Of a stretch of 64,000 nucleotides of DNA, positions 1 to 64,000 are shown piece by piece. Source of the DNA: an uncultured Gemmatimonadaceae bacterium. Lineage in GTDB: Bacteria; Gemmatimonadota; Gemmatimonadetes; Gemmatimonadales; Gemmatimonadaceae. How positions within the stretch are numbered: the first letter of the stretch is position 1; every line of letters begins with the position of its first letter. The position numbers and the translations under genes were made by a program. The notes beneath the pieces are model-generated. The model did no database searches. It had not been told where the DNA came from and was given only the letters and a program-made list of their open reading frames with translations. The stretch is from the NCBI GenBank assembly GCA_963781585.1, contig CAWAGQ010000004.1:896001-960000 (forward strand), written 5' to 3'.

Positions 1-2078
1 GCCGCCTGCTGCACGGCCGCCGTATCATTCGAGGGGCGGAGCTTTCCCTCGAAAAGCGTCGAAAGGTGCAAGGTCACGACGTCCTGCTTGTTCGCCCCCA
101 GAAAGCCCACGCGGGTGTGCCCCACGGCAGCCAGGAAGTCGTCGCTGACCTGGACCTCGGGCGAATACGAGAAGCTGATTTGCGGTGCAATGGTGTGCCG
201 GATCTGGCTCAGAGGTCCGAACCCCGGGAAGAAACGATAAAGCGTCGGGGAGATGCTGAGCTGGAACGCCGGGCGCAGCGGCTGCGAGATGAACCGGCTC
301 CCGCTCAGATTGGTGCGCACGAGAAGACCGAACGCGCCGTCCACTTTCTGCACCTGTACTGACGGTACGAGATTCCAGCGACCCTGCGAGAGTCCGGGCA
401 GGTTGAAGCTCGTCTGCCAGTCGATGTCGGTCCGGTAGGTGCGCTTGAAGATCCGGTCGACCGTCTTCGAGGTGTCGTTCACGTCCCTGATCGTGACCTT
501 CGACGGAACGTTCACCGCGACATCGGTGACCCTGAACGAGTTGTGCCAGCTGAAGCCGAAGATCTCGAGCGGCGTGTCGAGCTGGACGGAGCTGTTGCGT
601 TCGCTGTGGTCCAGCTTCACGCTGTCGACCGTGCCGTCCGGCAGCTGGATGTAACGAAATCCGTACTGCAACGCCTGATCGATGTGCAGACGCTGCTGGT
701 TGGAGGTGGTGATCGCAGGCGTCCAGGTGAGCCATGCTCCCACGCGGATCGGCTGCGACGAGAGATTGAAGTTCGGGAAGTTGCGAAGGATTTCGCTGCG
801 CCCCGGATACTGCGTCTGCGATCCCCCTATCGAGTACTTGAGCGGACCGCGACCGCTCTGGAAGTTGAGCTGCGAACTGATGTTCTGCAGTGCGGCGTAG
901 GGATTGAGCGCCGTATTCCGCTGGATGGTGGTGTTGCTGACGTAGTTGAGGTTGGCCGTGAGGTGGGTGCGTTGGGAGAAGTCCTGGGTGTGCTGCCACG
1001 AATACTGTTCGTTCCGCGACCCGTCGCGCAGAAAGTGGTACCCCACGCCGAGCTGGCCCGAAATGAAGCGGTCGCGCCATCGGTAGCGCACCTGGCTGTT
1101 GAGGCGGAACCAACCGGGGTCGTTCAGCGGAGCGCGCGCGTTGCTCCGCCAGTCCATGGTGAACTGCGCATCGACGTAGTCGCTCAGCACGAAGTAGTAC
1201 CCGAAGTTCTCGATCGTGCGGCGATAGGTCGGGCTGTTGCGAATCAGCTCACTGAAACCGAACTGCGGCGGGATGATTCCGCTGCGGCGTCCGCTCCGCA
1301 TGTCCTGAAAGACGAACGGCAGCCACATCACGGGAATGTCGGCGATGTACAGAATCGCTGGCCGCGCCACCATCACATCCTTCGAGATCAGCTTGATCTC
1401 CTTCGCCGCGAAGTGGTAGTGCGGAATGGAGTCGTCACAGCTGGTGAGCGATCCGCCGACGGCGTAGAAGGCCGTTTCGCCGTTCGCGGTCGAGTCGCCC
1501 TTGAACGCGCCCACGTTGCCGTGCACGAACCAGTGCTGACCGCTCTCCATGCCGGTGGTCACCTCGCGCGCGATACCCTCTCTGGTCCGGATGTCGTAGC
1601 GAATCAGACGCTCGGCCACGATGTCGTCCTGCCCGCTGCCGGGGTTACGCAGCAGGAGCGTGTCGCCGCGTGCGATAACGACCTGGGTGGAGTCGTTGTA
1701 CTGCACGGTGTCGCCCATCAGGGTCATCGAGTCGCGTGACACGATCGACGGCTTGCCGACGATGAAGATCTGGCCCGAGTCGGCGTGAAACGTTACGGTC
1801 GAACCCTGGTAGCGCGTCACCGCGAACCCCTCGCGCTTGAGCAGCGCGCTCATCACCGAATCCTCGGGCTCCCAGGGGATGACCCGCTGCGCCCTGGTGC
1901 TGTCGCCACGCTGCCCAAGCGAGTCGCGACGAGCCAGCGAATCGGGACGCGGAATGGTGTCGCGGCGGGTGGCGCTGTCTGGCCGGGGAGGAGTCACCTG
2001 GGCGCCGAGCGCGCGACCCGACGCCACGAGCGCGACGGCTGCCAGCGCGAGGATGGCGAGCCGGGTTCCGGCGATCAC
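1..2078 (-). CDS. lptD: Putative LPS-assembly protein LptD / organic solvent tolerance-like outer membrane protein (partial, runs off the left edge)
   Basis: Not in the ORF track. I read it manually from a GTG at 2078 overlapping the tatC stop (GTGA). It has a signal peptide (MIAGTRLAILALAAVALVASG) and the LptD-like segment 'LTSCDDSIPHYHFAAKEIKLI...ARPAILYIADIPVMWLPF...RRSGIIPPQFG'. The same frame is open where I checked it near position 1. Confidence 0.75.
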   Translation of the reverse strand, partial: MIAGTRLAILALAAVALVASGRALGAQVTPPRPDSATRRDTIPRPDSLARRDSLGQRGDSTRAQRVIPWEPEDSVMSALLKREGFAVTRYQGSTVTFHADSGQIFIVGKPSIVSRDSMTLMGDTVQYNDSTQVVIARGDTLLLRNPGSGQDDIVAERLIRYDIRTREGIAREVTTGMESGQHWFVHGNVGAFKGDSTANGETAFYAVGGSLTSCDDSIPHYHFAAKEIKLISKDVMVARPAILYIADIPVMWLPFVFQDMRSGRRSGIIPPQFGFSELIRNSPTYRRTIENFGYYFVLSDYVDAQFTMDWRSNARAPLNDPGWFRLNSQVRYRWRDRFISGQLGVGYHFLRDGSRNEQYSWQHTQDFSQRTHLTANLNYVSNTTIQRNTALNPYAALQNISSQLNFQSGRGPLKYSIGGSQTQYPGRSEILRNFPNFNLSSQPIRVGAWLTWTPAITTSNQQRLHIDQALQYGFRYIQLPDGTVDSVKLDHSERNSSVQLDTPLEIFGFSWHNSFRVTDVAVNVPSKVTIRDVNDTSKTVDRIFKRTYRTDIDWQTSFNLPGLSQGRWNLVPSVQVQKVDGAFGLLVRTNLSGSRFISQPLRPAFQLSISPTLYRFFPGFGPLSQIRHTIAPQISFSYSPEVQVSDDFLAAVGHTRVGFLGANKQDVVTLHLSTLFEGKLRPSNDTAAVQQA

Positions 2079-2866
2079 GCGGGGGCCCCGGCCCCTTCCG
2101 CCTCGGCGGCCTCCTTCTCCTCGCGCTTCCGTTTCCAGCGGTGGATCATCGCCGAGGCGCCAACGCTCACCTCGTAGAGCATGTACAGCGGCACAGCCAG
2201 GGCGAACAGCGAGAACGGATCCTGTCCCGGCGTGATGAACGCCGCGGCCACCAGCGCGCCCACGATTGCGTACCGGCGGAAGCGGTTGAGCATCCTTGGA
2301 TTCACGAGACCCAGCCACGAGAGTCCGGCAATCGCGATCGGCAGCTCGAAGACCGCGCCCAGGGCGAGCGACATGCTCATCACGAAGCCCGTGTATTCCC
2401 GGAACGAGAACATCGGGTCCAGTGCCGCGGACTGGATACTGGTGAACACCTTGAGCGTGAGGGGAAGGATCAAGAACCACGACAGCGCAGTCCCCGCGAG
2501 AAAGAGCAGCGCGCCGCAGATCAGTACCGGAATCACGACGCGCTTCTCATGCTTGTACAGGGCTGGCGACAGGAAGCCCCACACGTGCCACCCGATAACC
2601 GGTGACGCGAGGATAGTTCCCAGGATGAGCGACGCCGTCATCAGAATGCGCAACGGGTCGGTGGGATTGGTGACGATCAGCCGACGGCCGGCCGGGAGAT
2701 ACGGGAGGACGGGCCGCTCGATGACGAGGAACAGATCGAACCGCGTGAGCAGGTAGAACGCCACGCCAACGCCGATGGCCACGGCCACGAGCGACCAGAT
2801 GATGCGCCACCGGAGCTCCTCGAGGTGATCGAGGAAGGGCATCTCCGTCTGACCGTCCCGCGACAT
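2075..2866 (-). CDS. tatC: Twin-arginine translocase subunit TatC
   Basis: Starts MPFLDHLEELRWR; contains FLSPALYKHEK, FELP and AAFITPGQDP motifs; 6 TM segments. Confidence 0.97.
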   Translation of the reverse strand: MSRDGQTEMPFLDHLEELRWRIIWSLVAVAIGVGVAFYLLTRFDLFLVIERPVLPYLPAGRRLIVTNPTDPLRILMTASLILGTILASPVIGWHVWGFLSPALYKHEKRVVIPVLICGALLFLAGTALSWFLILPLTLKVFTSIQSAALDPMFSFREYTGFVMSMSLALGAVFELPIAIAGLSWLGLVNPRMLNRFRRYAIVGALVAAAFITPGQDPFSLFALAVPLYMLYEVSVGASAMIHRWKRKREEKEAAEAEGAGAPA

Positions 2867-2883
2867 ACGCCTCCCGCCCGCTG

Positions 2884-3681
2884 CTACGGCTTGCAGCTCC
2901 AGGTCTTTACCAGGTCGGCCTCGTCCGAGGTGGGATACTCCCGGGCAACCCGATCCATCACCGCGCGCGCCTCAGCGCACCGTCCACCACCCTCCAACAG
3001 CTTGCCAACCTTGTAGAGCGCCGTCGACGCCTTTGGCGACTGCGGGTATTTCTGTGCGACCTCACGATACGCGGAGTCCGCCGCCGCGGTGTTCCCTTCC
3101 TTGTTGAGCGTCTCGGCAATCCAGTATTGCGCCTCGGGCGCGAGTTCCGAGTTCGGCCAGGCCGCCACGAGCTGGCGAAACGCCTCTCGCGCCGTGGCGT
3201 AGCTCTCCTGACGCATCTGATCGTTGGCGAGCGTCCAGAGCTGATACGGTCCCGGCGGAGGAGCACCCGGGGTTGCGGCGGCGGTGGTGTCGCCGGGGGC
3301 GGGGGGCTGCGACGACATGATCTGCTGATTCCGGGTCTCTATCTCCGAGTGCAGGTCCTGCAGCCGGCGCTGGCTCTGGCCGGTGAGCTCCTGAATCTGC
3401 AGAAGCTGCTGCTCAACGGAGTACAGCTCCTGCCGGGAATCGCCCTGGAGTTTCACCAACCGGGCGCTCACATCGCGGACGGAATCCGAGAGCGTAGCGA
3501 AGGCGTCGCGCGCCGCCGTGATCATCGTCTCCAGTTGTCGCGCGCGCGCAGAGTCGGCGCGCGCGGCCTCGGCACGAAACGCCACCAGGTCGTCCTGCAG
3601 AACGCGGACGTCGCTCCGGGTGGCAAAGCAGCCCAGCCCGATCGTGGCAATGGCGATGGCGCCGAGGTCGCGAGTGCGCAT
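2884..3681 (-). CDS. cpoB: Tol-Pal system TPR protein CpoB/YbgF
   Basis: Lipobox-like GLGC, a coiled coil, then TPR repeats (PNSELAPEAQYWIAE, YPQSPKASTALYKVG); directly downstream of pal. Confidence 0.85.
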   Translation of the reverse strand: MRTRDLGAIAIATIGLGCFATRSDVRVLQDDLVAFRAEAARADSARARQLETMITAARDAFATLSDSVRDVSARLVKLQGDSRQELYSVEQQLLQIQELTGQSQRRLQDLHSEIETRNQQIMSSQPPAPGDTTAAATPGAPPPGPYQLWTLANDQMRQESYATAREAFRQLVAAWPNSELAPEAQYWIAETLNKEGNTAAADSAYREVAQKYPQSPKASTALYKVGKLLEGGGRCAEARAVMDRVAREYPTSDEADLVKTWSCKP

Positions 3682-4284
3682 CTAGTTGAGCGAGGTGATG
3701 TTGTCCCCGCCGGCGATGATCTCGAACTCATCGCGACGGTTCTGGCGGTACGCGTCTTCGGTGCTACCCTGCACCGCAGGCCGCGCTTCGCCCCAACTCA
3801 CGATCTCGATCCGCGAGGGATCGATTCCCTGATCCGTAAGGTAGCGCTTGGCGGCGGCAGCTCGGCGCTGCCCGAGGGCGAGGTTATAGGCGTCGGAGCC
3901 GCGCTCATCGCAATGTCCCGAGATCCGGAGGCGAACCGCCGGATTCTTGCGCAAGATCGGGAGCTTGGCGTCGAGCGCGGAGCGCGAGGCGTCGGTGATG
4001 TTCGACATGTCGTAATCGAAGAAGATCTGGGCCTTCAACGTAGCTACCGCCGCCGCCCGCGCGCGTTCCGCGGCCGCGATGGAGTCGCGCCGGGCAGCCT
4101 CGGCCGCTGCACGACGCCGTGCCGCCTCGGCGGCCGCAATGCTGTCTTGACATGCCTGATTGCAGGTTTCGGTGGGCCGCGCAGCAGGTTCCGGGGGCGG
4201 AGCGACATCCTGCTTCTTGTGACAGGCAGCGAAGGCAGCGGCCGCAAGCATCGTCGGCACGATCACTCGGTGGATGCGGTTCAT
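3682..4284 (-). CDS. pal: Peptidoglycan-associated lipoprotein Pal
   Basis: Lipobox FAAC; OmpA-like domain IFFDYD...GHCDERGSDAYNLALGQRRA...NRR. Confidence 0.95.
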   Translation of the reverse strand: MNRIHRVIVPTMLAAAAFAACHKKQDVAPPPEPAARPTETCNQACQDSIAAAEAARRRAAAEAARRDSIAAAERARAAAVATLKAQIFFDYDMSNITDASRSALDAKLPILRKNPAVRLRISGHCDERGSDAYNLALGQRRAAAAKRYLTDQGIDPSRIEIVSWGEARPAVQGSTEDAYRQNRRDEFEIIAGGDNITSLN

Positions 4285-4314
4285 CGCGTTATCTCGTGGT
4301 GGGGGGTGACCAGT

Positions 4315-5640
4315 TTACCGGCTGCGAAGAGGAGACGACCACGCGCCGTACAGCGCTGCTCTGGACGCGTGCGTGAGTTGGCGAACTCGACCTGACTCCA
4401 TATCGACCACGAACAGCTGGCGTGCTCCCGTCCGGTCGGACGTGAACACGATGTGCCGGCTGTCCGGTGCAAACCATGGATTCTCGTTGATGCCCTCACT
4501 CGTCAGCTGGCGAACCGTCCGATCGAGGAGGCTGATGGTCATGACCTGGAACCTGCCCGCGAGCTGCGACTGAAACGCGATCAACCGCCCATCCGGCGAC
4601 CAGTTCGGGTCCGTTCTATAGGACTGGTCACCGACCATGTAGGTCAAGATCTGAGCGTTCGTCCCATCGGCGTCCGAAATATACACCTCCGGATGCCCAT
4701 TCCTATTCGAGGTGAAGGCGATGCGCCTGCCGTCCGGGCTGAAGGTCGGTGAGGTGTTGATGAAATCTCCACGGGACACGGTCACCTTGCGTGCCGGCTC
4801 GGACCCGAATGGATCGGTCGCATAGAGATCGATCCCGTTCTCGGCGCCGTGCGCATACATGATCGTGGAGCCGTCGGGCGAGAAGACCGGCGTGCTGTTC
4901 ATGTTGCCGGGCGGGGTCCGCAAGACACGTGTGGCCCCCCCCAGCTCCCTGATGATGACCCGCTGGCCCTCGTCCCCCATCGTGATGTACGCGATGTGCG
5001 TCGCTTTGGGAAACCACACCGGCGACATCGCATCCGGCGCAGGCACCAGGAGCTTCGGATTCGCGCCGTCGCTGTCGACCTGCCAGACCCGCCCAGGATT
5101 GCCGTCGGCGTAGAGAATCCGCGTCGCCGCGATGCCCGGCACGCCGGTGAGCCAGCCCTCCATCTCATCGGCGACGTTATGCAGCGAAAGCCGCCACTCG
5201 GGGGAGAGCCCTGCGCCGTCCAGCGGGAAATCCTTCACCCGCTCCACCTTCTGCTGGGCAACGTCGTGCACCGCCACGTGGATCCCGAACGCGGTCATGG
5301 TCGGTTGCACCACCGCTGCCGCGCCCAGCCGCGCGAACAGCGGGTAGTTGGCCGACGAGCGGGACCCATCTGCCGAGCTGTCGGTCCCGGCCGAATCCCA
5401 GGCGATCACGTTGATGCGATCGCCGAAGTCGAAATCCCGCTGCAGAATCGTGCGGATCGAATCACCGACCTCGCCGTTGACCGGGAGCACCACGACACCC
5501 GGTTTCGTGCCGGGGGCGTACTTCAGGGCGAGCCGAACACCGCGCGTGCTGTCCTGCGCCACCGCGGAGCCCGCCAAGCACGCGAGCGCCGCCGCGGCCG
5601 CGAGGTGAACAACACTTCTGCGGAACGGCGAACGGGACAT
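4315..5640 (-). CDS. tolB: TolB-like beta-propeller protein
   Basis: Signal peptide; PD40 repeats (PVFSPDG, PTFSPDGRRIAFTS, PNWSPDG); position in the tol-pal operon. Confidence 0.9.
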   Translation of the reverse strand: MSRSPFRRSVVHLAAAAALACLAGSAVAQDSTRGVRLALKYAPGTKPGVVVLPVNGEVGDSIRTILQRDFDFGDRINVIAWDSAGTDSSADGSRSSANYPLFARLGAAAVVQPTMTAFGIHVAVHDVAQQKVERVKDFPLDGAGLSPEWRLSLHNVADEMEGWLTGVPGIAATRILYADGNPGRVWQVDSDGANPKLLVPAPDAMSPVWFPKATHIAYITMGDEGQRVIIRELGGATRVLRTPPGNMNSTPVFSPDGSTIMYAHGAENGIDLYATDPFGSEPARKVTVSRGDFINTSPTFSPDGRRIAFTSNRNGHPEVYISDADGTNAQILTYMVGDQSYRTDPNWSPDGRLIAFQSQLAGRFQVMTISLLDRTVRQLTSEGINENPWFAPDSRHIVFTSDRTGARQLFVVDMESGRVRQLTHASRAALYGAWSSPLRSR

Positions 5641-6362
5641 TACCGGATCACTGTCGGGTCGAACGTGAAGATAACCGTCAACACGTCATCCGCCCAACCG
5701 TCGGGCAACGGGCCAAAGGCGAGCGATTTCCCTGCCTGCTCCACCGCGCCCATCGCGGCCAGATCGAACGCGGTTGAGCCCGAGCGACGATGCAACTGTA
5801 TTCCGGTGACGCTACCATCACGATGAATGAGAAAGACGAGCTCGGCGTGCAGCGCGCCGGCGTTGCGCGGCTTGAAGCGGAGTGCGATCTGGGTGACGAT
5901 GTTGTGGAGGTAGGTGGGGAACGGAAACGCCACGCCCTCGAGATCGACGTTGGCCACGTCGGCTCCCTTTCCACCTTCGGGACCGCCTCCCGCCTTGGGC
6001 GCGGCGTCATCGTGGCGCGCGGTGCGGGTGGTGGGGACGGGAGTCGCCTTGGCCGGTGCCTTACGAGTCGCGGGGGCCTTCCTGGGCGGTGGGGCAGTCT
6101 TCGGGAAGGACTCGGCGCGCTTGGGAGTGGCGTCGGGCGGTGCGGTGGGGGCCGGCGTCTCAGAGACCACGCCGACCGCGCGCGGTCCCGCCGGCGCCGC
6201 GACAAGCTGCACATGGTAGATGGGCGGGAGGGCCTCGTGTCCGGCCTGCGCAGCGAGCACCGCCAACACCACCAGCGATCCGTGCAGCAGTGCCGAGAGC
6301 GTGACCGGAAGCCCGAGGCGTGGAGCCCGGTCGCCCGGTCGCGCGGTGGTTGCGCTCCTCAT
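5640..6362 (-). CDS. TolA/TonB-family energy transducer
   Basis: N-terminal TM with SxxLH, a Pro/Ala/Lys linker, and a TonB C-terminal domain (RSGSTAFDLAAMGAV). Confidence 0.85.
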   Translation of the reverse strand: MRSATTARPGDRAPRLGLPVTLSALLHGSLVVLAVLAAQAGHEALPPIYHVQLVAAPAGPRAVGVVSETPAPTAPPDATPKRAESFPKTAPPPRKAPATRKAPAKATPVPTTRTARHDDAAPKAGGGPEGGKGADVANVDLEGVAFPFPTYLHNIVTQIALRFKPRNAGALHAELVFLIHRDGSVTGIQLHRRSGSTAFDLAAMGAVEQAGKSLAFGPLPDGWADDVLTVIFTFDPTVIR

Positions 6363-6769
6363 CGTTCGCGAATCGGTTCCACCGCCATGCCGACGCCGGC
6401 GATTCCTGCCTTCATCATCACGCCGAGCACCCGTGCCACGGTGCCATAGTCGACGCTTTCGTCGGCCTGGAGGTAGACGCCCTGTTTGGCGCGCCCCTCG
6501 GCATAGGACTTGAGCGACGCATTGAACTCGGCGAACGTCATGCGAATGCCGTCCACTGCGATGCCGCGGTCGCGATCGATGGTGATCACCATGCCGCTCT
6601 TCTGTTCCAGCGGCCGCGCTTCGGCTTTCGGCAGCGTCACGTCGATTCCACCCTGCATCATGGGCGCGGTGATCATGAAGATCACCAGCAGGAGCATCAT
6701 CACGTCGATCAGGCTCACGACGTTGATCTCCGCGTTCAGTGGTACTCGCTCCCGCCGCCGACGTGCCAT
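6359..6769 (-). CDS. tolR: TolR/ExbD biopolymer transport protein
   Basis: EINVVSLIDVMMLLLVIFMITAP motif; start re-picked at MARRRRER. Confidence 0.9.
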   Translation of the reverse strand: MARRRRERVPLNAEINVVSLIDVMMLLLVIFMITAPMMQGGIDVTLPKAEARPLEQKSGMVITIDRDRGIAVDGIRMTFAEFNASLKSYAEGRAKQGVYLQADESVDYGTVARVLGVMMKAGIAGVGMAVEPIRER

Positions 6770-6782
6770 GTCCGGGTCTCCG

Positions 6783-7505
6783 TCAGATGCGCTGCTCGCG
6801 CACCAGCAATGCCACGAGCTCGGAGCCGAAGCCATCCAGCTCGCCGTCGATCCGATTGAGCCGGGTGGCGAAGATGTTGTACGCGAACACCGCCGGGATC
6901 GCGACCGCCAGGGCCAGCGCCGTCGCCGTCAGCGCCTCGGCCACGCCGGGCGCGACCGCGCCGATATTCCCCGCGCCGCCCACCGCGATTCCGAGAAACG
7001 AGTGGATCACCCCGAGCACCGTGCCTAACAATCCGATCAGGGGGCTCACCGACCCGATGGTTCCGAGCCACGGCACGAAGTGCGCCAGTGCGTCGCGTTC
7101 GACCGCCATCTGCGAGTCCATGACTTCGCGAAGCGCCTCCACCTGGGCCGCGCTCAGGCGTGGCGTCCGCTCCGGAGTACCCACCAGCGCGGGCGTGGTT
7201 TCCGTGAGAAACAGCTGCGCGCGCTCGAAGACGCGCGTGAAGGGATTGGCCCGCCCCTTGGCGGCGAGACGCGCCACCTCAGCCAGGCTCTGTGCACGTT
7301 CGAACTGGCGCACGAACGACGCGCCGGTGCGCCGAACGCGCCGGTACTCGATCCACTTGGCGAACATGATGGTCCAGCTCACCAGCGACAGGAGTGCGAG
7401 CAGTGCAAGCACACCCTGGGTCACGGGGGTAGCCGAGGTAATCAGTTCGAGCGGCGTGGACGGAATCGCGCCGCTGACCTGTGCAAGGAGGGGAAACGGC
7501 ATCAC
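6783..7505 (-). CDS. tolQ: TolQ/ExbB (MotA family) proton channel
   Basis: LGTIGSVSPLIGLLGTVLG and VAPGVAEALTATA motifs. Confidence 0.92.
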   Translation of the reverse strand: MMPFPLLAQVSGAIPSTPLELITSATPVTQGVLALLALLSLVSWTIMFAKWIEYRRVRRTGASFVRQFERAQSLAEVARLAAKGRANPFTRVFERAQLFLTETTPALVGTPERTPRLSAAQVEALREVMDSQMAVERDALAHFVPWLGTIGSVSPLIGLLGTVLGVIHSFLGIAVGGAGNIGAVAPGVAEALTATALALAVAIPAVFAYNIFATRLNRIDGELDGFGSELVALLVREQRI

Positions 7506-8467
7506 GGCATCTCCAGCTTCGTGCGCGACGCGAACCAGGCAAAGGTGTCCCGCAGGCCAGTCTCGAGCCCGACGAGCGGGCGCCAGCCCAGTTCACGCGC
7601 CGCCTTCTCCACCGTCACCGCGGATCGCTGCTGTTCCCCCGCTCGAGGTGGCGCATGCAGAACCGGGACCTCTGAACCGGCCACCCGTTGCAGGGCCCGC
7701 GCGAGGTCGATGACCGACGTCTCGGTCGCGGTGCCGATGTTGTAGGCGCGGACGTCCAGCCGGCCGCGGGACCGCAGCGTGGCCCGGGCGGCCGCCAGAT
7801 TGGCTCGCGCCACGTCACCGACGTACACGTAATCGCGCGTCTGAAGGCCTTCGCCGAACAGGGTCAGCGGCTGGCCGCTGAGGATCCGATCGCAGAAGAT
7901 GGCGACCACGCCGGCTTCGCCATGGGGATTCTGCCGGGGCCCATAGACGTTCGAGTACCGCAGGATGACACTCTCCACTCCGTGAACCCGACCGTAGTAG
8001 GCGAGGTAGTACTCCACGCTCAGTTTCGCGATGCCGTACGGCGATTCCGGATCCTTGGGCATGTCCTCCACCGACGGAACGGGAACGAAGTCCCCGTAGA
8101 TGGCGCCACCGGTGGACGAAAAGACGACGCGGGTCGGGAAACCGCTCGCGCGCACGGCCTCCAGCAGGTTCAATGCACCGACGATGTTGATCGCGGCATC
8201 CGCGGCGGGATCGCTCACGCTCTTGCGGACATCGATCTGGGCAGCGAGATGGCAGACGAGGTCGAACCGGCCTTCGCGCACCAGGCGGGCCGCGTCCGGA
8301 GCCCGCAGGTCGACCTGATGGAAGCGTGCCCGTTCCGGCAGATTGGCGCGGTTGCCGGAGGACAAGTCGTCGACGATCTCGACCACCATCCCTTCGGCGA
8401 GCAACAGGTCGGCCACGTGCGAGCCGATGAATCCCGCGCCGCCGGTCACGAGGGCGCGTCCGCTCAT
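7502..8467 (-). CDS. NAD-dependent epimerase/dehydratase (UDP-glucose 4-epimerase-like)
   Basis: TGGAGFIGSH, YGIAK, RYSNVYGPRQNPHGEAGVV. Confidence 0.9.
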   Translation of the reverse strand: MSGRALVTGGAGFIGSHVADLLLAEGMVVEIVDDLSSGNRANLPERARFHQVDLRAPDAARLVREGRFDLVCHLAAQIDVRKSVSDPAADAAINIVGALNLLEAVRASGFPTRVVFSSTGGAIYGDFVPVPSVEDMPKDPESPYGIAKLSVEYYLAYYGRVHGVESVILRYSNVYGPRQNPHGEAGVVAIFCDRILSGQPLTLFGEGLQTRDYVYVGDVARANLAAARATLRSRGRLDVRAYNIGTATETSVIDLARALQRVAGSEVPVLHAPPRAGEQQRSAVTVEKAARELGWRPLVGLETGLRDTFAWFASRTKLEMP

Positions 8468-8646
8468 GCGGGCGCGACAGGTGTGCTGGATGCAGCCGTC
8501 ATCGAGACGCTCCCGCGTCGGGTGTTGGTGACGCCGCAGACGAAACCGGCGCCGGGGTGTGTGGCCCCAGCGCCGGGTTCCGTCACTGCGAGTTCACTGA
8601 GAGCGCGCGTGGGCAGTGGTCGCCAATCTAACGACTGTCGCTCGCG

Positions 8647-10017
8647 TCAGGGGAGTTTGGCGCTGACGCGCACGGGCATGCCGGGCGCGATGTCGCCGCG
8701 CTGCCGCCTGATGATCTTCGCCGTGGCAGTGCGCAGCCCCACGCGCAGCACTGTGGCGACCGCGATCTCGCCAGAGTGGAGCGCGGCGGTGTCCTCTCCC
8801 ACCGGGCCAAGAAGGGTGACCTGATCGCCCGGCTTCACCCCGGAAAGCGTGCCGAGATTCACGATCACATCGTACTGCAGCGAGGGGAGGAGCGCCGAGC
8901 TGCCGATCCACACTACTTCGCCGGTCGCTCCGTTCGAAACCGGGACTGGATGTGCCGGCGTCGTGTCGGCGGGCAGTGCCAGCGGGAACAGCTGATCGGA
9001 GCAGGACATCGTTCCGAACTGTGCGAGCACCGTGGCGCGTGTCGCGGTGCCAGCCCCGCCGCTATCGACTCTGACGATGCCAGTTGGGACCATGACGGTG
9101 CCCAGCCCTTCGAGTTGGGGACCAACGTGTGCCGCGAGCAGACGATCGCCCGCGGACACGGGGACAGCCTCGGGCGGCGCCAGCACCATGCGATCCCCAT
9201 AGCGCACGACCGACGAGGCGCCGCCTGCCGAGTCTCCGCTGGTGGAGAACGCGAGACATCGGCCGGCGCCCCACATCGCATCTGCGCCCGGCCTCATGGT
9301 TCCCGGCGCGCCGCGGCTCGCGCCGCCTTGCACCCCTATCGCAATCCACTCGGCAGGCAGCACGAATGGCGCCGACACGTACTCCCAGGCCCGGACCGGA
9401 GCCGGCGGTGCCACTTCCGGCCCGATCGTGTCCGCGCCTAACGACATGGCGGGCGGGGGCGCCGCACCCGGCTCCTTGCCGAAGAAGATCGACCGCCCGG
9501 CCATCGTGGGCGCGCCCGGGGCCGGCGAGGCCGCTTCCAGTACCCCCGGGTGCTCGACCGCCGCCTGGGGTGGCCCGGGTTTCTTCACCGCCACCGTCTT
9601 TCGCGCCCCTCCGCCGGCGGGCGGCGCGGCTGGTTTGCTCACGGCGGGTGGACGCTGCCCGCCGGCATTGCGAGGCGCCGAAGCCCGGTTGGATTCACCA
9701 CGGGCCGCCGTTCCCATCGGCGCCGACGGGCTGCGGGTCGCTGCCGAACGCCGCGCCCTCGGCGGCAACACCAGTCGCAGACCGGTCTCCAGCTGATTCG
9801 GCGACGTCACATGCTCCCGGTTCAGGGACAGTATCTCGGTCCACCGATGCCCGTCTCCCAGGGAGTCTTGGGCGATCCGCCAGAGCGTTTCACCCGCCTT
9901 GACCACATGACTGCGCGTCCCCGTCGCGGCAGGTTGCGCGCCTAACAGCGCGGGGGCCACCAGGGCCCCCGCGAGCAATGCTACCAGCCAATCAGAACGG
10001 AAGGTCGTCGTCCTCAT
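8647..10017 (-). CDS. LysM peptidoglycan-binding protein with a C-terminal FlgT-C-like region (TsaP-like architecture)
   Basis: Signal peptide; LysM (HVVKAGETLWRIA...WTEILSLN...LETGLRLVLP); low-complexity linker; C-terminal NLGTLSGVKPGD...VLRVGLRTATAKI. Start uncertain. Confidence 0.7.
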   Translation of the reverse strand: MRTTTFRSDWLVALLAGALVAPALLGAQPAATGTRSHVVKAGETLWRIAQDSLGDGHRWTEILSLNREHVTSPNQLETGLRLVLPPRARRSAATRSPSAPMGTAARGESNRASAPRNAGGQRPPAVSKPAAPPAGGGARKTVAVKKPGPPQAAVEHPGVLEAASPAPGAPTMAGRSIFFGKEPGAAPPPAMSLGADTIGPEVAPPAPVRAWEYVSAPFVLPAEWIAIGVQGGASRGAPGTMRPGADAMWGAGRCLAFSTSGDSAGGASSVVRYGDRMVLAPPEAVPVSAGDRLLAAHVGPQLEGLGTVMVPTGIVRVDSGGAGTATRATVLAQFGTMSCSDQLFPLALPADTTPAHPVPVSNGATGEVVWIGSSALLPSLQYDVIVNLGTLSGVKPGDQVTLLGPVGEDTAALHSGEIAVATVLRVGLRTATAKIIRRQRGDIAPGMPVRVSAKLP

Positions 10018-10519
10018 CTTCCAGCGCTCCAGGGAAGTCTTGGAAGTCCTCACCGCCCCCGCCCCCGCCCTCACGGCTCGGAGCCGCGGTCGTGGAACGT
10101 GCGCGCTCCGTCGCGCCGCGCGCGCGTTGCCCGCCCCCCTCGGACCCATCCCCATCAGCCAGCGCCCCGCCGCTGCGCGACGAGAGCATGATCATCTCAC
10201 GGACGTTGATCTCGGTGCTGTATCGGGTCTGCCCGTCCCGATCCTGCCACTGCCGGTACTCGACGCGGCCTTCGACATACAGCCGATCGCCCTTCTTGAC
10301 ATAGCGCTCGACCACGTCCGCCAGCCCGGAACCCTTGATGTTCCAGAGCACACACCGGTGCCACTCGGTCTTTTCCTGGCGATCACCATTCGCGCCGTTC
10401 CAGGTGCGCGAGGTGGCGAGACTCAATTGCGCCACTCGACCGCCGTTTGACGTCGAGCGGATCTCGGGATCGTTCCCCACGTTCCCGATCAACATGACTT
10501 TGTTCAGGCTGCGGCTCAC
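9992..10519 (-). CDS. ssb: Single-stranded DNA-binding protein
   Basis: LNKVMLIGNVGNDPE, EKTEWHR, acidic DDDLPF tail; AGGAGG SD upstream. Confidence 0.98.
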   Translation of the reverse strand: MSRSLNKVMLIGNVGNDPEIRSTSNGGRVAQLSLATSRTWNGANGDRQEKTEWHRCVLWNIKGSGLADVVERYVKKGDRLYVEGRVEYRQWQDRDGQTRYSTEINVREMIMLSSRSGGALADGDGSEGGGQRARGATERARSTTAAPSREGGGGGGEDFQDFPGALEDEDDDLPF

Positions 10520-10658
10520 ATGTCCTCCTGGCGAGTGAAGTCTAACGGCTCGCCCATGAGAGTATCCAGATGCCGGCGCCGCGGCGCAAACGCGGCATTG
10601 CTGAGATAATCATTCGATTGCAAGCGAACGAGAGTATATGACCTCGTGGGCCACCCGC

Positions 10659-11207
10659 CTATCTCTTCAGGCTCACCGGGCCGGCGGCAGGAGCGCCGAG
10701 CTCGAGCCGCAACACCAGTGCGTCCTCGATTGGATGCGAATAGTAGCGCCGGCGACGACCGATCGCGTGGAATTCCAGCGACCCGTACAGGCCCTGGGCC
10801 GCCAGATTCGATTCGCGCACCTCCAGGAACATCGCAATCGCCGAACGGGCGCGGGCCCGCTCCACGACGTCGCGCAGCAGTAGCCGCCCGACACCGCGAC
10901 GGCGCATCCCGCGGCTCACCGCGAGATTCGCCAGCTCACTCTGCTCGGCAACCATGTAGAGCACCGTGTATCCGACGACCCGCCCCGCTCCCCCTCCCCC
11001 TCCCCCGCTCACGTCCACGCCCCCATCATCGCCCTCGCACGCAACCGAGAATTCCACCTCCGCCGAAAGCAGCAAATTGGCGAACGATGCGCGGCTCCAG
11101 GGCAGCGAGAACGACTCCCGCTCGATTGCCGCGACCGCATCGAGATCCTTCGGCTGGGCCCGCCGAATCGCGATCGCCGGCGCTCCGGTCGATGCATCGG
11201 CCTTCAC
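10659..11207 (-). CDS. rimI: Ribosomal protein S18 alanine N-acetyltransferase
   Basis: IERESFSLPWS, LANLAV...RRRGVG, FLEVRESN, RRRYY..PIEDAL; GTG start overlaps the tsaB stop. Confidence 0.9.
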   Translation of the reverse strand: MKADASTGAPAIAIRRAQPKDLDAVAAIERESFSLPWSRASFANLLLSAEVEFSVACEGDDGGVDVSGGGGGGAGRVVGYTVLYMVAEQSELANLAVSRGMRRRGVGRLLLRDVVERARARSAIAMFLEVRESNLAAQGLYGSLEFHAIGRRRRYYSHPIEDALVLRLELGAPAAGPVSLKR

Positions 11208-11863
11208 CGTGCCTCCAACGCGCGCCCGTGCGCGCGCTCCCACCGCACCTGCGCCTCGGCCTTCCGACCGTAGTCGGGCTCCCACGCCGACAGGTCGACC
11301 CGTGCGGCGAGGCCATGCCGCAGCAGGCTCGCGAAACCGCGCGCGTGCGGCGCCATCCCCCGCGCTTCTCGCGGCCCCACCAATTCGGCGCCTGACGACG
11401 CGGCATGGCGTTCAGCGTCGGCGCGCGAGGTCAGCGCCGGGGTGTCCACCGGCCGCGGTACGCCGCCATCGTCAACATCGACCGCGAGCGTGAACAGGTC
11501 GCCTCGCATCGCATCGAGCGCCGCCACGTACCGGCCCGCCGCCAACGGCGGTTCGGCGCCGGCGATGATGAGCAACGGCGACGGAGCGACGAACAGCGGG
11601 AGCGTTCGCGCCACGCAGATGCCCTTCGCAATCGAGGCAGCGATCCGCAGCGATGTGAAACTTCCGGGCCCCGATCCGCACGCTACCGCCTCGAGCTGAT
11701 CGACGGAGATGCCGTGCGCCGTGAGCAGCTCGGCAATCGCCGGCAGCAATCGCTCTTCGCGCTCGCCACGCATCGCCGCCGAGGACGCGCCGACGACCAC
11801 GCCCGGCCGGACCAGCGCCACCGTGCCGAGGTAGGTCGATGCATCGAGCGCGAGCGTCAGCAT
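11204..11863 (-). CDS. tsaB: tRNA t6A biosynthesis protein TsaB
   Basis: LALDAS, GSGPGSFTSLRI, LDAMRG; start re-picked at MLTLALD. Confidence 0.93.
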   Translation of the reverse strand: MLTLALDASTYLGTVALVRPGVVVGASSAAMRGEREERLLPAIAELLTAHGISVDQLEAVACGSGPGSFTSLRIAASIAKGICVARTLPLFVAPSPLLIIAGAEPPLAAGRYVAALDAMRGDLFTLAVDVDDGGVPRPVDTPALTSRADAERHAASSGAELVGPREARGMAPHARGFASLLRHGLAARVDLSAWEPDYGRKAEAQVRWERAHGRALEAR

Positions 11864-11865
11864 CT

Positions 11866-12324
11866 TCAGGGCTCCATCGTCAGGCGCCGCCGCTCCGGCT
11901 CGTCGCTCACGTGCGCCAGCGCGATCGGGACCGCCCCTTCGGGGAGACGCGGACCCGCACGCTCCGGCCACTCGACCAGAATCAGCGCGTTCGCGTTTAC
12001 CACGTCGTCCCATCCGATGTTCGTGAGCTCCGACGCGTCGTCCAGCCGGTAGAGATCCAGGTGATAGACCACGCTGCGCGTGCCGGCGTACTGATGGACG
12101 AGCGCATACGTGGGACTGGTGACATCGCCCTGAACGCCATAGCCGCGACCGATCGCCTGGATCAGCGTGGTCTTGCCGGCGCCGAGGTCGCCGGAAATGG
12201 CGACCACCAGCGGCGGACGCGCCGAGGCACCGAACCGCTCGCCCCAATCAACAAGTTCCTGCCGGGTCAGCGTGAGATCCGACCCACTCCCCTGCGTTGC
12301 TTTGTCAGTCGGAAGCGCGCTCAT
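11866..12324 (-). CDS. tsaE: tRNA t6A biosynthesis ATPase TsaE
   Basis: GDLGAGKTT, VTSPTY, HLDLYRL, VEWPE. Confidence 0.95.
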   Translation of the reverse strand: MSALPTDKATQGSGSDLTLTRQELVDWGERFGASARPPLVVAISGDLGAGKTTLIQAIGRGYGVQGDVTSPTYALVHQYAGTRSVVYHLDLYRLDDASELTNIGWDDVVNANALILVEWPERAGPRLPEGAVPIALAHVSDEPERRRLTMEP

Positions 12325-12388
12325 GCTGCGCACCCCCGGCACGACGGCCGCCGTATCACAGGCGCCGGGCATGTCGCGCGCCCCGGCA

Positions 12389-14446
12389 TCATCGACTCGC
12401 CCGGATCGCGGCGAACGCGTCGCGCGGACGGGAATGCGTCGCATCCCGTTTCGCGCGCAACTCGAAGACCTCGTCGCGCAGGCGCGCCGCGGTCTCGAAA
12501 TCGAGTTCCGCCGCCGCCATGCGCATCTCCTGCTCGAGATCGGTGATCAGCTTGTCCAGATCGGCCGCGTTGTACGACGCTCCCGCCTCGGCCACCCGTC
12601 GGAGCGCCTCGCGTTCTTCCTTCTCGAGTCGCGCGTCGGCGACGCGGGTAATGAAACGCACTTCCTCCACGCTCTTCACCACGCCCCTGGGCGTGATCCC
12701 GTGCGCTGTATTGTACTCCACCTGCATGGCGCGCCGCCGCCCTGTCTCCTCGAGACAGCGCTTCATGGAATCCGTCATCCTGTCGGCGTAGAAGATCGCG
12801 CGCCCGCTCACGTGCCGCGCCGCCCGGCCGACCGTCTGAATGAGCGAGCGGTCGCTGCGCAGGAAGCCCTCCTGGTCCGCATCGAGGATCGCCACCAGCG
12901 ACACTTCCGGCAGGTCCAGGCCCTCCCGCAGCAGGTTGATCCCTACCAGGACATCGAACTCGCCGAGCCGCAGCCCGCGTACGATCTCCATCCGCTCGAT
13001 GGCGTCGATGTCCGAGTGCATGTAGCGCACCCGGACGCCCATCTGCTGCAGGTAGTCGGTGAGATCTTCCGCCATCCGCTTGGTGAGCGTCGTGACCAGC
13101 ACGCGTTCACCCCGCCGCTCGCGGATCCGGATCTCGTTCAGCAGGTCGTCCACCTGCCCGCGCACCGGCCGGATGTCGATCTCCGGATCCACCAGGCCGG
13201 TGGGACGGATGATCTGCTCGACCACCACGCCCAGCGACAGCTCCAGCTCCAGGTCGGCGGGCGTGGCGCTCAACATCATCCCCTGCGGAAGGAGCGAGAG
13301 GAACTCGTCGAACATCAGTGGTCGGTTGTCGAGGGCCGACGGCAACCGGAAGCCGTACTCGACCAGCACCTCCTTCCGCGCGCGGTCGCCGTTGTACATC
13401 CCGCGCACCTGCGGAAGCGTGACGTGCGATTCGTCGACGATGACCAGGAAGTCGTCAGGGAAATAGTCGAGCAGGCACGCCGGCCGCTCGCCCTCGGCGC
13501 GTCCGGAGAGCGGACGCGAGTAGTTCTCGATGCCGGCGCAGGTGCCGATCTCGAGCATCATCTCGATGTCGAAGTTGGTGCGCGACTCCAGTCGCTGCGC
13601 CTCGAGCAGCTTCCCGGCGTTCCGCAACACCATCAGCCGCTCGACCAGTTCGGTCCGGATCACGTCCACCGCGCGCTCGAGCGACGGCCGTGACGTGATG
13701 AAATGCTTGGCCGGGTAGATGCCGGCGCGATCGAGGACCGCGATCGTCTCTCCGGTAAGTGGACTGATCTTGGAGAGCCGTTCGATCTCGTCGCCCCACA
13801 GCTCCACGCGCACGGCCTGTTCTTCGTAGGCCGGGAAGATCTCGACCGTGTCGCCGCGCACGCGAAAGGTGCCGCGATCGAACGCGACGTCGTTGCGCGA
13901 ATACTGGATGTTCACCAGTTGTCGCAGGATCTGGTTGCGCGCGATGTGCTGTCCCTTCTCCAGCATGACCATCTGCGCGCGATACTCGACCGGGTCGCCG
14001 AGTCCGTAGATCGCCGAGACGGTGGCGACGATGACGACGTCGTCGCGCTCCATGAGGCTCGACGTGGCCCGAAGGCGCAGCCGGTCGATGTCGTCGTTGA
14101 TCGACGCGTCCTTCTCGATGTATGTATCGGTCGACGGGACGTAGGCCTCGGGCTGGTAGTAGTCGTAGTACGAGATGAAGTACTCGACGGCGTTGGTCGG
14201 GAAGAAACTCTTCAGCTCTCCGTAGAGCTGCGCGGCCAGGGTCTTGTTGTGGGAGAGCACGAGCGTGGGTCGCCCGTGGTTGGCGATGACGTGCGCCATG
14301 GTCATCGTCTTTCCCGATCCGGTGACGCCGAGGAGTGTCTGGAACCGGTCGCCGCGCGCGAGGCCCGTCGTCAACTCGGCGATCGCCTTGGGCTGATCGC
14401 CTGAAGGTTCGAAGGGGGATTGGAGGGCGAACGCGGCGCGCGGCAT
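12389..14446 (-). CDS. uvrB: Excinuclease ABC subunit B
   Basis: [30 protein letters not shown]-terminal UVR domain. Confidence 0.99.
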
Positions 14447-14454
14447 GAACTCTC

Positions 14455-14460
14455 AATATA
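14455..14460 (-). promoter_or_regulatory. Putative -10 box (TATATT) 8 nt upstream of the uvrB ATG
   Basis: Minus strand reads TATATT-gagagttc-ATG; same spacing as at Rrf2. Confidence 0.45.
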
Positions 14461-14516
14461 GTGTGCGTGCCGGTTTTTGTTCGGTATCACGCGACCTGCG
14501 TGGAGCCCGGCGGGGC

Positions 14517-15242
14517 TCAGCGCGACGGGGCTCGTCGCGCGCGAACGGGTCCGGGCCGATTCCCGGGGAACGGGCGCTCGAAGGCGCCGCCGAACAGCAG
14601 AAAGGTCCGCTGAGAGGGAGCGTAGCCGTGACACACTTCGGCCCAGCAGTCAGGATCCCGTCTTCCGACGATCCCCGTCGCGAACAGATGGGACCTGTTT
14701 CCGCGGTCGGTCCAGCCGTACGCTGCCGTTGGTGCCCAGATGGCGTGCCGCGCGCTGCGCCCTTCGCTGTTCACGAAGCCGACCGCGTTGGTGATAAACC
14801 AGGACTTGCCATTCGGCAGTCGGCGTCCGAACTGGACGTACGGGAGCACGACTGGCATCAGAAGGCGCTGGCCGCCGATGCCGATGCCGGCGTCGTAGTC
14901 ACCCAGGAAGGCAGCCGGTGCTTCAACATACACATCGATCGTGGGCGCGAACGCCAGGAGGGTTATCCCCGTGGCGAGACGTACCGCGGCCGTGGAATCG
15001 CTCTCGCCGCGGATTCCTGCCGCGATCTGGCCCGTGAGGGCGAAAGGGACGAACACCGGATGGCGCGTCGAGTCCCGCCGCGGGCCCTGCTGGCCGATCT
15101 CGAATCCGGCGTTCATGGTGAAGACGACGCCATGTTCCACGTGCGTGTCATGGGAAAGCATCGGGTAGCAGCCGACACCGGCGACCAGTGGGAGGGAGCA
15201 TATGCAGCGCCGGAGAGCCGCCGCAGTCGCGCGGCGTGTCAC
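14517..15242 (-). CDS. Hypothetical lipoprotein, possibly beta-strand rich
   Basis: Open frame; a GTG start gives MTRRATAAALRRCICSLPLVAGVGC (lipobox-like); no family recognised. Confidence 0.5.
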   Translation of the reverse strand: MTRRATAAALRRCICSLPLVAGVGCYPMLSHDTHVEHGVVFTMNAGFEIGQQGPRRDSTRHPVFVPFALTGQIAAGIRGESDSTAAVRLATGITLLAFAPTIDVYVEAPAAFLGDYDAGIGIGGQRLLMPVVLPYVQFGRRLPNGKSWFITNAVGFVNSEGRSARHAIWAPTAAYGWTDRGNRSHLFATGIVGRRDPDCWAEVCHGYAPSQRTFLLFGGAFERPFPGNRPGPVRARRAPSR

Positions 15243-15541
15243 ACGGGCCCTTGCGCGCCCGAAGAGCTGGTGCCGGATTCGGCGCGCTGACGGCGCAACT
15301 GAATGGTCATTCGTCCCCCGATGTCCGACGTCCGGCGGGTTACCACGCGCCAAGATGAAGACACGCGAGGATCAGTCGACCCGCACACCGTAGAGGCCGT
15401 GGCTGCGGCCAACGTACAGCCGTGAAGGCAACGACGCAGGCGCACCGGACACCGTTGAACGCGATGATCCAGTCCGGCGGATTGATGGCATATCTGGTTC
15501 AGCAACACCGTCCACACAGCTTCGGCATCAGCACCCGGCAG

Positions 15542-16711
15542 TCAGCGCGCATCACCCAGGCCGATCGCCAGTCCGATCGTCAGCACGCAGAGGACCGCGC
15601 CAAGCAGAAATGGCGACGCCATCCCGGCGTGATCGAACAGCACTCCGTCCCACCACGGGAACACTGCCCGCGCCACACCGCCAAACGTCTGCTGCACCCC
15701 CATGTAGAGGCCACGGCTCTCCTTCGGCACCACCCGCGACAGCAACGCCGTCACCCCGGGAAAGGTGAACGCCGTGCCTAACGGCATCAGGGTACATGCG
15801 ATCGCCAGCATCCCGTAACTCGCGGACACGGCGAACAGCGCCATGCCCCCAGCCAGCAGCGCCAGCCCGAGCCGAGACAGCCGCACCTCGCCCAGCCGTT
15901 TCACCGCCGGTCCGAGCAGCAGGAGCCGCGTGACCACCCCCATCGCGCCGAACCACATGAAGAAGTAGCCGATCGTCCGCTCGGTCACCGCGAACCGCCG
16001 TTCGAGGAACTGCGCAAATACCGCCGGCAGCCCGTAGAAAGCGCCGATCGCGATCGTGTAGGTCCAGATGAGGCGGGACGGAACCGACCACGGCCGGCCC
16101 ACGATCCGCCAGATCGCCTGACGAGGCGGCGGTCCCCGCATCTCCCCCGTGAGGGCCGTGCGGGAATCGTGCGATTCGCGCAGGTACCGCCACGCGAACC
16201 CCATGTTCACCGCGGCCACCGTCGCCGCTCCCAGCCCCGGCGCCGCCGGTCCCCACGCCGCGATCAGCAGCGACCCCAGCCCGGGGCCGAGGACGACTCC
16301 GAGACTCGTCGCCGCCGACAGCCAGCCGAGCGCCTTGGCGCGCTCGTCAGGCGGCGTGATGTCCGTGACATACGCCTGCACCACGCCCACCGTGCCGCCG
16401 CCCAGTCCCTGCACAACCCGCGACACGAGCAGCAGCCAGAAGCTCGTCGCGAACCCGAACACCACGTAGGCGATCGCCGATGCGCCGAGTCCGACCAGCA
16501 ACGTCGGTCGCCGGCCGCGGTGGTCCGAGAGCCGTCCCCACCAGGGCGCGCTCACCAGCTGGGCCACCGAGAAGATCCCGATCAGAATCCCGATCTGCGC
16601 GCTGCTCGCGCCCATCCGCTCGGCGTAGAACGGGAGCAGCGGAATGACCAGCACGAACCCGATCATGTCGACCAGGGCCGTCACCAGCAGGACGCCGAAG
16701 CGGGCGTCCAC
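15542..16711 (-). CDS. MFS transporter (TetA/DHA1-like)
   Basis: Motif A GRLSDHRGRR; about 12 TM segments; GTG overlaps the rel stop (TAGTG). Confidence 0.9.
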   Translation of the reverse strand: MDARFGVLLVTALVDMIGFVLVIPLLPFYAERMGASSAQIGILIGIFSVAQLVSAPWWGRLSDHRGRRPTLLVGLGASAIAYVVFGFATSFWLLLVSRVVQGLGGGTVGVVQAYVTDITPPDERAKALGWLSAATSLGVVLGPGLGSLLIAAWGPAAPGLGAATVAAVNMGFAWRYLRESHDSRTALTGEMRGPPPRQAIWRIVGRPWSVPSRLIWTYTIAIGAFYGLPAVFAQFLERRFAVTERTIGYFFMWFGAMGVVTRLLLLGPAVKRLGEVRLSRLGLALLAGGMALFAVSASYGMLAIACTLMPLGTAFTFPGVTALLSRVVPKESRGLYMGVQQTFGGVARAVFPWWDGVLFDHAGMASPFLLGAVLCVLTIGLAIGLGDAR

Positions 16712-18900
16712 TACTCGTCGGACGTGATGTGCTCGCGGCGCGCGACTTCCTTGATGCCCTTCACCCGCCGCGCGGCCTTCATGATCTTCTGCAGGTGAGC
16801 GAGGTTTTCGACCTCGACCATCGCCGCGCCCGTCACGCGGCCATCTACCGAGCGGAGTTCCAGCGTCCGGATGTCGGTTCCGGTCGCGCTCACCGCCGCC
16901 GCCACGTCGGCGTACAACCCGCGTCGGTCGATCCCTTCGAGCACCAACCGGACGAGAAATCGCTCGCCGGCCTGCTCCACCCAGTCGATTTCGAGGCGGC
17001 GCTCGGGCTCGTGGGCGAGGAGGAGGAGGTTGGGGCAGTCGGCGCGGTGGATGCTCACCCCGCGTCCGCGGGTGACGTATCCCACCACCGCGTCGCCCGG
17101 CACGGGCTGACAGCACTGGGCATAGCGCACCATCAGGCCGTCGGCCCCCTGGATGCGCACGCCGCGCGAGGTCCCGCGCATGCGGTCCATGAGCCGCACC
17201 CGGTCCATCAGCCGCTCGAGCGGTGTGGCCCTGGGCTGGTGGTCGGGCGACCCCTCCTGCTCTGGATAGAGGAGCTTGAGCACCTGCCCGACGCTCAGGT
17301 CTCCCTGGCCGATCGACGCGATCAGGTGCTGGCCGTCGGTGAGCTTCAAGGTGGCGGCCGCGGCCTCGAGGGCGTCGTCCTTGAGCTTCGGAAGGCGCCG
17401 CTTGCGCACCTCACGCTCGAGGATCTCGCGCCCGACCCGTTCCGATGACTGGTGCTCCTCCTGCCGCAGCCACTGCCGGATCTTGTGGCGCGCGCGTCCG
17501 GTGTGGACATGCGCCAGCCAGTCACGGCTCGGCTTCGCGTTAGGCGAAGTGATGATCTCGACCGTCTCCGAGTTCCTGAGCTGCCTGGCGAGCGGCGCGA
17601 TCCTGGCGTTCACCTTGGCCCCGGCGCAGTGGAGCCCCACTTCGGTATGGACCGCGAACGCGAAGTCGATCGGCGTCGCCCCCCGGGGCAGCTGGATCAC
17701 GTCCCCGGTCGGCGTGAAGACGAAGATTTCGTCCTGGTACAGGTCGAGCTTGAGGAATTCCAGGAACTCCGCGGGATCCTTGGCGTCGAGCTGCAGCTTC
17801 AGCACCTCCCGGAACCACTGGAGATGGCGGTCCAACTCGTCGGCCGACTTGGCGTCGGTCTTGTAGCGCCAGTGCGCCGCGATCCCGAACTCCGCCGTCC
17901 GGTGCTGGTCGCGGGTGCGGATCTGGATCTCGTACAGCTGCTTGCCGGGTCCGAAGATCGTGGTGTGGAGCGACTGGTAACCGTTCGACTTCGGCTGCCC
18001 GATGTAGTCCTTGATCCGCTCCTGAAGCGGGGTCCAGCCGTCGTGGATGACGCCTAACGCATGGTAGCAGTCGGGGACCGTATTCACCAGCACCCGGATC
18101 GCCAGCAGGTCGTAGATCTCCTCGTATGGCCGCTCGCGCTTCTGCATCTTCCTGTAGATCGACCACAGATGCTTGGCCCGGCCCGTCACCTCCACGTCGG
18201 GGATGCCGGCCTCCTTCAGCACGCGCTCGAGGGGAGCCTGCAGTTGCGCGATCAGCGCCTCCCGCTCGGCGCGCTTGGCGGCCACCAGCTTCGCCAGCTT
18301 CCGGTACTCGTCGGACTCGAGGAACTTGAACGACAGATCCTCCAGCTCCCAGCGCATCTTCGCCATACCGAAGCGGTGCGCAAGCGGGGCGTACAGGTCC
18401 ATCGTCTCCAGGGCGATGCGGTGCTGCTTGTCCTCAGGCAGCGAGTCCAGCGTCCGCATGTTGTGGAGCCGGTCGGCCAGCTTGATGATGATGACCCGCG
18501 CGTCCCTGGCGATCGACACGAGAAGCTTGCGGTAGTTCTCGACCTGGCGCTCCTCGGTCGAGTGCATCGGCAGGTGTCCGATCTTGGTCAGCCCGTCGAC
18601 GATCTGGGCCATCTCCGGACCAAACTCCCGCTCCACGTCTTCGATCCGGACCGGGGTGTCCTCCACCACGTCGTGGATGAGCCCCGTGGCGACCGTGGCT
18701 GAATCCAGCTGCAGCTCCGCCAGGATCTTGGCGACCTCTACGCAGTGCGTGACGAACGGATCGCCGTTCCGCCGGAACTGCCCCTCGTGCGCCCGCGCAC
18801 TGAACCGATACGCACGCGCGAGCAGGTCCAGGTCGAGGCGCTCCGAAAGCGCCTCTCCCACGGTCCAGCCGGGGATGAGTTCGGTCAGCGTTGTTGCCAT
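16711..18900 (-). CDS. rel: Bifunctional (p)ppGpp synthetase/hydrolase (long RSH)
   Basis: HD domain HDVVED, KLADRLHNMRT, YQSLHT, EIQIRT, TGS, CC and ACT regions. Confidence 0.97.
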   Translation of the reverse strand: MATTLTELIPGWTVGEALSERLDLDLLARAYRFSARAHEGQFRRNGDPFVTHCVEVAKILAELQLDSATVATGLIHDVVEDTPVRIEDVEREFGPEMAQIVDGLTKIGHLPMHSTEERQVENYRKLLVSIARDARVIIIKLADRLHNMRTLDSLPEDKQHRIALETMDLYAPLAHRFGMAKMRWELEDLSFKFLESDEYRKLAKLVAAKRAEREALIAQLQAPLERVLKEAGIPDVEVTGRAKHLWSIYRKMQKRERPYEEIYDLLAIRVLVNTVPDCYHALGVIHDGWTPLQERIKDYIGQPKSNGYQSLHTTIFGPGKQLYEIQIRTRDQHRTAEFGIAAHWRYKTDAKSADELDRHLQWFREVLKLQLDAKDPAEFLEFLKLDLYQDEIFVFTPTGDVIQLPRGATPIDFAFAVHTEVGLHCAGAKVNARIAPLARQLRNSETVEIITSPNAKPSRDWLAHVHTGRARHKIRQWLRQEEHQSSERVGREILEREVRKRRLPKLKDDALEAAAATLKLTDGQHLIASIGQGDLSVGQVLKLLYPEQEGSPDHQPRATPLERLMDRVRLMDRMRGTSRGVRIQGADGLMVRYAQCCQPVPGDAVVGYVTRGRGVSIHRADCPNLLLLAHEPERRLEIDWVEQAGERFLVRLVLEGIDRRGLYADVAAAVSATGTDIRTLELRSVDGRVTGAAMVEVENLAHLQKIMKAARRVKGIKEVARREHITSDE

Positions 18901-18950
18901 CGGCCTTCGCGGAGATGAGTCGAGTCGGGGGAGACGCCCTTGGCCTCCGT

Positions 18951-19685
18951 CTAGAGCATCCCGCCCTCCGCAAATGAAGTGTAGCGTCCTCTCCCAATGA
19001 TTACATGGTCATGAACCGGAATGTCGAGCAGCCGGCCGGCGGATACCATCTGCTCGGTCACCAACCGGTCGTCGGGAGACGGGGTCGGGTCCCCGCTGGG
19101 GTGGTTGTGCACCAGGATGATCGCCGCCGCCCGCTCCGCGATCGCCTCCCGGAAGACCTCCCGCGGGTGTACGAGCGACGAGTTGAGAATCCCTCGCGTA
19201 ATGGTGACGTCCCGCTCGAGCCGATACTGGGCATCCAGCACCGCCACGTGAAATTCCTCGACCGGAAGGTCCTCCAGCCGAGGGGCAAAGGCGAGAAATA
19301 CGTCGCGCGGAGACCGCACCGGGGCGCCCTCGTCACGCACTTCCGCGCCCAGCCTCCTTCCCAGTTCCAGCGCCGCATGCAGAACCGCAGCCCGGGCGGC
19401 GCCAACGCCGCGTACGGTCGTGAGAGTCGCCATCGGCCGCGATGCGATCCGGCGCAGCGAGCCCCCTGAACCCGCGAGGATCTCCTGGGCGAGCAGCAGC
19501 GCCGGGCGATCTCTGGAACCCGCACCCAGCACGATGGCAAGCAGCTCGATCGCACTCAACGACGATGCACCCAGGCGCACGAGTCGCTCGCGTGGCCGCT
19601 CGTCCGCGGGGAGCTCGCGAATACTGAGAGTGCGCGCCGGTGGTACCGGCGCATTTCGGGAAGGGGCCGGCGGAGTCTCACGCAT
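18951..19685 (-). CDS. radC: RadC/JAB-domain protein (UPF0758)
   Basis: ERPRERL, HhH, VHPREVF, HNHPSGDPTPSPDD, DHVII. Confidence 0.95.
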   Translation of the reverse strand: MRETPPAPSRNAPVPPARTLSIRELPADERPRERLVRLGASSLSAIELLAIVLGAGSRDRPALLLAQEILAGSGGSLRRIASRPMATLTTVRGVGAARAAVLHAALELGRRLGAEVRDEGAPVRSPRDVFLAFAPRLEDLPVEEFHVAVLDAQYRLERDVTITRGILNSSLVHPREVFREAIAERAAAIILVHNHPSGDPTPSPDDRLVTEQMVSAGRLLDIPVHDHVIIGRGRYTSFAEGGML

Positions 19686-20016
19686 GGCTTTGTTCACAGG
19701 TTGGGAACTGCCACAGATACGCTGGCGGCGGCTCAAGGCCGTCATCGAACGACTGCACGACGCATCTGCGCGTCGCGACCGGCATCCCCCGGACCGGCAC
19801 CGTACGGATGCGGGATGGGCGGACTCGGATAGCACCACCGGCTGCCCGGACGGCTGGCAGAGACAAGCCATAACACGTTCACTATCAACGCATTATCGCA
19901 CGTTCGCTGCCGCACGGTACTTCCGTCACCCGACGCGACAAGAGCCTTCACGCTCAGACTTCGGGATCGCACTGTTCGCCAACAGCGGTGAGCTGAAACC
20001 TGCCGCTGGCGGGTGT

Positions 20017-20044
20017 CTGCTGAGAACTGACCGCTGATGACTGA
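20017..20044. repeat. Four tandem degenerate heptamers NNNCTGA
   Basis: ctgctga gaactga ccgctga tgactga, just downstream of secA. Confidence 0.45.
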
Positions 20045-20069
20045 TGCCTGGCTGCGGATTCCTGCCGTC

Positions 20070-23000
20070 CTACGCGCTCGCCCCGTGGCACTTCTTGAAC
20101 TTTTTTCCGGATCCGCAGGGACAGGGGTCGTTCCTTCCCACGCTCGCCCAGTTCGCGTCGCCGGACGCGCCGCCCGCGCTGCGGATGCTGGTGCTCCCCA
20201 TCTGCGAAAGCGACTTCGTGCGCCCGGCTCCCACGACCAGCGGGTCCTGCCGCGCGGAGACAGTCTTCTTTGGCGGCTCGTCGGGCGCGACGTCCATCAC
20301 CGTCTGCTGGCCGTCACCGTCCAGCGACGCACCGGCGGCCACCGGCTCTTCGGCCGGGATGTCCTCGAGGATGCCTAACGCGTTGTAGCGGCGCTGCGGT
20401 GCGGCGGAAGGACCGCCGCCGCCCCCGGGGCCACGACCGCCGTCCCCCTGCGGCGCCGGCGTCGGCGGCCCGAATACGAGCTGTGCGCGAAGGAACCGTT
20501 CGGTGAACGTGGTGTGGATGTCGTTCATCAGGTCCACGAACATCGTGTACGCTTCCTGCTTGTACTCGATCAGGGGATCCTTCTGGCCCCACGAGCGATA
20601 GTGGATGGCCGCCCTGAGCTGGTCGAGGTCGTAGAGGTGGTCCTTCCACTTTTCGTCCAGGACGTTGAGCATCACAAGGGAGAGCAGCCGGCTGGCGAAG
20701 CCCTGACCCGTCTCGTCCTGCACCTCGTTCAGGCCGGTCTCCTTCACCTCGAACGCCTTCAGCGCCGCGCCCAGGGCTGCTGTCGACAGACCTTCCACGG
20801 TGGTCGGCGAGTCGTCGGCCTCGAGTTCCGGCACGACCAGCAGGTAGTGCATCAGCAGTTCCTGCCGCAGGAGCCCCAGATCCCACTGGTTTGCGTCTTC
20901 GTATTCGCCGGCAAAATCCTCCACGCGCTTTTGCACGGCCTTCTCGACCATCTTCAGCGCTTCGCCGCGCAATTCCTCCCCCCCTCGAGGGCGAACGAGC
21001 GCAGCGAGTAGATCACCTCGCGCTGCTGGTTCATCACGTCGTCGTATTCGAGGAGGCGCTTGCGGGCCTGGAAGTTCTGCAGTTCGACCCGCTTCTGCGC
21101 CTGCTCGATGGACCGGGTGATGAGGGGATGAGTAAGGACTTCCCCTTCCTGGGCACCCAGCCGGTCCATCAGGCGCGCGATGCGCTCCGAGCCGAAGAGC
21201 CGCATCAGATCGTCTTCCAGGGAGAGGAAGAATTGTGACGCGCCGGGATCGCCCTGGCGGCCGGCCCGACCGCGCAGCTGTCGATCGATGCGACGTGACT
21301 CGTGGCGTTCCGAGCCGACGATGTGCAACCCGCCGCACTCCTCGACGTCGATCGGGTTCCCTTCCGGATCCTTGACGCGGGAGGGCTTCGACACGGTGAT
21401 GCCGGCCCCGAGTTTGATGTCGGTTCCGCGACCGGCCATGTTGGTCGCGATTGTCACCGCACCCGGCTGGCCGGCATTGGCGACGATCTCGGCCTCGCGC
21501 TGGTGGTACTTCGCGTTGAGTACACTGTGCGGCAGGGCGGCGCGCTTGAACATGCGCGACAGCGTTTCCGACACCTCCACGCTCACCGTCCCGACCAGTA
21601 CCGGGTAGCCGAGGTCGTGCAGTCGCCGCGTTTCCTCGACGATCGCGTTGTATTTCTCGCGCCGGGTCTTGAAGACGAGGTCCTGCCGGTCGTCGCGGAT
21701 CACCGGGCGGTTGGTCGGGATCACCGCCACGTCGAGCTTGTAGATCTGGTGGAATTCGGTCTCCTCGGTCTCGGCGGTGCCGGTCATGCCGGCGAGCTTT
21801 TCGTACATGCGGAAGTAGTTCTGGATGGTGATGGTCGCGAGCGTCTGCGTCTCGCCCTTGACCTTCACGCTCTCCTTGGCTTCCACCGCCTGGTGCAGCC
21901 CCTCCGACCAGCGGCGGCCCGGCATGGTACGGCCGGTGAACTCGTCGACGATCAGGACCTCGCCATCCTGGACCACGTAGTTGACGTCCTTCTCGTAGAG
22001 CGCGTGCGCCCGCAGGAGCTGGTGGACGATGTGGAGCTTCTCGCTCTTCATCGCGTATTCGGTCTCGATCGACTTCCGCGCGTCGAGCTTTTCCTGCGGC
22101 GACATCTCTCCGTCGTGTTCGATCCGGTGGATTTCGGTGGAGATATCGGGGAGCTCGAACTGGTCGTGATCGGACGGCGAGAGCGCGTCGACACCCCGAT
22201 CGGTGAGGTGCACGGTGTGGCCCTTCTCGTCCAGCACGAAGTACAGGTCGTTCTCCAGCTCCCGGTACTGCTGTTTGTTCGGCGACACCTTCCGGTCCGC
22301 CAGATAGTCCAGCTCCATCCGGTTCACCAGCTGCTTCACGCCGGGCTCCTGCATGGACTTGAGCAGCCGCTTGTTCTTCGGATGGCCGAGCTGCGCCTTG
22401 TACAGCGCCAGGGCCGCCGCCGCCTGGTCGCCCGTTTCCAGCGCGCGTTCGCCCTCACCCACCAGCGCGTTCACCACCTCGGTCTGCCGGCGGAACATCC
22501 GCTCGACCGCGCTGTTGTGGTCCGCGAACATCTCGTCGTTTTCGTTGCCCACCGGACCCGAGATGATCAGCGGCGTTCGGGCTTCGTCGATCAGCACGGA
22601 GTCCACTTCGTCCACGATCGCGTACCAGTGGGTCTTCTGCACCCGCTGGTCCAGCGAGATCACCATGTTGTCGCGCAGATAATCGAAGCCGAATTCGTTG
22701 TTGGTGCCGTAGGTGATATCGCACTCGTAGGCGGCGCGGCGGGCCGGGCTCCCCGGTTCGGTGTCATCGATGCACCCGACGGTGAGGCCCAGGTATTCAT
22801 ACACATGGCCCATCCATTGCGAGTCGCGACGCGCCAGGTACGAGTTGACCGTGACCAGATGCGAGCCTTTTCCCGGTAACGCGTTCAGGTACAGTGGCAG
22901 CGTCGCCACCAGCGTCTTGCCTTCGCCGGTGGCCATCTCGGCGATGCGCCCCAGATGGAGCTCGATGCCGCCCATCAGCTGGACGTCATACGGAACCATA

Positions 23001-23425
23001 TCCCAGGCCATCTCGCGGCCGGTGACCGTTATCGTGGTGCCTAACAAGCGGCGGGCCGCTTCCCGGACCGTGGCGAACGCCTCGGGCAGGATCTGGTCGA
23101 GCGTGTCGGCAATCACCTTTCGCAGTTCGGCATCCACCCCGCCCCGCCCGTCGACCCCTGTGAGGTCGTTGTCCAGCCGGTCCCGGTCGGCCGGATCCTT
23201 GGTGATCTTCTTGAGTTCCTTCAGCTCGGCGACGCGGCGCTCGAGTGCCTCGGTGCGGTCGTGCAGGATGCCCCGGAGCTTGGCGGTCTGACCCCGCAGC
23301 TCGTCATCGGACACTCCCTGCAACCGCGCGTAGTGCGCGTTGATCTCGTCGACAATGGGTTGAATCCGGCGACGCTCGCGCTCGTGTCGCGATCCGAAGA
23401 GCTTTCCGGCTACCTGCTTGAGCAT
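20070..23425 (-). CDS. secA: Preprotein translocase SecA, split by a 1-nt frameshift at about 20978-20984
   Basis: ORF 20954-23425 has [23 protein letters not shown] and [13 protein letters not shown]. The C-terminal part, in another frame, has [10 protein letters not shown] and the SEC-C motif [18 protein letters not shown]. One extra G in the G7 run joins them ([14 protein letters not shown]). Confidence 0.93.
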
Positions 23426-23434
23426 TCGTGCCCC

Positions 23435-24052
23435 TTATCGGTACAGCCCGCTCGACTCGATGTAGCGGGCGACATCGTCCACGACGAATCCGCGCACCGA
23501 CCGGCCCGCCCGGATCCGTGCACGGATCTCGGTGGACGAGACATCGACGCGCCGCGCGCCGACGAGGACCGGCTCGCGCGGGGCCCCGCCCTCACCCGCC
23601 AGCGTCCGCACGCGGTCCCGGATCAGCGCGGGCGTCACTGGTGCCGCGTCGGTAGCACGCGTCAGCACGGCGAGCCGCGCCAGGCTGACGATCCGCGCCG
23701 GCTCGCGCCATGACTCCAGACTCTGCAACGCGTCCGATCCGATGAAAAAGAACCGCTCCGCATCAGGGTGATGCGTGGCGTACCACTGCAGCGTATCCAC
23801 CGTGTAAGATAGCCCCTTCCGCTCGATTTCGATCGTGTCCACCGAGAATCGCCGGTCTCCATCCACCATCGCGTGGAGCATGGCGAGCCGGGCCTCGGCG
23901 GGAGCGGCCTCCCGCGACTGCTTCAGCGGTTGCTGGGCGGCCGGAATGAAGACCACGCGGTCGAGTGCCAGCACCTCCCAGGCGTCGGTCGCAGCCAGCA
24001 GATGTCCGATGTGCGGCGGATCGAACGACCCGCCGAAGAGCCCGAGACGCAC
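23435..24052 (-). CDS. nadD: Nicotinate-nucleotide adenylyltransferase
   Basis: GGSFDPPHIGH, SYTVDT, IGSD, VSSTEIR. Confidence 0.96.
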   Translation of the reverse strand: MRLGLFGGSFDPPHIGHLLAATDAWEVLALDRVVFIPAAQQPLKQSREAAPAEARLAMLHAMVDGDRRFSVDTIEIERKGLSYTVDTLQWYATHHPDAERFFFIGSDALQSLESWREPARIVSLARLAVLTRATDAAPVTPALIRDRVRTLAGEGGAPREPVLVGARRVDVSSTEIRARIRAGRSVRGFVVDDVARYIESSGLYR

Positions 24053-24055
24053 TGG

Positions 24056-24847
24056 TCAGGGCGAATCGCGCGCGGAAGGCGGGCGGGGCGGCGTCGCCTC
24101 GGTCACCGGCGGGCCGCACACGGACGACACGTCCCCGTCGCGCGGATATCGCTCGTGCAGCGTCGCGCAGACTTCCGCCTTGTCCTGCTTGTACTTGATG
24201 CGGTCATAGACTTCCGCGAGCCGCAGGTAGGCGTCGTGCACGCGCGCGGTATCGGGATAGCGATCGACCACGCTGCGGAAGTAGATGAGGGCCGGGTCGT
24301 ACGCCTTGCGCCGAAGGTAGTACATGCCGGTCTGGTAGTCCTTGGTGGCGTATCGCTCGCTCAGAATCCCGATCTGCTTGAGCGCCGAATCGCGAAGCGG
24401 GCTGTCCGGATACAGGGAGAGCATGGTCTGATACGTGGCCAGGGCTGCACCACCGTACTTCGCGTCGAGGTCCGGTCGGCGCCACAATAACTGGTACTCC
24501 AGTCCGGCCTGATACTGGGCATCGGCCGCCAGCGAGTCGGTCGGAAAACTCTCCGACAGTCGCAGATATTCCTGCGCGGCCAGGAGATGCTCGCCACGCC
24601 GCGCGTGCGCCTCGCCGAGATAGAAGTGCGATCGCGGAAGCAGCGTGTCGCGGACCGGCAGCTCGAGGGTGAGCTTCTCGAAGACCTGAATCGCGTTGCC
24701 CCAATGCCGGGCCTGAAACTGGCGAACCCCGGCCGCATAGAGCGATTCGCTGGTGGGAAACTGACTGACTTTGAACGACGATGCGCACGCCAGCATCCAG
24801 GCGATGCCGACCAGGCCGGCGTTCGGAATCTTGCGGTGTCGGACCAT
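24056..24847 (-). CDS. bamD: Outer membrane protein assembly factor BamD (TPR lipoprotein)
   Basis: Lipobox MLAC, TPR repeats, MYYLRRKAYDPALIYF. Confidence 0.85.
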   Translation of the reverse strand: MVRHRKIPNAGLVGIAWMLACASSFKVSQFPTSESLYAAGVRQFQARHWGNAIQVFEKLTLELPVRDTLLPRSHFYLGEAHARRGEHLLAAQEYLRLSESFPTDSLAADAQYQAGLEYQLLWRRPDLDAKYGGAALATYQTMLSLYPDSPLRDSALKQIGILSERYATKDYQTGMYYLRRKAYDPALIYFRSVVDRYPDTARVHDAYLRLAEVYDRIKYKQDKAEVCATLHERYPRDGDVSSVCGPPVTEATPPRPPSARDSP

Positions 24848-25053
24848 GGCGGGTTGTGAGTACCCGATGCTATTGCAAACGGTTCATCGCGCTCCCCGCG
24901 TGCAACGCACGGGCGTGGGCAAACGTGAAACATAACGCGGCGCGCGAGGGGGGTGCTCACCCGGCCATGCACGTGCCCCGGGTTCCTCGTCCGCCGGGCC
25001 GGCATCATTCGAGCTTCGTCCCGCTGGGGCGGCGGCGAACGCCCCGGTCGGCG

Positions 25054-26010
25054 TCAGGCGCTTCGCGGGCGTCGGGCGCCGGGGCCAAGCGACCGGAAGT
25101 ACTCGATGGTTCGCGTCACGCCCTCGCGGAGCGGGACCCGTGGTTCCCAGCCGAGCGTCTCCCTGGCCCTGGAGATGTCGGGCTTGCGCACCTTGGGATC
25201 ATCGACCGGCAGGGGCTCGTAGTGGATCGGGGAGGTGGTCCCGGTGAGGTCCACGACCAGCTCAGCCAGCTGCCGCACGGTGTACTCGTCGGGATTCCCG
25301 ACATTGGTCGGGGCCGCCGTGCCGTGCTGGAAGAGTCGGTAGATGCCATCGATCTCGTCGTCGACGTAGCAGAACGAGCGGGTCTGGCTGCCGTCGCCAT
25401 AGATCGTGATCGGCTCATCGCCCAGCGCCTGAATGATGAAGTTCGACACCACTCGGCCGTCGCGCGGCCGCATGCGCGGACCGTAGGTGTTGAAGATCCG
25501 GACGATCCGCGTGTCGAGACCGTGCACCCGGTGGTACGCCATGGTCATGGCTTCGGCAAAGCGCTTGGCTTCATCGTACACGCCCCGTGGCCCGATCGGA
25601 TTGACGTTGCCCCAGTACGACTCGGGTTGCGGATGGACCAGCGGGTCGCCGTAGACCTCGGAGGTGGACGCCAGGAAGAAGCGAGCCCCCTTGGCCTTGG
25701 CGAGGCCTAACGCGTTGTGCGTGCCTAACGCCCCGACCTTGAGCGTGGCGATCGGATGTTCCAGGTAATCCACCGGGCTGGCGGGAGACGCGAAGTGGAG
25801 CACGCCGTCCACCGGTCCGGCGACGTACATGTAGGTCGAGACGTTGTGCCGGAAGAACTCGAAGTCCGGTCGTCCCATCAGGTGGGCGATGTTGTCCGGG
25901 TTCCCGGTCACGAAGTTGTCGATGCCCACCACCCGATGCCCGTCGGCGAGGAACCGGTCGCTGAGGTGCGAGCCGAGGAACCCCGCCGCCCCGGTGATGA
26001 CGACTCTCAT
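25054..26010 (-). CDS. UDP-glucuronate decarboxylase family protein (UXS-like)
   Basis: [46 protein letters not shown]. Confidence 0.93.
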
Positions 26011-27314
26011 TCGCCGCCCCGCCCGATCGAGAAGTATCGGAACCCGAGGTTCCGGAGCTTGGTCGCGTCGTACAGGTTCCGGCCGTCGACGATGATCGGC
26101 TGGCGCAACGCCGTCTTGATGCGCCCGAAGTCGGGGTGCCGGTACTCGTTCCAGTCGGTGACCACGACCAGTGCGTCGGCACCGGTCAGGGCGTCGTAGT
26201 TCGAGGACGCGTAGGTGATTCGCGCGCCGATGTGTCGCCGCGCCGCATCCATCGCCGCGGGGTCGTGGGCGGTGATGGTGGCACCCGTCGCCAGCACCGC
26301 CTCGATGAGGACCAGCGACGGCGCCTCCCGCATGTCATCGGTGTTGGGCTTGAACGACAGCCCCCAGAGCGCGACGTGGGAGGTCCCCAATCCCGTCCCC
26401 AGCGCAGACTGCAGCTTCTCGAACAGCCGGTGCTTCTGCCGCTCGTTCGCCACCTCCACCGACTCGAGCACCCCCAATGGCCGGTCGAACTCGCGCCCGG
26501 TCCGGATCAGTGCCTTCACGTCCTTCGGGAAGCACGATCCGCCGTACCCCGGCCCGGGAAACAGGAACGAGGATCCGATGCGCGTGTCGCTCCCCACCCC
26601 CTTCCGCACCAGGTCGACATTGGCGCCGACGCGCTCGCAGAGGTTTGCGATCTCGTTCATGAACGAGATGCGGGTGGCGAGCATCGCGTTGGCAGCGTAC
26701 TTGGTCATTTCCGCCGATGCGATGTCCATGAAGATGATCGGCTTCCCGGTGCGAACGAACGGCGCGTACAACTCGGCCATTACGCTGCGGGCGTGATCCG
26801 ACTCGACGCCGAGCACCACCCGATCGGGCTTCATGAAGTCGTCGACCGCCGCGCCTTCCTTGAGGAACTCGGGATTGCTGCACATGTGAAACGGGTGCCG
26901 GGCGTATTGGGCCACCGCCGCGCTCACCTTGGCGGCGGTCCCCACCGGCACGGTGGACTTGGTGACGATCACCATCTCGCGCGTCATGTGACGACCGATC
27001 TGGTCGGCGACGTCGAGCACGTGCCGGAGATCGGCCGACCCGTCCTCGTCAGGCGGGGTCCCCACCGCGATGAAGACGACGTCGGCACGGGCGATCGCCG
27101 CGGCGATGTCGGCCGTGAACCCGAGGCGCCCCTGGCGCTGATTCCGCTCCACCAGGGTCTCGAGCTCCGGCTCGTAGATCGGGATCACGTTCTGCTTGAG
27201 CGAATCGATCTTGCGTCCATCCAGATCGGCGCAGATCACGTCGTTGCCGGTTTCCGCCAGGCACGCCCCCACCACCAGCCCCACGTATCCCGTCCCGATG
27301 ACCGAGATGTTCAC
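26007..27314 (-). CDS. ugd: UDP-glucose 6-dehydrogenase
   Basis: [42 protein letters not shown]. Confidence 0.95.
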
Positions 27315-27354
27315 GCCGGCACCTCGATTCGTGGCGCGGACCCGGGCCGCCAGG

Positions 27355-28686
<1,332 letters not shown>

Positions 28687-28724
28687 TCCTGGTTCGGGCA
28701 CAAGGTTCACCGATGTAGGGACGC

Positions 28725-29837
28725 TCAGCGCCCGTAGAAGGCACGAATCGCGCCAATGACTTCATCCAGCTGATCGTGCGTAAGCTCGGGAAAGATCGGT
28801 AGCGACAGCACCTCGCGCGCCGCCCGCTCGGATTCGGGGAAAGCGCCTTCCCGATAGCCCAGGTGCGCAAAACAGGGCTGGAGATGGAGGGGAAGCGGAT
28901 AGTAGATGGCGGTGCCGATACCACGTTCCCTGAGATACGCCTGCAGCGCATCCCGGCGCTCCACGCGCAGCGTGAACTGATTGTAGATCGACTCGTTCGC
29001 CGGATCCACCACCGGCGGGCGCACCTCGGCGAGGTCCTCGAGCGCGGAAGCATAGTAGGCGGCATTGGCCCGCCGTCCGGCGCTCCAGCGGGCAAGGTGC
29101 GGCAGTTTGGCCGAGAGCACGGCCGCCTGCAGCGCGTCGAGCCGGCTGTTGAAGCCCACCTCGTCGTGAAAGTACATCTTTGCCCCCCCATGCATCCGCA
29201 GCCGCCGGAGGCGATCCGCCAGCGCCGCGTCACGGGTCACGATCATGCCGCCGTCCCCCCAGGCCCCGAGGTTCTTCGACGGAAAGAAGCTGAGGGTTCC
29301 CATGGTCGCGGCTTCACCCGCCATCACACGGCGTCCGTCGATCGTACGGCTGGCACCGATCGACTGCGCCGCGTCCTCGATAATGGGAATCCCCGGCAAC
29401 ATGGCCCAGACGCGCTCGATGGCCGCCATCTGACCGAACAGGTCAACGGGAATCACTGCCCGGGTCCGCGAGGTCCTGGCCGCCACCGCGGCTTCGGGCG
29501 ACAGGTTGAAGGTGTCGGGCTCGATGTCACAGAACACCGGCTGGGCGCCGACGTTGTGGACCGCTCCGGCTGTAGCAAAGAACGTGAACGGCGGGACGAT
29601 CACCTCGTCGCCTGGCCCGATATCAAGCGCGCGAAGCGCCAGGAGGATCGCATCGGTGCCGCTGGCGCAGCCGACGGCGAACTCGGTATGAGACAGGGCG
29701 GCGACCTCGCCTTCCAGCCGGACGACGGGCTCACCGAGAATGAACCGTTGTTCGGCCACCACGCGCATCGCGGCGTCGGTGACGTCATCCTTGATGGCAG
29801 CGTGCTGGGCGCGAAGATCGAGAAGCGGTACTGGCAT
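28725..29837 (-). CDS. DegT/DnrJ/EryC1/StrS aminotransferase (WbpE-like)
   Basis: ASGTDA, EDAAQS, SFFPSKNLG, NSRLDALQAA. Confidence 0.93.
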   Translation of the reverse strand: MPVPLLDLRAQHAAIKDDVTDAAMRVVAEQRFILGEPVVRLEGEVAALSHTEFAVGCASGTDAILLALRALDIGPGDEVIVPPFTFFATAGAVHNVGAQPVFCDIEPDTFNLSPEAAVAARTSRTRAVIPVDLFGQMAAIERVWAMLPGIPIIEDAAQSIGASRTIDGRRVMAGEAATMGTLSFFPSKNLGAWGDGGMIVTRDAALADRLRRLRMHGGAKMYFHDEVGFNSRLDALQAAVLSAKLPHLARWSAGRRANAAYYASALEDLAEVRPPVVDPANESIYNQFTLRVERRDALQAYLRERGIGTAIYYPLPLHLQPCFAHLGYREGAFPESERAAREVLSLPIFPELTHDQLDEVIGAIRAFYGR

Positions 29838-29896
29838 GTGGGTCAGGAGTGAGAGGTACGGCCTGGCGGTTGGATCCGGGTCGGACAGACGCGGAA

Positions 29897-30943
29897 TCAG
29901 TCGCCCGCGTGCAGTGGCAGGTGAACCTCATGCGCGGTCCGGGCCGATTCGTACGCCGCCACGATCAGCTCGAGCGACTTGCGTCCTTCGCGGCCATCCG
30001 TGTCGGCCCGGGCTTCGCCCCGGATGACCGCCAGCACGTTCCGGTAGTATCCGGCGTGCCCGAACCCATAGACGTCAGGTGGATTGGTGGTCGCCGCCTC
30101 GACGAGTTTGTCGTCATCATCGTAGTCCGCGAACATCCAGTGCTCCACGCGGTTCACCGCTGTCCCGCCGATCTTGACGCTCCCCTTCTCGCCCAGGAGG
30201 GTGATCGAACCCTCCAGATTCCGCGGGTAGGTGAGCATCGTGACTTCAATGACCCCGAGCGCCCCCGATCGAAACCGCAGCAGGACGACAGCGGTGTCTT
30301 CGGCCTCGATGCGGCGGCCCAGGGTCGCGGCGCCGGCCATTACGCCCTCGACCGGCCCCGCCAGCCACTGGATCAGATCCACGTAATGGGAGGCCTGGTT
30401 CATCAGGGCGCCGCCGTCCAGCGCCCAGGTTCCGCGCCACGGCGCCTGATCGTAGTACTCCTGCGGTCGTGCCCAGCGAACGGTGGTGTTTGCCAGGTAG
30501 ATCCGCCCGAACCGCCCTCGATCGATGGCGCGTTTCAGGAGCTGCACCGCCGGGTTCAGCCGATTCTGCTTCACCACGAACAGTTGCACGCCGGCGTCGT
30601 CACAGGCCCGCATCAGCGCGTCCGCACCGGCCAGCGAAATAGCCATCGGCTTCTCGACAACCACGTGCCGTCCGGCGCGCGCGGCCATCACGCCGTGCTC
30701 CGGATGCAGCCCCGACGGTGTGCACACCGCGACCGCTTCACATGCGACCTGGTCGAGCATCGTCGCGTAGTCGGAGAACCAGGGAACGCCGTTGGCGTCA
30801 CCCGCCGCCCGGGCGCGCTGTTCGATGATGTCGCACACCCCGGCCAGCACCAGCCCGGGGAGCTTGCCGATCGCTTCGAAGTGGGTCCGGCTGATGCGAC
30901 CGCAACCAACCAGCGCGATGCGGACCGGCGTGCCCGGGCTCAT
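29897..30943 (-). CDS. Gfo/Idh/MocA oxidoreductase (WbpB/WlbA-like)
   Basis: [35 protein letters not shown]. Confidence 0.9.
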
Positions 30944-31599
30944 CGCCCGCCCGCCGGCGTGAGCGTCTCGTGGCCGAGGGTGTACTGGCGGCCGCACACG
31001 CTGCAGGAGATGGCGCGGGCCGACGTTTCAGCCCTCGTGCGGCCCCGCACTGCTTCCACGCTCCCGTCCTCCGCTGCCCGGCCGCCGTCCCCAGGCACGC
31101 GAAGGACCTCGCCGCATTCGCACACCCACCCCACCCGCTTTGCGGGGACTCCCACGGCCAGGCCGTACGCCGGCACGTCTTTCGTCACTACCGCGCCGGC
31201 GCCCACGAACGCGAATTCTCCCAGCGTCACGCCGCACACCACCGTGGCGTTGGCCCCGATGGTCGCGCCGCGACGCACCAGCGTCTGGCGGTAGTCGTGC
31301 TTCCGCGATACGTGGCTTCGGGGATTGAGCACGTTGGTGAACACCATCGACGGCCCGCAGAACACGTCATCCTCGAGCACCACGCCCTCGTAGATCGAGA
31401 CATTGTTCTGGACCTTGACGTTGTTGCCGATCCGGGTGCCCGGCATCACCACCACGTTCTGACCGAGGTTGCAGCGCTCACCGATCACCGCCCCCGGCAT
31501 CACGTGGCAGAAGTGCCAGATCCTGGTGCCGGCTCCCACGATGGCCCCTTCATCCACGAATGAGCTGGGATGGATGAATGGCGGCGCTTGAGGGCTCAC
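30940..31599 (-). CDS. Hexapeptide-repeat N-acetyltransferase (WbpD/WlbB-like)
   Basis: [44 protein letters not shown] start overlaps the carB stop. Confidence 0.9.
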
Positions 31600-34500
31600 G
31601 GTGCGCCCTCGATGGTCAGCGGGGCGCGCCGCGCGACGGGGAGCGCTGACGCGGACGGTACAGCATCGGCGCGCGCCGGACTGCCATCGGACCGCGGCGC
31701 CGCCGCGCCTGCCTCGGCACCCGACAGTCCCGCGTCGCTGCTCGCGCGCACCACCTCGTGCCACTCCTGCAGCGAGCGCACCACGGGCCTCCGCGACCGC
31801 AAGGCGAGAATCGCGTCGCATGCCGCGCTGGCCGCCGACATGGTGGTGGTATACGACAGGCGCTGGGCGATGGCCGTCCGCCGCAGCTGGTAGTCGTCGT
31901 ACTGGGCGTGCTTGCCTAACGGCGTATTGATCAGGAGCTGCACCTGACCGTTGACCATCAGATCGATACCGTTCGGCCGCCCTTCGTGCAGCTTGCGCAC
32001 GGCCTCCACCGCGATGCCGCGTCCGCGCAGATACCGGCGGGTGCCGTCGGTGGCATAGAGCGTGAATCCCATCTCCTGGAACCGTCGGGCGATCGGGGTC
32101 ACCGTCGGCTTGTCGGGATCGTTCACGGTGATGAAAATCGCCCCCTCGAGCGGCAAGGCGTTGTCGGCCGCCAGCTGTGCCTTGGCGAAGGCGCTCCCGA
32201 ACGAATCCGAGATGCCCATCACCTCGCCGGTGGAGCGCATCTCGGGCCCCAGCAGCGGATCGAACTCGCGGAACTTGGTAAACGGGAAGACCGCCTCCTT
32301 GACCGACACATACGGCGGCACGATTTCCCGGGTGAAGCCAATCGCGTCGAGCGTCTCGCCGGCCATCACCCGTGCCGCCACCGAGGCGAGCGGCACGCCG
32401 ATCGCCTTCGACACGAAAGGCACGGTGCGACTGGCGCGGGGGTTCACCTCGAGCACGTACACCACGCCGTGCTTGACCGCGAACTGCACGTTGATCAGCC
32501 CGACCACCCCCAGCGCCTGGGCCAGCGCCACGGTGTGCGCCTTCATCGCGTCGATATGCCGTTCCTCGATCAGATACGGCGGGAGCACACAGGCCGAGTC
32601 GCCGGAGTGGATGCCGGCATCCTCGATGTGCTGCATCACGCCGCCGATCACCACGCGCGTGCCGTCGGCGATCGCGTCCACGTCGGCCTCGAACGCATCC
32701 TCGAGGAACCGGTCGATCAACACCGGACGCTCCTCGCTGACCCGCGCCGCCGTCTCGAAATATCCCCGCAGCGAGGGCTCGTCGTACACGATCTGCATCG
32801 CCCGGCCGCCCAGGACGTAGGAGGGGCGCACCAGCACCGGGAAGCCGATGCGGTCGGCGACGGCCGCCGCCTCGTCCACGCTGAATGCGGTGCCGTTCTC
32901 CGGCTGCCGGATTCCGAGGTCCCGCGCGATCTGCTCGAACCGCTTCCGATCCTCGGCGACGTCGATCGCATCGGGCGAGGTGCCGAGGACGCGAACCCCC
33001 GCCGCCTCCAGCGGCCGGGTGAGCTTGAGCGGCGTCTGACCGCCGAGCTGCACGATCACGCCGATCGGTTGCTCGCGATGCACGATCTCGAGCACGTCCT
33101 CGAGCGTCAGCGGCTCGAAGTACAGCTTGTCGGAAACATCGTAGTCGGTCGACACTGTTTCGGGATTCGAGTTGATCATGATCGCCTCAAATCCCTGCTC
33201 CCGCAGCGCCATCACGGCCCGCACGCAACAGTAGTCGAACTCCACTCCCTGGCCGATGCGGTTCGGGCCGCTGCCCAGAATGATGATCGAGCGGCGCTCC
33301 GTGCGCGGCGCCTCGCTCTCGTCGTCGTAGCTGCTGTAGAGGTACGGCGTCGAGGACGGGAATTCTCCGGCGCAGGTATCGACCATCTTGTAGGCAGGGC
33401 GCACGCCGAGGCCCCACCGCCGCTCGCGGGCCTCGTCCTCAGTCTCGCCGCGCAGTTCAGCCATCTGTCGGTCGGAGAATCCCATTCGCTTCATCTCGCG
33501 GACCTCTTCCTCTCCCACCGCGGCCAGCGCTGCATAGGACCGCTCGGCCTCCACCAGCTCGCCGAGCTGCTCGAGGAACCACGGGTCGATAGCGGTGAGC
33601 TCGTGCAGCTGCGCCGCCGGGACGCCGGCGAGGAGCGCGCGCTTGATCTGGAAGACGCGCTCGGGGGTCGGCTGTGCCAGGGCCCCGCGCAGCGATTCCA
33701 GGGAGTCGTCCGGGAGCCGGTCGTCCGCCGCACGTTCTCCCACGACCCAGCCGGCGCGCCCGATTTCGAGGGCGCGCAGGCCCTTCTGGAACGCCTCCTT
33801 GAACGTGCGCCCGATAGCCATCGACTCACCTACGGACTTCATCTGGGTGGTGAGATGCGGGCTCACATTGGTGAACTTCTCGAACGCGAACCGGGGACAC
33901 TTCACCACGACGTAATCCAGCACCGGCTCGAACGAGGCCGGTGTGGTCCGGGTGATGTCGTTCGGGATCTCGTCCAGACGCAGTCCCACCGCGAGCATCG
34001 CCCCGATACGGGCGATCGGAAACCCGGTGGCTTTCGACGCGAGAGCCGATGACCGCGACACCCGCGGATTCATCTCGATCACCACCATCTCGCCGTTCTG
34101 CGGGCTGATGGCGAACTGGATGTTGCAGCCGCCGGCCTCGACGCCAATTTCGCGGATCACCGCGCACGCGGCATCGCGCATGACCTGGTACTCGCGATCG
34201 GTCAGCGTCATCGCCGGCGCCACGGTAATGGAGTCGCCGGTATGGATACCCATGGCGTCGAGGTTCTCGATCGAGCAGACGATCACCACGTTGTCCGCGA
34301 AGTCCCGCATCACCTCCAGCTCGAACTCCTTCCAGCCGAGCAGGCTGCGCTCGATCAACACCTGACCGACGGGCGATTCGGCGAGTCCGCGGCGCACGAT
34401 CGTCTCGTACTCCTCGCGGTTATACGCCACGCCCCCTCCCGAACCGCCCAACGTATAGGACGGCCGGATGATCGCGGGGAAGCCCGTGAATTCGGTGATC

Positions 34501-34970
34501 TGTTGCGCGTCTTCCCACGACCGCGCGATCCGCCCCGCAGGGACGGCGAGGCCGATCCGCTGCATGGCGGTCGCGAATTCCTCGCGATCCTCGGCCAGCC
34601 TGATGGCGCGCGCCTTGGCGCCGATCAGCTCAACCCCGTAGCGCTCCAGCACCCCGCTCTCCGCCAGGCGCATCGCGACGTTGAGTCCGGTCTGCCCGCC
34701 CATGGTGGGGAGCAGCGCGTCCGGCCGCTCGCGTGCAATCACCAGTTCCACGTACTCCGGCGTGACCGGCTCCAGGTAGGTCCGGTCCGCGATCTCCGGA
34801 TCCGTCATGATCGTCGCCGGATTGGAGTTCACGAGAACGACCTCGTACCCGAGCTCGCGCAACGCTCGTGTGGCCTGGGTGCCCGAGTAGTCGAACTCCG
34901 CCGCCTGACCGATCACGATCGGTCCCGATCCGATCACCAGAATACGGTGGAGATCAGCGCGTTTGGGCAT
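31596..34970 (-). CDS. carB: Carbamoyl-phosphate synthase large subunit
   Basis: [21 protein letters not shown], duplicated ATP-grasp domains, MGS domain. Confidence 0.99.
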
Positions 34971-35082
34971 GTCCGGTCGCGCACGAGGAATCGCACCGGG
35001 CGACACAGCGCGAACTGCGCGTGCGTTCTTCACACGCGCAGTCCTCCATGGCGGGTCGCCGTCGAAGGGCTGTCACAGGCAC

Positions 35083-36039
35083 TCAGGCGTCAAGGGTCTG
35101 CATGTCCGCGCTCACCATCATCGCGACAAGCTCCGCGAAAGATACCTTCGGAGTCCACCCAAGTCTCGTGCGCGCCCGGGAAGCGTCGGCCACGCGCGCC
35201 GGTGCCTCGCCGGACCGCACCAAGCGTTCGTCGACGGTGACGTGCTCGCGATAGTCGAGCCCCACGGCCCGGAATGCGGCCTCGCAGAACTCACGCACCG
35301 TGTGCCCCTCTCCGGTCCCGATCACGAAGTCCTCCGGCGGGTCGTGCTGCTGCATGAGGTGCATCGCGCGTACATGATCGCCCGTAAATCCCCAGTCGCG
35401 GGTCACGTCCAGGTTGCCGAGGGCGAGGGTGGTCTCGAGACCCCGGGCGATGCGCGCCGCGCCCCGCGTGATCTTGCGGCTTACGAATGAGGGGTCCCGA
35501 CGCGGACTCTCGTGGTTGAACAGGATGCCTGACGCGACGCGAAGCCCCTGCGAACGCCGGTACGCCCCGGCGAGGACATGTCCGTATTGTTTGGCGATGG
35601 CGTAGGGGGATGACGGCCCCAGGGGTGACACTTCGGAGAGCGGACGGTCGGAGTCCCCGAATATTTCGCAGGAGCTCGCCTGGAACACGCGCGCCCCGGA
35701 CGCGCCAAGGCGGACGGCCTCGAGGAGGCGGGCCACCCCCAGCGCATTGGTGTCACCGACCGCAACCACGTCCTGCCATGACCGCCCCACGTGCGACGAC
35801 CCGGCGAGATTGTAGACTTCGTCGGGCCGGACCTTCCGCACCACCCGGGACAGCCCGTCCGCGTCGAGGAGCGACGCCTGGTGCAGCGCTACGCTCGTAC
35901 GAAGGGATCCCGGGAGCCGGTCCGCGGCAGCTGCGACGTCCCGGCTGGTCCCGGCCACCTCGTACGCGAGGTGCAGGAGATGCTCGGCGAGATACGTGCC
36001 GTCCTGGCCCGAGATTCCGGTGATCAGGGCTGTCGGCAT
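35083..36039 (-). CDS. gmd: GDP-mannose 4,6-dehydratase family protein
   Basis: ALITGISGQDGTYLA, PDEVYNLA, SPYAIAK, FNHESPRR, LGNLDVTRDWG. Confidence 0.88.
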   Translation of the reverse strand: MPTALITGISGQDGTYLAEHLLHLAYEVAGTSRDVAAAADRLPGSLRTSVALHQASLLDADGLSRVVRKVRPDEVYNLAGSSHVGRSWQDVVAVGDTNALGVARLLEAVRLGASGARVFQASSCEIFGDSDRPLSEVSPLGPSSPYAIAKQYGHVLAGAYRRSQGLRVASGILFNHESPRRDPSFVSRKITRGAARIARGLETTLALGNLDVTRDWGFTGDHVRAMHLMQQHDPPEDFVIGTGEGHTVREFCEAAFRAVGLDYREHVTVDERLVRSGEAPARVADASRARTRLGWTPKVSFAELVAMMVSADMQTLDA

Positions 36040-36169
36040 CGGGCGCGACGGCCGGCGGTCGCTGGAGTGGCGATGTCAGAGATTACGCGGGAATCCATTG
36101 CGATGCGAGATGAGACGGCGCGGTGAGACTGGCGCCGGGTGCGCTCCGACGCGCTCCCGGGCCGATACG

Positions 36170-36198
36170 AAAAAGGGGAGCGCCTAACGCGCTCCCCC
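36170..36198 (-). terminator. Rho-independent terminator after rpmB
   Basis: Minus strand GGGGAGCGC-GTTAG-GCGCTCCCC-TTTTT: a 9-bp stem followed by a U tract. Confidence 0.85.
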
Positions 36199-36222
36199 GT
36201 GGCCGATTGCAGGCGCGACCGA

Positions 36223-36441
36223 TCACGCCACGCGGGGGGCGCGCGGCGCCCGCTGGACCTTTCCTCCGCGAAGACACCGGGTGCACACCCGTATCCTCGT
36301 CGCCTTGCCCTCGATCAGCACCCGCGCCACCTGCAGATTGGGCCGCCAGGTGCGTCGCGTCCGATTGTTCGCGTGGGAGACGTTGTTTCCGAAGGCAACA
36401 CCCTTCCCGCAATAGAAGCACCGGCTGCGATTGATGGCCAT
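36223..36441 (-). CDS. rpmB: 50S ribosomal protein L28
   Basis: CFYCGK...GNNVSHANNRTRRTWRPNLQ...CTRC. Confidence 0.96.
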   Translation of the reverse strand: MAINRSRCFYCGKGVAFGNNVSHANNRTRRTWRPNLQVARVLIEGKATRIRVCTRCLRGGKVQRAPRAPRVA

Positions 36442-36444
36442 GCC

Positions 36445-36801
36445 TCATCCCTCCATGAGCTCGATCCGGGCCATCTCCGCGCCGTCGCCCTTGCGGTGGC
36501 CGATCTTCAGAATGCGTGTGTACCCGCCCGGCCGCTTCACGAACCGCGGTCCGAGTTCCTGGAAGAGGCGGTCCGCCGCGGCGCGCTTGTGGACGTGGCG
36601 TCCCGCCATCCGGCGGTCATGCAGCGTCCCGCTCCGCGCCTTCGTGATCAGTTTCTCCACGAACGGCCGCAGCTCCTTGGCCTTGGCTTCGGTGGTCTCG
36701 ATCGCGCCATGCTCGATGAGCGAGGTGGCGAGACTCCGCATCAGGGCCAGCTTCTGTTCGCTGGTGCGGCGGAGCTGACGCCCCGCCTTGCGATGCCTCA
36801 T
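36445..36801 (-). CDS. rplQ: 50S ribosomal protein L17
   Basis: MRHRKAGRQL, TTEAKAKE, RPGGYTRI, RKGDGA. Confidence 0.98.
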   Translation of the reverse strand: MRHRKAGRQLRRTSEQKLALMRSLATSLIEHGAIETTEAKAKELRPFVEKLITKARSGTLHDRRMAGRHVHKRAAADRLFQELGPRFVKRPGGYTRILKIGHRKGDGAEMARIELMEG

Positions 36802-37877
36802 AACGGCAAATCCTCCTCGTCGTCCGGAGCGTTCTCCGCGGCGCGGCTGGCCGGTGTGCCGTAATCGAGGATCCGGACGCCTTCACCGTTCTCCTCGTAC
36901 CGCATCCCGAAGGCGAGCCCCTGCTTCTCGAGCAGCGCCGCGATCTCCTGCAGCGACTTCTTGCCGAAATTCTTCACCTGCAGGATCTGGCTCTCGGTCT
37001 GGCGGACCAGATCGCCCAGTGTGCGGATGTTCGAGTTCTTGAGCGAGTTCACCGAGCGAACGGACAGATCCAGATCGTCGATCGGTGTCTTGAAGAGTTG
37101 CGCCAGCCTGGCAGCGTCGCCGGTTGCCGCATCCCCACCCACGGTGACCGCGGCCGAGGTGCTGGATCCGAAGCCAGCGAAGTACTGGAAGTGCGTCTGC
37201 GCCAGGGCCGCGGCGTAGCTCACGGCCTCCTCGGCGGAAATCGTCCCGTTGGTCTCGACGGTGAGGGTGAGCCGGTCGTAGTCCGTGCGCTGGCCCACGC
37301 GGGTCTCAGCCACCGTGAAGTTGGCGCGGCGGACCGGATTGTAGATGGCGTCGATCCGCACCACGTCCACCGGCAGCGCCTTGTCGACCACATGCTGATC
37401 CGCATCGACGTAACCACGCCCCTTGTTCACATACAGCTCGACGTTGATGTCGCGATCGTCCTGGAAGGTGAACAGATGATGGCGCGGATCGAGGATGCGC
37501 GCCGACGAGCCCTCCTCGATATCACCGGCGGTGACCGCGCCGCCAGCCGACTTGTGGATGCGCAACACCGCATCCTCGACCCCATCGGAGAGCGCCAGAA
37601 CCAGCGTCTTGAGATTACCGATGATCTGATGGACGTCTTCCACGACTCCCGCAATGGTCTGATGTTCGTGAACCACCCCGTCGATGCGGAAACCCCAGAC
37701 CGCGGCGCCGCGCAGCGACGACAGCAGGACACGCCGCATGGCATTGCCCAGTGTGTGGCCGTACCCGCGCTCGAGCGGCTGGACGCGGAATTCCGCGACG
37801 TTCGGATTGTCATCGCGCTTGTGCACTTCGACAAGCTGCGGAAGAACGAGACCCTTCAGGTCGATCGCTTGTGGCAT
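36798..37877 (-). CDS. rpoA: RNA polymerase subunit alpha
   Basis: PLERGYGHTLGNAMRRVLLSS, RVGQRTDYD, alpha-CTD LSVRSVNSLK...NFGKKS. Confidence 0.98.
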   Translation of the reverse strand: MPQAIDLKGLVLPQLVEVHKRDDNPNVAEFRVQPLERGYGHTLGNAMRRVLLSSLRGAAVWGFRIDGVVHEHQTIAGVVEDVHQIIGNLKTLVLALSDGVEDAVLRIHKSAGGAVTAGDIEEGSSARILDPRHHLFTFQDDRDINVELYVNKGRGYVDADQHVVDKALPVDVVRIDAIYNPVRRANFTVAETRVGQRTDYDRLTLTVETNGTISAEEAVSYAAALAQTHFQYFAGFGSSTSAAVTVGGDAATGDAARLAQLFKTPIDDLDLSVRSVNSLKNSNIRTLGDLVRQTESQILQVKNFGKKSLQEIAALLEKQGLAFGMRYEENGEGVRILDYGTPASRAAENAPDDEEDLPL

Positions 37878-38043
37878 TTGGAAATCACCTGTGCTCGGTC
37901 ATGCCGCGGCGGCGCCGCGGCAACGCCCCACCCCGCCCCTGACGCGCGGTGGGCTCGTACGGAAGTCAGGGTCCGGACCACCTGCAAACAGACCGGGGCG
38001 GAGATCGCCAAATCGGGGCGACCATCCGGCCCACAGTCTCCGA

Positions 38044-38676
38044 CTACTTCGAATAGAGCTCCACAACCAGCTGCTCCTGCGCGGCAATCGGGATGTGGGG
38101 ACGGGTGGGACGCTCCAGCATCCGGCCGCTGAACGTGTCGCGATCGACCGCGAGCCAGGAGGGCGACGCCCCGCGCGAGGCATGCTGCATCGCCTCGATG
38201 AGGAATCCGTTCTCCCGGGCATCCGCCTTGATCCGGATCTCCTCCCCCGGCACCACGGCATAACTCGGGATATCCACGCACCGACTGTTGATCTCCACGT
38301 GCCGATGCCGGATGAGTTGACGCGCCGCTTTGCGACTCGACGCGAACCCCAAGCGATACACCATGTTATCGAGTCTGCTCTCAAGTGCTGCGAGAAGGTT
38401 GTGTCCCGTCACGCCCGGCATTTTCGAGACGTGCTCGAACATATTCCGGAACTGACGCTCGCTGAGCCCGTAGATGCGCTTGATCTTCTGCTTTTCGCGC
38501 AGCTGCTTCGCGTACTCCGAGGCCTTTCGGCGACGGGCGGTCGATTGGCCGTGCTGGCCGGGGGCGTAGGGGCGGCGTTCCACCGGGCATTTCTCGGTGA
38601 AGCACTTGGTCCCCTTCAAGAACAGCTTGGTCCCCTCCCGGCGGCACTGGCGGCAACTGGGGCCGGTATATCGCAT
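38044..38676 (-). CDS. rpsD: 30S ribosomal protein S4
   Basis: YTGPSCRQCRREG, QLREKQK, LESRLDN, VVELYSK. Confidence 0.98.
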   Translation of the reverse strand: MRYTGPSCRQCRREGTKLFLKGTKCFTEKCPVERRPYAPGQHGQSTARRRKASEYAKQLREKQKIKRIYGLSERQFRNMFEHVSKMPGVTGHNLLAALESRLDNMVYRLGFASSRKAARQLIRHRHVEINSRCVDIPSYAVVPGEEIRIKADARENGFLIEAMQHASRGASPSWLAVDRDTFSGRMLERPTRPHIPIAAQEQLVVELYSK

Positions 38677-38680
38677 CCGC

Positions 38681-39058
38681 CTACACCCTCCGCCGCTTCG
38701 GGGGACGGCAGCCATTGTGCGGGATCGGGGTGACGTCCTTGATGGACTTCACCTGAAGTCCCGCCGTGGCCAGCGCCTGAATCGCGGACTCGCGCCCGCT
38801 GCCGGGGCCCTGCACACGCACGTGCACGCGCCGCACGCCCAGCGACAGCGCCTCGCGCGCTGCCTGCTCGGCGGCCACCGTGGCCGCGAAGGGCGTCGAC
38901 TTCTTCGATCCCTTGAAGCCCGCCTTCCCCGATGAACCCCAGGCGACCGTATTCCCACTCATGTCCGTGATGGTCACCGTGGTGTTGTTGAACGTCGCGC
39001 TGATGTGCGCGATGCCTTCGGCCTCGATAACCCGTTTGCTCTTCTTGCCGGTTGCCAT
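38681..39058 (-). CDS. rpsK: 30S ribosomal protein S11
   Basis: [38 protein letters not shown]. Confidence 0.98.
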
Positions 39059-39129
39059 GCGCTCGATGTCAGTGTGGTCTGCGGGGACGCCGCGCTGAGG
39101 CGGACCGCACACCCGCGGTTGGCTCTCGA

Positions 39130-39507
39130 CTACTTCGTCACCTTCTTCTTCCCTGCGATCGCGCGCCGCGGTCCCTTCTTGGTGCGCGCATTCGTGTGCG
39201 TCCGCTGACCGCGAACCGGCAGACCGCGCCGATGGCGAATCCCGCGATACGACCCGATGTCCATCAGGCGTTTGATATTCATCGCCACTTCGGTGCGCAG
39301 CGCGCCTTCCACGCGGTGATCCTTTTCGATCACCTGTCGCAGGCGGTTCACATCCGCGTCGGACAGATCGCGAATGCGGAGGTCGCTACTGACACCGGTC
39401 TTCTCGAGAATACGGCGTGCGGTGGCGCGTCCGATGCCGAAGATGTACGTGAGGCCGATCTCTACCTTTTTTTCACGCGGGAGATCGACGCCGGAAATAC
39501 GTGCCAT
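39130..39507 (-). CDS. rpsM: 30S ribosomal protein S13
   Basis: [33 protein letters not shown]. Confidence 0.98.
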
Positions 39508-39508
39508 G

Positions 39509-39625
39509 TCAGCCCTGCCGCTGCTTGTGCTTGGGGTTTCGCTTGCAGATGATGCGCGTCACGCCGTTGCGCTTGATGACGCGGCAGTGTTCGCAAATCG
39601 GTTGCACACTTGTACGAACCTTCAC
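39509..39625 (-). CDS. rpmJ: 50S ribosomal protein L36 (38 aa, absent from the ORF track)
   Basis: Manual translation from [51 protein letters not shown] upstream. Confidence 0.96.
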
Positions 39626-39670
39626 AGACCCTCTCCTTCCGCTCGACGGCGCAAATTGGCCAAGACGCTG

Positions 39671-39699
39671 AAGATACAGGGCTTGGCGCCCCTGTGCAA
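39671..39699 (-). promoter_or_regulatory. Sigma70-type promoter for the alpha operon
   Basis: TTGCAC-17 nt-TATCTT on the minus strand, 45 nt upstream of rpmJ. Confidence 0.7.
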
Positions 39700-39728
39700 G
39701 AGACGCGCCTTCGCCGGGATCCCGGACC

Positions 39729-40448
39729 CTAGGCGCCGCCCGCAGCGGCAGCGCGACGGATCTCCGCGCGAACCCTCGTCATGGCGGCCGCGGGATCGGG
39801 TGCCCCGGTAACAGCCCGCCCGAGCACCAGGTATCGCGCTCCCCGAACGGCCGCATCGTACGGCGTCACCACCCGCTTCTGGTCGTGCGCCGCGCCCTCC
39901 GCAAAGCGGATCCCGGGGACCAGCAACGCCAGCCGGTCCCCAAACCTGTCGCGCAGCGGTTGGATCTCCTGCCCGCTGCACACGACGCCGTGCGCTCCGG
40001 CTGCCGCCGCGAGTTCTGCGAACCGCTCCACCTCGCGCGCCACGCGAGCCTCGGGCCGGGACCATGCTGCGGCCAACGCGCCATCGTCCATGGACGTGAG
40101 AACGGTGACCACCAGTACCCGGCACCGCGCTCCGGCGCCCTCGACAGCCGCCAGTACCATCTCATGCCCGCCGACGCCGTGTACGGTGATCATCGACGCG
40201 CCGATCGTCGCGCACGAGTCCGCCGCCGCGCGGACCGTATTCGGGATGTCGTGGAGCTTGAGATCGAGGAAGACCCCCTTGCCCTGTTCGCGCAGCGCGG
40301 CGACCGCACGAGGGCCCGCTGCCGTGAAGAGCTCACTGCCCACCTTGTAGAACTCGCACGCATCGCCCAGATGACGAACCATCTCCAGCGCTCGATCAAG
40401 GCCTGGCACATCCAGTGCAACGATGGGAGTCGTGCCTAGCCCTTCCAT
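39729..40448 (-). CDS. pyrF: Orotidine-5'-phosphate decarboxylase
   Basis: [30 protein letters not shown]. Confidence 0.97.
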
Positions 40449-41374
40449 TGCAATCCCCCGGTGAGGCTCGAGATGGCATCGACCCCGTGCACCTCACACC
40501 AGGACGCGAGGTCCGCGATGATCCGCTCGGGCAGGCGCGGGTTTCGCAGCGCTGCGGTGCCGATCGCCACGCATTTCGCCCCGGCGAGAATGTACTGCAG
40601 AACGTCCACGGCCGAGGCGATTCCGCCGACCCCGATGATCGGGGCGCCGGTCGCGCGGAAGACCTTCCACGTCGCCAGCACGCCCACCGGAAGGAGGGCT
40701 GGTCCGCTCGTACCGCCCGTGCCGAATCCCAGCGCAGGCTGCCGTCGCTCCACATCGATGAGCATTCCAGGAACGGTATTCACCACCGTGATTCCGTCGG
40801 CGCCGCTCTCGAGCGCTACGGAGGCGGTCGCCGCGATGTCCACCAGCGTTGGCGACAGCTTTACGAACAGGGGGAGCCGCGTCGCTCCGCGGGCCAGCCG
40901 GACCACCTGTTCCAGCGCACGCGGGTCGGCCCCGAATTCCAGCCCACCCGCCTTGACGTTCGGGCAGCTGACATTCAGCTCGAAGCCGTCCTTGCCAGGT
41001 ACGTCATCAAGGCGAGCAACCACATGGGCGAATTCCTCTGCGGTGTCGCCCACCACGTTCACCAGGACGCGTGCGCTCCCCGCGTGCGCGGCGAGCCACG
41101 GGAGGTGCGCGGCGCGAACTTCTTCCACGCCCGGATTTGCGAGTCCAACGGCGTTCAACATGCCGCCCGCGAATTCCATCACGCGAGGAGGAGGCGCACC
41201 GGCGCGCGGAGCGGGGCTCACGGCCTTCGTCACGAGGCCACCGAGCTTTTCGATCGCGCAGACGTCGGCGAGCTCGCGGCCGTATCCGGCCGTTCCGGAT
41301 GCCAGGAAAACCGGGTTCTGGACTTCGATGCCGGCCAGCGTGACTGTGAGTCGCTGCGGCATCGCGGGCGTCAC
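40436..41374 (-). CDS. pyrD: Dihydroorotate dehydrogenase, family 1 (1B catalytic-type)
   Basis: ASGTAG, MLNAVGLANPG, ELNVSCPN, VKLSP, GGTSGP. Confidence 0.93.
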   Translation of the reverse strand: MTPAMPQRLTVTLAGIEVQNPVFLASGTAGYGRELADVCAIEKLGGLVTKAVSPAPRAGAPPPRVMEFAGGMLNAVGLANPGVEEVRAAHLPWLAAHAGSARVLVNVVGDTAEEFAHVVARLDDVPGKDGFELNVSCPNVKAGGLEFGADPRALEQVVRLARGATRLPLFVKLSPTLVDIAATASVALESGADGITVVNTVPGMLIDVERRQPALGFGTGGTSGPALLPVGVLATWKVFRATGAPIIGVGGIASAVDVLQYILAGAKCVAIGTAALRNPRLPERIIADLASWCEVHGVDAISSLTGGLQWKG

Positions 41375-42654
41375 GGCTCTCCGGAGCCCGCGCTCTCGCG
41401 CCGCTGCTGGTAGTGCGAGACGTAGCGTTCGGTTGCGTCGGCGATGGCGCGCGCGAGCGTCTGCTGACCCGATGCGCTGGAGAGATAGCTGGCTTCGGTG
41501 GCGTTGGTCCCGAACCCGATCTCCACCAGCACGGCCGGCATGTGGGCCGTGACCAGCACCAGGAATCCGGCCTGTTTCACGCCACGATCCTGCCCCGACG
41601 GGTGGACCTGTCCCAATCCTTCCTGAATCGTGGCGGCCAGTCGGCTCGATTCGCGCAGGTTCTCATTCTGCTCCATGTCGGCGAGGAGATACGAGAGCGG
41701 GTCGCCTGGCTCGGCATCGACTCCAACATCGTACTTCGACGCCTCGTTTTCCATCTCCTGCACACGCTTCTCGTCCTCGGTCTTGGCCTCGGAGAGAAAA
41801 TACGTCTCGAACCCGCGTGCGGCGCGAGGATTCTGCCAGTGCAGGTTGGCGGCGTTCACATGTATCGAGACGAAGACATCGGCCGCCGCGCGGTTGGCGA
41901 TGCGTCCGCGGTCGGCGAGCGCAATCAGGGTGTCGGTCGTGCGGGTCATGATCACCTTGGCCCCGCGCGCCTGCAGCAGATCGCGCACTCGTCGCGCCAC
42001 CGCGAGCGTGATGTCCGCCTCGTAGACCTTGTGGCTGGCGCCAATCGGGCCGCTCATACCCCGATCCGGTCCGCCGTGGCCCGCGTCGACGACGATCACC
42101 GGTACTAGGTCGCGGGGGCGGCTGGGCGGCGGGGGCGCGCCGCGATTCGGTGGCGTCGCGTCGGCAGGCGGGCGCCCCTTCTCTGCGGAGGGAGCTGGGG
42201 CCACGGGGGCCGCGACCGCGGATGTCGCGCTCGGGACAGCGGGCGGGACGCGACCGGTACTCGACGCGAGCCTGGCGAGCTCCCGCCGACCGGCATCGTA
42301 TCGATAGCCGGCCGCGAACCGCGGTATGACGTCGGTCACCACCCGCAGAGCGAAATACAGTGTGCCATCGACAATGAGCGGAGCCGCCCCGACCGGCACC
42401 AGTTCCGTTCCGACCCGAACGGCCGGCAGATCCAGCGTGAGGTCGAACCGCGCGCCCCCAGCTTCGATCGTGTAGCGATCGCGGCTGACCCGCGTGAGGC
42501 GCGCGCCTAACGGCGGGAGGACCTGATCGCTGCGCACGATCGGGCCCGACCGCGTCACCACGACGGGCACCGATACGGACCGATCCCCCGCCCGCACCGT
42601 GAGCGCGGCGGCAGGGACGGCAGTCTGGAAAAACGTGAGCAGTGTGATGATCAT
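41371..42654 (-). CDS. N-acetylmuramoyl-L-alanine amidase (Amidase_3)
   Basis: VDAGHGGPD, EADITL, TRTTD, VSIHVNA, PAVLVEIGF. Confidence 0.93.
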   Translation of the reverse strand: MIITLLTFFQTAVPAAALTVRAGDRSVSVPVVVTRSGPIVRSDQVLPPLGARLTRVSRDRYTIEAGGARFDLTLDLPAVRVGTELVPVGAAPLIVDGTLYFALRVVTDVIPRFAAGYRYDAGRRELARLASSTGRVPPAVPSATSAVAAPVAPAPSAEKGRPPADATPPNRGAPPPPSRPRDLVPVIVVDAGHGGPDRGMSGPIGASHKVYEADITLAVARRVRDLLQARGAKVIMTRTTDTLIALADRGRIANRAAADVFVSIHVNAANLHWQNPRAARGFETYFLSEAKTEDEKRVQEMENEASKYDVGVDAEPGDPLSYLLADMEQNENLRESSRLAATIQEGLGQVHPSGQDRGVKQAGFLVLVTAHMPAVLVEIGFGTNATEASYLSSASGQQTLARAIADATERYVSHYQQRRESAGSGEP

Positions 42655-43145
42655 CGTCGGCGAAAAGCACGCGCCATCTCGCGCTCGGCATCGCGGCGGC
42701 GGGAATCCTCGCGCTTGTCGTGCAGCTTCTTTCCCCTGGAGAGCGCGACCGTCACCTTGGCGCGGCCGCCCCTGAAGTAGAGCTCGAGCGGAACGAGTGT
42801 GAGTCCCTGGCGCTCCACGGCGCCTATCAGCCGACGAATTTCGCGCCGGTGGAGCAACAGCTTCCGCGTGCGTGTCGGCTCATGGTTGACGTAGCCCCCG
42901 CTGCCGTACGGCGCGATGTGGCAGTTGACCAGGTACAGCTCACCGTCCCGAACAATGCCGTACGCATCCGAAATGTTCGCCCTGCCTTCGCGCAATGACT
43001 TCACCTCGGTTCCGGTCAATACGATCCCCGCTTCGAAGACCTCCAGCACATGATAGTCGTGGCGCGCGGCCTTGTTTCGGGCGATGGTCTTCTTCGACCC
43101 CACCTCGCCGCCGCTGCCGCTACCTCTCTGCTCGCTGGGTGCCAT
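42651..43145 (-). CDS. smpB: SsrA-binding protein
   Basis: NKAARHDY, EAGIVLTGTEVKSLR, RKLLLHRREI, GKKLHDKR; start re-picked because the ORF-track extension runs into the tRNA. Confidence 0.97.
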   Translation of the reverse strand: MAPSEQRGSGSGGEVGSKKTIARNKAARHDYHVLEVFEAGIVLTGTEVKSLREGRANISDAYGIVRDGELYLVNCHIAPYGSGGYVNHEPTRTRKLLLHRREIRRLIGAVERQGLTLVPLELYFRGGRAKVTVALSRGKKLHDKREDSRRRDAEREMARAFRRR

Positions 43146-43176
43146 TGGTGTTGGAGGCGCGTGACCGGCGGATTGG

Positions 43177-43206
43177 TTGACTCGCGCAGGGAGGGACCGA
43201 TAGCTT
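43177..43206 (+). promoter_or_regulatory. Sigma70-type promoter of tRNA-Leu
   Basis: TTGACT-18 nt-TAGCTT, followed by a GC-rich discriminator just upstream of the tRNA. Confidence 0.6.
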
Positions 43207-43216
43207 CCCGGGCCCT

Positions 43217-43301
<85 letters not shown>

Positions 43302-43345
43302 CATCCCTCCGGCACGAGCGCGCTCCCGCCGGTCGCCCCGGCGGG

Positions 43346-43918
43346 TCAGGTCCGCGGTGTTCCGAATACCGCGGATGGCGGCCGGTCTTCGGGAAGCACC
43401 ACCTCTCCGAACGCGTTCCGGAGAGCGACGTTCGAAGCGCCAATGTACTGAGCGAGGATACCCCCCGCACGCTCCACGTCCCGCGGGTCGGCGTGCCGCG
43501 CTCCGCCGGCAGAGGTGAGCAGCGCACGGCCGAGTCGCGCCCCGGTCGCTTCATCCGCGCTGCGCGCCATGAGCACCTTGCGGTACGCTGCCAGCCGATC
43601 GTCGAGCTGCCGTTCCGCCGTCCGCACCATGCCCGCCGCCACGTTGCGATCCACCTTGAGCGCCTCGCGCACCTGGCGGGCCACGATCGATCCCGTACGG
43701 TCGTCAAGGGCGTCGCGCTCGGCGACCAGGAGTCCGAGCGCCCGGCGCGCATAGCGCAGCTCCCAGCGCGCGCGGTCATCATCGCCCGACGTCGCCACGC
43801 CCGAGAGCCACCGCACATCCTCATCATCGGGCTCGGCGAAGAGGGCGGCGACATAGCTGGCCGCGCCGCGACGCAATCGCCATTCCATCCGCCACGCACC
43901 GAACAGTCGGGCCGCCAT
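43346..43918 (-). CDS. Hypothetical helical protein
   Basis: 190-aa ORF 15 nt downstream of Rrf2, with coding-like composition. Confidence 0.7.
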   Translation of the reverse strand: MAARLFGAWRMEWRLRRGAASYVAALFAEPDDEDVRWLSGVATSGDDDRARWELRYARRALGLLVAERDALDDRTGSIVARQVREALKVDRNVAAGMVRTAERQLDDRLAAYRKVLMARSADEATGARLGRALLTSAGGARHADPRDVERAGGILAQYIGASNVALRNAFGEVVLPEDRPPSAVFGTPRT

Positions 43919-43933
43919 GGCGCCGTCCCCGCC

Positions 43934-44389
43934 TCAGGCGTGCTGTGCGGGCAGGCCCACGCGCTCGCGCACCACGGACTCCTCGGCGAGAAGGTCGCTC
44001 AGTCGAATGCCCTCGAGCGTCTCGTCGATCCGCCTCTGGAGCAGCTGCCACACCGGACGGAGACTGCAACCCCGCGCCTCCGAGCAACGTTCTTCAGAAA
44101 CCGGGTGCGACACGCAAGGAAGGTCGAACGTCGAATGTTCCGACGCCGCGACCACTTCGCGCACGGAAACGTCGCCAGGCTCGCGCGCCAGCACGTAGCC
44201 TCCCCGCGCGCCCCGGGTGCTGGAAATGATGCCGGCGCGGCGCAGCCGGAGCAGGATCTGCTCGACGTAGTCCGGCGGAAGCCCCTCTTCGCTCGCAATC
44301 TCCCGGCCGGTCACGGGTCCCTCACCGTACCGGTGCGCAAGACGGACGCAGCAGATCAGTCCGTATTCGGCCCAGGTCGTGATTCGCAT
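43934..44389 (-). CDS. Rrf2-family transcriptional regulator (three Cys, IscR/NsrR-like)
   Basis: MRITTWAEYG, YVEQILLRL, STRGARGGY, C-x9-C-x5-C. Confidence 0.93.
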   Translation of the reverse strand: MRITTWAEYGLICCVRLAHRYGEGPVTGREIASEEGLPPDYVEQILLRLRRAGIISSTRGARGGYVLAREPGDVSVREVVAASEHSTFDLPCVSHPVSEERCSEARGCSLRPVWQLLQRRIDETLEGIRLSDLLAEESVVRERVGLPAQHA

Positions 44390-44397
44390 CGCTGGAC

Positions 44398-44403
44398 AAT
44401 ATA
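44398..44403 (-). promoter_or_regulatory. Putative -10 box (TATATT) 8 nt upstream of the Rrf2 ATG
   Basis: Minus strand reads TATATT-gtccagcg-ATG; no SD. Confidence 0.45.
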
Positions 44404-44446
44404 AGGCCGCGCGCTGGAGCAGCGCCGTCGGCGATATGAGGACACC

Positions 44447-45889
44447 CTACGCCGGTTTTCTCCCCGGGACGCCGATGCTGGTGAGCTTTCGCAAATCCAG
44501 GACCTCATCGATCTGGTCGGCGGGCAGGATGCCCTCCCTTCTCACCAGATCCCGGATCAGGATGCCCTCCTTGACCGAGCGCTTGCTGATCTCAGCGGCC
44601 GCGGCGTAGCCGATCTGGGGAGCCAGGGCGGTGGCCAACGCCGCGGAGCGCTCCACCCAGTACTCGCACATCTCTCGATTGGCCTCGATACCGCGCACGC
44701 AACGCTCCGACAACACGCGCGTGGCGTTCGTCAGGATCCGCACGGTGAGCAGCACGTTGAACGCGATCACCGGCATCATCACGTTGAGTTCCAGCTGCCC
44801 ATGCTCCGCCGCCGTCGCGACCGTGGTATCGCATCCGAAGACCTGGAAGCACACCTGGTTCACCATCTCGGGAATGGACGGATTCACCTTGCCGGGCATG
44901 ATCGACGATCCGGGCTGCACGGCCGGCAGTTGAATCTCGTCGAGGCCGGTCCGCGGTCCCATCACCATCAATCGGAGATCGTTCATGATCTTGCTGAGGT
45001 CCAGCGCGAAGACGCGAAGGCTGGCCGAAAAAGCCGCCACGTCGCCCATGCTCTGCATCAACTGCACGCGATCGGTGCCTTCGCGCAGTTCGATCCCGGT
45101 GATCTCCCGGAGATGCCGGATCATGAGGGCGGGATACGCCGGCTCGACGGTGACGCCGGTCCCGACCGCGCTGCCACCGATGCCCAGATCGCGCAGATAG
45201 TCGGCGGTCTCCCGCACTCGCCGCATCCCGCGATCGATCGTCCCCGCATACGCCGAGAATTCCTGGCCAAGCCGGATGGGCATGGCGTCCTGCAGGTGCG
45301 TGCGCCCCGCCTTGACGATGTCGTCGAACTCGCGCCCCTTGGCGGCGAAATCGTCGCGCAGCCGGGAGAACACGCCGAGCATGGGCTCGAGCTGCGAGAG
45401 ACACGCCAGACGGATGTTGGTCGGGATCGTGTCGTTCGTGCTCTGGGCCATGTTCACGTGATCGTTCGGATGGACCGGCGTGTACTCTCCGCGGCGCCCA
45501 CCCAGCAACTCGTTCGCGCGGTTGGCGAGCACCTCGTTGACATTCATGTTGTGCGAGGTGCCGGCCCCGGCCTGATACGGGTCCACCACGAACTGATCGC
45601 GATGCTGTCCCGCCAGCACCTCGTCAGCAGCGGTCACGATCGCGTCGGCGAGCCGGGGGTCGAGGCGGCCGGTGGTCTTGTGGGTCAGCGCCGCCGCCTT
45701 CTTGATCCAGACCTGGGCGATGACGAATGGCTCGGGGGGTGCCAAGCCGCTGATCGGAAAATTCCGGACGGCGCGCAGCGTCTGGACGCCGTAGAGCGCA
45801 TCGGCGGGCACCTCGAGCGTGCCCAATGGGTCCTTTTCGGTGCGCGTGCGGCCGGTCATGCCGGCGTGCCGCGCGCGGGGCGTGGACAT
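44447..45889 (-). CDS. aspA: Aspartate ammonia-lyase (fumarase/aspartase family)
   Basis: GAGTSHNMNVNEV, HPNDHVNMAQSTND, GRTHLQDA, GSSIMPGKVNP. Class II fumarase not excluded. Confidence 0.8.
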   Translation of the reverse strand: MSTPRARHAGMTGRTRTEKDPLGTLEVPADALYGVQTLRAVRNFPISGLAPPEPFVIAQVWIKKAAALTHKTTGRLDPRLADAIVTAADEVLAGQHRDQFVVDPYQAGAGTSHNMNVNEVLANRANELLGGRRGEYTPVHPNDHVNMAQSTNDTIPTNIRLACLSQLEPMLGVFSRLRDDFAAKGREFDDIVKAGRTHLQDAMPIRLGQEFSAYAGTIDRGMRRVRETADYLRDLGIGGSAVGTGVTVEPAYPALMIRHLREITGIELREGTDRVQLMQSMGDVAAFSASLRVFALDLSKIMNDLRLMVMGPRTGLDEIQLPAVQPGSSIMPGKVNPSIPEMVNQVCFQVFGCDTTVATAAEHGQLELNVMMPVIAFNVLLTVRILTNATRVLSERCVRGIEANREMCEYWVERSAALATALAPQIGYAAAAEISKRSVKEGILIRDLVRREGILPADQIDEVLDLRKLTSIGVPGRKPA

Positions 45890-45946
45890 CTCGCGCCACG
45901 CCGCGCCAGCGGGACCTTGCCCCCCGGACCCGCGAAGAGCATCACA

Positions 45947-46774
45947 CTAGGGGACGGTGGGTGTCGGTACCTGAAAGAGCGAGATGACCCCGACCAGCCC
46001 GTTGTCGGCTGTGCCCAGATAGTTGGTTCGAAGGCGCGTCGCCACCACTTCTCGCGCCGAAGCCGTTGCCGCAACCCATGGCTGGTACTGGTAGCTCGGG
46101 ATTGAATCCACGCCGTTGTCGGTGTACGAACAAAGAAGCTCTCGCGTCGGCGTTCCGCCACCAGAGGGGTCGTAACGGAGCTCGAGGATGAGCGCGCTGT
46201 TGGCGTCGTGCGATGCCGTCCAGTGGAGCGGGATGGTTTCGGACCCGGCGGGCACCGGGACAGGATCGATGGTGAACGGCTCGGCGGTCTTCGCCCGGAT
46301 CGAGGTAGCCGGAAATCCGCCAACCGCTCCGGGGACCGAGACGACGATGCTGTCTCCCGGCGTGTACGGTATCTCGGCGCCGGCAGACCGCTCGTAGATG
46401 ATCTGCCCCTGTGAATTCACGTCCCGCTGAAGCGTATCGACACGGCTGCCGATTTGCGTCGTCACCGGCAACCCCGCGTCAAGGAACGTGAGGCCGGTGA
46501 AATCGTTGCTGGGCGCCGTGTACAGCGCGTCGGTGCACGAATCGAGCACCAGTTTGGCGTTCGGTACTGACGCCAGCTGACCCACGAAGAAGCGACCCAC
46601 CGGAGCGGTCACGTAGTCGCCATTCGCGTTCTTCGATGCGTCCACCGAGATGAGGCCCCAGGTGTTGTTCGTGTTGGGCGAAAGGCCGCTCTCGCATGAG
46701 GCGATGAACACCGCCGCGACCAATGGGGCAATCCAGATCCAGCGGGACGGACGTTGACGACGTGTTGAGATCAT
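45947..46774 (-). CDS. Hypothetical lipoprotein
   Basis: Lipobox FIASC; beta-rich mature part. Confidence 0.7.
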   Translation of the reverse strand: MISTRRQRPSRWIWIAPLVAAVFIASCESGLSPNTNNTWGLISVDASKNANGDYVTAPVGRFFVGQLASVPNAKLVLDSCTDALYTAPSNDFTGLTFLDAGLPVTTQIGSRVDTLQRDVNSQGQIIYERSAGAEIPYTPGDSIVVSVPGAVGGFPATSIRAKTAEPFTIDPVPVPAGSETIPLHWTASHDANSALILELRYDPSGGGTPTRELLCSYTDNGVDSIPSYQYQPWVAATASAREVVATRLRTNYLGTADNGLVGVISLFQVPTPTVP

Positions 46775-46986
46775 CGGATGCGGGCGGTCGAGAGAGGTGG
46801 AAGGAGGAGCTCCGGCCCATGGAACTTGAGCTATGGACTGGCCTCACCCCCCGCCGTGAGCGAGGAGTGGCACCGCGTGAAGTTTCGATCCAAGCGTGCC
46901 TTCAGGCAACCTCGGAACGCCGGGAAAAGGGACGGAATGACGCAGGGGCAGCTCCAGGGCTGCGTGTCGCGCGATGAGGCGGCCAC

Positions 46987-47628
46987 CTAACGACTCCCGG
47001 CACGGTCGAAACCGGCCAGGAAGGGGTTGGTGTCGAGCTCCTCACCGACCGTCGTGCCGGGACCATGGCCCGGCAGTACCCGAGTCGAACTGGGAAGTGC
47101 CGTGATGCTCCGCAGCGACCGGGCCAGGGCCGCAGAGTCGCCCAGGGGGAGATCCGTGCGTCCGATCGATCCGGCAAACAGGCAATCGCCCACGAACGCC
47201 ACCGTGTGGCCGTGGATGACGACATGTCCCGGTGAGTGACCCGGCGTGTGCATCACCGCGAACGTCAGGCTCCCGAGTGCGAGTCGGGTCGCAGGGAGCA
47301 GCTCGCCATCGGGCTCCGGCGGCTGTTCGATCGACAGTCCCAACGCCGCCGCCTGTGCCGCCGCGTTGCGGTAGAGCGGGAGGTCGGCGGGGTGCAGGAG
47401 CACCGGTACGTTCCACGCGCGCTTCACCGCCCCGACGGCGCCCAGATGGTCGAGGTGCGCGTGGGTGAGCCAGATCGCGGTCAGGGTGACGCCGGCGTCC
47501 TTCACCGCATCGATCAGCTGCGGCGCGTCGTCGCCCGGATCGATCAGCACCGCCAGACGGGTCTGGGGATCCGCCACCAGGTAGCAGTTTTCGTAGAACG
47601 CACCGGTGACGAACCTGTCGATCCTCAC
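46987..47628 (-). CDS. MBL-fold metallo-hydrolase (glyoxalase II/YcbL-like)
   Basis: THAHLDH, HTPGHSPG, GD, GRTDLP, PGHG. Confidence 0.93.
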   Translation of the reverse strand: MRIDRFVTGAFYENCYLVADPQTRLAVLIDPGDDAPQLIDAVKDAGVTLTAIWLTHAHLDHLGAVGAVKRAWNVPVLLHPADLPLYRNAAAQAAALGLSIEQPPEPDGELLPATRLALGSLTFAVMHTPGHSPGHVVIHGHTVAFVGDCLFAGSIGRTDLPLGDSAALARSLRSITALPSSTRVLPGHGPGTTVGEELDTNPFLAGFDRAGSR

Positions 47629-48611
47629 GACGTGCGCGAGTCGGCAGCCACCGGGAACACCGAGGTGCGAAAGCCCCGCGACGTCAGGTACTTGTCCACG
47701 GCGATGGCTGCGGTGGTCGCGTCTCCCACCGCGGTCGTGATCTGCCGGGTAAGCTGCACCCGCACGTCACCCGCCGCGAAGAGGCCGGGGATCGAGGTCT
47801 CCATGTTGGAGTCGGTGACCAGGTAACCCATCGCGTCGTGCGTCGGATGTCCGACGATGATCCCGGTATTGGGCAGGAACCCCACGAACACGAAGATTCC
47901 GGTCACCGGCAGCTCGCTCGCCTGGCCGGTTCTGGTGTTCTTCAGCGCGAGCTTGTGGACCAGGCCGTTCGCATCGCCCAGGATCTCCTCGACCACGGTG
48001 TCCCAGATGATCTCGATCTGGGGATTCTCCATCACGCGATGGCGCAGCAATCGCGACGCGCGCAACTCATCGCGCCGGTGAATCAGGAAGATCTTCTCGG
48101 CATAGCGGGTCAGGAAATCGGCTTCCTCGCAAGCGGCATCGCCACCACCCACCACCGCGATCGTCTGGCCCTTGAAGAATGCCCCGTCGCAGACGGCGCA
48201 GTACGAGACGCCCTTGCCCGCATACTCCACCTCTCCGGGAACGCCGAGCTTCACGGGCGACCCGCCCGCGGTAATGATGACCGCCGGGGCGCGATACACG
48301 GAGCCGTCATCGCACTTGCACTCGAAGCCGTCGTCGATCCGCTTGATGGCCAGTACGTTCGCGGTGCGAAACTCGGCGCCGAACTTCCGCGCGTGGCTCT
48401 CGAACTTCTGGGCCAGTTCCCACCCGAGGACACGTTCGAACCCGGGATAATCTTCGATCAGTTCGGTGTTCAGGAGCTCACCCCCGGCGGCGCCCCGTTC
48501 GATCACGGCCGTCTTGAGCATCGACCGCCCGGCGTACATTGCGGCAGTCATCCCCGCCGGACCGGCGCCTACCACGATCACATCGAAGTCGAAATCCTGT
48601 GCCACGTTCAT
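47625..48611 (-). CDS. trxB: Thioredoxin-disulfide reductase
   Basis: GAGPAG, GVSYCAVCDG, GGGDAA, IHRRD, FAAGD. Confidence 0.93.
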   Translation of the reverse strand: MNVAQDFDFDVIVVGAGPAGMTAAMYAGRSMLKTAVIERGAAGGELLNTELIEDYPGFERVLGWELAQKFESHARKFGAEFRTANVLAIKRIDDGFECKCDDGSVYRAPAVIITAGGSPVKLGVPGEVEYAGKGVSYCAVCDGAFFKGQTIAVVGGGDAACEEADFLTRYAEKIFLIHRRDELRASRLLRHRVMENPQIEIIWDTVVEEILGDANGLVHKLALKNTRTGQASELPVTGIFVFVGFLPNTGIIVGHPTHDAMGYLVTDSNMETSIPGLFAAGDVRVQLTRQITTAVGDATTAAIAVDKYLTSRGFRTSVFPVAADSRTS

Positions 48612-48821
48612 CCCTCGTCTACTGGTTGGCGCCCAGCGCAGGAACGCGACCTGCCGAATCCCGGCGACCGCACCACGCGGCCGTACCGCCGGTGACGACC
48701 GGCTCCACCAGCCCTCGCCGCGTCACGATGGCAAGATGGAAATCTCGCCACGGCACTGTCGCCGTGGTATTCGCGCATGCCCCGTCCGACGAGTCCCTAC
48801 GCCCCGGTGCGGGTTCCACCA

Positions 48822-49562
48822 TTAGTGCCGCACGTGGCGACCCCCGTCTACCAGAAGGGTCTCACCGGTGACGTAGGTGGCATCGAGCAGGTAGAGAACG
48901 GCACGGGCCACGTCTTCCGGCGAGCCCCACCGCTTCAGTGGTGTGGTTTCCCGCAGCCGCTCGGAAGCAGCGGGATCCCAGCCTTCGGGCAGGAGCACGG
49001 TGCCCGGTGCCACCGCGTTCACGCGAATGCGCGGCGCGAGCACGCGGGCCAGCGCACGCGTCAGGTGGACCAGCGCAGCCTTGCTGACCCCGTGCGGGAT
49101 GTAGCCCGGCCACGTCTCGAACGCCGAAAGGTCGGCGATGTTCACGATGACGCCGCCATCGGGAAGATGGTTCGCGGCCTCCTGCGCGATCAGAAACGGT
49201 CCCCGCAGGTTGAGGTCGAGGATGGAATCCCACGACTCGGGTGTTACCTGCCCGAGCGGAGTCCGGACCATCACCGCCGCGGAATTCACGACCACGTCCA
49301 GACGCCCCATCGACGCCACCACGTCGCGGACCAGCTGCGCCGGCGCTCCCGCGTCCCCGAGGTTCGCGTGGAACAGCCGGCCATGGGCGCCCCGACGTTC
49401 CAACTCCGCCACCGTTCCCGCCGCATCGGCCTGCGAGAGGTAGTAGTGCACCGCGACGTCGTAGCCGCGCGATCCGAGCACGATGGCCAGAATCCGGCCC
49501 ACCCGTCGTCCGGCGCCAGTTACCAGCGCGACCGGCCTCGCGGCTCCGGCTGCAGGATCCAC
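48822..49562 (-). CDS. SDR oxidoreductase, pteridine reductase/FolM-like
   Basis: TGAGRRVG, VAVHY, VNSA, RVNAVAPG, VDGG. Confidence 0.85.
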   Translation of the reverse strand: MDPAAGAARPVALVTGAGRRVGRILAIVLGSRGYDVAVHYYLSQADAAGTVAELERRGAHGRLFHANLGDAGAPAQLVRDVVASMGRLDVVVNSAAVMVRTPLGQVTPESWDSILDLNLRGPFLIAQEAANHLPDGGVIVNIADLSAFETWPGYIPHGVSKAALVHLTRALARVLAPRIRVNAVAPGTVLLPEGWDPAASERLRETTPLKRWGSPEDVARAVLYLLDATYVTGETLLVDGGRHVRH

Positions 49563-49573
49563 GGCGCGGCTCC

Positions 49574-50422
49574 TCAGGCGACCGAAGCCTGCGTGCGGCG
49601 GCGCGCCACGCGCTCGTCCTGCCGTTCCAGCCACTCCTCCGGCACCCGGAGCGCACCCACGACCCGGCCGGCATCCCCGCTGCCGTGCGAGTCCGATCCG
49701 CCGCTCGGGACGAGAGCGAAGTGCTGGACCAGCGCGAGCAGACGCGCGCGATCGTCGGCCGAGTGCGAGGGGTGAAGCACCTCCACCCCGTCGAGCCCGA
49801 GCGCGACGAGTGCCCCGATCCGCGCCACGGTTCCTCCGCCGCCCGGGTGCGCGAGCACGGCGATTCCGCCACAGGCGTGCACCAGCGAGATCGCTTCCCC
49901 AAGCCCCATCCGACGCTTTTCGAGAAAGGCCGGGCGCCCGGCGCCCAGGTAGCGATCGAAGGCGTCGCGCAGGTCCCGTGCCCACCCGTTCTCGACCAGC
50001 GCACGCGCCACATGCGGGCGCCCGATCGCGGCGTCAGCCGCCACCGAGAGCACATCGTCGAATGTGATCCGGACCCCGATGTCGTTCAGTCGGTGCACCA
50101 TTGCTTCGGCGCGCTGGCGGCGTGCCGCGCGGAAGGCGGCCAGCTGGCCACGCATGTCGTCGAGCCGCAACAGATGCAGGCCGAGCAGGTGCGTCTCGTC
50201 GCTCTTCTCGTACGCGCTCAGCTCGACACCCGCGATGATACGTACCCCGGCCTGTTCCCCGGCAGCCATCGCCGCTTCGATGCCGTCCACCGTGTCGTGG
50301 TCGGTGAGCGCGATGGCAGCGAGGCCGGCCGACTGTGCCGCGCGCACGACACGCTCCGGCGCCTCCGTGCCGTCGGAAGCCGTGGAATGCAGATGCAGGT
50401 CAACGCACCGCGCGTGCGCCAT
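49574..50422 (-). CDS. PHP-domain phosphoesterase (TrpH/YciV-like)
   Basis: DLHLHSTASDG, TDHDT, GRPHVA, AHP, GGSDSHG. Confidence 0.93.
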   Translation of the reverse strand: MAHARCVDLHLHSTASDGTEAPERVVRAAQSAGLAAIALTDHDTVDGIEAAMAAGEQAGVRIIAGVELSAYEKSDETHLLGLHLLRLDDMRGQLAAFRAARRQRAEAMVHRLNDIGVRITFDDVLSVAADAAIGRPHVARALVENGWARDLRDAFDRYLGAGRPAFLEKRRMGLGEAISLVHACGGIAVLAHPGGGGTVARIGALVALGLDGVEVLHPSHSADDRARLLALVQHFALVPSGGSDSHGSGDAGRVVGALRVPEEWLERQDERVARRRTQASVA

Positions 50423-50440
50423 CGGAGCGGCGATCTGCGG

Positions 50441-50716
50441 CTACCCGGTGTAGCCCACTTCGGGCGAGGTGAAACTCGGCTGCGACTGGTGGAACAGCCG
50501 GAGCAGGTCCTCGTCAGGCAGCTCGGCGAGCGATTGCTCCCGGGAACGCGTCCCCACCGGGCTATATCGCGTGACCCGCAGCTCGCGGTCGTTGCCCGAT
50601 CCCGCAACGAAGATCAGGCCGAATTCGTCGCGGTCGTATTGGGTGATGTAGCCGGAAGGAAACACGCGCCAGGTTCTGCCGTCGACTTCGAGCGAACGCG
50701 TAGGCATGCTCAGCAC
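50441..50716 (-). CDS. Small hypothetical protein
   Basis: Fills the gap in the operon; coding-like (WRVFPSGYITQYDRDEFGLIF). Confidence 0.7.
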   Translation of the reverse strand: MLSMPTRSLEVDGRTWRVFPSGYITQYDRDEFGLIFVAGSGNDRELRVTRYSPVGTRSREQSLAELPDEDLLRLFHQSQPSFTSPEVGYTG

Positions 50717-50747
50717 CGCTCCACGTGGGAGGAAACCCGAGCTCCGG

Positions 50748-52094
50748 TCAGAATCCGGCCTCGGGAATGGTCTCGAGTTGCTGCTTCACGAACCCCAGGA
50801 ACCGGTCGGCGTCGGCGCCATCCACGATCCGATGGTCGAACGACAGGAAGAAATGCGCGCACGTCCGGATGGCGATGACGTCGTCTCCGTCCACCCCCTT
50901 CATCACCTTCGGTCGCTTCTCGATGGCACCGGTACCGAGAATCGCCACCGTGGGCTGTGGAATGACCGGCGTACCCATGACAGAGCCGAAGACCCCCGGG
51001 TTCGTGATCGAGAACGTGGCGTCCTGCACCTCTTCGGGCTTCAGGCCCTTGGCCCGCGCCCGCGTCGCCAGGTCGTTCAGGGCGCGGGTCAATCCGGCGA
51101 GCGACAGGTTGTCCGCATCCTTGATCACGGGAACGATCAGGCCCCAGTCGACGGCGACGGCGACGCCGATGTTGTAGCGCTTGCGATAGACGACGTCGGT
51201 GCCGCGCACCGCGGCGTTGACGACGGGATAGGTTCGCAAACCGGCGACCACGGCCTGAATCACGAACGGCAGGTAGGTGAGCTTGTCGCCGTGCGCGTCG
51301 AATTCGGGCCTGAGCCGATCACGCACCCGCGCCACGCGTGTGAGGTCGACCTCGAAGACGGTGGTGACGTGGGCCGAGGTGTGCTTGGAGTAGACCATGT
51401 GGCCCGCGGTCAGCCGGCGGATCCTGCTCATCGGCTCGACCACGTCACCGGGCCATGCTTGCACGGTTGGTGGCTGGTAGTCGAATCCGGCCGGCGCATA
51501 CATCGACGCCGGCGGCGCGGGCGCGGCGGCTGCACCGGAGTCGATGAACGCGAGGATGTCCTTCTTGGTGACCCGACCGGCGACGCCCGAGCCGGTCAGC
51601 CCTGCCAATTCGATGCCGTGCTCCGCGGCGATGCGGCGAACCAGGGGGGATGACCGCGTGCGAATCCGCTCCTCGAAGGAGCCAGGGGTGGTGGGTGGAT
51701 GCGGTGGAACGCTTTGGGATGCAGTGGCGCGGTGGGGGAGAGGGGAGGGTTCGGGCGTAGATTCTTTCATCGGGGGGGCCCCCCCGGTCGCGGTTCGCGC
51801 TGGCACCGCAGATGCCGCCCCCACCCCCCCGCCCTCGCTCACCACACCTGCGCCGTCGCTCTCGATCCGAGCCACGACGGTCTCCACCGGCACCGTCTGC
51901 CCCTCTCTTACCAGAATCTCCACCAGCACTCCGGCATTCGGTGCCGGAATCTCGGCATCCACCTTGTCCGTGGAGATCTCGAACATCGGCTCATCACGCA
52001 GGACGCTTTCCCCGACCTTCTTCAGCCACCGGGACAAGGTCCCTTCGGCGATCGATTCCCCCATCTGCGGCATCAGAACGTCGATTCGCGGCAC
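50748..52094 (-). CDS. 2-oxoacid dehydrogenase E2 (dihydrolipoamide acyltransferase)
   Basis: Lipoyl domain (MPQMGESIAEG, STDKVDAE), E3-binding domain (GSGVAGRVTKKD), catalytic DHRIVDG. Confidence 0.95.
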   Translation of the reverse strand: MPRIDVLMPQMGESIAEGTLSRWLKKVGESVLRDEPMFEISTDKVDAEIPAPNAGVLVEILVREGQTVPVETVVARIESDGAGVVSEGGGVGAASAVPARTATGGAPPMKESTPEPSPLPHRATASQSVPPHPPTTPGSFEERIRTRSSPLVRRIAAEHGIELAGLTGSGVAGRVTKKDILAFIDSGAAAAPAPPASMYAPAGFDYQPPTVQAWPGDVVEPMSRIRRLTAGHMVYSKHTSAHVTTVFEVDLTRVARVRDRLRPEFDAHGDKLTYLPFVIQAVVAGLRTYPVVNAAVRGTDVVYRKRYNIGVAVAVDWGLIVPVIKDADNLSLAGLTRALNDLATRARAKGLKPEEVQDATFSITNPGVFGSVMGTPVIPQPTVAILGTGAIEKRPKVMKGVDGDDVIAIRTCAHFFLSFDHRIVDGADADRFLGFVKQQLETIPEAGF

Positions 52095-52108
52095 CGTATC
52101 GCCCTCAC

Positions 52109-52408
52109 TCAGGATTGCGTCGTCGTATCGCGGCGGCGTAGCCGCCGGAGAACCAGGATCGGCAACGAAACCGCCCCCAGCACCGCGCCCACCCACCAGT
52201 AAACATACCAGTTGCAGATTGGGAGCCCCTCGCAGGAGGGGCTGCGCCGGGCCCCTTCGACCAGTCTGCCGATGAGAACCGCAACCATGCCCCCGCTGAA
52301 CATGCCGGCAACCGTGGTGAAGCACCCGATCGCGACGTTCCGCGAACGCGGGGCCCCCTGCACCGCATCGCCGCCAGTGCGCCCCACTCCCGGCCTGCCC
52401 TCAGCCAC
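52109..52408 (-). CDS. Small two-TM membrane protein
   Basis: Two hydrophobic segments flanking CEGLPIC; start uncertain. Confidence 0.6.
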   Translation of the reverse strand: MAEGRPGVGRTGGDAVQGAPRSRNVAIGCFTTVAGMFSGGMVAVLIGRLVEGARRSPSCEGLPICNWYVYWWVGAVLGAVSLPILVLRRLRRRDTTTQS

Positions 52409-52511
52409 CGCACCCTTCCCCGCTGCCGACGGGTTCCCGCAACATCTCGGCGCCTGACGACGAAGACCGCGGTGCCGCGACCTCGCCCGGAGGCGGCCCG
52501 GCCGGCGCCAT

Positions 52512-52823
52512 TCAGTACGCCGCCTCCAACCGGTGCGACGGTTCGGTGCGCCGATGCAGCTGCACAAAGAAGCGCTTCACGTTCCGGTCAAGTCGGCTCT
52601 CGCCAATCTGATCGGTGTCGACCTCCACGAAGGCATAGTGACCCCCTTCCGGCTTGACTGTCATACGCGCCTTCGCCACCACCTCCGGCATCCCGACGAC
52701 ACCCGCAAATGTCCGCGACCGTCCCGAGCTGGCCACCATCTGCAGACCGAGTCTCGTAAAGAACTCGTCAGCGGCTTCGACGACCTCCACCGGTGTCAAC
52801 GACGTGCGAAAAAAGTGCCGCAT
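52512..52823 (-). CDS. Hypothetical protein
   Basis: 103 aa with an AGGAG SD; coding-like. Confidence 0.7.
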   Translation of the reverse strand: MRHFFRTSLTPVEVVEAADEFFTRLGLQMVASSGRSRTFAGVVGMPEVVAKARMTVKPEGGHYAFVEVDTDQIGESRLDRNVKRFFVQLHRRTEPSHRLEAAY

Positions 52824-52829
52824 GACTCC

Positions 52830-53261
52830 TCATGGTTTGGACTTCACGTCCGGACGCTCCGGAAAGACGTCCTGCATCCAGTCCACGCGCTGGAGCACCT
52901 GCGTTGAGTCCCGTCGGAACTGGACCGCCACCGCCCATTCGCCATTCGTGATGAAACTCAGCGTACCGTAGTAGGTCCCCAGCTCCTCACCGGGGAGAAG
53001 CGCGTCCCAGACGTTCACGTTGTCATGACTGGTCGCGAAGATGCGCCCTTCCCCGCCCTCGATCGGCTGACCGGTCTTGCTGTCGCGTACCACGACCTTG
53101 TACTTGATGGGCTCGCGCGCGTGCGGCGGCACGGGGTCGGAGATGACGCGGTACTTCATGTCCTCCGACTCGAGACGGATCGAGAGATCCGGCGCCTCCG
53201 GCGTGCACACCGCCACGACCGGCATCAGCAGGAGCACGGCCAGCCACACCCGACTCCTCAC
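52830..53261 (-). CDS. Hypothetical exported/lipoprotein (FixH/YtkA-like Ig fold possible)
   Basis: GTG overlaps the ino1 stop; hydrophobic leader ending VAVC; GTYYGTLSFITNGEWAV. Confidence 0.65.
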   Translation of the reverse strand: MRSRVWLAVLLLMPVVAVCTPEAPDLSIRLESEDMKYRVISDPVPPHAREPIKYKVVVRDSKTGQPIEGGEGRIFATSHDNVNVWDALLPGEELGTYYGTLSFITNGEWAVAVQFRRDSTQVLQRVDWMQDVFPERPDVKSKP

Positions 53262-54589
53262 CACCCGTAGTACTCCAGCCCGAGGTGGGTGATCTGCTCC
53301 TCGCCCATCAGATGACGCAGCGTGTTTTTGAGCTTCGTCTGCTGAATGAACAGATCGTGCTCCGGCTGAAGGCCGGGCGCGGCCATCGGACTCTTGAAAT
53401 AGAAAGACAGCCATTCCTGAATCCCCTTCATGCCCGCGCGCTGCGCGAAATCCGAGAAGAGCGCCAGATCGAGCACGATCGGCGCCGCCAGAATCGAGTC
53501 CCGACACAGAAAGTTAATCTTGATCTGCATCGGATAGCCCATCCAGCCGAAGATGTCGATGTTGTCCCAGCCTTCCTTATTGTCGCCGCGCGGCGGGTAG
53601 TAGTTGATGCGCACGACGTGAGAAAAGTGCGCGTACAGCTCCGGATACAGGTCGGGCTGCAGGATCGTATGCAGCACACTGAGCTTCGACTCCTCCTTGG
53701 TCTTGAACGACGCCGGATCGTCCAGCACCTCACCGTCCCGATTGCCGAGGATGTTGGTCGAATACCAGCCGGCGAGGCCGAGCATCCGCGCCTTGAGGGC
53801 CGGCGAGATCACCGTCTTGAGCCAGGTCTGCCCGGTCTTGAAATCCTTGCCCGAGATGGGGACGCTGTGGTCGTTCGCGAGCTGCATCAGGGCCGGCGTG
53901 TCCACCGCCAGATTCGGCGCCCCATTCGCGAACGGCACCCCTTCCATGATCGCGGCCCACGCGTACAGCATCGACGGCGCTACCGCATCGTCGTTGCGCT
54001 CCATCGCGCGTTCGAACTGTTCGACGGTGGCGTGCGGCGCACCGGCCTTGATGTACGCTTCGGTCGACGCGCACCACACCATCACCATGCGGTCCACACC
54101 ATTGCGTGACTTGAACTCACGGATGTCCTGCCGCAGTTGCTCGGCGAGGTCGCGCTTGGTCTTGCCTTGCTTGCAGTTCGTCCCGCTGATCCGTGTCACG
54201 TAGCGTGAATCGAACACCGCCGGCATGGGTCGCACGGATCGCAGGAATTCCGCTACCGGCTCCACGTGCCGTTCCTCGAGCACCCCCGCCTTTCGCGCCG
54301 CGGTGTAGGCATCATCCGGAATGGGATCCCAGGCCCCGAACACCAGATCGTCAAGCGATGCCAAGGGGACGAAGTCCTTGATAAGCGGTGAGCGATGCTC
54401 GGTCCGTCGCCCGAGACGGATGGTCGCCATCTGCGTGAGCGAGCCGATGGGACTCGACAAGCCGCGCCGGATGCTCTCGACCCCCGCGATGAAGGTCGTG
54501 GCAACAGCGCCGAGCCCTGGCGTCAGAACGCCGAGCTTGCCGGCCGGTGGACGTATCGTCACACGAGGTGTCGCGGAAGAGGCCGGCAC
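53258..54589 (-). CDS. ino1: myo-inositol-1-phosphate synthase
   Basis: GLGAVAT, VWCASTE, GKDFKTGQT, NILGNRDG, GDNKEGWD, RDSILAAP. Confidence 0.95.
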   Translation of the reverse strand: MPASSATPRVTIRPPAGKLGVLTPGLGAVATTFIAGVESIRRGLSSPIGSLTQMATIRLGRRTEHRSPLIKDFVPLASLDDLVFGAWDPIPDDAYTAARKAGVLEERHVEPVAEFLRSVRPMPAVFDSRYVTRISGTNCKQGKTKRDLAEQLRQDIREFKSRNGVDRMVMVWCASTEAYIKAGAPHATVEQFERAMERNDDAVAPSMLYAWAAIMEGVPFANGAPNLAVDTPALMQLANDHSVPISGKDFKTGQTWLKTVISPALKARMLGLAGWYSTNILGNRDGEVLDDPASFKTKEESKLSVLHTILQPDLYPELYAHFSHVVRINYYPPRGDNKEGWDNIDIFGWMGYPMQIKINFLCRDSILAAPIVLDLALFSDFAQRAGMKGIQEWLSFYFKSPMAAPGLQPEHDLFIQQTKLKNTLRHLMGEEQITHLGLEYYGW

Positions 54590-54622
54590 GCTAGGGGATC
54601 TCCAGAAATCTCGCGAATGTCG

Positions 54623-55378
54623 TCAGTGAGCCACGTCGAGTCGCCGCACGAACGTGCGGCTCTCGGGTTTGCGTATCGTCACGCTTCCCACCGGATCCCG
54701 TTCGCCGCGCTGGCCCAGGCGCTCGGGGTCCGTCCCCCCGCGACCGGAAGGCGGCGTGGTGGCGCGATACACGAACGCGATCCGCTGCACGGCCGTGATC
54801 CACGCCGTTACGGAGAGCACCACGCAGATCGAGATCAGCACCCAACCGCTGAGCGCGAGGCCGAAGAATGCCTGCGGTGCTGACAGCAGGATGATGCGGC
54901 CCGGTCGCTGAAGGATGCCCACCTTGGCGTCGATGCCCAGGCTCTCGGCTCGGGCACGGGTATACGAGGTCAGAAAGGATCCGACGATCCCGAGGAGCAG
55001 CACCGCAACCATGGGAGTCGACATGTACGCCGGAAACCCCAGAAGTGCGTCCCTCCGGGAGAAGAAGACGCACAGCCCGCCCAGAATGGCGCCGTCGGCC
55101 AGGCGGTCCAGCGTCGAATCGTAGAACGCACCGAATACGCTCTCGCGACCCGTGCGTCGCGCTACCTGGCCGTCCACGACATCGAACAGGGCGGTGAATC
55201 CCAGGACGTATCCGGCCACCCGGATGTGTCCGGTGGCGTAGATCGCCCCCGCAGCGACGCAGCACAGCGTCCCGACGGTCGTGATCGCGTTCGGATTGAC
55301 CTTCCTTGCCACCATCCAGTCAACTATGGGCGCAATGAGCCAGAAATAGCCGCGCTTGACCTGTTCCCAGAGGCGCAT
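54623..55378 (-). CDS. CDP-alcohol phosphatidyltransferase (PI/PIP synthase-like)
   Basis: PNAIT, DVVDGQVARR...GAFYDSTLDR, SYTRARAE. Confidence 0.9.
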   Translation of the reverse strand: MRLWEQVKRGYFWLIAPIVDWMVARKVNPNAITTVGTLCCVAAGAIYATGHIRVAGYVLGFTALFDVVDGQVARRTGRESVFGAFYDSTLDRLADGAILGGLCVFFSRRDALLGFPAYMSTPMVAVLLLGIVGSFLTSYTRARAESLGIDAKVGILQRPGRIILLSAPQAFFGLALSGWVLISICVVLSVTAWITAVQRIAFVYRATTPPSGRGGTDPERLGQRGERDPVGSVTIRKPESRTFVRRLDVAH

Positions 55379-55720
55379 CAGATGCGAAAAGACCCTGGTT
55401 GGATGGGTGGCGGAGTGCCGGGTGACGAGGGCGGGGATTTTCTGCAAGCCTCTGAAACTACGCCGGTTAGTAGCCGGTCACAACCCTCGTCAGGTGAACC
55501 GAATGGCCGACCGTCGGCACCCGACGGCTGGCCATTCCGGGAGGCTTCCTGCACGCGCAGGGCGAAGACCATTGCGCGACCGCGCTACACGTCTCACCAT
55601 GCCGACTTGTACCACGCTACCTTAGTTCAGGCAGGCCGCGCGCCCACTCATCGTGGAACCGGCGGCACCGCGACACAATCCGGTGACTCATTTGCCGGCA
55701 CGTTCCACGAAAGGAAGACG

Positions 55721-56950
55721 ATGATGCACTCGACATGCGGCGCTTCAGGCACGAGGCTCCTTGCGGCTGCGACCGCTGGGCTCGCGTTGCTTGCACCCGG
55801 ACTCGGAGCCCAACCGGCGCTGCCGGAGGGTGGTGCGGCACCGCACGTCATCGCCTCCGGTTCGAACGCGGCGGACGTGGCCCGGCTCGGGGATTCGGTG
55901 CGGGCCATCCTCACGCTCGGTGTGCGCGACTCGGCGTTTCCCGGCGCGGTCGCCATCGTGGGCACGCGCGACGGCATTCTCACCGAGACCGCCGTTGGCC
56001 ATCTCGACTGGGATCCGTCACCGGTGCCTGATGAGCATACTCTCTGGGATCTGGCCTCGCTCACGAAGGTCGTAGCGCTGACCAGCGTGGTGATGCAGCT
56101 CGTGGAGGCGCACCGGCTGGACCTCGATGCGCCCGTCCAGAAGTACCTGCCGGAGTGGACCGGAAAGTACAAGAGCCGCGTGACGGTCCGGCACCTGCTC
56201 ACGCATTCGTCCGGACTGCCGGCCTGGCGCCCGTTGTACAAGGAGGCTGCGTCTCCGGCCCAAGCGCTCCAGCTGGCGATCGAGACGCCGCTCGACACCG
56301 CCCCGGGCGTGAGGATGGTGTACAGCGACATCGGCGCCATCCTGCTGGGGCAGATCGTCGTCCGGATCACGCACGAACCGTTCGATCAGTATGTCTCCGA
56401 GCACGTCCTGCAACCGCTCGGGATGCACGAGACGATGTTCCGACCGCCGCCGGACTTGCGCGCGCGCGCCGCCCCCACCGAAGTGGATCCCTGGCGGCAA
56501 CGCCACCTGCAGGGGGAGGTCCACGACGAAAACGCCTACGCGTTAGGCGGTGTCTCGTCGCATGCCGGATTGTTCAGCACGGCCGGCGACCTGACCCGGT
56601 TCGCCCGGATGTACCTGAACGGGGGCACGCTCGACGGCACCCGCGTTGTCTCGCCCGAGACGATCGCCCGATTCACCGCGGTGCAGGATCGCGCTTTCTC
56701 CAACCGGGCCCTGGGATGGGAAACGCCGTCGGGCTCGAACTCCGCCGGGCACTTCATGTCGTCCACCGCATTTGGCCACACCGGATTCACCGGCACGTCA
56801 CTGTGGATTGATCCGCAACGGGGTGTTTTCGTCCTCCTGCTCACCAATCGGGTGGACCCTACACGGCAACGCACGGGTATCGCGGGCGTCCGCACCCGGG
56901 TCGCCGACGCCGCGATGGCCGTCGTCACGCATATGCTGGGGAGTCGCTGA
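55721..56950 (+). CDS. Serine hydrolase, beta-lactamase-related (AmiE-like)
   Basis: Signal peptide; DLASLTK (SxxK), LLTHSSGL, YSD, VHDENA, GHTGFTG. Confidence 0.9.
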   Translation: MMHSTCGASGTRLLAAATAGLALLAPGLGAQPALPEGGAAPHVIASGSNAADVARLGDSVRAILTLGVRDSAFPGAVAIVGTRDGILTETAVGHLDWDPSPVPDEHTLWDLASLTKVVALTSVVMQLVEAHRLDLDAPVQKYLPEWTGKYKSRVTVRHLLTHSSGLPAWRPLYKEAASPAQALQLAIETPLDTAPGVRMVYSDIGAILLGQIVVRITHEPFDQYVSEHVLQPLGMHETMFRPPPDLRARAAPTEVDPWRQRHLQGEVHDENAYALGGVSSHAGLFSTAGDLTRFARMYLNGGTLDGTRVVSPETIARFTAVQDRAFSNRALGWETPSGSNSAGHFMSSTAFGHTGFTGTSLWIDPQRGVFVLLLTNRVDPTRQRTGIAGVRTRVADAAMAVVTHMLGSR

Positions 56951-57060
56951 AGCGTCTCGACGTTTGCGATGGTGGTGACGCTGGATATCGGTGCCGTCGG
57001 TGCGGGCACCGGGAGCCCTGCCGGCCTTTTAACGGCTTGCCACGCATGAACTAAGCGCGC

Positions 57061-57089
57061 TTGTACGGATCAATCCGAGGCGCTATCAT
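57061..57089 (+). promoter_or_regulatory. Sigma70-type promoter upstream of the IscA-family gene
   Basis: TTGTAC-17 nt-TATCAT; SD GAGGAGG at 57121. Confidence 0.65.
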
Positions 57090-57133
57090 TCGACTTACCC
57101 TGTCGCAATTGGCGACAAGCGAGGAGGTATTCA

Positions 57134-57490
57134 GTGAGCACGGTTCAGCAGCCCCAGCTTGCGGTGGTCGTCTCCGGCGCGGCAACCACCGAAGTCAAGA
57201 AATTCATGGATGCCGAGGGTGTGTCGGCCGACGTCGGTGGCCTGCGCGTCAGCGTCCAGCCTGGCGGGTGCAGCGGTTTCAAGTACGCGCTTTTGATCGA
57301 AGACCAGCCGGCGGACGACGACTACGTCCTGCAGCAGGAAGGGTTCCGGTTGTTCGTGGATCCGTTTTCGGCGCAGTATCTCGACAACGTGACCATCGAC
57401 TACGTGACGTCCATGCAGGGTTCGGGCTTCACGTTCAAGAACCCGAACGCCACTGGCGGGTGCGGCTGCGGGCACTCCTTCAGCGCCTGA
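57134..57490 (+). CDS. A-type Fe-S carrier (HesB/IscA/ErpA family)
   Basis: GGCSGFKY, GFTFKNPNA, CGCGHSF. Confidence 0.96.
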   Translation: MSTVQQPQLAVVVSGAATTEVKKFMDAEGVSADVGGLRVSVQPGGCSGFKYALLIEDQPADDDYVLQQEGFRLFVDPFSAQYLDNVTIDYVTSMQGSGFTFKNPNATGGCGCGHSFSA

Positions 57491-57502
57491 ACCGACGCAC
57501 CA

Positions 57503-59446
57503 ATGACATCGCGGGCACCGGGCGTTCTGGACGCCGGCGCCGAGCGTGAGGCCCGTGCTCTGCAATCGAGTCGCGGGCCTCTTCATTTGTCACCGCGCGA
57601 CGCGACCTCCCGCGAGCGCATCCGCACTGTCGTCGTGGATGACTACGCGGACATGGCGCGGGTGGTCGCCGGCCGCGTCGCTCAGCTGATTCGCGAGCGC
57701 GCCGAAGCGAACGAATCGGTCGTACTCGGGCTGGCCACAGGTTCCACGCCCATCGGCGTGTATCGCGAGCTGATCCGGATGCACGAGCAGGAGAACCTCA
57801 GCTTTCGCAATGTCACCACGTTCAACCTGGATGAGTACTACCCGATGGATCGGGAGAGCGTGCACTCCTACCATCGGTTCATGTGGGAGAACCTCTTCGC
57901 GCGGATCGACATCGATCCGCGACGCGTGCATCTCCCCGACGGTGGCGTTCCCCGTGAGGCGCTGCTCGAACAGACCCGCCAGTATGAAGAGGCGATCGAG
58001 CGCGCCGGCGGCATCGACTTCCAGATCCTCGGAATCGGCCGCACCGGACACGTCGGATTCAACGAACCCGGGTCCGGCGCTGAAAGCCGGACCCGCGTGG
58101 TCACGCTCGACGCGGTCACGCGCCGCGATGCGGCGGCGGATTTCTTCGGCGAGGACAATGTCCCGCGTGAAGCGATCACGATCGGGATCGCGACGATTCT
58201 CGCGGCCCGCGAGATCGCGATTCTCGCCACGGGTGAACACAAGGCGGCCATCGTCCGGCGCGCAGTGGAGGGCGACGTGGACATGGAAGTCGCCGCCACC
58301 TTTCTGCAGCGCCATCAGAACACCACGTTCTACGTCGACCGCGCCGCGGCCGCCGATCTCACCCGCATTGCGACGCCGTGGCTGGTGGATGAAGTTCGCT
58401 GGACCGACCAGCTCGCGGTGCGGGCCGTGGCCTGGCTGAGCCGGGTCGCGGGCAAGGGCATGCTGAAGCTCACGCAAGGCGACTACGCGGAGCACCGGCT
58501 CTCGTCGCTGGTGGCCGCGTACGGCAGCCCCGGCGACGTGAACGGCAAGGTGTTCAACCTCCTCGGTGCCAAGATCCGTGGGAAATCGAAGCTGCCTCGC
58601 GGGAAGCGCATGCTCGTATTCTCCCCCCACCCCGACGATGACGTGATCTCCATGGGCGGTGCATTGCGCAAGTTGATCGAGAACCGCAATGACATCACCG
58701 TGGCATACATGACGAGCGGCAACATCGCCGTCTTCGATCACGATGTGCGGCGGTACGTGGATTTTCTGGTGCGTCTCGCGCGCGAGAGCGCGATCGGGGC
58801 CGAAGCGACGCTCGCGTTGCGCGACCGGGTGCAGACCTTTCTGGCCCGCAAGCGGCCGGGGGACGTGGATCTGGCCGAGATTCAGGTCATCAAGCGTGTG
58901 ATCCGCGAGACCGAAGCGGTGGCCGCCATTGAGACGCTGGGTCTTTCCGGCGCCAATGCCCGATTCCTCAACCTTCCGTTCTACCAGACCGGCAAGGTGC
59001 GGAAGGATCCGGTCGGTCCGGCCGATGTCGCGATCGTGACGGCCCTCCTGCGCGACCAGCGTCCCGAGATCGTTTTCGTCGCGGGCGATCTCTCCGATCC
59101 ACACGGCACGCACCGGATGTGCAAGGAAGCGATCGAACAGGCGTTAGGCGGGCTGGGTGACGATGCAGGGTTCGCGAAACCCGAGGTCTGGCTGTACCGG
59201 GGCGCGTGGCAGGAGTGGCCGCTCACCGAGGCGACCTGGCTCGTTCCCCTGTCACAGGAAGAACTCCGCGTGAAGATCGAGGCGATCTTCAAGCACCAGT
59301 CGCAGAAGGACTCGGCGCCGTTTCCCGGACAGGACGACCGCGAGTTCTGGCAGCGGGTCGAGGCCCGGAACAAGGAGAGCGCGGCGATGCTCGACCGGCT
59401 CGGACTGGCGGAATACTTCGCGCTGGAAGCCTATGTCGTGGCCTGA
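57503..59446 (+). CDS. nagB: Glucosamine-6-phosphate deaminase fused to a PIG-L/LmbE deacetylase domain
   Basis: GLATGSTP, NLDEYY, GIGRTGHVGFNEPG; C-terminal SPHPDDD and DPHGTH. Confidence 0.93.
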   Translation: MTSRAPGVLDAGAEREARALQSSRGPLHLSPRDATSRERIRTVVVDDYADMARVVAGRVAQLIRERAEANESVVLGLATGSTPIGVYRELIRMHEQENLSFRNVTTFNLDEYYPMDRESVHSYHRFMWENLFARIDIDPRRVHLPDGGVPREALLEQTRQYEEAIERAGGIDFQILGIGRTGHVGFNEPGSGAESRTRVVTLDAVTRRDAAADFFGEDNVPREAITIGIATILAAREIAILATGEHKAAIVRRAVEGDVDMEVAATFLQRHQNTTFYVDRAAAADLTRIATPWLVDEVRWTDQLAVRAVAWLSRVAGKGMLKLTQGDYAEHRLSSLVAAYGSPGDVNGKVFNLLGAKIRGKSKLPRGKRMLVFSPHPDDDVISMGGALRKLIENRNDITVAYMTSGNIAVFDHDVRRYVDFLVRLARESAIGAEATLALRDRVQTFLARKRPGDVDLAEIQVIKRVIRETEAVAAIETLGLSGANARFLNLPFYQTGKVRKDPVGPADVAIVTALLRDQRPEIVFVAGDLSDPHGTHRMCKEAIEQALGGLGDDAGFAKPEVWLYRGAWQEWPLTEATWLVPLSQEELRVKIEAIFKHQSQKDSAPFPGQDDREFWQRVEARNKESAAMLDRLGLAEYFALEAYVVA

Positions 59447-59461
59447 AGCGGGCGGCGCCAG

Positions 59462-60982
59462 GTGACCTCCCGCTTCACCGCATTCGACGCCGTCGTGCTG
59501 CTCGTCTACATGGTGGGCACCACGCTGCTGGGCGTCTGGCTCGGCCGCGGGCGGAAGAGCGCGCGCGACTACTTCGTGGCCAGCCACCAGATTCCGTGGT
59601 GGGCCGTGCTCTTCTCGGTGGTCGCGACCGAAACCAGCGCGCTTACGTTCATCAGCATTCCGGGGCTGGCCTATACCGGAGATATGACGTTTCTCCAGAT
59701 CGCGGCTGGCTATCTGGTGGGACGCGTGGTAGTCGCGGCGGTGCTGCTGCCGCGCTACTTCCGGGGCGACCTGGTGACGGCCTACGCGCTGCTCGAGCGA
59801 CGCTTCGGCGTGGTGGCGCGCCGCTTCGCGTCGGTGACCTTCATGGCGACCCGCGCATTCGGCGACTCGGTCCGCGTGTTCGCGACCGCCATTCCGGTCG
59901 CCCTCATCATCGGACCGATAATGCCCGCGGCGCGCGTCACCCCGCTCGCCATCCTCCTGCTCGGCGTGTTCACGCTGATCTACACGTACTACGGCGGTAT
60001 GCGTGCCGTCGTGTGGACCGACGTGCTGCAGACCGGCGTCTACCTCCTGGGTGGCGTGTCCGCGTTGGTGCTCATCGGACATGGGGTGACCGGGGGTTGG
60101 AGCGGCATTCTTGCAAACGCCGGCGCCGCCGGGAAACTGCGGGTGTTCGACCTCTATGCCGGCGTGGATCGCGCGCAAACGTTGTGGGCGGGACTCATCG
60201 GCGGCGCGTTCCTGTCCATGGCCTCGCACGGCACCGACCAGCTGATCGTGCAACGTCTGCTGTCATCGTCGGATCTGCGCGACGCGCGACGCGCGCTGGT
60301 GGGGAGCGGCGTCGCCGTCATCGTGCAGTTCGCGCTCTTCCTGGTGATCGGCGTCGGGCTGCACGAGTACTACCACGGTCGCGCGTTCGCGCGGCCCGAC
60401 GAAATCTTCCCCACGTTCATCATTGACGTCATGCCGCCGGGGCTCACCGGTCTGGTGGTCGCGGCGATCCTCGCCGCTGCCATGAGCACGGTCTCCGGCT
60501 CCCTCAACTCGCTGTCCGCCGCGACCACCCACGATATCTTCCTGCCGATCACCGGGCGCCGTGAGGACGAGCAGTCCCTGTACCGCGTCGGCCGCCTGTT
60601 CACGGTTTTCTGGGCGATCGTGCTGATCGGAGGGGCGCTCCTGTATCGCGCACAGGGCACGCCGGTGGTGGTCGTGGCCCTGTCGATCGCTTCGTTCACC
60701 TATGGAGGCTTGTTAGGCGGCTTCGCGCTCGGCGTGACGTGGCGGCGGGCCGTGCAGCGGGACGCCGTCACCGGCATGGCGGTGGGCATCGCCGCCATGA
60801 CGCTGGTGGTGTTCGCCCCGCAGATTTCCGCGGCATACCCGTCGCTGGCCCGCTCGCTGGGCCCCTTGGCGCGCATCGCGTGGCCCTGGTACGTTCTCAT
60901 CGGCACCACCATCACCATGGCGGTCGGAATTCTCTCTTCGCTCACCCATCCGGCGCCCGCCGCGGCGCAGACCGCGCCATGA
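59462..60982 (+). CDS. Sodium:solute symporter
   Basis: SVVATETSALTF, GGMRAVVWTD, DQLIVQR, AAAMST; multi-TM. Confidence 0.93.
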   Translation: MTSRFTAFDAVVLLVYMVGTTLLGVWLGRGRKSARDYFVASHQIPWWAVLFSVVATETSALTFISIPGLAYTGDMTFLQIAAGYLVGRVVVAAVLLPRYFRGDLVTAYALLERRFGVVARRFASVTFMATRAFGDSVRVFATAIPVALIIGPIMPAARVTPLAILLLGVFTLIYTYYGGMRAVVWTDVLQTGVYLLGGVSALVLIGHGVTGGWSGILANAGAAGKLRVFDLYAGVDRAQTLWAGLIGGAFLSMASHGTDQLIVQRLLSSSDLRDARRALVGSGVAVIVQFALFLVIGVGLHEYYHGRAFARPDEIFPTFIIDVMPPGLTGLVVAAILAAAMSTVSGSLNSLSAATTHDIFLPITGRREDEQSLYRVGRLFTVFWAIVLIGGALLYRAQGTPVVVVALSIASFTYGGLLGGFALGVTWRRAVQRDAVTGMAVGIAAMTLVVFAPQISAAYPSLARSLGPLARIAWPWYVLIGTTITMAVGILSSLTHPAPAAAQTAP

Positions 60983-61914
60983 GCACCTTCGTGATCGGCG
61001 TGGACGGCGGCGGCTCGCATACCCGCGTGCTGGTTTCCGACGACGCCGGGCAGGAGCTGTCGACGGCGGAAGGCGAAGGAAGCGCGGTGCGTCCGGGCGA
61101 TGCCTCCCGCTCGGCGGGCATCATCGTTCAGGCCATTCAGCGCGCCCTGGCGCAGGCCTCGCTCCGCGCCGGTCCCGCACGGATCGCCTGCGTGGGCGTG
61201 GCGGGCGTGGGCCGCGCCGGAGAGCGCGATGCCCTCGCCGACTCCCTCGACGAGGCTGGTGTGGCGAACGAGGTCCTGGTGCTTCCCGATGCGATAATCG
61301 CGCTGGAGGACGCCTTCGGACCGGATGCAGGAGTGCTGTTGTTGTCAGGAACCGGCTCGGTCGCGTTTGCACGAGGGCCAACCGGGACGGTAGCCCGGTG
61401 TGGAGGGTGGGGGCCCGTCTGCGGCGACGAGGGCAGCGGCGCCTGGATCGGACGACAGGCTCTCGGCGTGGTCACCGCCGCCGATGACGGGAGGGAACCC
61501 GAGACGAGCCTCACTGGCCCCCTCCTCTCGGCCGCGGGAGTAGAGCACGTGGACGAACTCATCGCCTGGGCATCGAGCGCCACACCCGCCGACCTCGCGC
61601 TGCTCGCTCCGACGGTGCTGGAGGTGGCTGCAACGGGTGATCTGCGCGCGAACTCGGTCGTCACGATGGCCGTGGAAGAGCTGGGGCTTCACGTGCGCGC
61701 GCTGGCACGCCGGCTCTTTCTCGATGAGCGCGCCGCGTTCCCACTCGCCCTCAGCGGCGGCCTGCTGGCACGTGGTACGCTGCTGCGGAAACGCGTCGAG
61801 CACCGCCTGAAATCGCTCACTCCGGGCGCGCAGCTCCATCCCGCCGACGTGGTGCCGGTTCGCGGGGCGGTCAAGTATGCGCTCCGCCAGGGGCGTTCCA
61901 CCGTCGCCGGGTGA
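60979..61914 (+). CDS. BadF/BadG/BcrA/BcrD ATPase-family sugar kinase (GlcNAc/MurNAc kinase-like)
   Basis: GVDGGGSHT, SGTGS, GGWG..GDEGSGAWIG; ATGA overlap with the symporter. Confidence 0.9.
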   Translation: MSTFVIGVDGGGSHTRVLVSDDAGQELSTAEGEGSAVRPGDASRSAGIIVQAIQRALAQASLRAGPARIACVGVAGVGRAGERDALADSLDEAGVANEVLVLPDAIIALEDAFGPDAGVLLLSGTGSVAFARGPTGTVARCGGWGPVCGDEGSGAWIGRQALGVVTAADDGREPETSLTGPLLSAAGVEHVDELIAWASSATPADLALLAPTVLEVAATGDLRANSVVTMAVEELGLHVRALARRLFLDERAAFPLALSGGLLARGTLLRKRVEHRLKSLTPGAQLHPADVVPVRGAVKYALRQGRSTVAG

Positions 61915-62090
61915 GGCGCGAATCTGCGAGTGTGCCCTGGGTAGTTGGGGTAACTCGGCAGAATCGCGGTCAGAGTCGAATTATTGCCGGCGATTTGGGT
62001 CAGAGTCGACTGCGCCCTGATTGCGGCGCCGATGCCCCTTTCCAACCACCAGCAGAATGGCGCGGCAAGGAATTGGGGCAAGAAAGGGGA

Positions 62091-62122
62091 TCAGACTCCA
62101 ATTCCCGGGAATTGGAGTCTGA
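62091..62122. repeat. Perfect 32-bp palindrome (REP-like element or bidirectional hairpin)
   Basis: TCAGACTCCAATTCCC|GGGAATTGGAGTCTGA flanked by GGGG(A)...CCCC, between convergent genes. Confidence 0.85.
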
Positions 62123-62134
62123 CCCCAATGTCGG

Positions 62135-63493
62135 TCAGGCCGGCGCAGGGCTCTCGTCGCGGCCCGCCATATCCAGCCCTTCGGCCGTCGGGATCATGCC
62201 GGGATTCCACACTTTCTCGCTCCGGGCCACGAATGCGGTGGCGGTAAGATCGCCGCAGACATTGACCGTGGTACGGGTCATGTCGAGGATACGATCGATG
62301 CCCAGGATTATCGCGATCCCTTCCGGTGGCACACCGAACATCGCGAGAATACCGACCAGCAGGGGAATCGAACCGCCCGGGACTCCCGCCGCCCCGACCG
62401 CCGTCAGCACCGCCATGATCATGACGACGATCATCTGTCCCAGGTTGAGGTTGATGCCGAACACCTGGCACAGGAAGATCACCGTCATGCCTTCGTAGAG
62501 TGCGGTTCCGTTCATGCACATCGTGCTCCCCAGTGGGAGCACGAACCCGGCGATGTTGACCGGTATGCCGAGGTTCTGCTCGGCGGTGGCAATCGCGGTG
62601 GGGAGTGTCGCGCTGCTTGAACTGGTGGAGAACGCGGTGACCAGTGCCGACCGGATGCGCGAGAAGAAACGCAGCGGCGACATGCCGACCAGGAACCGCA
62701 CGATCGCCGAGAGGTTGATCACCACATGCAGAATGAGCGCGCCGAGGACCGCAATGACGTAGCCGGCCAGCGGCTTGAGGAGATGGAATCCGAACCGCGA
62801 CGTCACGCCGAAGATCAACCCGGTCACGCCGTAGGGCGCCAGCCGCATGGCGATCTCGACGATCTTGATCACCACGTCGTTCAACGCCTCCAGCACGCCG
62901 ATCATCGGCTTCGCGCGCTCTTCCTTGATCAGGGTCAGCGCCGCGCCGAACATGATTCCGAAGAAGATGATGCCGAGCATGTCGAGATCGGCCGCCGACT
63001 TGACCGGATTCCGGGTGACGATGTTGACGAGCGTCTGGATCCCGAAGTTGGTGTTCTGCGAGGCCTGCACGGTGGTCGACGCGTCGCTCGCGTAGGTCCG
63101 GAGGAGCTCCTGCCGAATCGCGGGATCGAGACTCGCGCCGGGGTGAATGAGGGAAACGAGAATGAGACCGAGCGTCGCGGCCAGCACGGTCGACGCGAGG
63201 AAGTAGCCGATCGCCTTGAGGCCGACCCGCCCGATGCGGCGGATGTCGCCCAGTCCCGCCACCCCGAGCGAGATCGACGCGAAGACGAGCGGGATGACGA
63301 TCATGAACAGGAGCCGGAGGAATATCTGTCCCACCGGTCCCGCCAGATACTTGTTGACCCACTCCACCAGCGGATGCGCTCCGCCGAGCGTCTGATTCGC
63401 GAGGGTGCCAAGCACGGCTCCGACCAGGAGACCCAGCAGGATCTTCGTGTGGAGCTTCATCCCCTTGCCGGAAGAACCAATTGGTTCGGACAT
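62135..63493 (-). CDS. Dicarboxylate/amino acid:cation symporter (GltP/DAACS)
   Basis: FLRLLFMIVIPLVF, AFSTSSSSATLP, MNGTALYE, GIDRILDMTRT. Confidence 0.95.
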   Translation of the reverse strand: MSEPIGSSGKGMKLHTKILLGLLVGAVLGTLANQTLGGAHPLVEWVNKYLAGPVGQIFLRLLFMIVIPLVFASISLGVAGLGDIRRIGRVGLKAIGYFLASTVLAATLGLILVSLIHPGASLDPAIRQELLRTYASDASTTVQASQNTNFGIQTLVNIVTRNPVKSAADLDMLGIIFFGIMFGAALTLIKEERAKPMIGVLEALNDVVIKIVEIAMRLAPYGVTGLIFGVTSRFGFHLLKPLAGYVIAVLGALILHVVINLSAIVRFLVGMSPLRFFSRIRSALVTAFSTSSSSATLPTAIATAEQNLGIPVNIAGFVLPLGSTMCMNGTALYEGMTVIFLCQVFGINLNLGQMIVVMIMAVLTAVGAAGVPGGSIPLLVGILAMFGVPPEGIAIILGIDRILDMTRTTVNVCGDLTATAFVARSEKVWNPGMIPTAEGLDMAGRDESPAPA

Positions 63494-63641
63494 GGCGAGC
63501 GGTCAGTGGGCGGAGGTCAGGCCGTGAGCAGTGCAGCGTTGGTGGAGGGCGACAAGTCCGACCTCCGGGGGATCTCTTCCCGAGTGCCGTGCCGCGAATG
63601 GCGGCCGACGCCCGGGCGTCGGCCGCCAATGCGCGGCGCGC

Positions 63642-64000
63642 TCACGACGTCCCGCCCGACGGGCGGCCGTGCCGGAGCACGGAGTGCTTGTAGCCGTACG
63701 TGAAATAGAGCACCAGCCCCACCGCCAGCCAGATACCGAAGCGGATCCAGGTCACCCTCGGCAACTGGACCATCAGGTAGAAGCAGGCGAGAATGGAAAT
63801 CACCGGGGTGACGGGCACCCACGGCACGCGGAACGGACGCTTCCGGGACGGGTCGGTGCGGCGGAGAATGATCACGCCGGCGGAGACCAGCACGAACGCG
63901 AACAGCGTGCCGATGTTCGTGAGGTCCACGACCTCGGCGATGTTGGCGAACGCGGCGAACACCGCCACGAATACGCCGGTCAGGATGGTGCCCACGTATG
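63642..64000 (-). CDS. APC-family amino acid permease, C-terminal part (partial)
   Basis: LTNIGTLFAFVLV, RPFRVPWVP, TWIRFGIW, YGYKHS. Confidence 0.9.
   Translation of the reverse strand, partial: YVGTILTGVFVAVFAAFANIAEVVDLTNIGTLFAFVLVSAGVIILRRTDPSRKRPFRVPWVPVTPVISILACFYLMVQLPRVTWIRFGIWLAVGLVLYFTYGYKHSVLRHGRPSGGTS

Follow-up and report, generated by a model that had tools for sequence, protein, structure and literature searches.

A hyper-abundant eight-base word in Gemmatimonadaceae genomes: a candidate uptake-like self-tag identical to an integron core site

Introduction

To our knowledge, only two bacterial families have hyper-abundant DNA words whose reader is known, those of the uptake sequences DUS and USS. 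DUS are enriched in intergenic DNA, where they often form inverted pairs in terminators, and the dedicated DUS receptor in Neisseria is ComP. The cyanobacterial word HIP1 is, as far as we know, unexplained after decades. For integron attC sites, the consensus combines an R' box, GTTRRRY, with an inverse core, RYYYAAC, and an attC is defined by these two elements within a folding site of 57-141 nt. One orientation of uptake sequences is commoner in reading frames, as one account describes (PMC2346458), and the same is true of the word studied here. HIP1 (GCGATCGC) is given in another account as 15- to 300-fold over-represented, conserved both within and between ORFs, and of unknown function (PMC5861425).

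The word CGTTAGGC recurs in a window of 64,000 nt (the whole stretch of DNA analysed) from an uncultured Gemmatimonadaceae bacterium, whose genome is called G000 here. Like DUS and USS, it is short, asymmetric and present in hundreds to thousands of copies, is placed in genes in the least costly frames, is common to related genera and scarce in atypical DNA, and occurs where competence genes are present. It differs from them in not being enriched in intergenic DNA or in inverted pairs at terminators, in showing no dialects (53 loci) and no ComP-like receptor that we could find, and in being equal to an integron core. With HIP1 it shares the form of a hyper-abundant 8-mer and the conservation of its sites, but HIP1 is palindromic whereas CGTTAGGC is not (reverse complement GCCTAACG), and as a trait the word is either on or off among members of a single family, with rapid loss. 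In contrast to attC, the genomic copies are solitary and lie in conserved genes, with no partner box or hairpin and not beside intI. Chi and KOPS/AIMS are also asymmetric 8-mers occurring once per few kb; unlike these, the word has no replication polarity, and neither RecBCD nor AddAB was found. CGTTAGGC is a third case of a hyper-abundant word, in an abundant, little-studied soil phylum, and its sharp on/off distribution among 201 genomes makes the question tractable. String and topic searches of the literature returned only primers and unrelated matches, none of them linking names in Gemmatimonad- to uptake sequences, Chi or over-represented words.

The word in the window

An earlier note on this DNA had counted 16 copies of GTTAGGC/GCCTAAC, and exactly 16 are present, each where it had placed them:

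1..7022: word-free end of a 36-kb stretch without copies (C4:866742-903022)
7023..7029, minus strand: TGTTAGGC, sense TTG-TTA-GGC (Leu-Leu-Gly)
9436..9442, minus strand: CGTTAGGC, sense TCG-TTA-GGC
9940..9946, minus strand: TGTTAGGC, sense CTG-TTA-GGC
15776..15782, minus strand: CGTTAGGC, sense CCG-TTA-GGC, in ORF 15542..17116
16711..18900, minus strand: rel, an ORF of 729 aa holding the next two copies
17539..17545, plus strand: CGTTAGGC, antisense in rel, CCT-AAC (Pro-Asn)
18052..18058, minus strand: CGTTAGGC, in rel, sense GCG-TTA-GGC
20373..20379, minus strand: CGTTAGGC, sense GCG-TTA-GGC, in ORF 20070..21338
23039..23045, minus strand: TGTTAGGC, sense TTG-TTA-GGC
25705..25711, minus strand: CGTTAGGC, sense GCG-TTA-GGC, the only copy followed by C
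25723..25729, minus strand: CGTTAGGC, sense GCG-TTA-GGC
31914..31920, minus strand: CGTTAGGC, sense CCG-TTA-GGC
36182..36188, minus strand: CGTTAGGC, outside called ORFs, in loop and stem of a hairpin
42505..42511, minus strand: CGTTAGGC, sense CCG-TTA-GGC
56542..56548, plus strand: CGTTAGGC, sense GCG-TTA-GGC
59143..59149, plus strand: CGTTAGGC, sense GCG-TTA-GGC
60712..60718, plus strand: TGTTAGGC, sense TTG-TTA-GGC

Dinucleotide shuffles of the window yield 2.18 copies (sd 1.51, largest 7; 16 reached in 0 of 100), so the enrichment is about 7-fold and the rough 2-fold first proposed was too low. The tetramer TTAG/CTAA is itself scarce, with 23 occurrences against 68.3 expected, and these comprise the 16 word copies plus the seven others that had been reported. 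That every in-gene TTAG belongs to the word holds with one possible exception: position 55622, read in the frame of the stop-to-stop ORF 55226..56950, is TTA-GTT, and may sit upstream of the true start of that ORF.

The described flanks are found as well, with a pyrimidine on the 5' side of all 16 copies (C in 12, T in four) and a purine on the 3' side of 15, copy 25705 being the exception. Fourteen copies are in-frame Leu-Gly (sense xYG-TTA-GGC), as had been claimed; 12 of these fall in called ORFs, and those at 15776 and 20373 lie in listed ORFs missed by the gene caller. Of the two remaining copies, 17539 is reversed in rel, and 36182 occupies the loop of a hairpin, GGGGAGCGC-GTTAG-GCGCTCCCC, followed by TT, which from its letters looks like a terminator. 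TTA is otherwise rare: the ORF calls of the window contain 20 TTA among 1618 Leu codons, and 14 of the 20 are in the word.

Genome-wide abundance and codon recoding

Far from being confined to the window, the pattern extends over the genome of G000, which holds 1591 copies of the 7-mer and 1442 of the 8-mer CGTTAGGC. The latter figure compares with 50.6 expected under an order-3 Markov model of the whole genome (28-fold, z 196), making it the top 8-mer. The enrichment also survives codon-preserving shuffles: with synonymous codons shuffled within genes, the sense word occurs 761 times against 18.6 (sd 4.1), or 41-fold, and the antisense word 313 times against 28.4 (sd 3.5), or 11-fold. A maximal-order Markov ranking of 8-mers does not flag CGTTAGGC because its 7-mers are equally enriched; the informative nulls are therefore the order-3 model and the codon shuffle. 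The motif had been written as YGTTAGGCR. Its core is the 8-mer CGTTAGGC; the 3' purine preference stands, though it is weak, and a base other than C is weakly preferred before the core.

TTA makes up 1.0% of Leu codons genome-wide, and in 766 of 1398 cases the next codon is GGC. At xCG-Leu-Gly sites TTA-GGC is used in 702 of 2879 (24%). The same positions in word-less relatives read GCG-CTC-GGC or GCG-CTG-GGC, and TTG and CTA intermediates are seen. The word is written into conserved peptides by synonymous recoding, against the codon habits of the genome. The proposal that selection or a biased process maintains it against codon bias is thus supported by the Markov and shuffle results, by the CTC and CTG of relatives, and by the conservation of sites described below.

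Strand, spacing and residence

The earlier note held that orientation follows the gene. This is an effect of opportunity and not a property of the signal; 313 of the 1074 in-ORF copies are antisense. Among eligible sites, the word fills 701 of 4350 sense [SPTA]-L-G positions (16.1%) and 250 of 773 antisense P-N positions (32.3%), and in a second genome, G052, sampled as 20 stretches of 20 kb, saturation is 21% sense and 52% antisense. The signal resides in double-stranded DNA and not in codons, and the antisense saturation of 32.3% leads us to reject a codon-pair or translation signal.

The word shows no replication polarity. Leading and lagging genes of contig C4 are alike (Leu-Gly 17.1% vs 16.5%, Pro-Asn 28.6% vs 30.2%), and orientation relative to local skew (590 vs 515) shows no polarity once gene direction is allowed for. 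The G052 sample, taken from a 5.31-Mb contig, gives 50 vs 59 and likewise no polarity by local skew; it has no usable skew pattern from which replichores could be defined.

Copies are mutually avoidant within about 500 bp. Gaps under 300 bp reach 0.22-0.34 of the exponential expectation and account for 1.2% of gaps; when words were dealt among eligible sites, 200 draws gave 6.2% (sd 0.7, minimum 4.0). The even spacing fits diminishing returns per DNA fragment, and a length scale for the mechanism can be read from the exclusion zone, about 500 bp. In the window, copies 25705 and 25723, which lie 18 bp apart, form a rare close pair.

The word is scarcer in compositionally atypical genes, saturation rising from 9.7% in the lowest fifth of gene GC3 to 26% in the highest. 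Among the longest word-free gaps, two are low in GC (0.622) and a C5-methylase-Vsr gene lies in another; the 36-kb gap that reaches into the window carries core genes (alaS, recA, ftsK, tol-pal) and is not an island. Density is 0.158 per kb outside ORFs and 0.248 per kb inside, and only two of 78 non-coding copies lie within inverted repeats.

Conservation and on/off distribution

In paired segments covering 484 kb at 88.8% identity, 103 CGTTAGGC sites are shared and 43 one-sided (Jaccard 0.705). Ten control 8-mers in the same segments score 0.21-0.38, CGCTAGGC scores 0 (0 shared, 12 one-sided) and CGTCAGGC 0.50. Sites of CGTTAGGC are kept far above control 8-mers. The two copies in rel exemplify how sites are distributed among homologous loci: that at 17539 is common to L001, L002, L003, L006, L007 and L008, and that at 18052 recurs in 13 of 80 related loci, the remainder having CTC, CTG or similar.

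Of 201 Gemmatimonadaceae genomes, 63 (about one third) are word-rich, 123 depleted and 15 intermediate. All genomes are rich in 25 genera, which use one uniform word. Losses occur within genera, in G119 and G016; G119 is down to 66 copies, where its three congeners have 3479-4141. At the scale of single loci, 0 copies occur in the 22 kb of L004, whose well-supported sister L003 bears the word. The word is an on/off trait with fast decay in the lineages that lose it, and the contrasts between G119 and its congeners and between L004 and L003, with the loss in G016, should let comparison find the reader gene. No dialects appear among 53 homologous loci, where the only lineage-specific 8-mer is CGTTAGGC; hits from a first pass, such as TCGAGTAC and TCGCCAAG, were considered as dialect words and do not stand out in that contrast.

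An uptake-like self-tag

What reads the word? Our preferred reading, to which we give a probability of roughly 0.4, is by analogy with Neisseriaceae and Pasteurellaceae: CGTTAGGC would be an uptake-sequence-like 'self' tag of part of the Gemmatimonadaceae, with a putative reader. A protein dealing with DNA that enters the cell or recombines would prefer word-bearing duplexes, so that word-gaining alleles would be passed on and fixed more often. The word would thereby be pushed into every place that the protein code tolerates, the push being balanced by the cost of the rare codon and by a nearby copy. We infer a role for the reader in DNA uptake or recombination, and drive, rather than site-by-site selection, as the force.

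The self-tag would account for the abundance, recoding, strand-blindness, even spacing, upkeep, residence and fast decay of the word, and suits the transformation machinery. G000 encodes ComEC, DprA, a ComEA-like protein, a PilQ-like secretin and a cluster of minor pilins; six pilin-like ORFs were found. Against the self-tag stands that neither a receptor nor any other gene follows the trait: none of the candidates (IntI, Vsr, ComEC, PilQ-like secretin, type IIG-like methylase, minor pilins, tyrosine recombinase) separates rich from poor genomes. ComEC was found in 60 of 63 rich and 110 of 123 poor genomes, and the three genera (11 genomes) in which it was not found are all word-poor. The PilQ-like secretin is present in 195 of 201 genomes with no rich/poor split, FimT/GspH-like and PilW-like minor pilins (5 genomes) occur in rich and poor congeners alike, and the 303-aa tyrosine recombinase of an IS91-like element is found in 12 of 201 genomes, both rich and poor. 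The lack of intergenic concentration, unlike DUS and USS, the lack of dialects and the 36-kb run of core genes with no copy also speak against the self-tag, as does the silence on competence in this phylum in the literature within reach of our searches. Nor does an uptake model predict that the word should be exactly the attC R' core.

Alternative readings

A somewhat unlikely alternative is that an abundant chromosomal protein binds the word in place, along the lines suggested for HIP1 (nucleoid, segregation or similar), and that weak selection holds each site. Conservation far above controls is the argument that one account makes for HIP1 (PMC5861425), and spacing more even than chance, strand-blindness, the lack of a higher density between genes and the uniform word of the 25 all-rich genera would all suit such a protein. 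However, the word has been lost within genera with no obvious harm (G119, L004), no candidate protein emerged, and selection per site would have to be very weak over 1400-7800 sites, yet at 24% of xCG-Leu-Gly sites it would have to sustain the rarest of the Leu codons.

The identity with the integron core opens two further readings. Cassette arrays of the Gemmatimonadaceae carry CGTTAGGC, the preceding C included, as the R' end of their attC sites. In the arrays of the word-poor G021 and G019, 38 of 41 plus-strand copies have RYYYAAC 40-150 nt upstream; these attC are 90-136 nt long, with folding energies mostly of -41 to -64 kcal/mol. The earlier note is silent on the 7-mer being an attC core site. 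It is conceivable, though we consider it rather doubtful, that the word is a duplex integron R box and that a candidate R-box-reading protein drove the integron core into thousands of chromosomal places. Such a reader would be, for example, an uptake or recombination factor evolved for the capture of cassette-rich DNA, or an integrase-like DNA-binding module that has been domesticated. The exact identity was not foreseen; if causal, it joins two fields, the self-recognition of DNA and the biology of integron cassettes. On this reading the two would share one signal, and every gene of the word-rich genomes would have possible integrase sites on either side, a point of interest for the unsolved question of where gene cassettes come from.

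Could the word instead be a by-product of repair? A methylase with biased mismatch repair would turn near-matches into the word and restore mutated copies, a route like those suggested for HIP1 or known from very-short-patch repair. One-sided sites are mostly matched by single transitions (CGTTAGGT 10, CGTCAGGC 8, CGTTGGGC 3), CGTCAGGC shows a 3.5-fold enrichment of its own and, by its Jaccard value above, unusual conservation, and G000 has a core type IIG-like adenine methylase adjoining an SNF2 helicase, of a class with asymmetric recognition sites of 6-8 bases. Orthologues of this methylase, however, are spread over both rich and poor genomes, 187 of the 201. Vsr is found in four of 31 genomes (G000, G002, G007, G028) and not in the rich G001, G005, G009, G014, G015 and G030; among rich genomes only G000 has it, within a word-free gap. 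The change from CTS to TTA runs from GC to AT, opposite to known patch repair of T:G to C:G, and avoidance between copies within 500 bp is not predicted. Repair of this kind is a distinctly improbable source. A regular-expression screen for methylases gave 15 candidates, five of them DNA methylases, and may have missed others. Deamination of m5C in CGTCAGGC was considered separately as a source of the word and rejected, since the orthologous positions encode Leu (CTC/CTG), not Ser.

That the integron integrase or a close relative itself reads the word, each copy being a duplex R box (for monomer binding or as a secondary recombination site) whose abundance is tied to integron activity, is very unlikely. 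The attC match and its inverse cores, the position of the arrays beside intI, the frequency of integrases (122 of 201 genomes) and a mobile element in three copies bounded by the word are what one would expect of it. Yet IntI is not associated with the trait (43 of 63 rich, 71 of 123 poor; Fisher p 0.20), the rich genomes G005 and G015 have none and G009 only fragments, and insertion sites within genes would be harmful. Genomic copies have no L box, inverse core or extended flank consensus. Scattered solo attC in G000 were also sought: only one of eight close minus-plus pairs reaches z <= -4, and they mostly fold like shuffles.

A Chi-like signal for an end-processing helicase-nuclease is hardly credible: the density of one per 0.75-4 kb and the asymmetric 8-base form resemble E. 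coli Chi, but neither RecC (PF04257) nor alpha-type AddB (TIGR02786) was found in G000 (93.5% complete, which leaves their absence unproven), PDDEXK_1 gave only two weak matches, in ORFs of about 560 aa, no replication polarity is left after gene direction is accounted for, and the word is made of rare, not common, codons.

For annotation, the word accounts for the clustering of TTA and CCT codons in one context in word-rich genomes.

The word in the window and in the genome

In the window, GTTAGGC or its complement GCCTAAC occurs 16 times against 2.18 expected, a number reached in none of 100 dinucleotide shuffles, and all 16 copies listed in the earlier note are present. The flanks and frames described there are likewise borne out: the 5' base is a pyrimidine in 16/16 copies and the 3' base a purine in 15/16, 14 copies being read in sense as xYG-TTA-GGC, one antisense as CCT-AAC in rel and one in a terminator-like hairpin at 36182. 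The tetramer TTAG/CTAA is seen 23 times (68 expected), and thus 16 of the 23 are part of the word. By our own ORF calls, TTA makes up 20 of 1618 leucine codons, 14 of these 20 within the word. Nearly every called gene between 1 and 55500 lies on the minus strand, over 55 kb; PMC11237797 reports a conserved region with high gene strand bias for Gemmatimonadota.

The source genome (G000; 5.72 Mb, 17 contigs, 67% GC, completeness 93.5%, contamination 7.2%) holds 1591 copies of the 7-mer GTTAGGC and 3056 occurrences of TTAG in total, counts that may mix two close relatives. The dominant 8-mer, CGTTAGGC (hereafter the word), has 1442 copies where an order-3 Markov model expects 50.6 (28.5-fold, z 196), and ranks first among the 8-mers of this genome. 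Codon usage was controlled for by shuffling synonymous codons within each gene, for 20 rounds, in a crude call of 3174 stop-to-stop ORFs (78% of the genome): 761 sense copies are seen vs. 18.6 (sd 4.1) after shuffling, and 313 antisense copies vs. 28.4 (sd 3.5). TTA supplies 1398 of about 142,700 leucine codons; it is followed by GGC in 766 cases and by GGT in 96, is mostly preceded by GCG, TCG, ACG or CCG, and as TTA-GGC occupies 702 of 2879 xCG-Leu-Gly sites. The excess over a codon-preserving shuffle, the concentration of TTA before GGC and the extension of the pattern beyond the window are therefore all seen genome-wide, and none of the tests by which the earlier note proposed to refute its finding does so.

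Strand, frame and spacing

The word is a DNA signal rather than a codon signal. Its saturation, the share of eligible peptide sites carrying it, is high in two quite different readings, one on each strand:

Table. Saturation of eligible peptide sites by strand and reading
Sense, [SPTA]-Leu-Gly: 701/4350 (16.1%)
Antisense, x-Pro-Asn-[GVEDA], read CCT-AAC: 250/773 (32.3%)
Antisense, [CRSG]-Leu-Thr: 63/2211 (2.9%)
Sense, Val-Arg: 59/3142 (1.9%)

The sense excess in the window thus arises because Leu-Gly is common, and not from a preference for the coding strand. Word-rich G052, a second genome sampled as 20 stretches of 20 kb, ranks the two readings alike, with 83/387 for Leu-Gly and 44/85 for Pro-Asn. 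Beyond the 8-mer the flanks show two weak preferences only, C being depleted at -1 (12%) and R favoured at +1 (79%; 74% in copies outside called ORFs). On C4, the contig whose positions 896001-960000 form the window, skew and gene direction switch near 575-740 kb. Replication polarity was not found on this contig, saturation being nearly equal on either side of the switch: Leu-Gly 108/630 and Pro-Asn 28/98 in leading-strand genes, 32/194 and 13/43 in lagging-strand genes. Orientation relative to local skew is 590 vs. 515 in the source genome and 50 vs. 59 in the G052 sample, where replichores are not definable.

Gaps between copies in the source genome are roughly exponential overall (mean 3536, median 2465, CV 1.0). 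Short gaps are scarce (<300 bp at 0.22-0.34 of expectation, 300-500 bp at about 0.6) and those of 1-3 kb stand at 1.2-1.3 of expectation. When Leu-Gly and Pro-Asn words were dealt randomly among eligible sites in 200 draws, gaps below 300 bp made up 6.2% (sd 0.7, minimum 4.0) vs. 1.2% seen, so that copies shun one another within about 500 bp. Copies number 0.248 per kb in GC3-rich ORFs vs. 0.158 per kb outside (8.7% of the genome), saturation climbs with gene GC3 from 9.7% to 26% across fifths, and inverted repeats hold just 2/78 non-coding copies. Two of the longest word-free gaps are low in GC (contig C8, 0.622). The second-longest, C4:866742-903022 (36 kb), extends into the window to 7022 and holds core genes (alaS, recX, recA, ftsK, accC, hutUH, lptD, tol-pal); about 0.06 gaps as large are expected by chance.

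Distribution and turnover in the Gemmatimonadaceae

A survey of 201 genomes, four of them flagged unpublished (G008, G046, G047, G145), covered 77 genera and took the reversed word for its control; the ratio is at least 2 in 63 genomes (up to 1.34 copies per kb), at most 0.5 in 123 and between these values in 15. By genus, 25 are wholly rich and 40 wholly poor. The genus g56 is split, with 66 copies in G119 vs. 3479-4141 in its three congeners G061, G161 and G194. A loss within a genus is also seen in G016, whose congeners are G098, G146 and G184. A contrast of 53 homologous loci found no other lineage-specific 8-mer; the trait is therefore one word, present or absent, and does not come in dialects.

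With the Rel protein as query, 80 loci were retrieved, of which 78 are titled Gemmatimonadaceae, Gemmatimonadales, Gemmatimonadota, Gemmatimonadetes, Gemmatimonas or Roseisolibacter, and two (L057 and L069) bear titles of other phyla; the source organism thus belongs to the Gemmatimonadaceae. At orthologous positions, word-bearing lineages have GCG-TTA-GGC where word-less lineages have GCG-CTC-GGC or GCG-CTG-GGC, and TTG and CTA intermediates are seen; at site 18052, 13/80 loci carry the word. A Rel tree built from 70 rows groups the word-bearing loci in about four clusters and requires at least four changes; in it L004, a locus without any copy over 22 kb, is with good support sister to L003, which bears the word.

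The source genome also contains paired collinear segments (contigs C2/C6 and C5/C8; about 484 kb, 88.8% identity, 91 alignments), which together with the 7.2% contamination suggest either a large duplication or the binning of two related populations into one assembly. Both members of a pair carry the word at 103 sites, and one member alone at 43 (one-sided sites; Jaccard 0.705). The range is 0.21-0.38 for ten control 8-mers, which include the synonymous CGCTGGGC and CGCTCGGC; CGCTAGGC gives 0 (0 shared, 12 one-sided), and CGTCAGGC 0.50, above the other controls. At one-sided sites the partner is mostly a single transition away (CGTTAGGT 10, CGTCAGGC 8).

Identity with the integron attC core

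The attC sites of integrons have the consensus GTTRRRY (core) and RYYYAAC (inverse core). G021 and G019 are word-poor, and their few copies form same-strand arrays at intervals of about 550 bp, some of these arrays adjoining intI:

Table. Integron cassette arrays (loci L106-L108), long and with very uniform attC
G021:C95, cassette array
G019:C3, cassette array
G021:C80, cassette array

In these three arrays an RYYYAAC inverse core lies 40-150 nt upstream of 38/41 plus-strand copies. Each attC site measures 90-136 nt and follows the pattern G[CT]CTAACA...[CT]CGTTAGGC, and most fold at -41 to -64 kcal/mol. From this architecture, the 8-mer is the R' end of attC sites in Gemmatimonadaceae.

An integron integrase is present in 122/201 Gemmatimonadaceae genomes, an unusually high share. 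As the cause of the trait it was rejected: its incidence is similar in rich and poor genomes (E ≤1e-60; 43/63 vs. 71/123, Fisher p 0.20), no partner box was found beside genomic copies, which are solitary, and close minus-plus pairs in the source genome mostly have no attC-like fold. An integrase-linked role of the word is improbable.

A 2.5-kb element with ends GCCTAACG...CGTTAG codes for a 303-aa tyrosine recombinase and an IS91-family Y2 transposase. It has three near-identical copies in the source genome (C7:172170-174744, C7 at about 182.8-185.4 kb and C13 at about 308.9-310.1 kb) and a 100% identical copy in G001. The recombinase often adjoins intI in other genomes, and was found in 12/201 genomes, both rich and poor.

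What might read the word?

The anatomy fits a word read as duplex DNA and kept by an active process, because it is strand-blind, evenly spaced, conserved and written at codon cost, and because the most native genes have most of it and it is gone soon after loss of the trait. The closest working model is a self-tag for uptake or recombination of the DUS/USS kind, to which we give a probability of 0.4. Against simple membership of that class, the word shows no intergenic enrichment, a receptor for it was not found among the genes examined, and its identity with the attC core would go unexplained. Among uptake genes, ComEC is found in 60/63 rich and 110/123 poor genomes, the three genera without it being all word-poor; a PilQ-like secretin is found in 195/201, and two minor pilins occur in rich and poor congeners alike. 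Our literature search found no description of the word, nor of uptake sequences in the phylum Gemmatimonadota.

Alternatively, the word may be a site bound in place by a protein, as proposed for HIP1, a possible though doubtful reading. That it is a by-product of methylation or repair seems unlikely. One 790-aa open frame (C7:476304-478673), inside a 24.5-kb word-free gap, joins a C5 cytosine methylase to a Vsr mismatch endonuclease, but Vsr occurs in 4/31 genomes, in a pattern unlike the trait. A type IIG-like adenine methylase adjoining an SNF2 helicase has orthologues in 187/201 genomes, so that the pair belongs to the core genes and is no mobile defence island. A Chi-like signal is very improbable; RecC and alpha-type AddB were not found in the source genome (93.5% complete), where PDDEXK_1 matches are weak only.

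The methylase-helicase pair lies at C6:142085-147708 of the source genome amid housekeeping genes, as a 1079-aa Eco57I/MmeI-type enzyme followed by a 976-aa SNF2-family protein, with a paralogue at C2:157769-161029.

Related and other over-represented words

CGTCAGGC, a single transition away from the word, has 1519 copies in the source genome (3.5-fold enriched) and may represent the same signal at lower strength. The variant CGTTATGC, one base off, occurs 6-7 times per 20 kb in L003 and L008, both word-bearing (median 0 elsewhere), and may reflect a relaxed position 6.

A second family, AGGCCAAA (331 copies), AAAGGCCA (368) and GGCCAAAG (394), stands 6- to 12-fold above order-3 Markov expectation in the source genome and is top-ranked also under a maximal-order model. 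Finally, loci of 11-22 kb have 4-8 copies each of the palindrome TTCATGAA where 0.04-0.4 are expected, in word-rich and word-poor lineages alike (L002, L003, L005, L010-L012, L016, L024, L030, L043, L059, L065 and L070).
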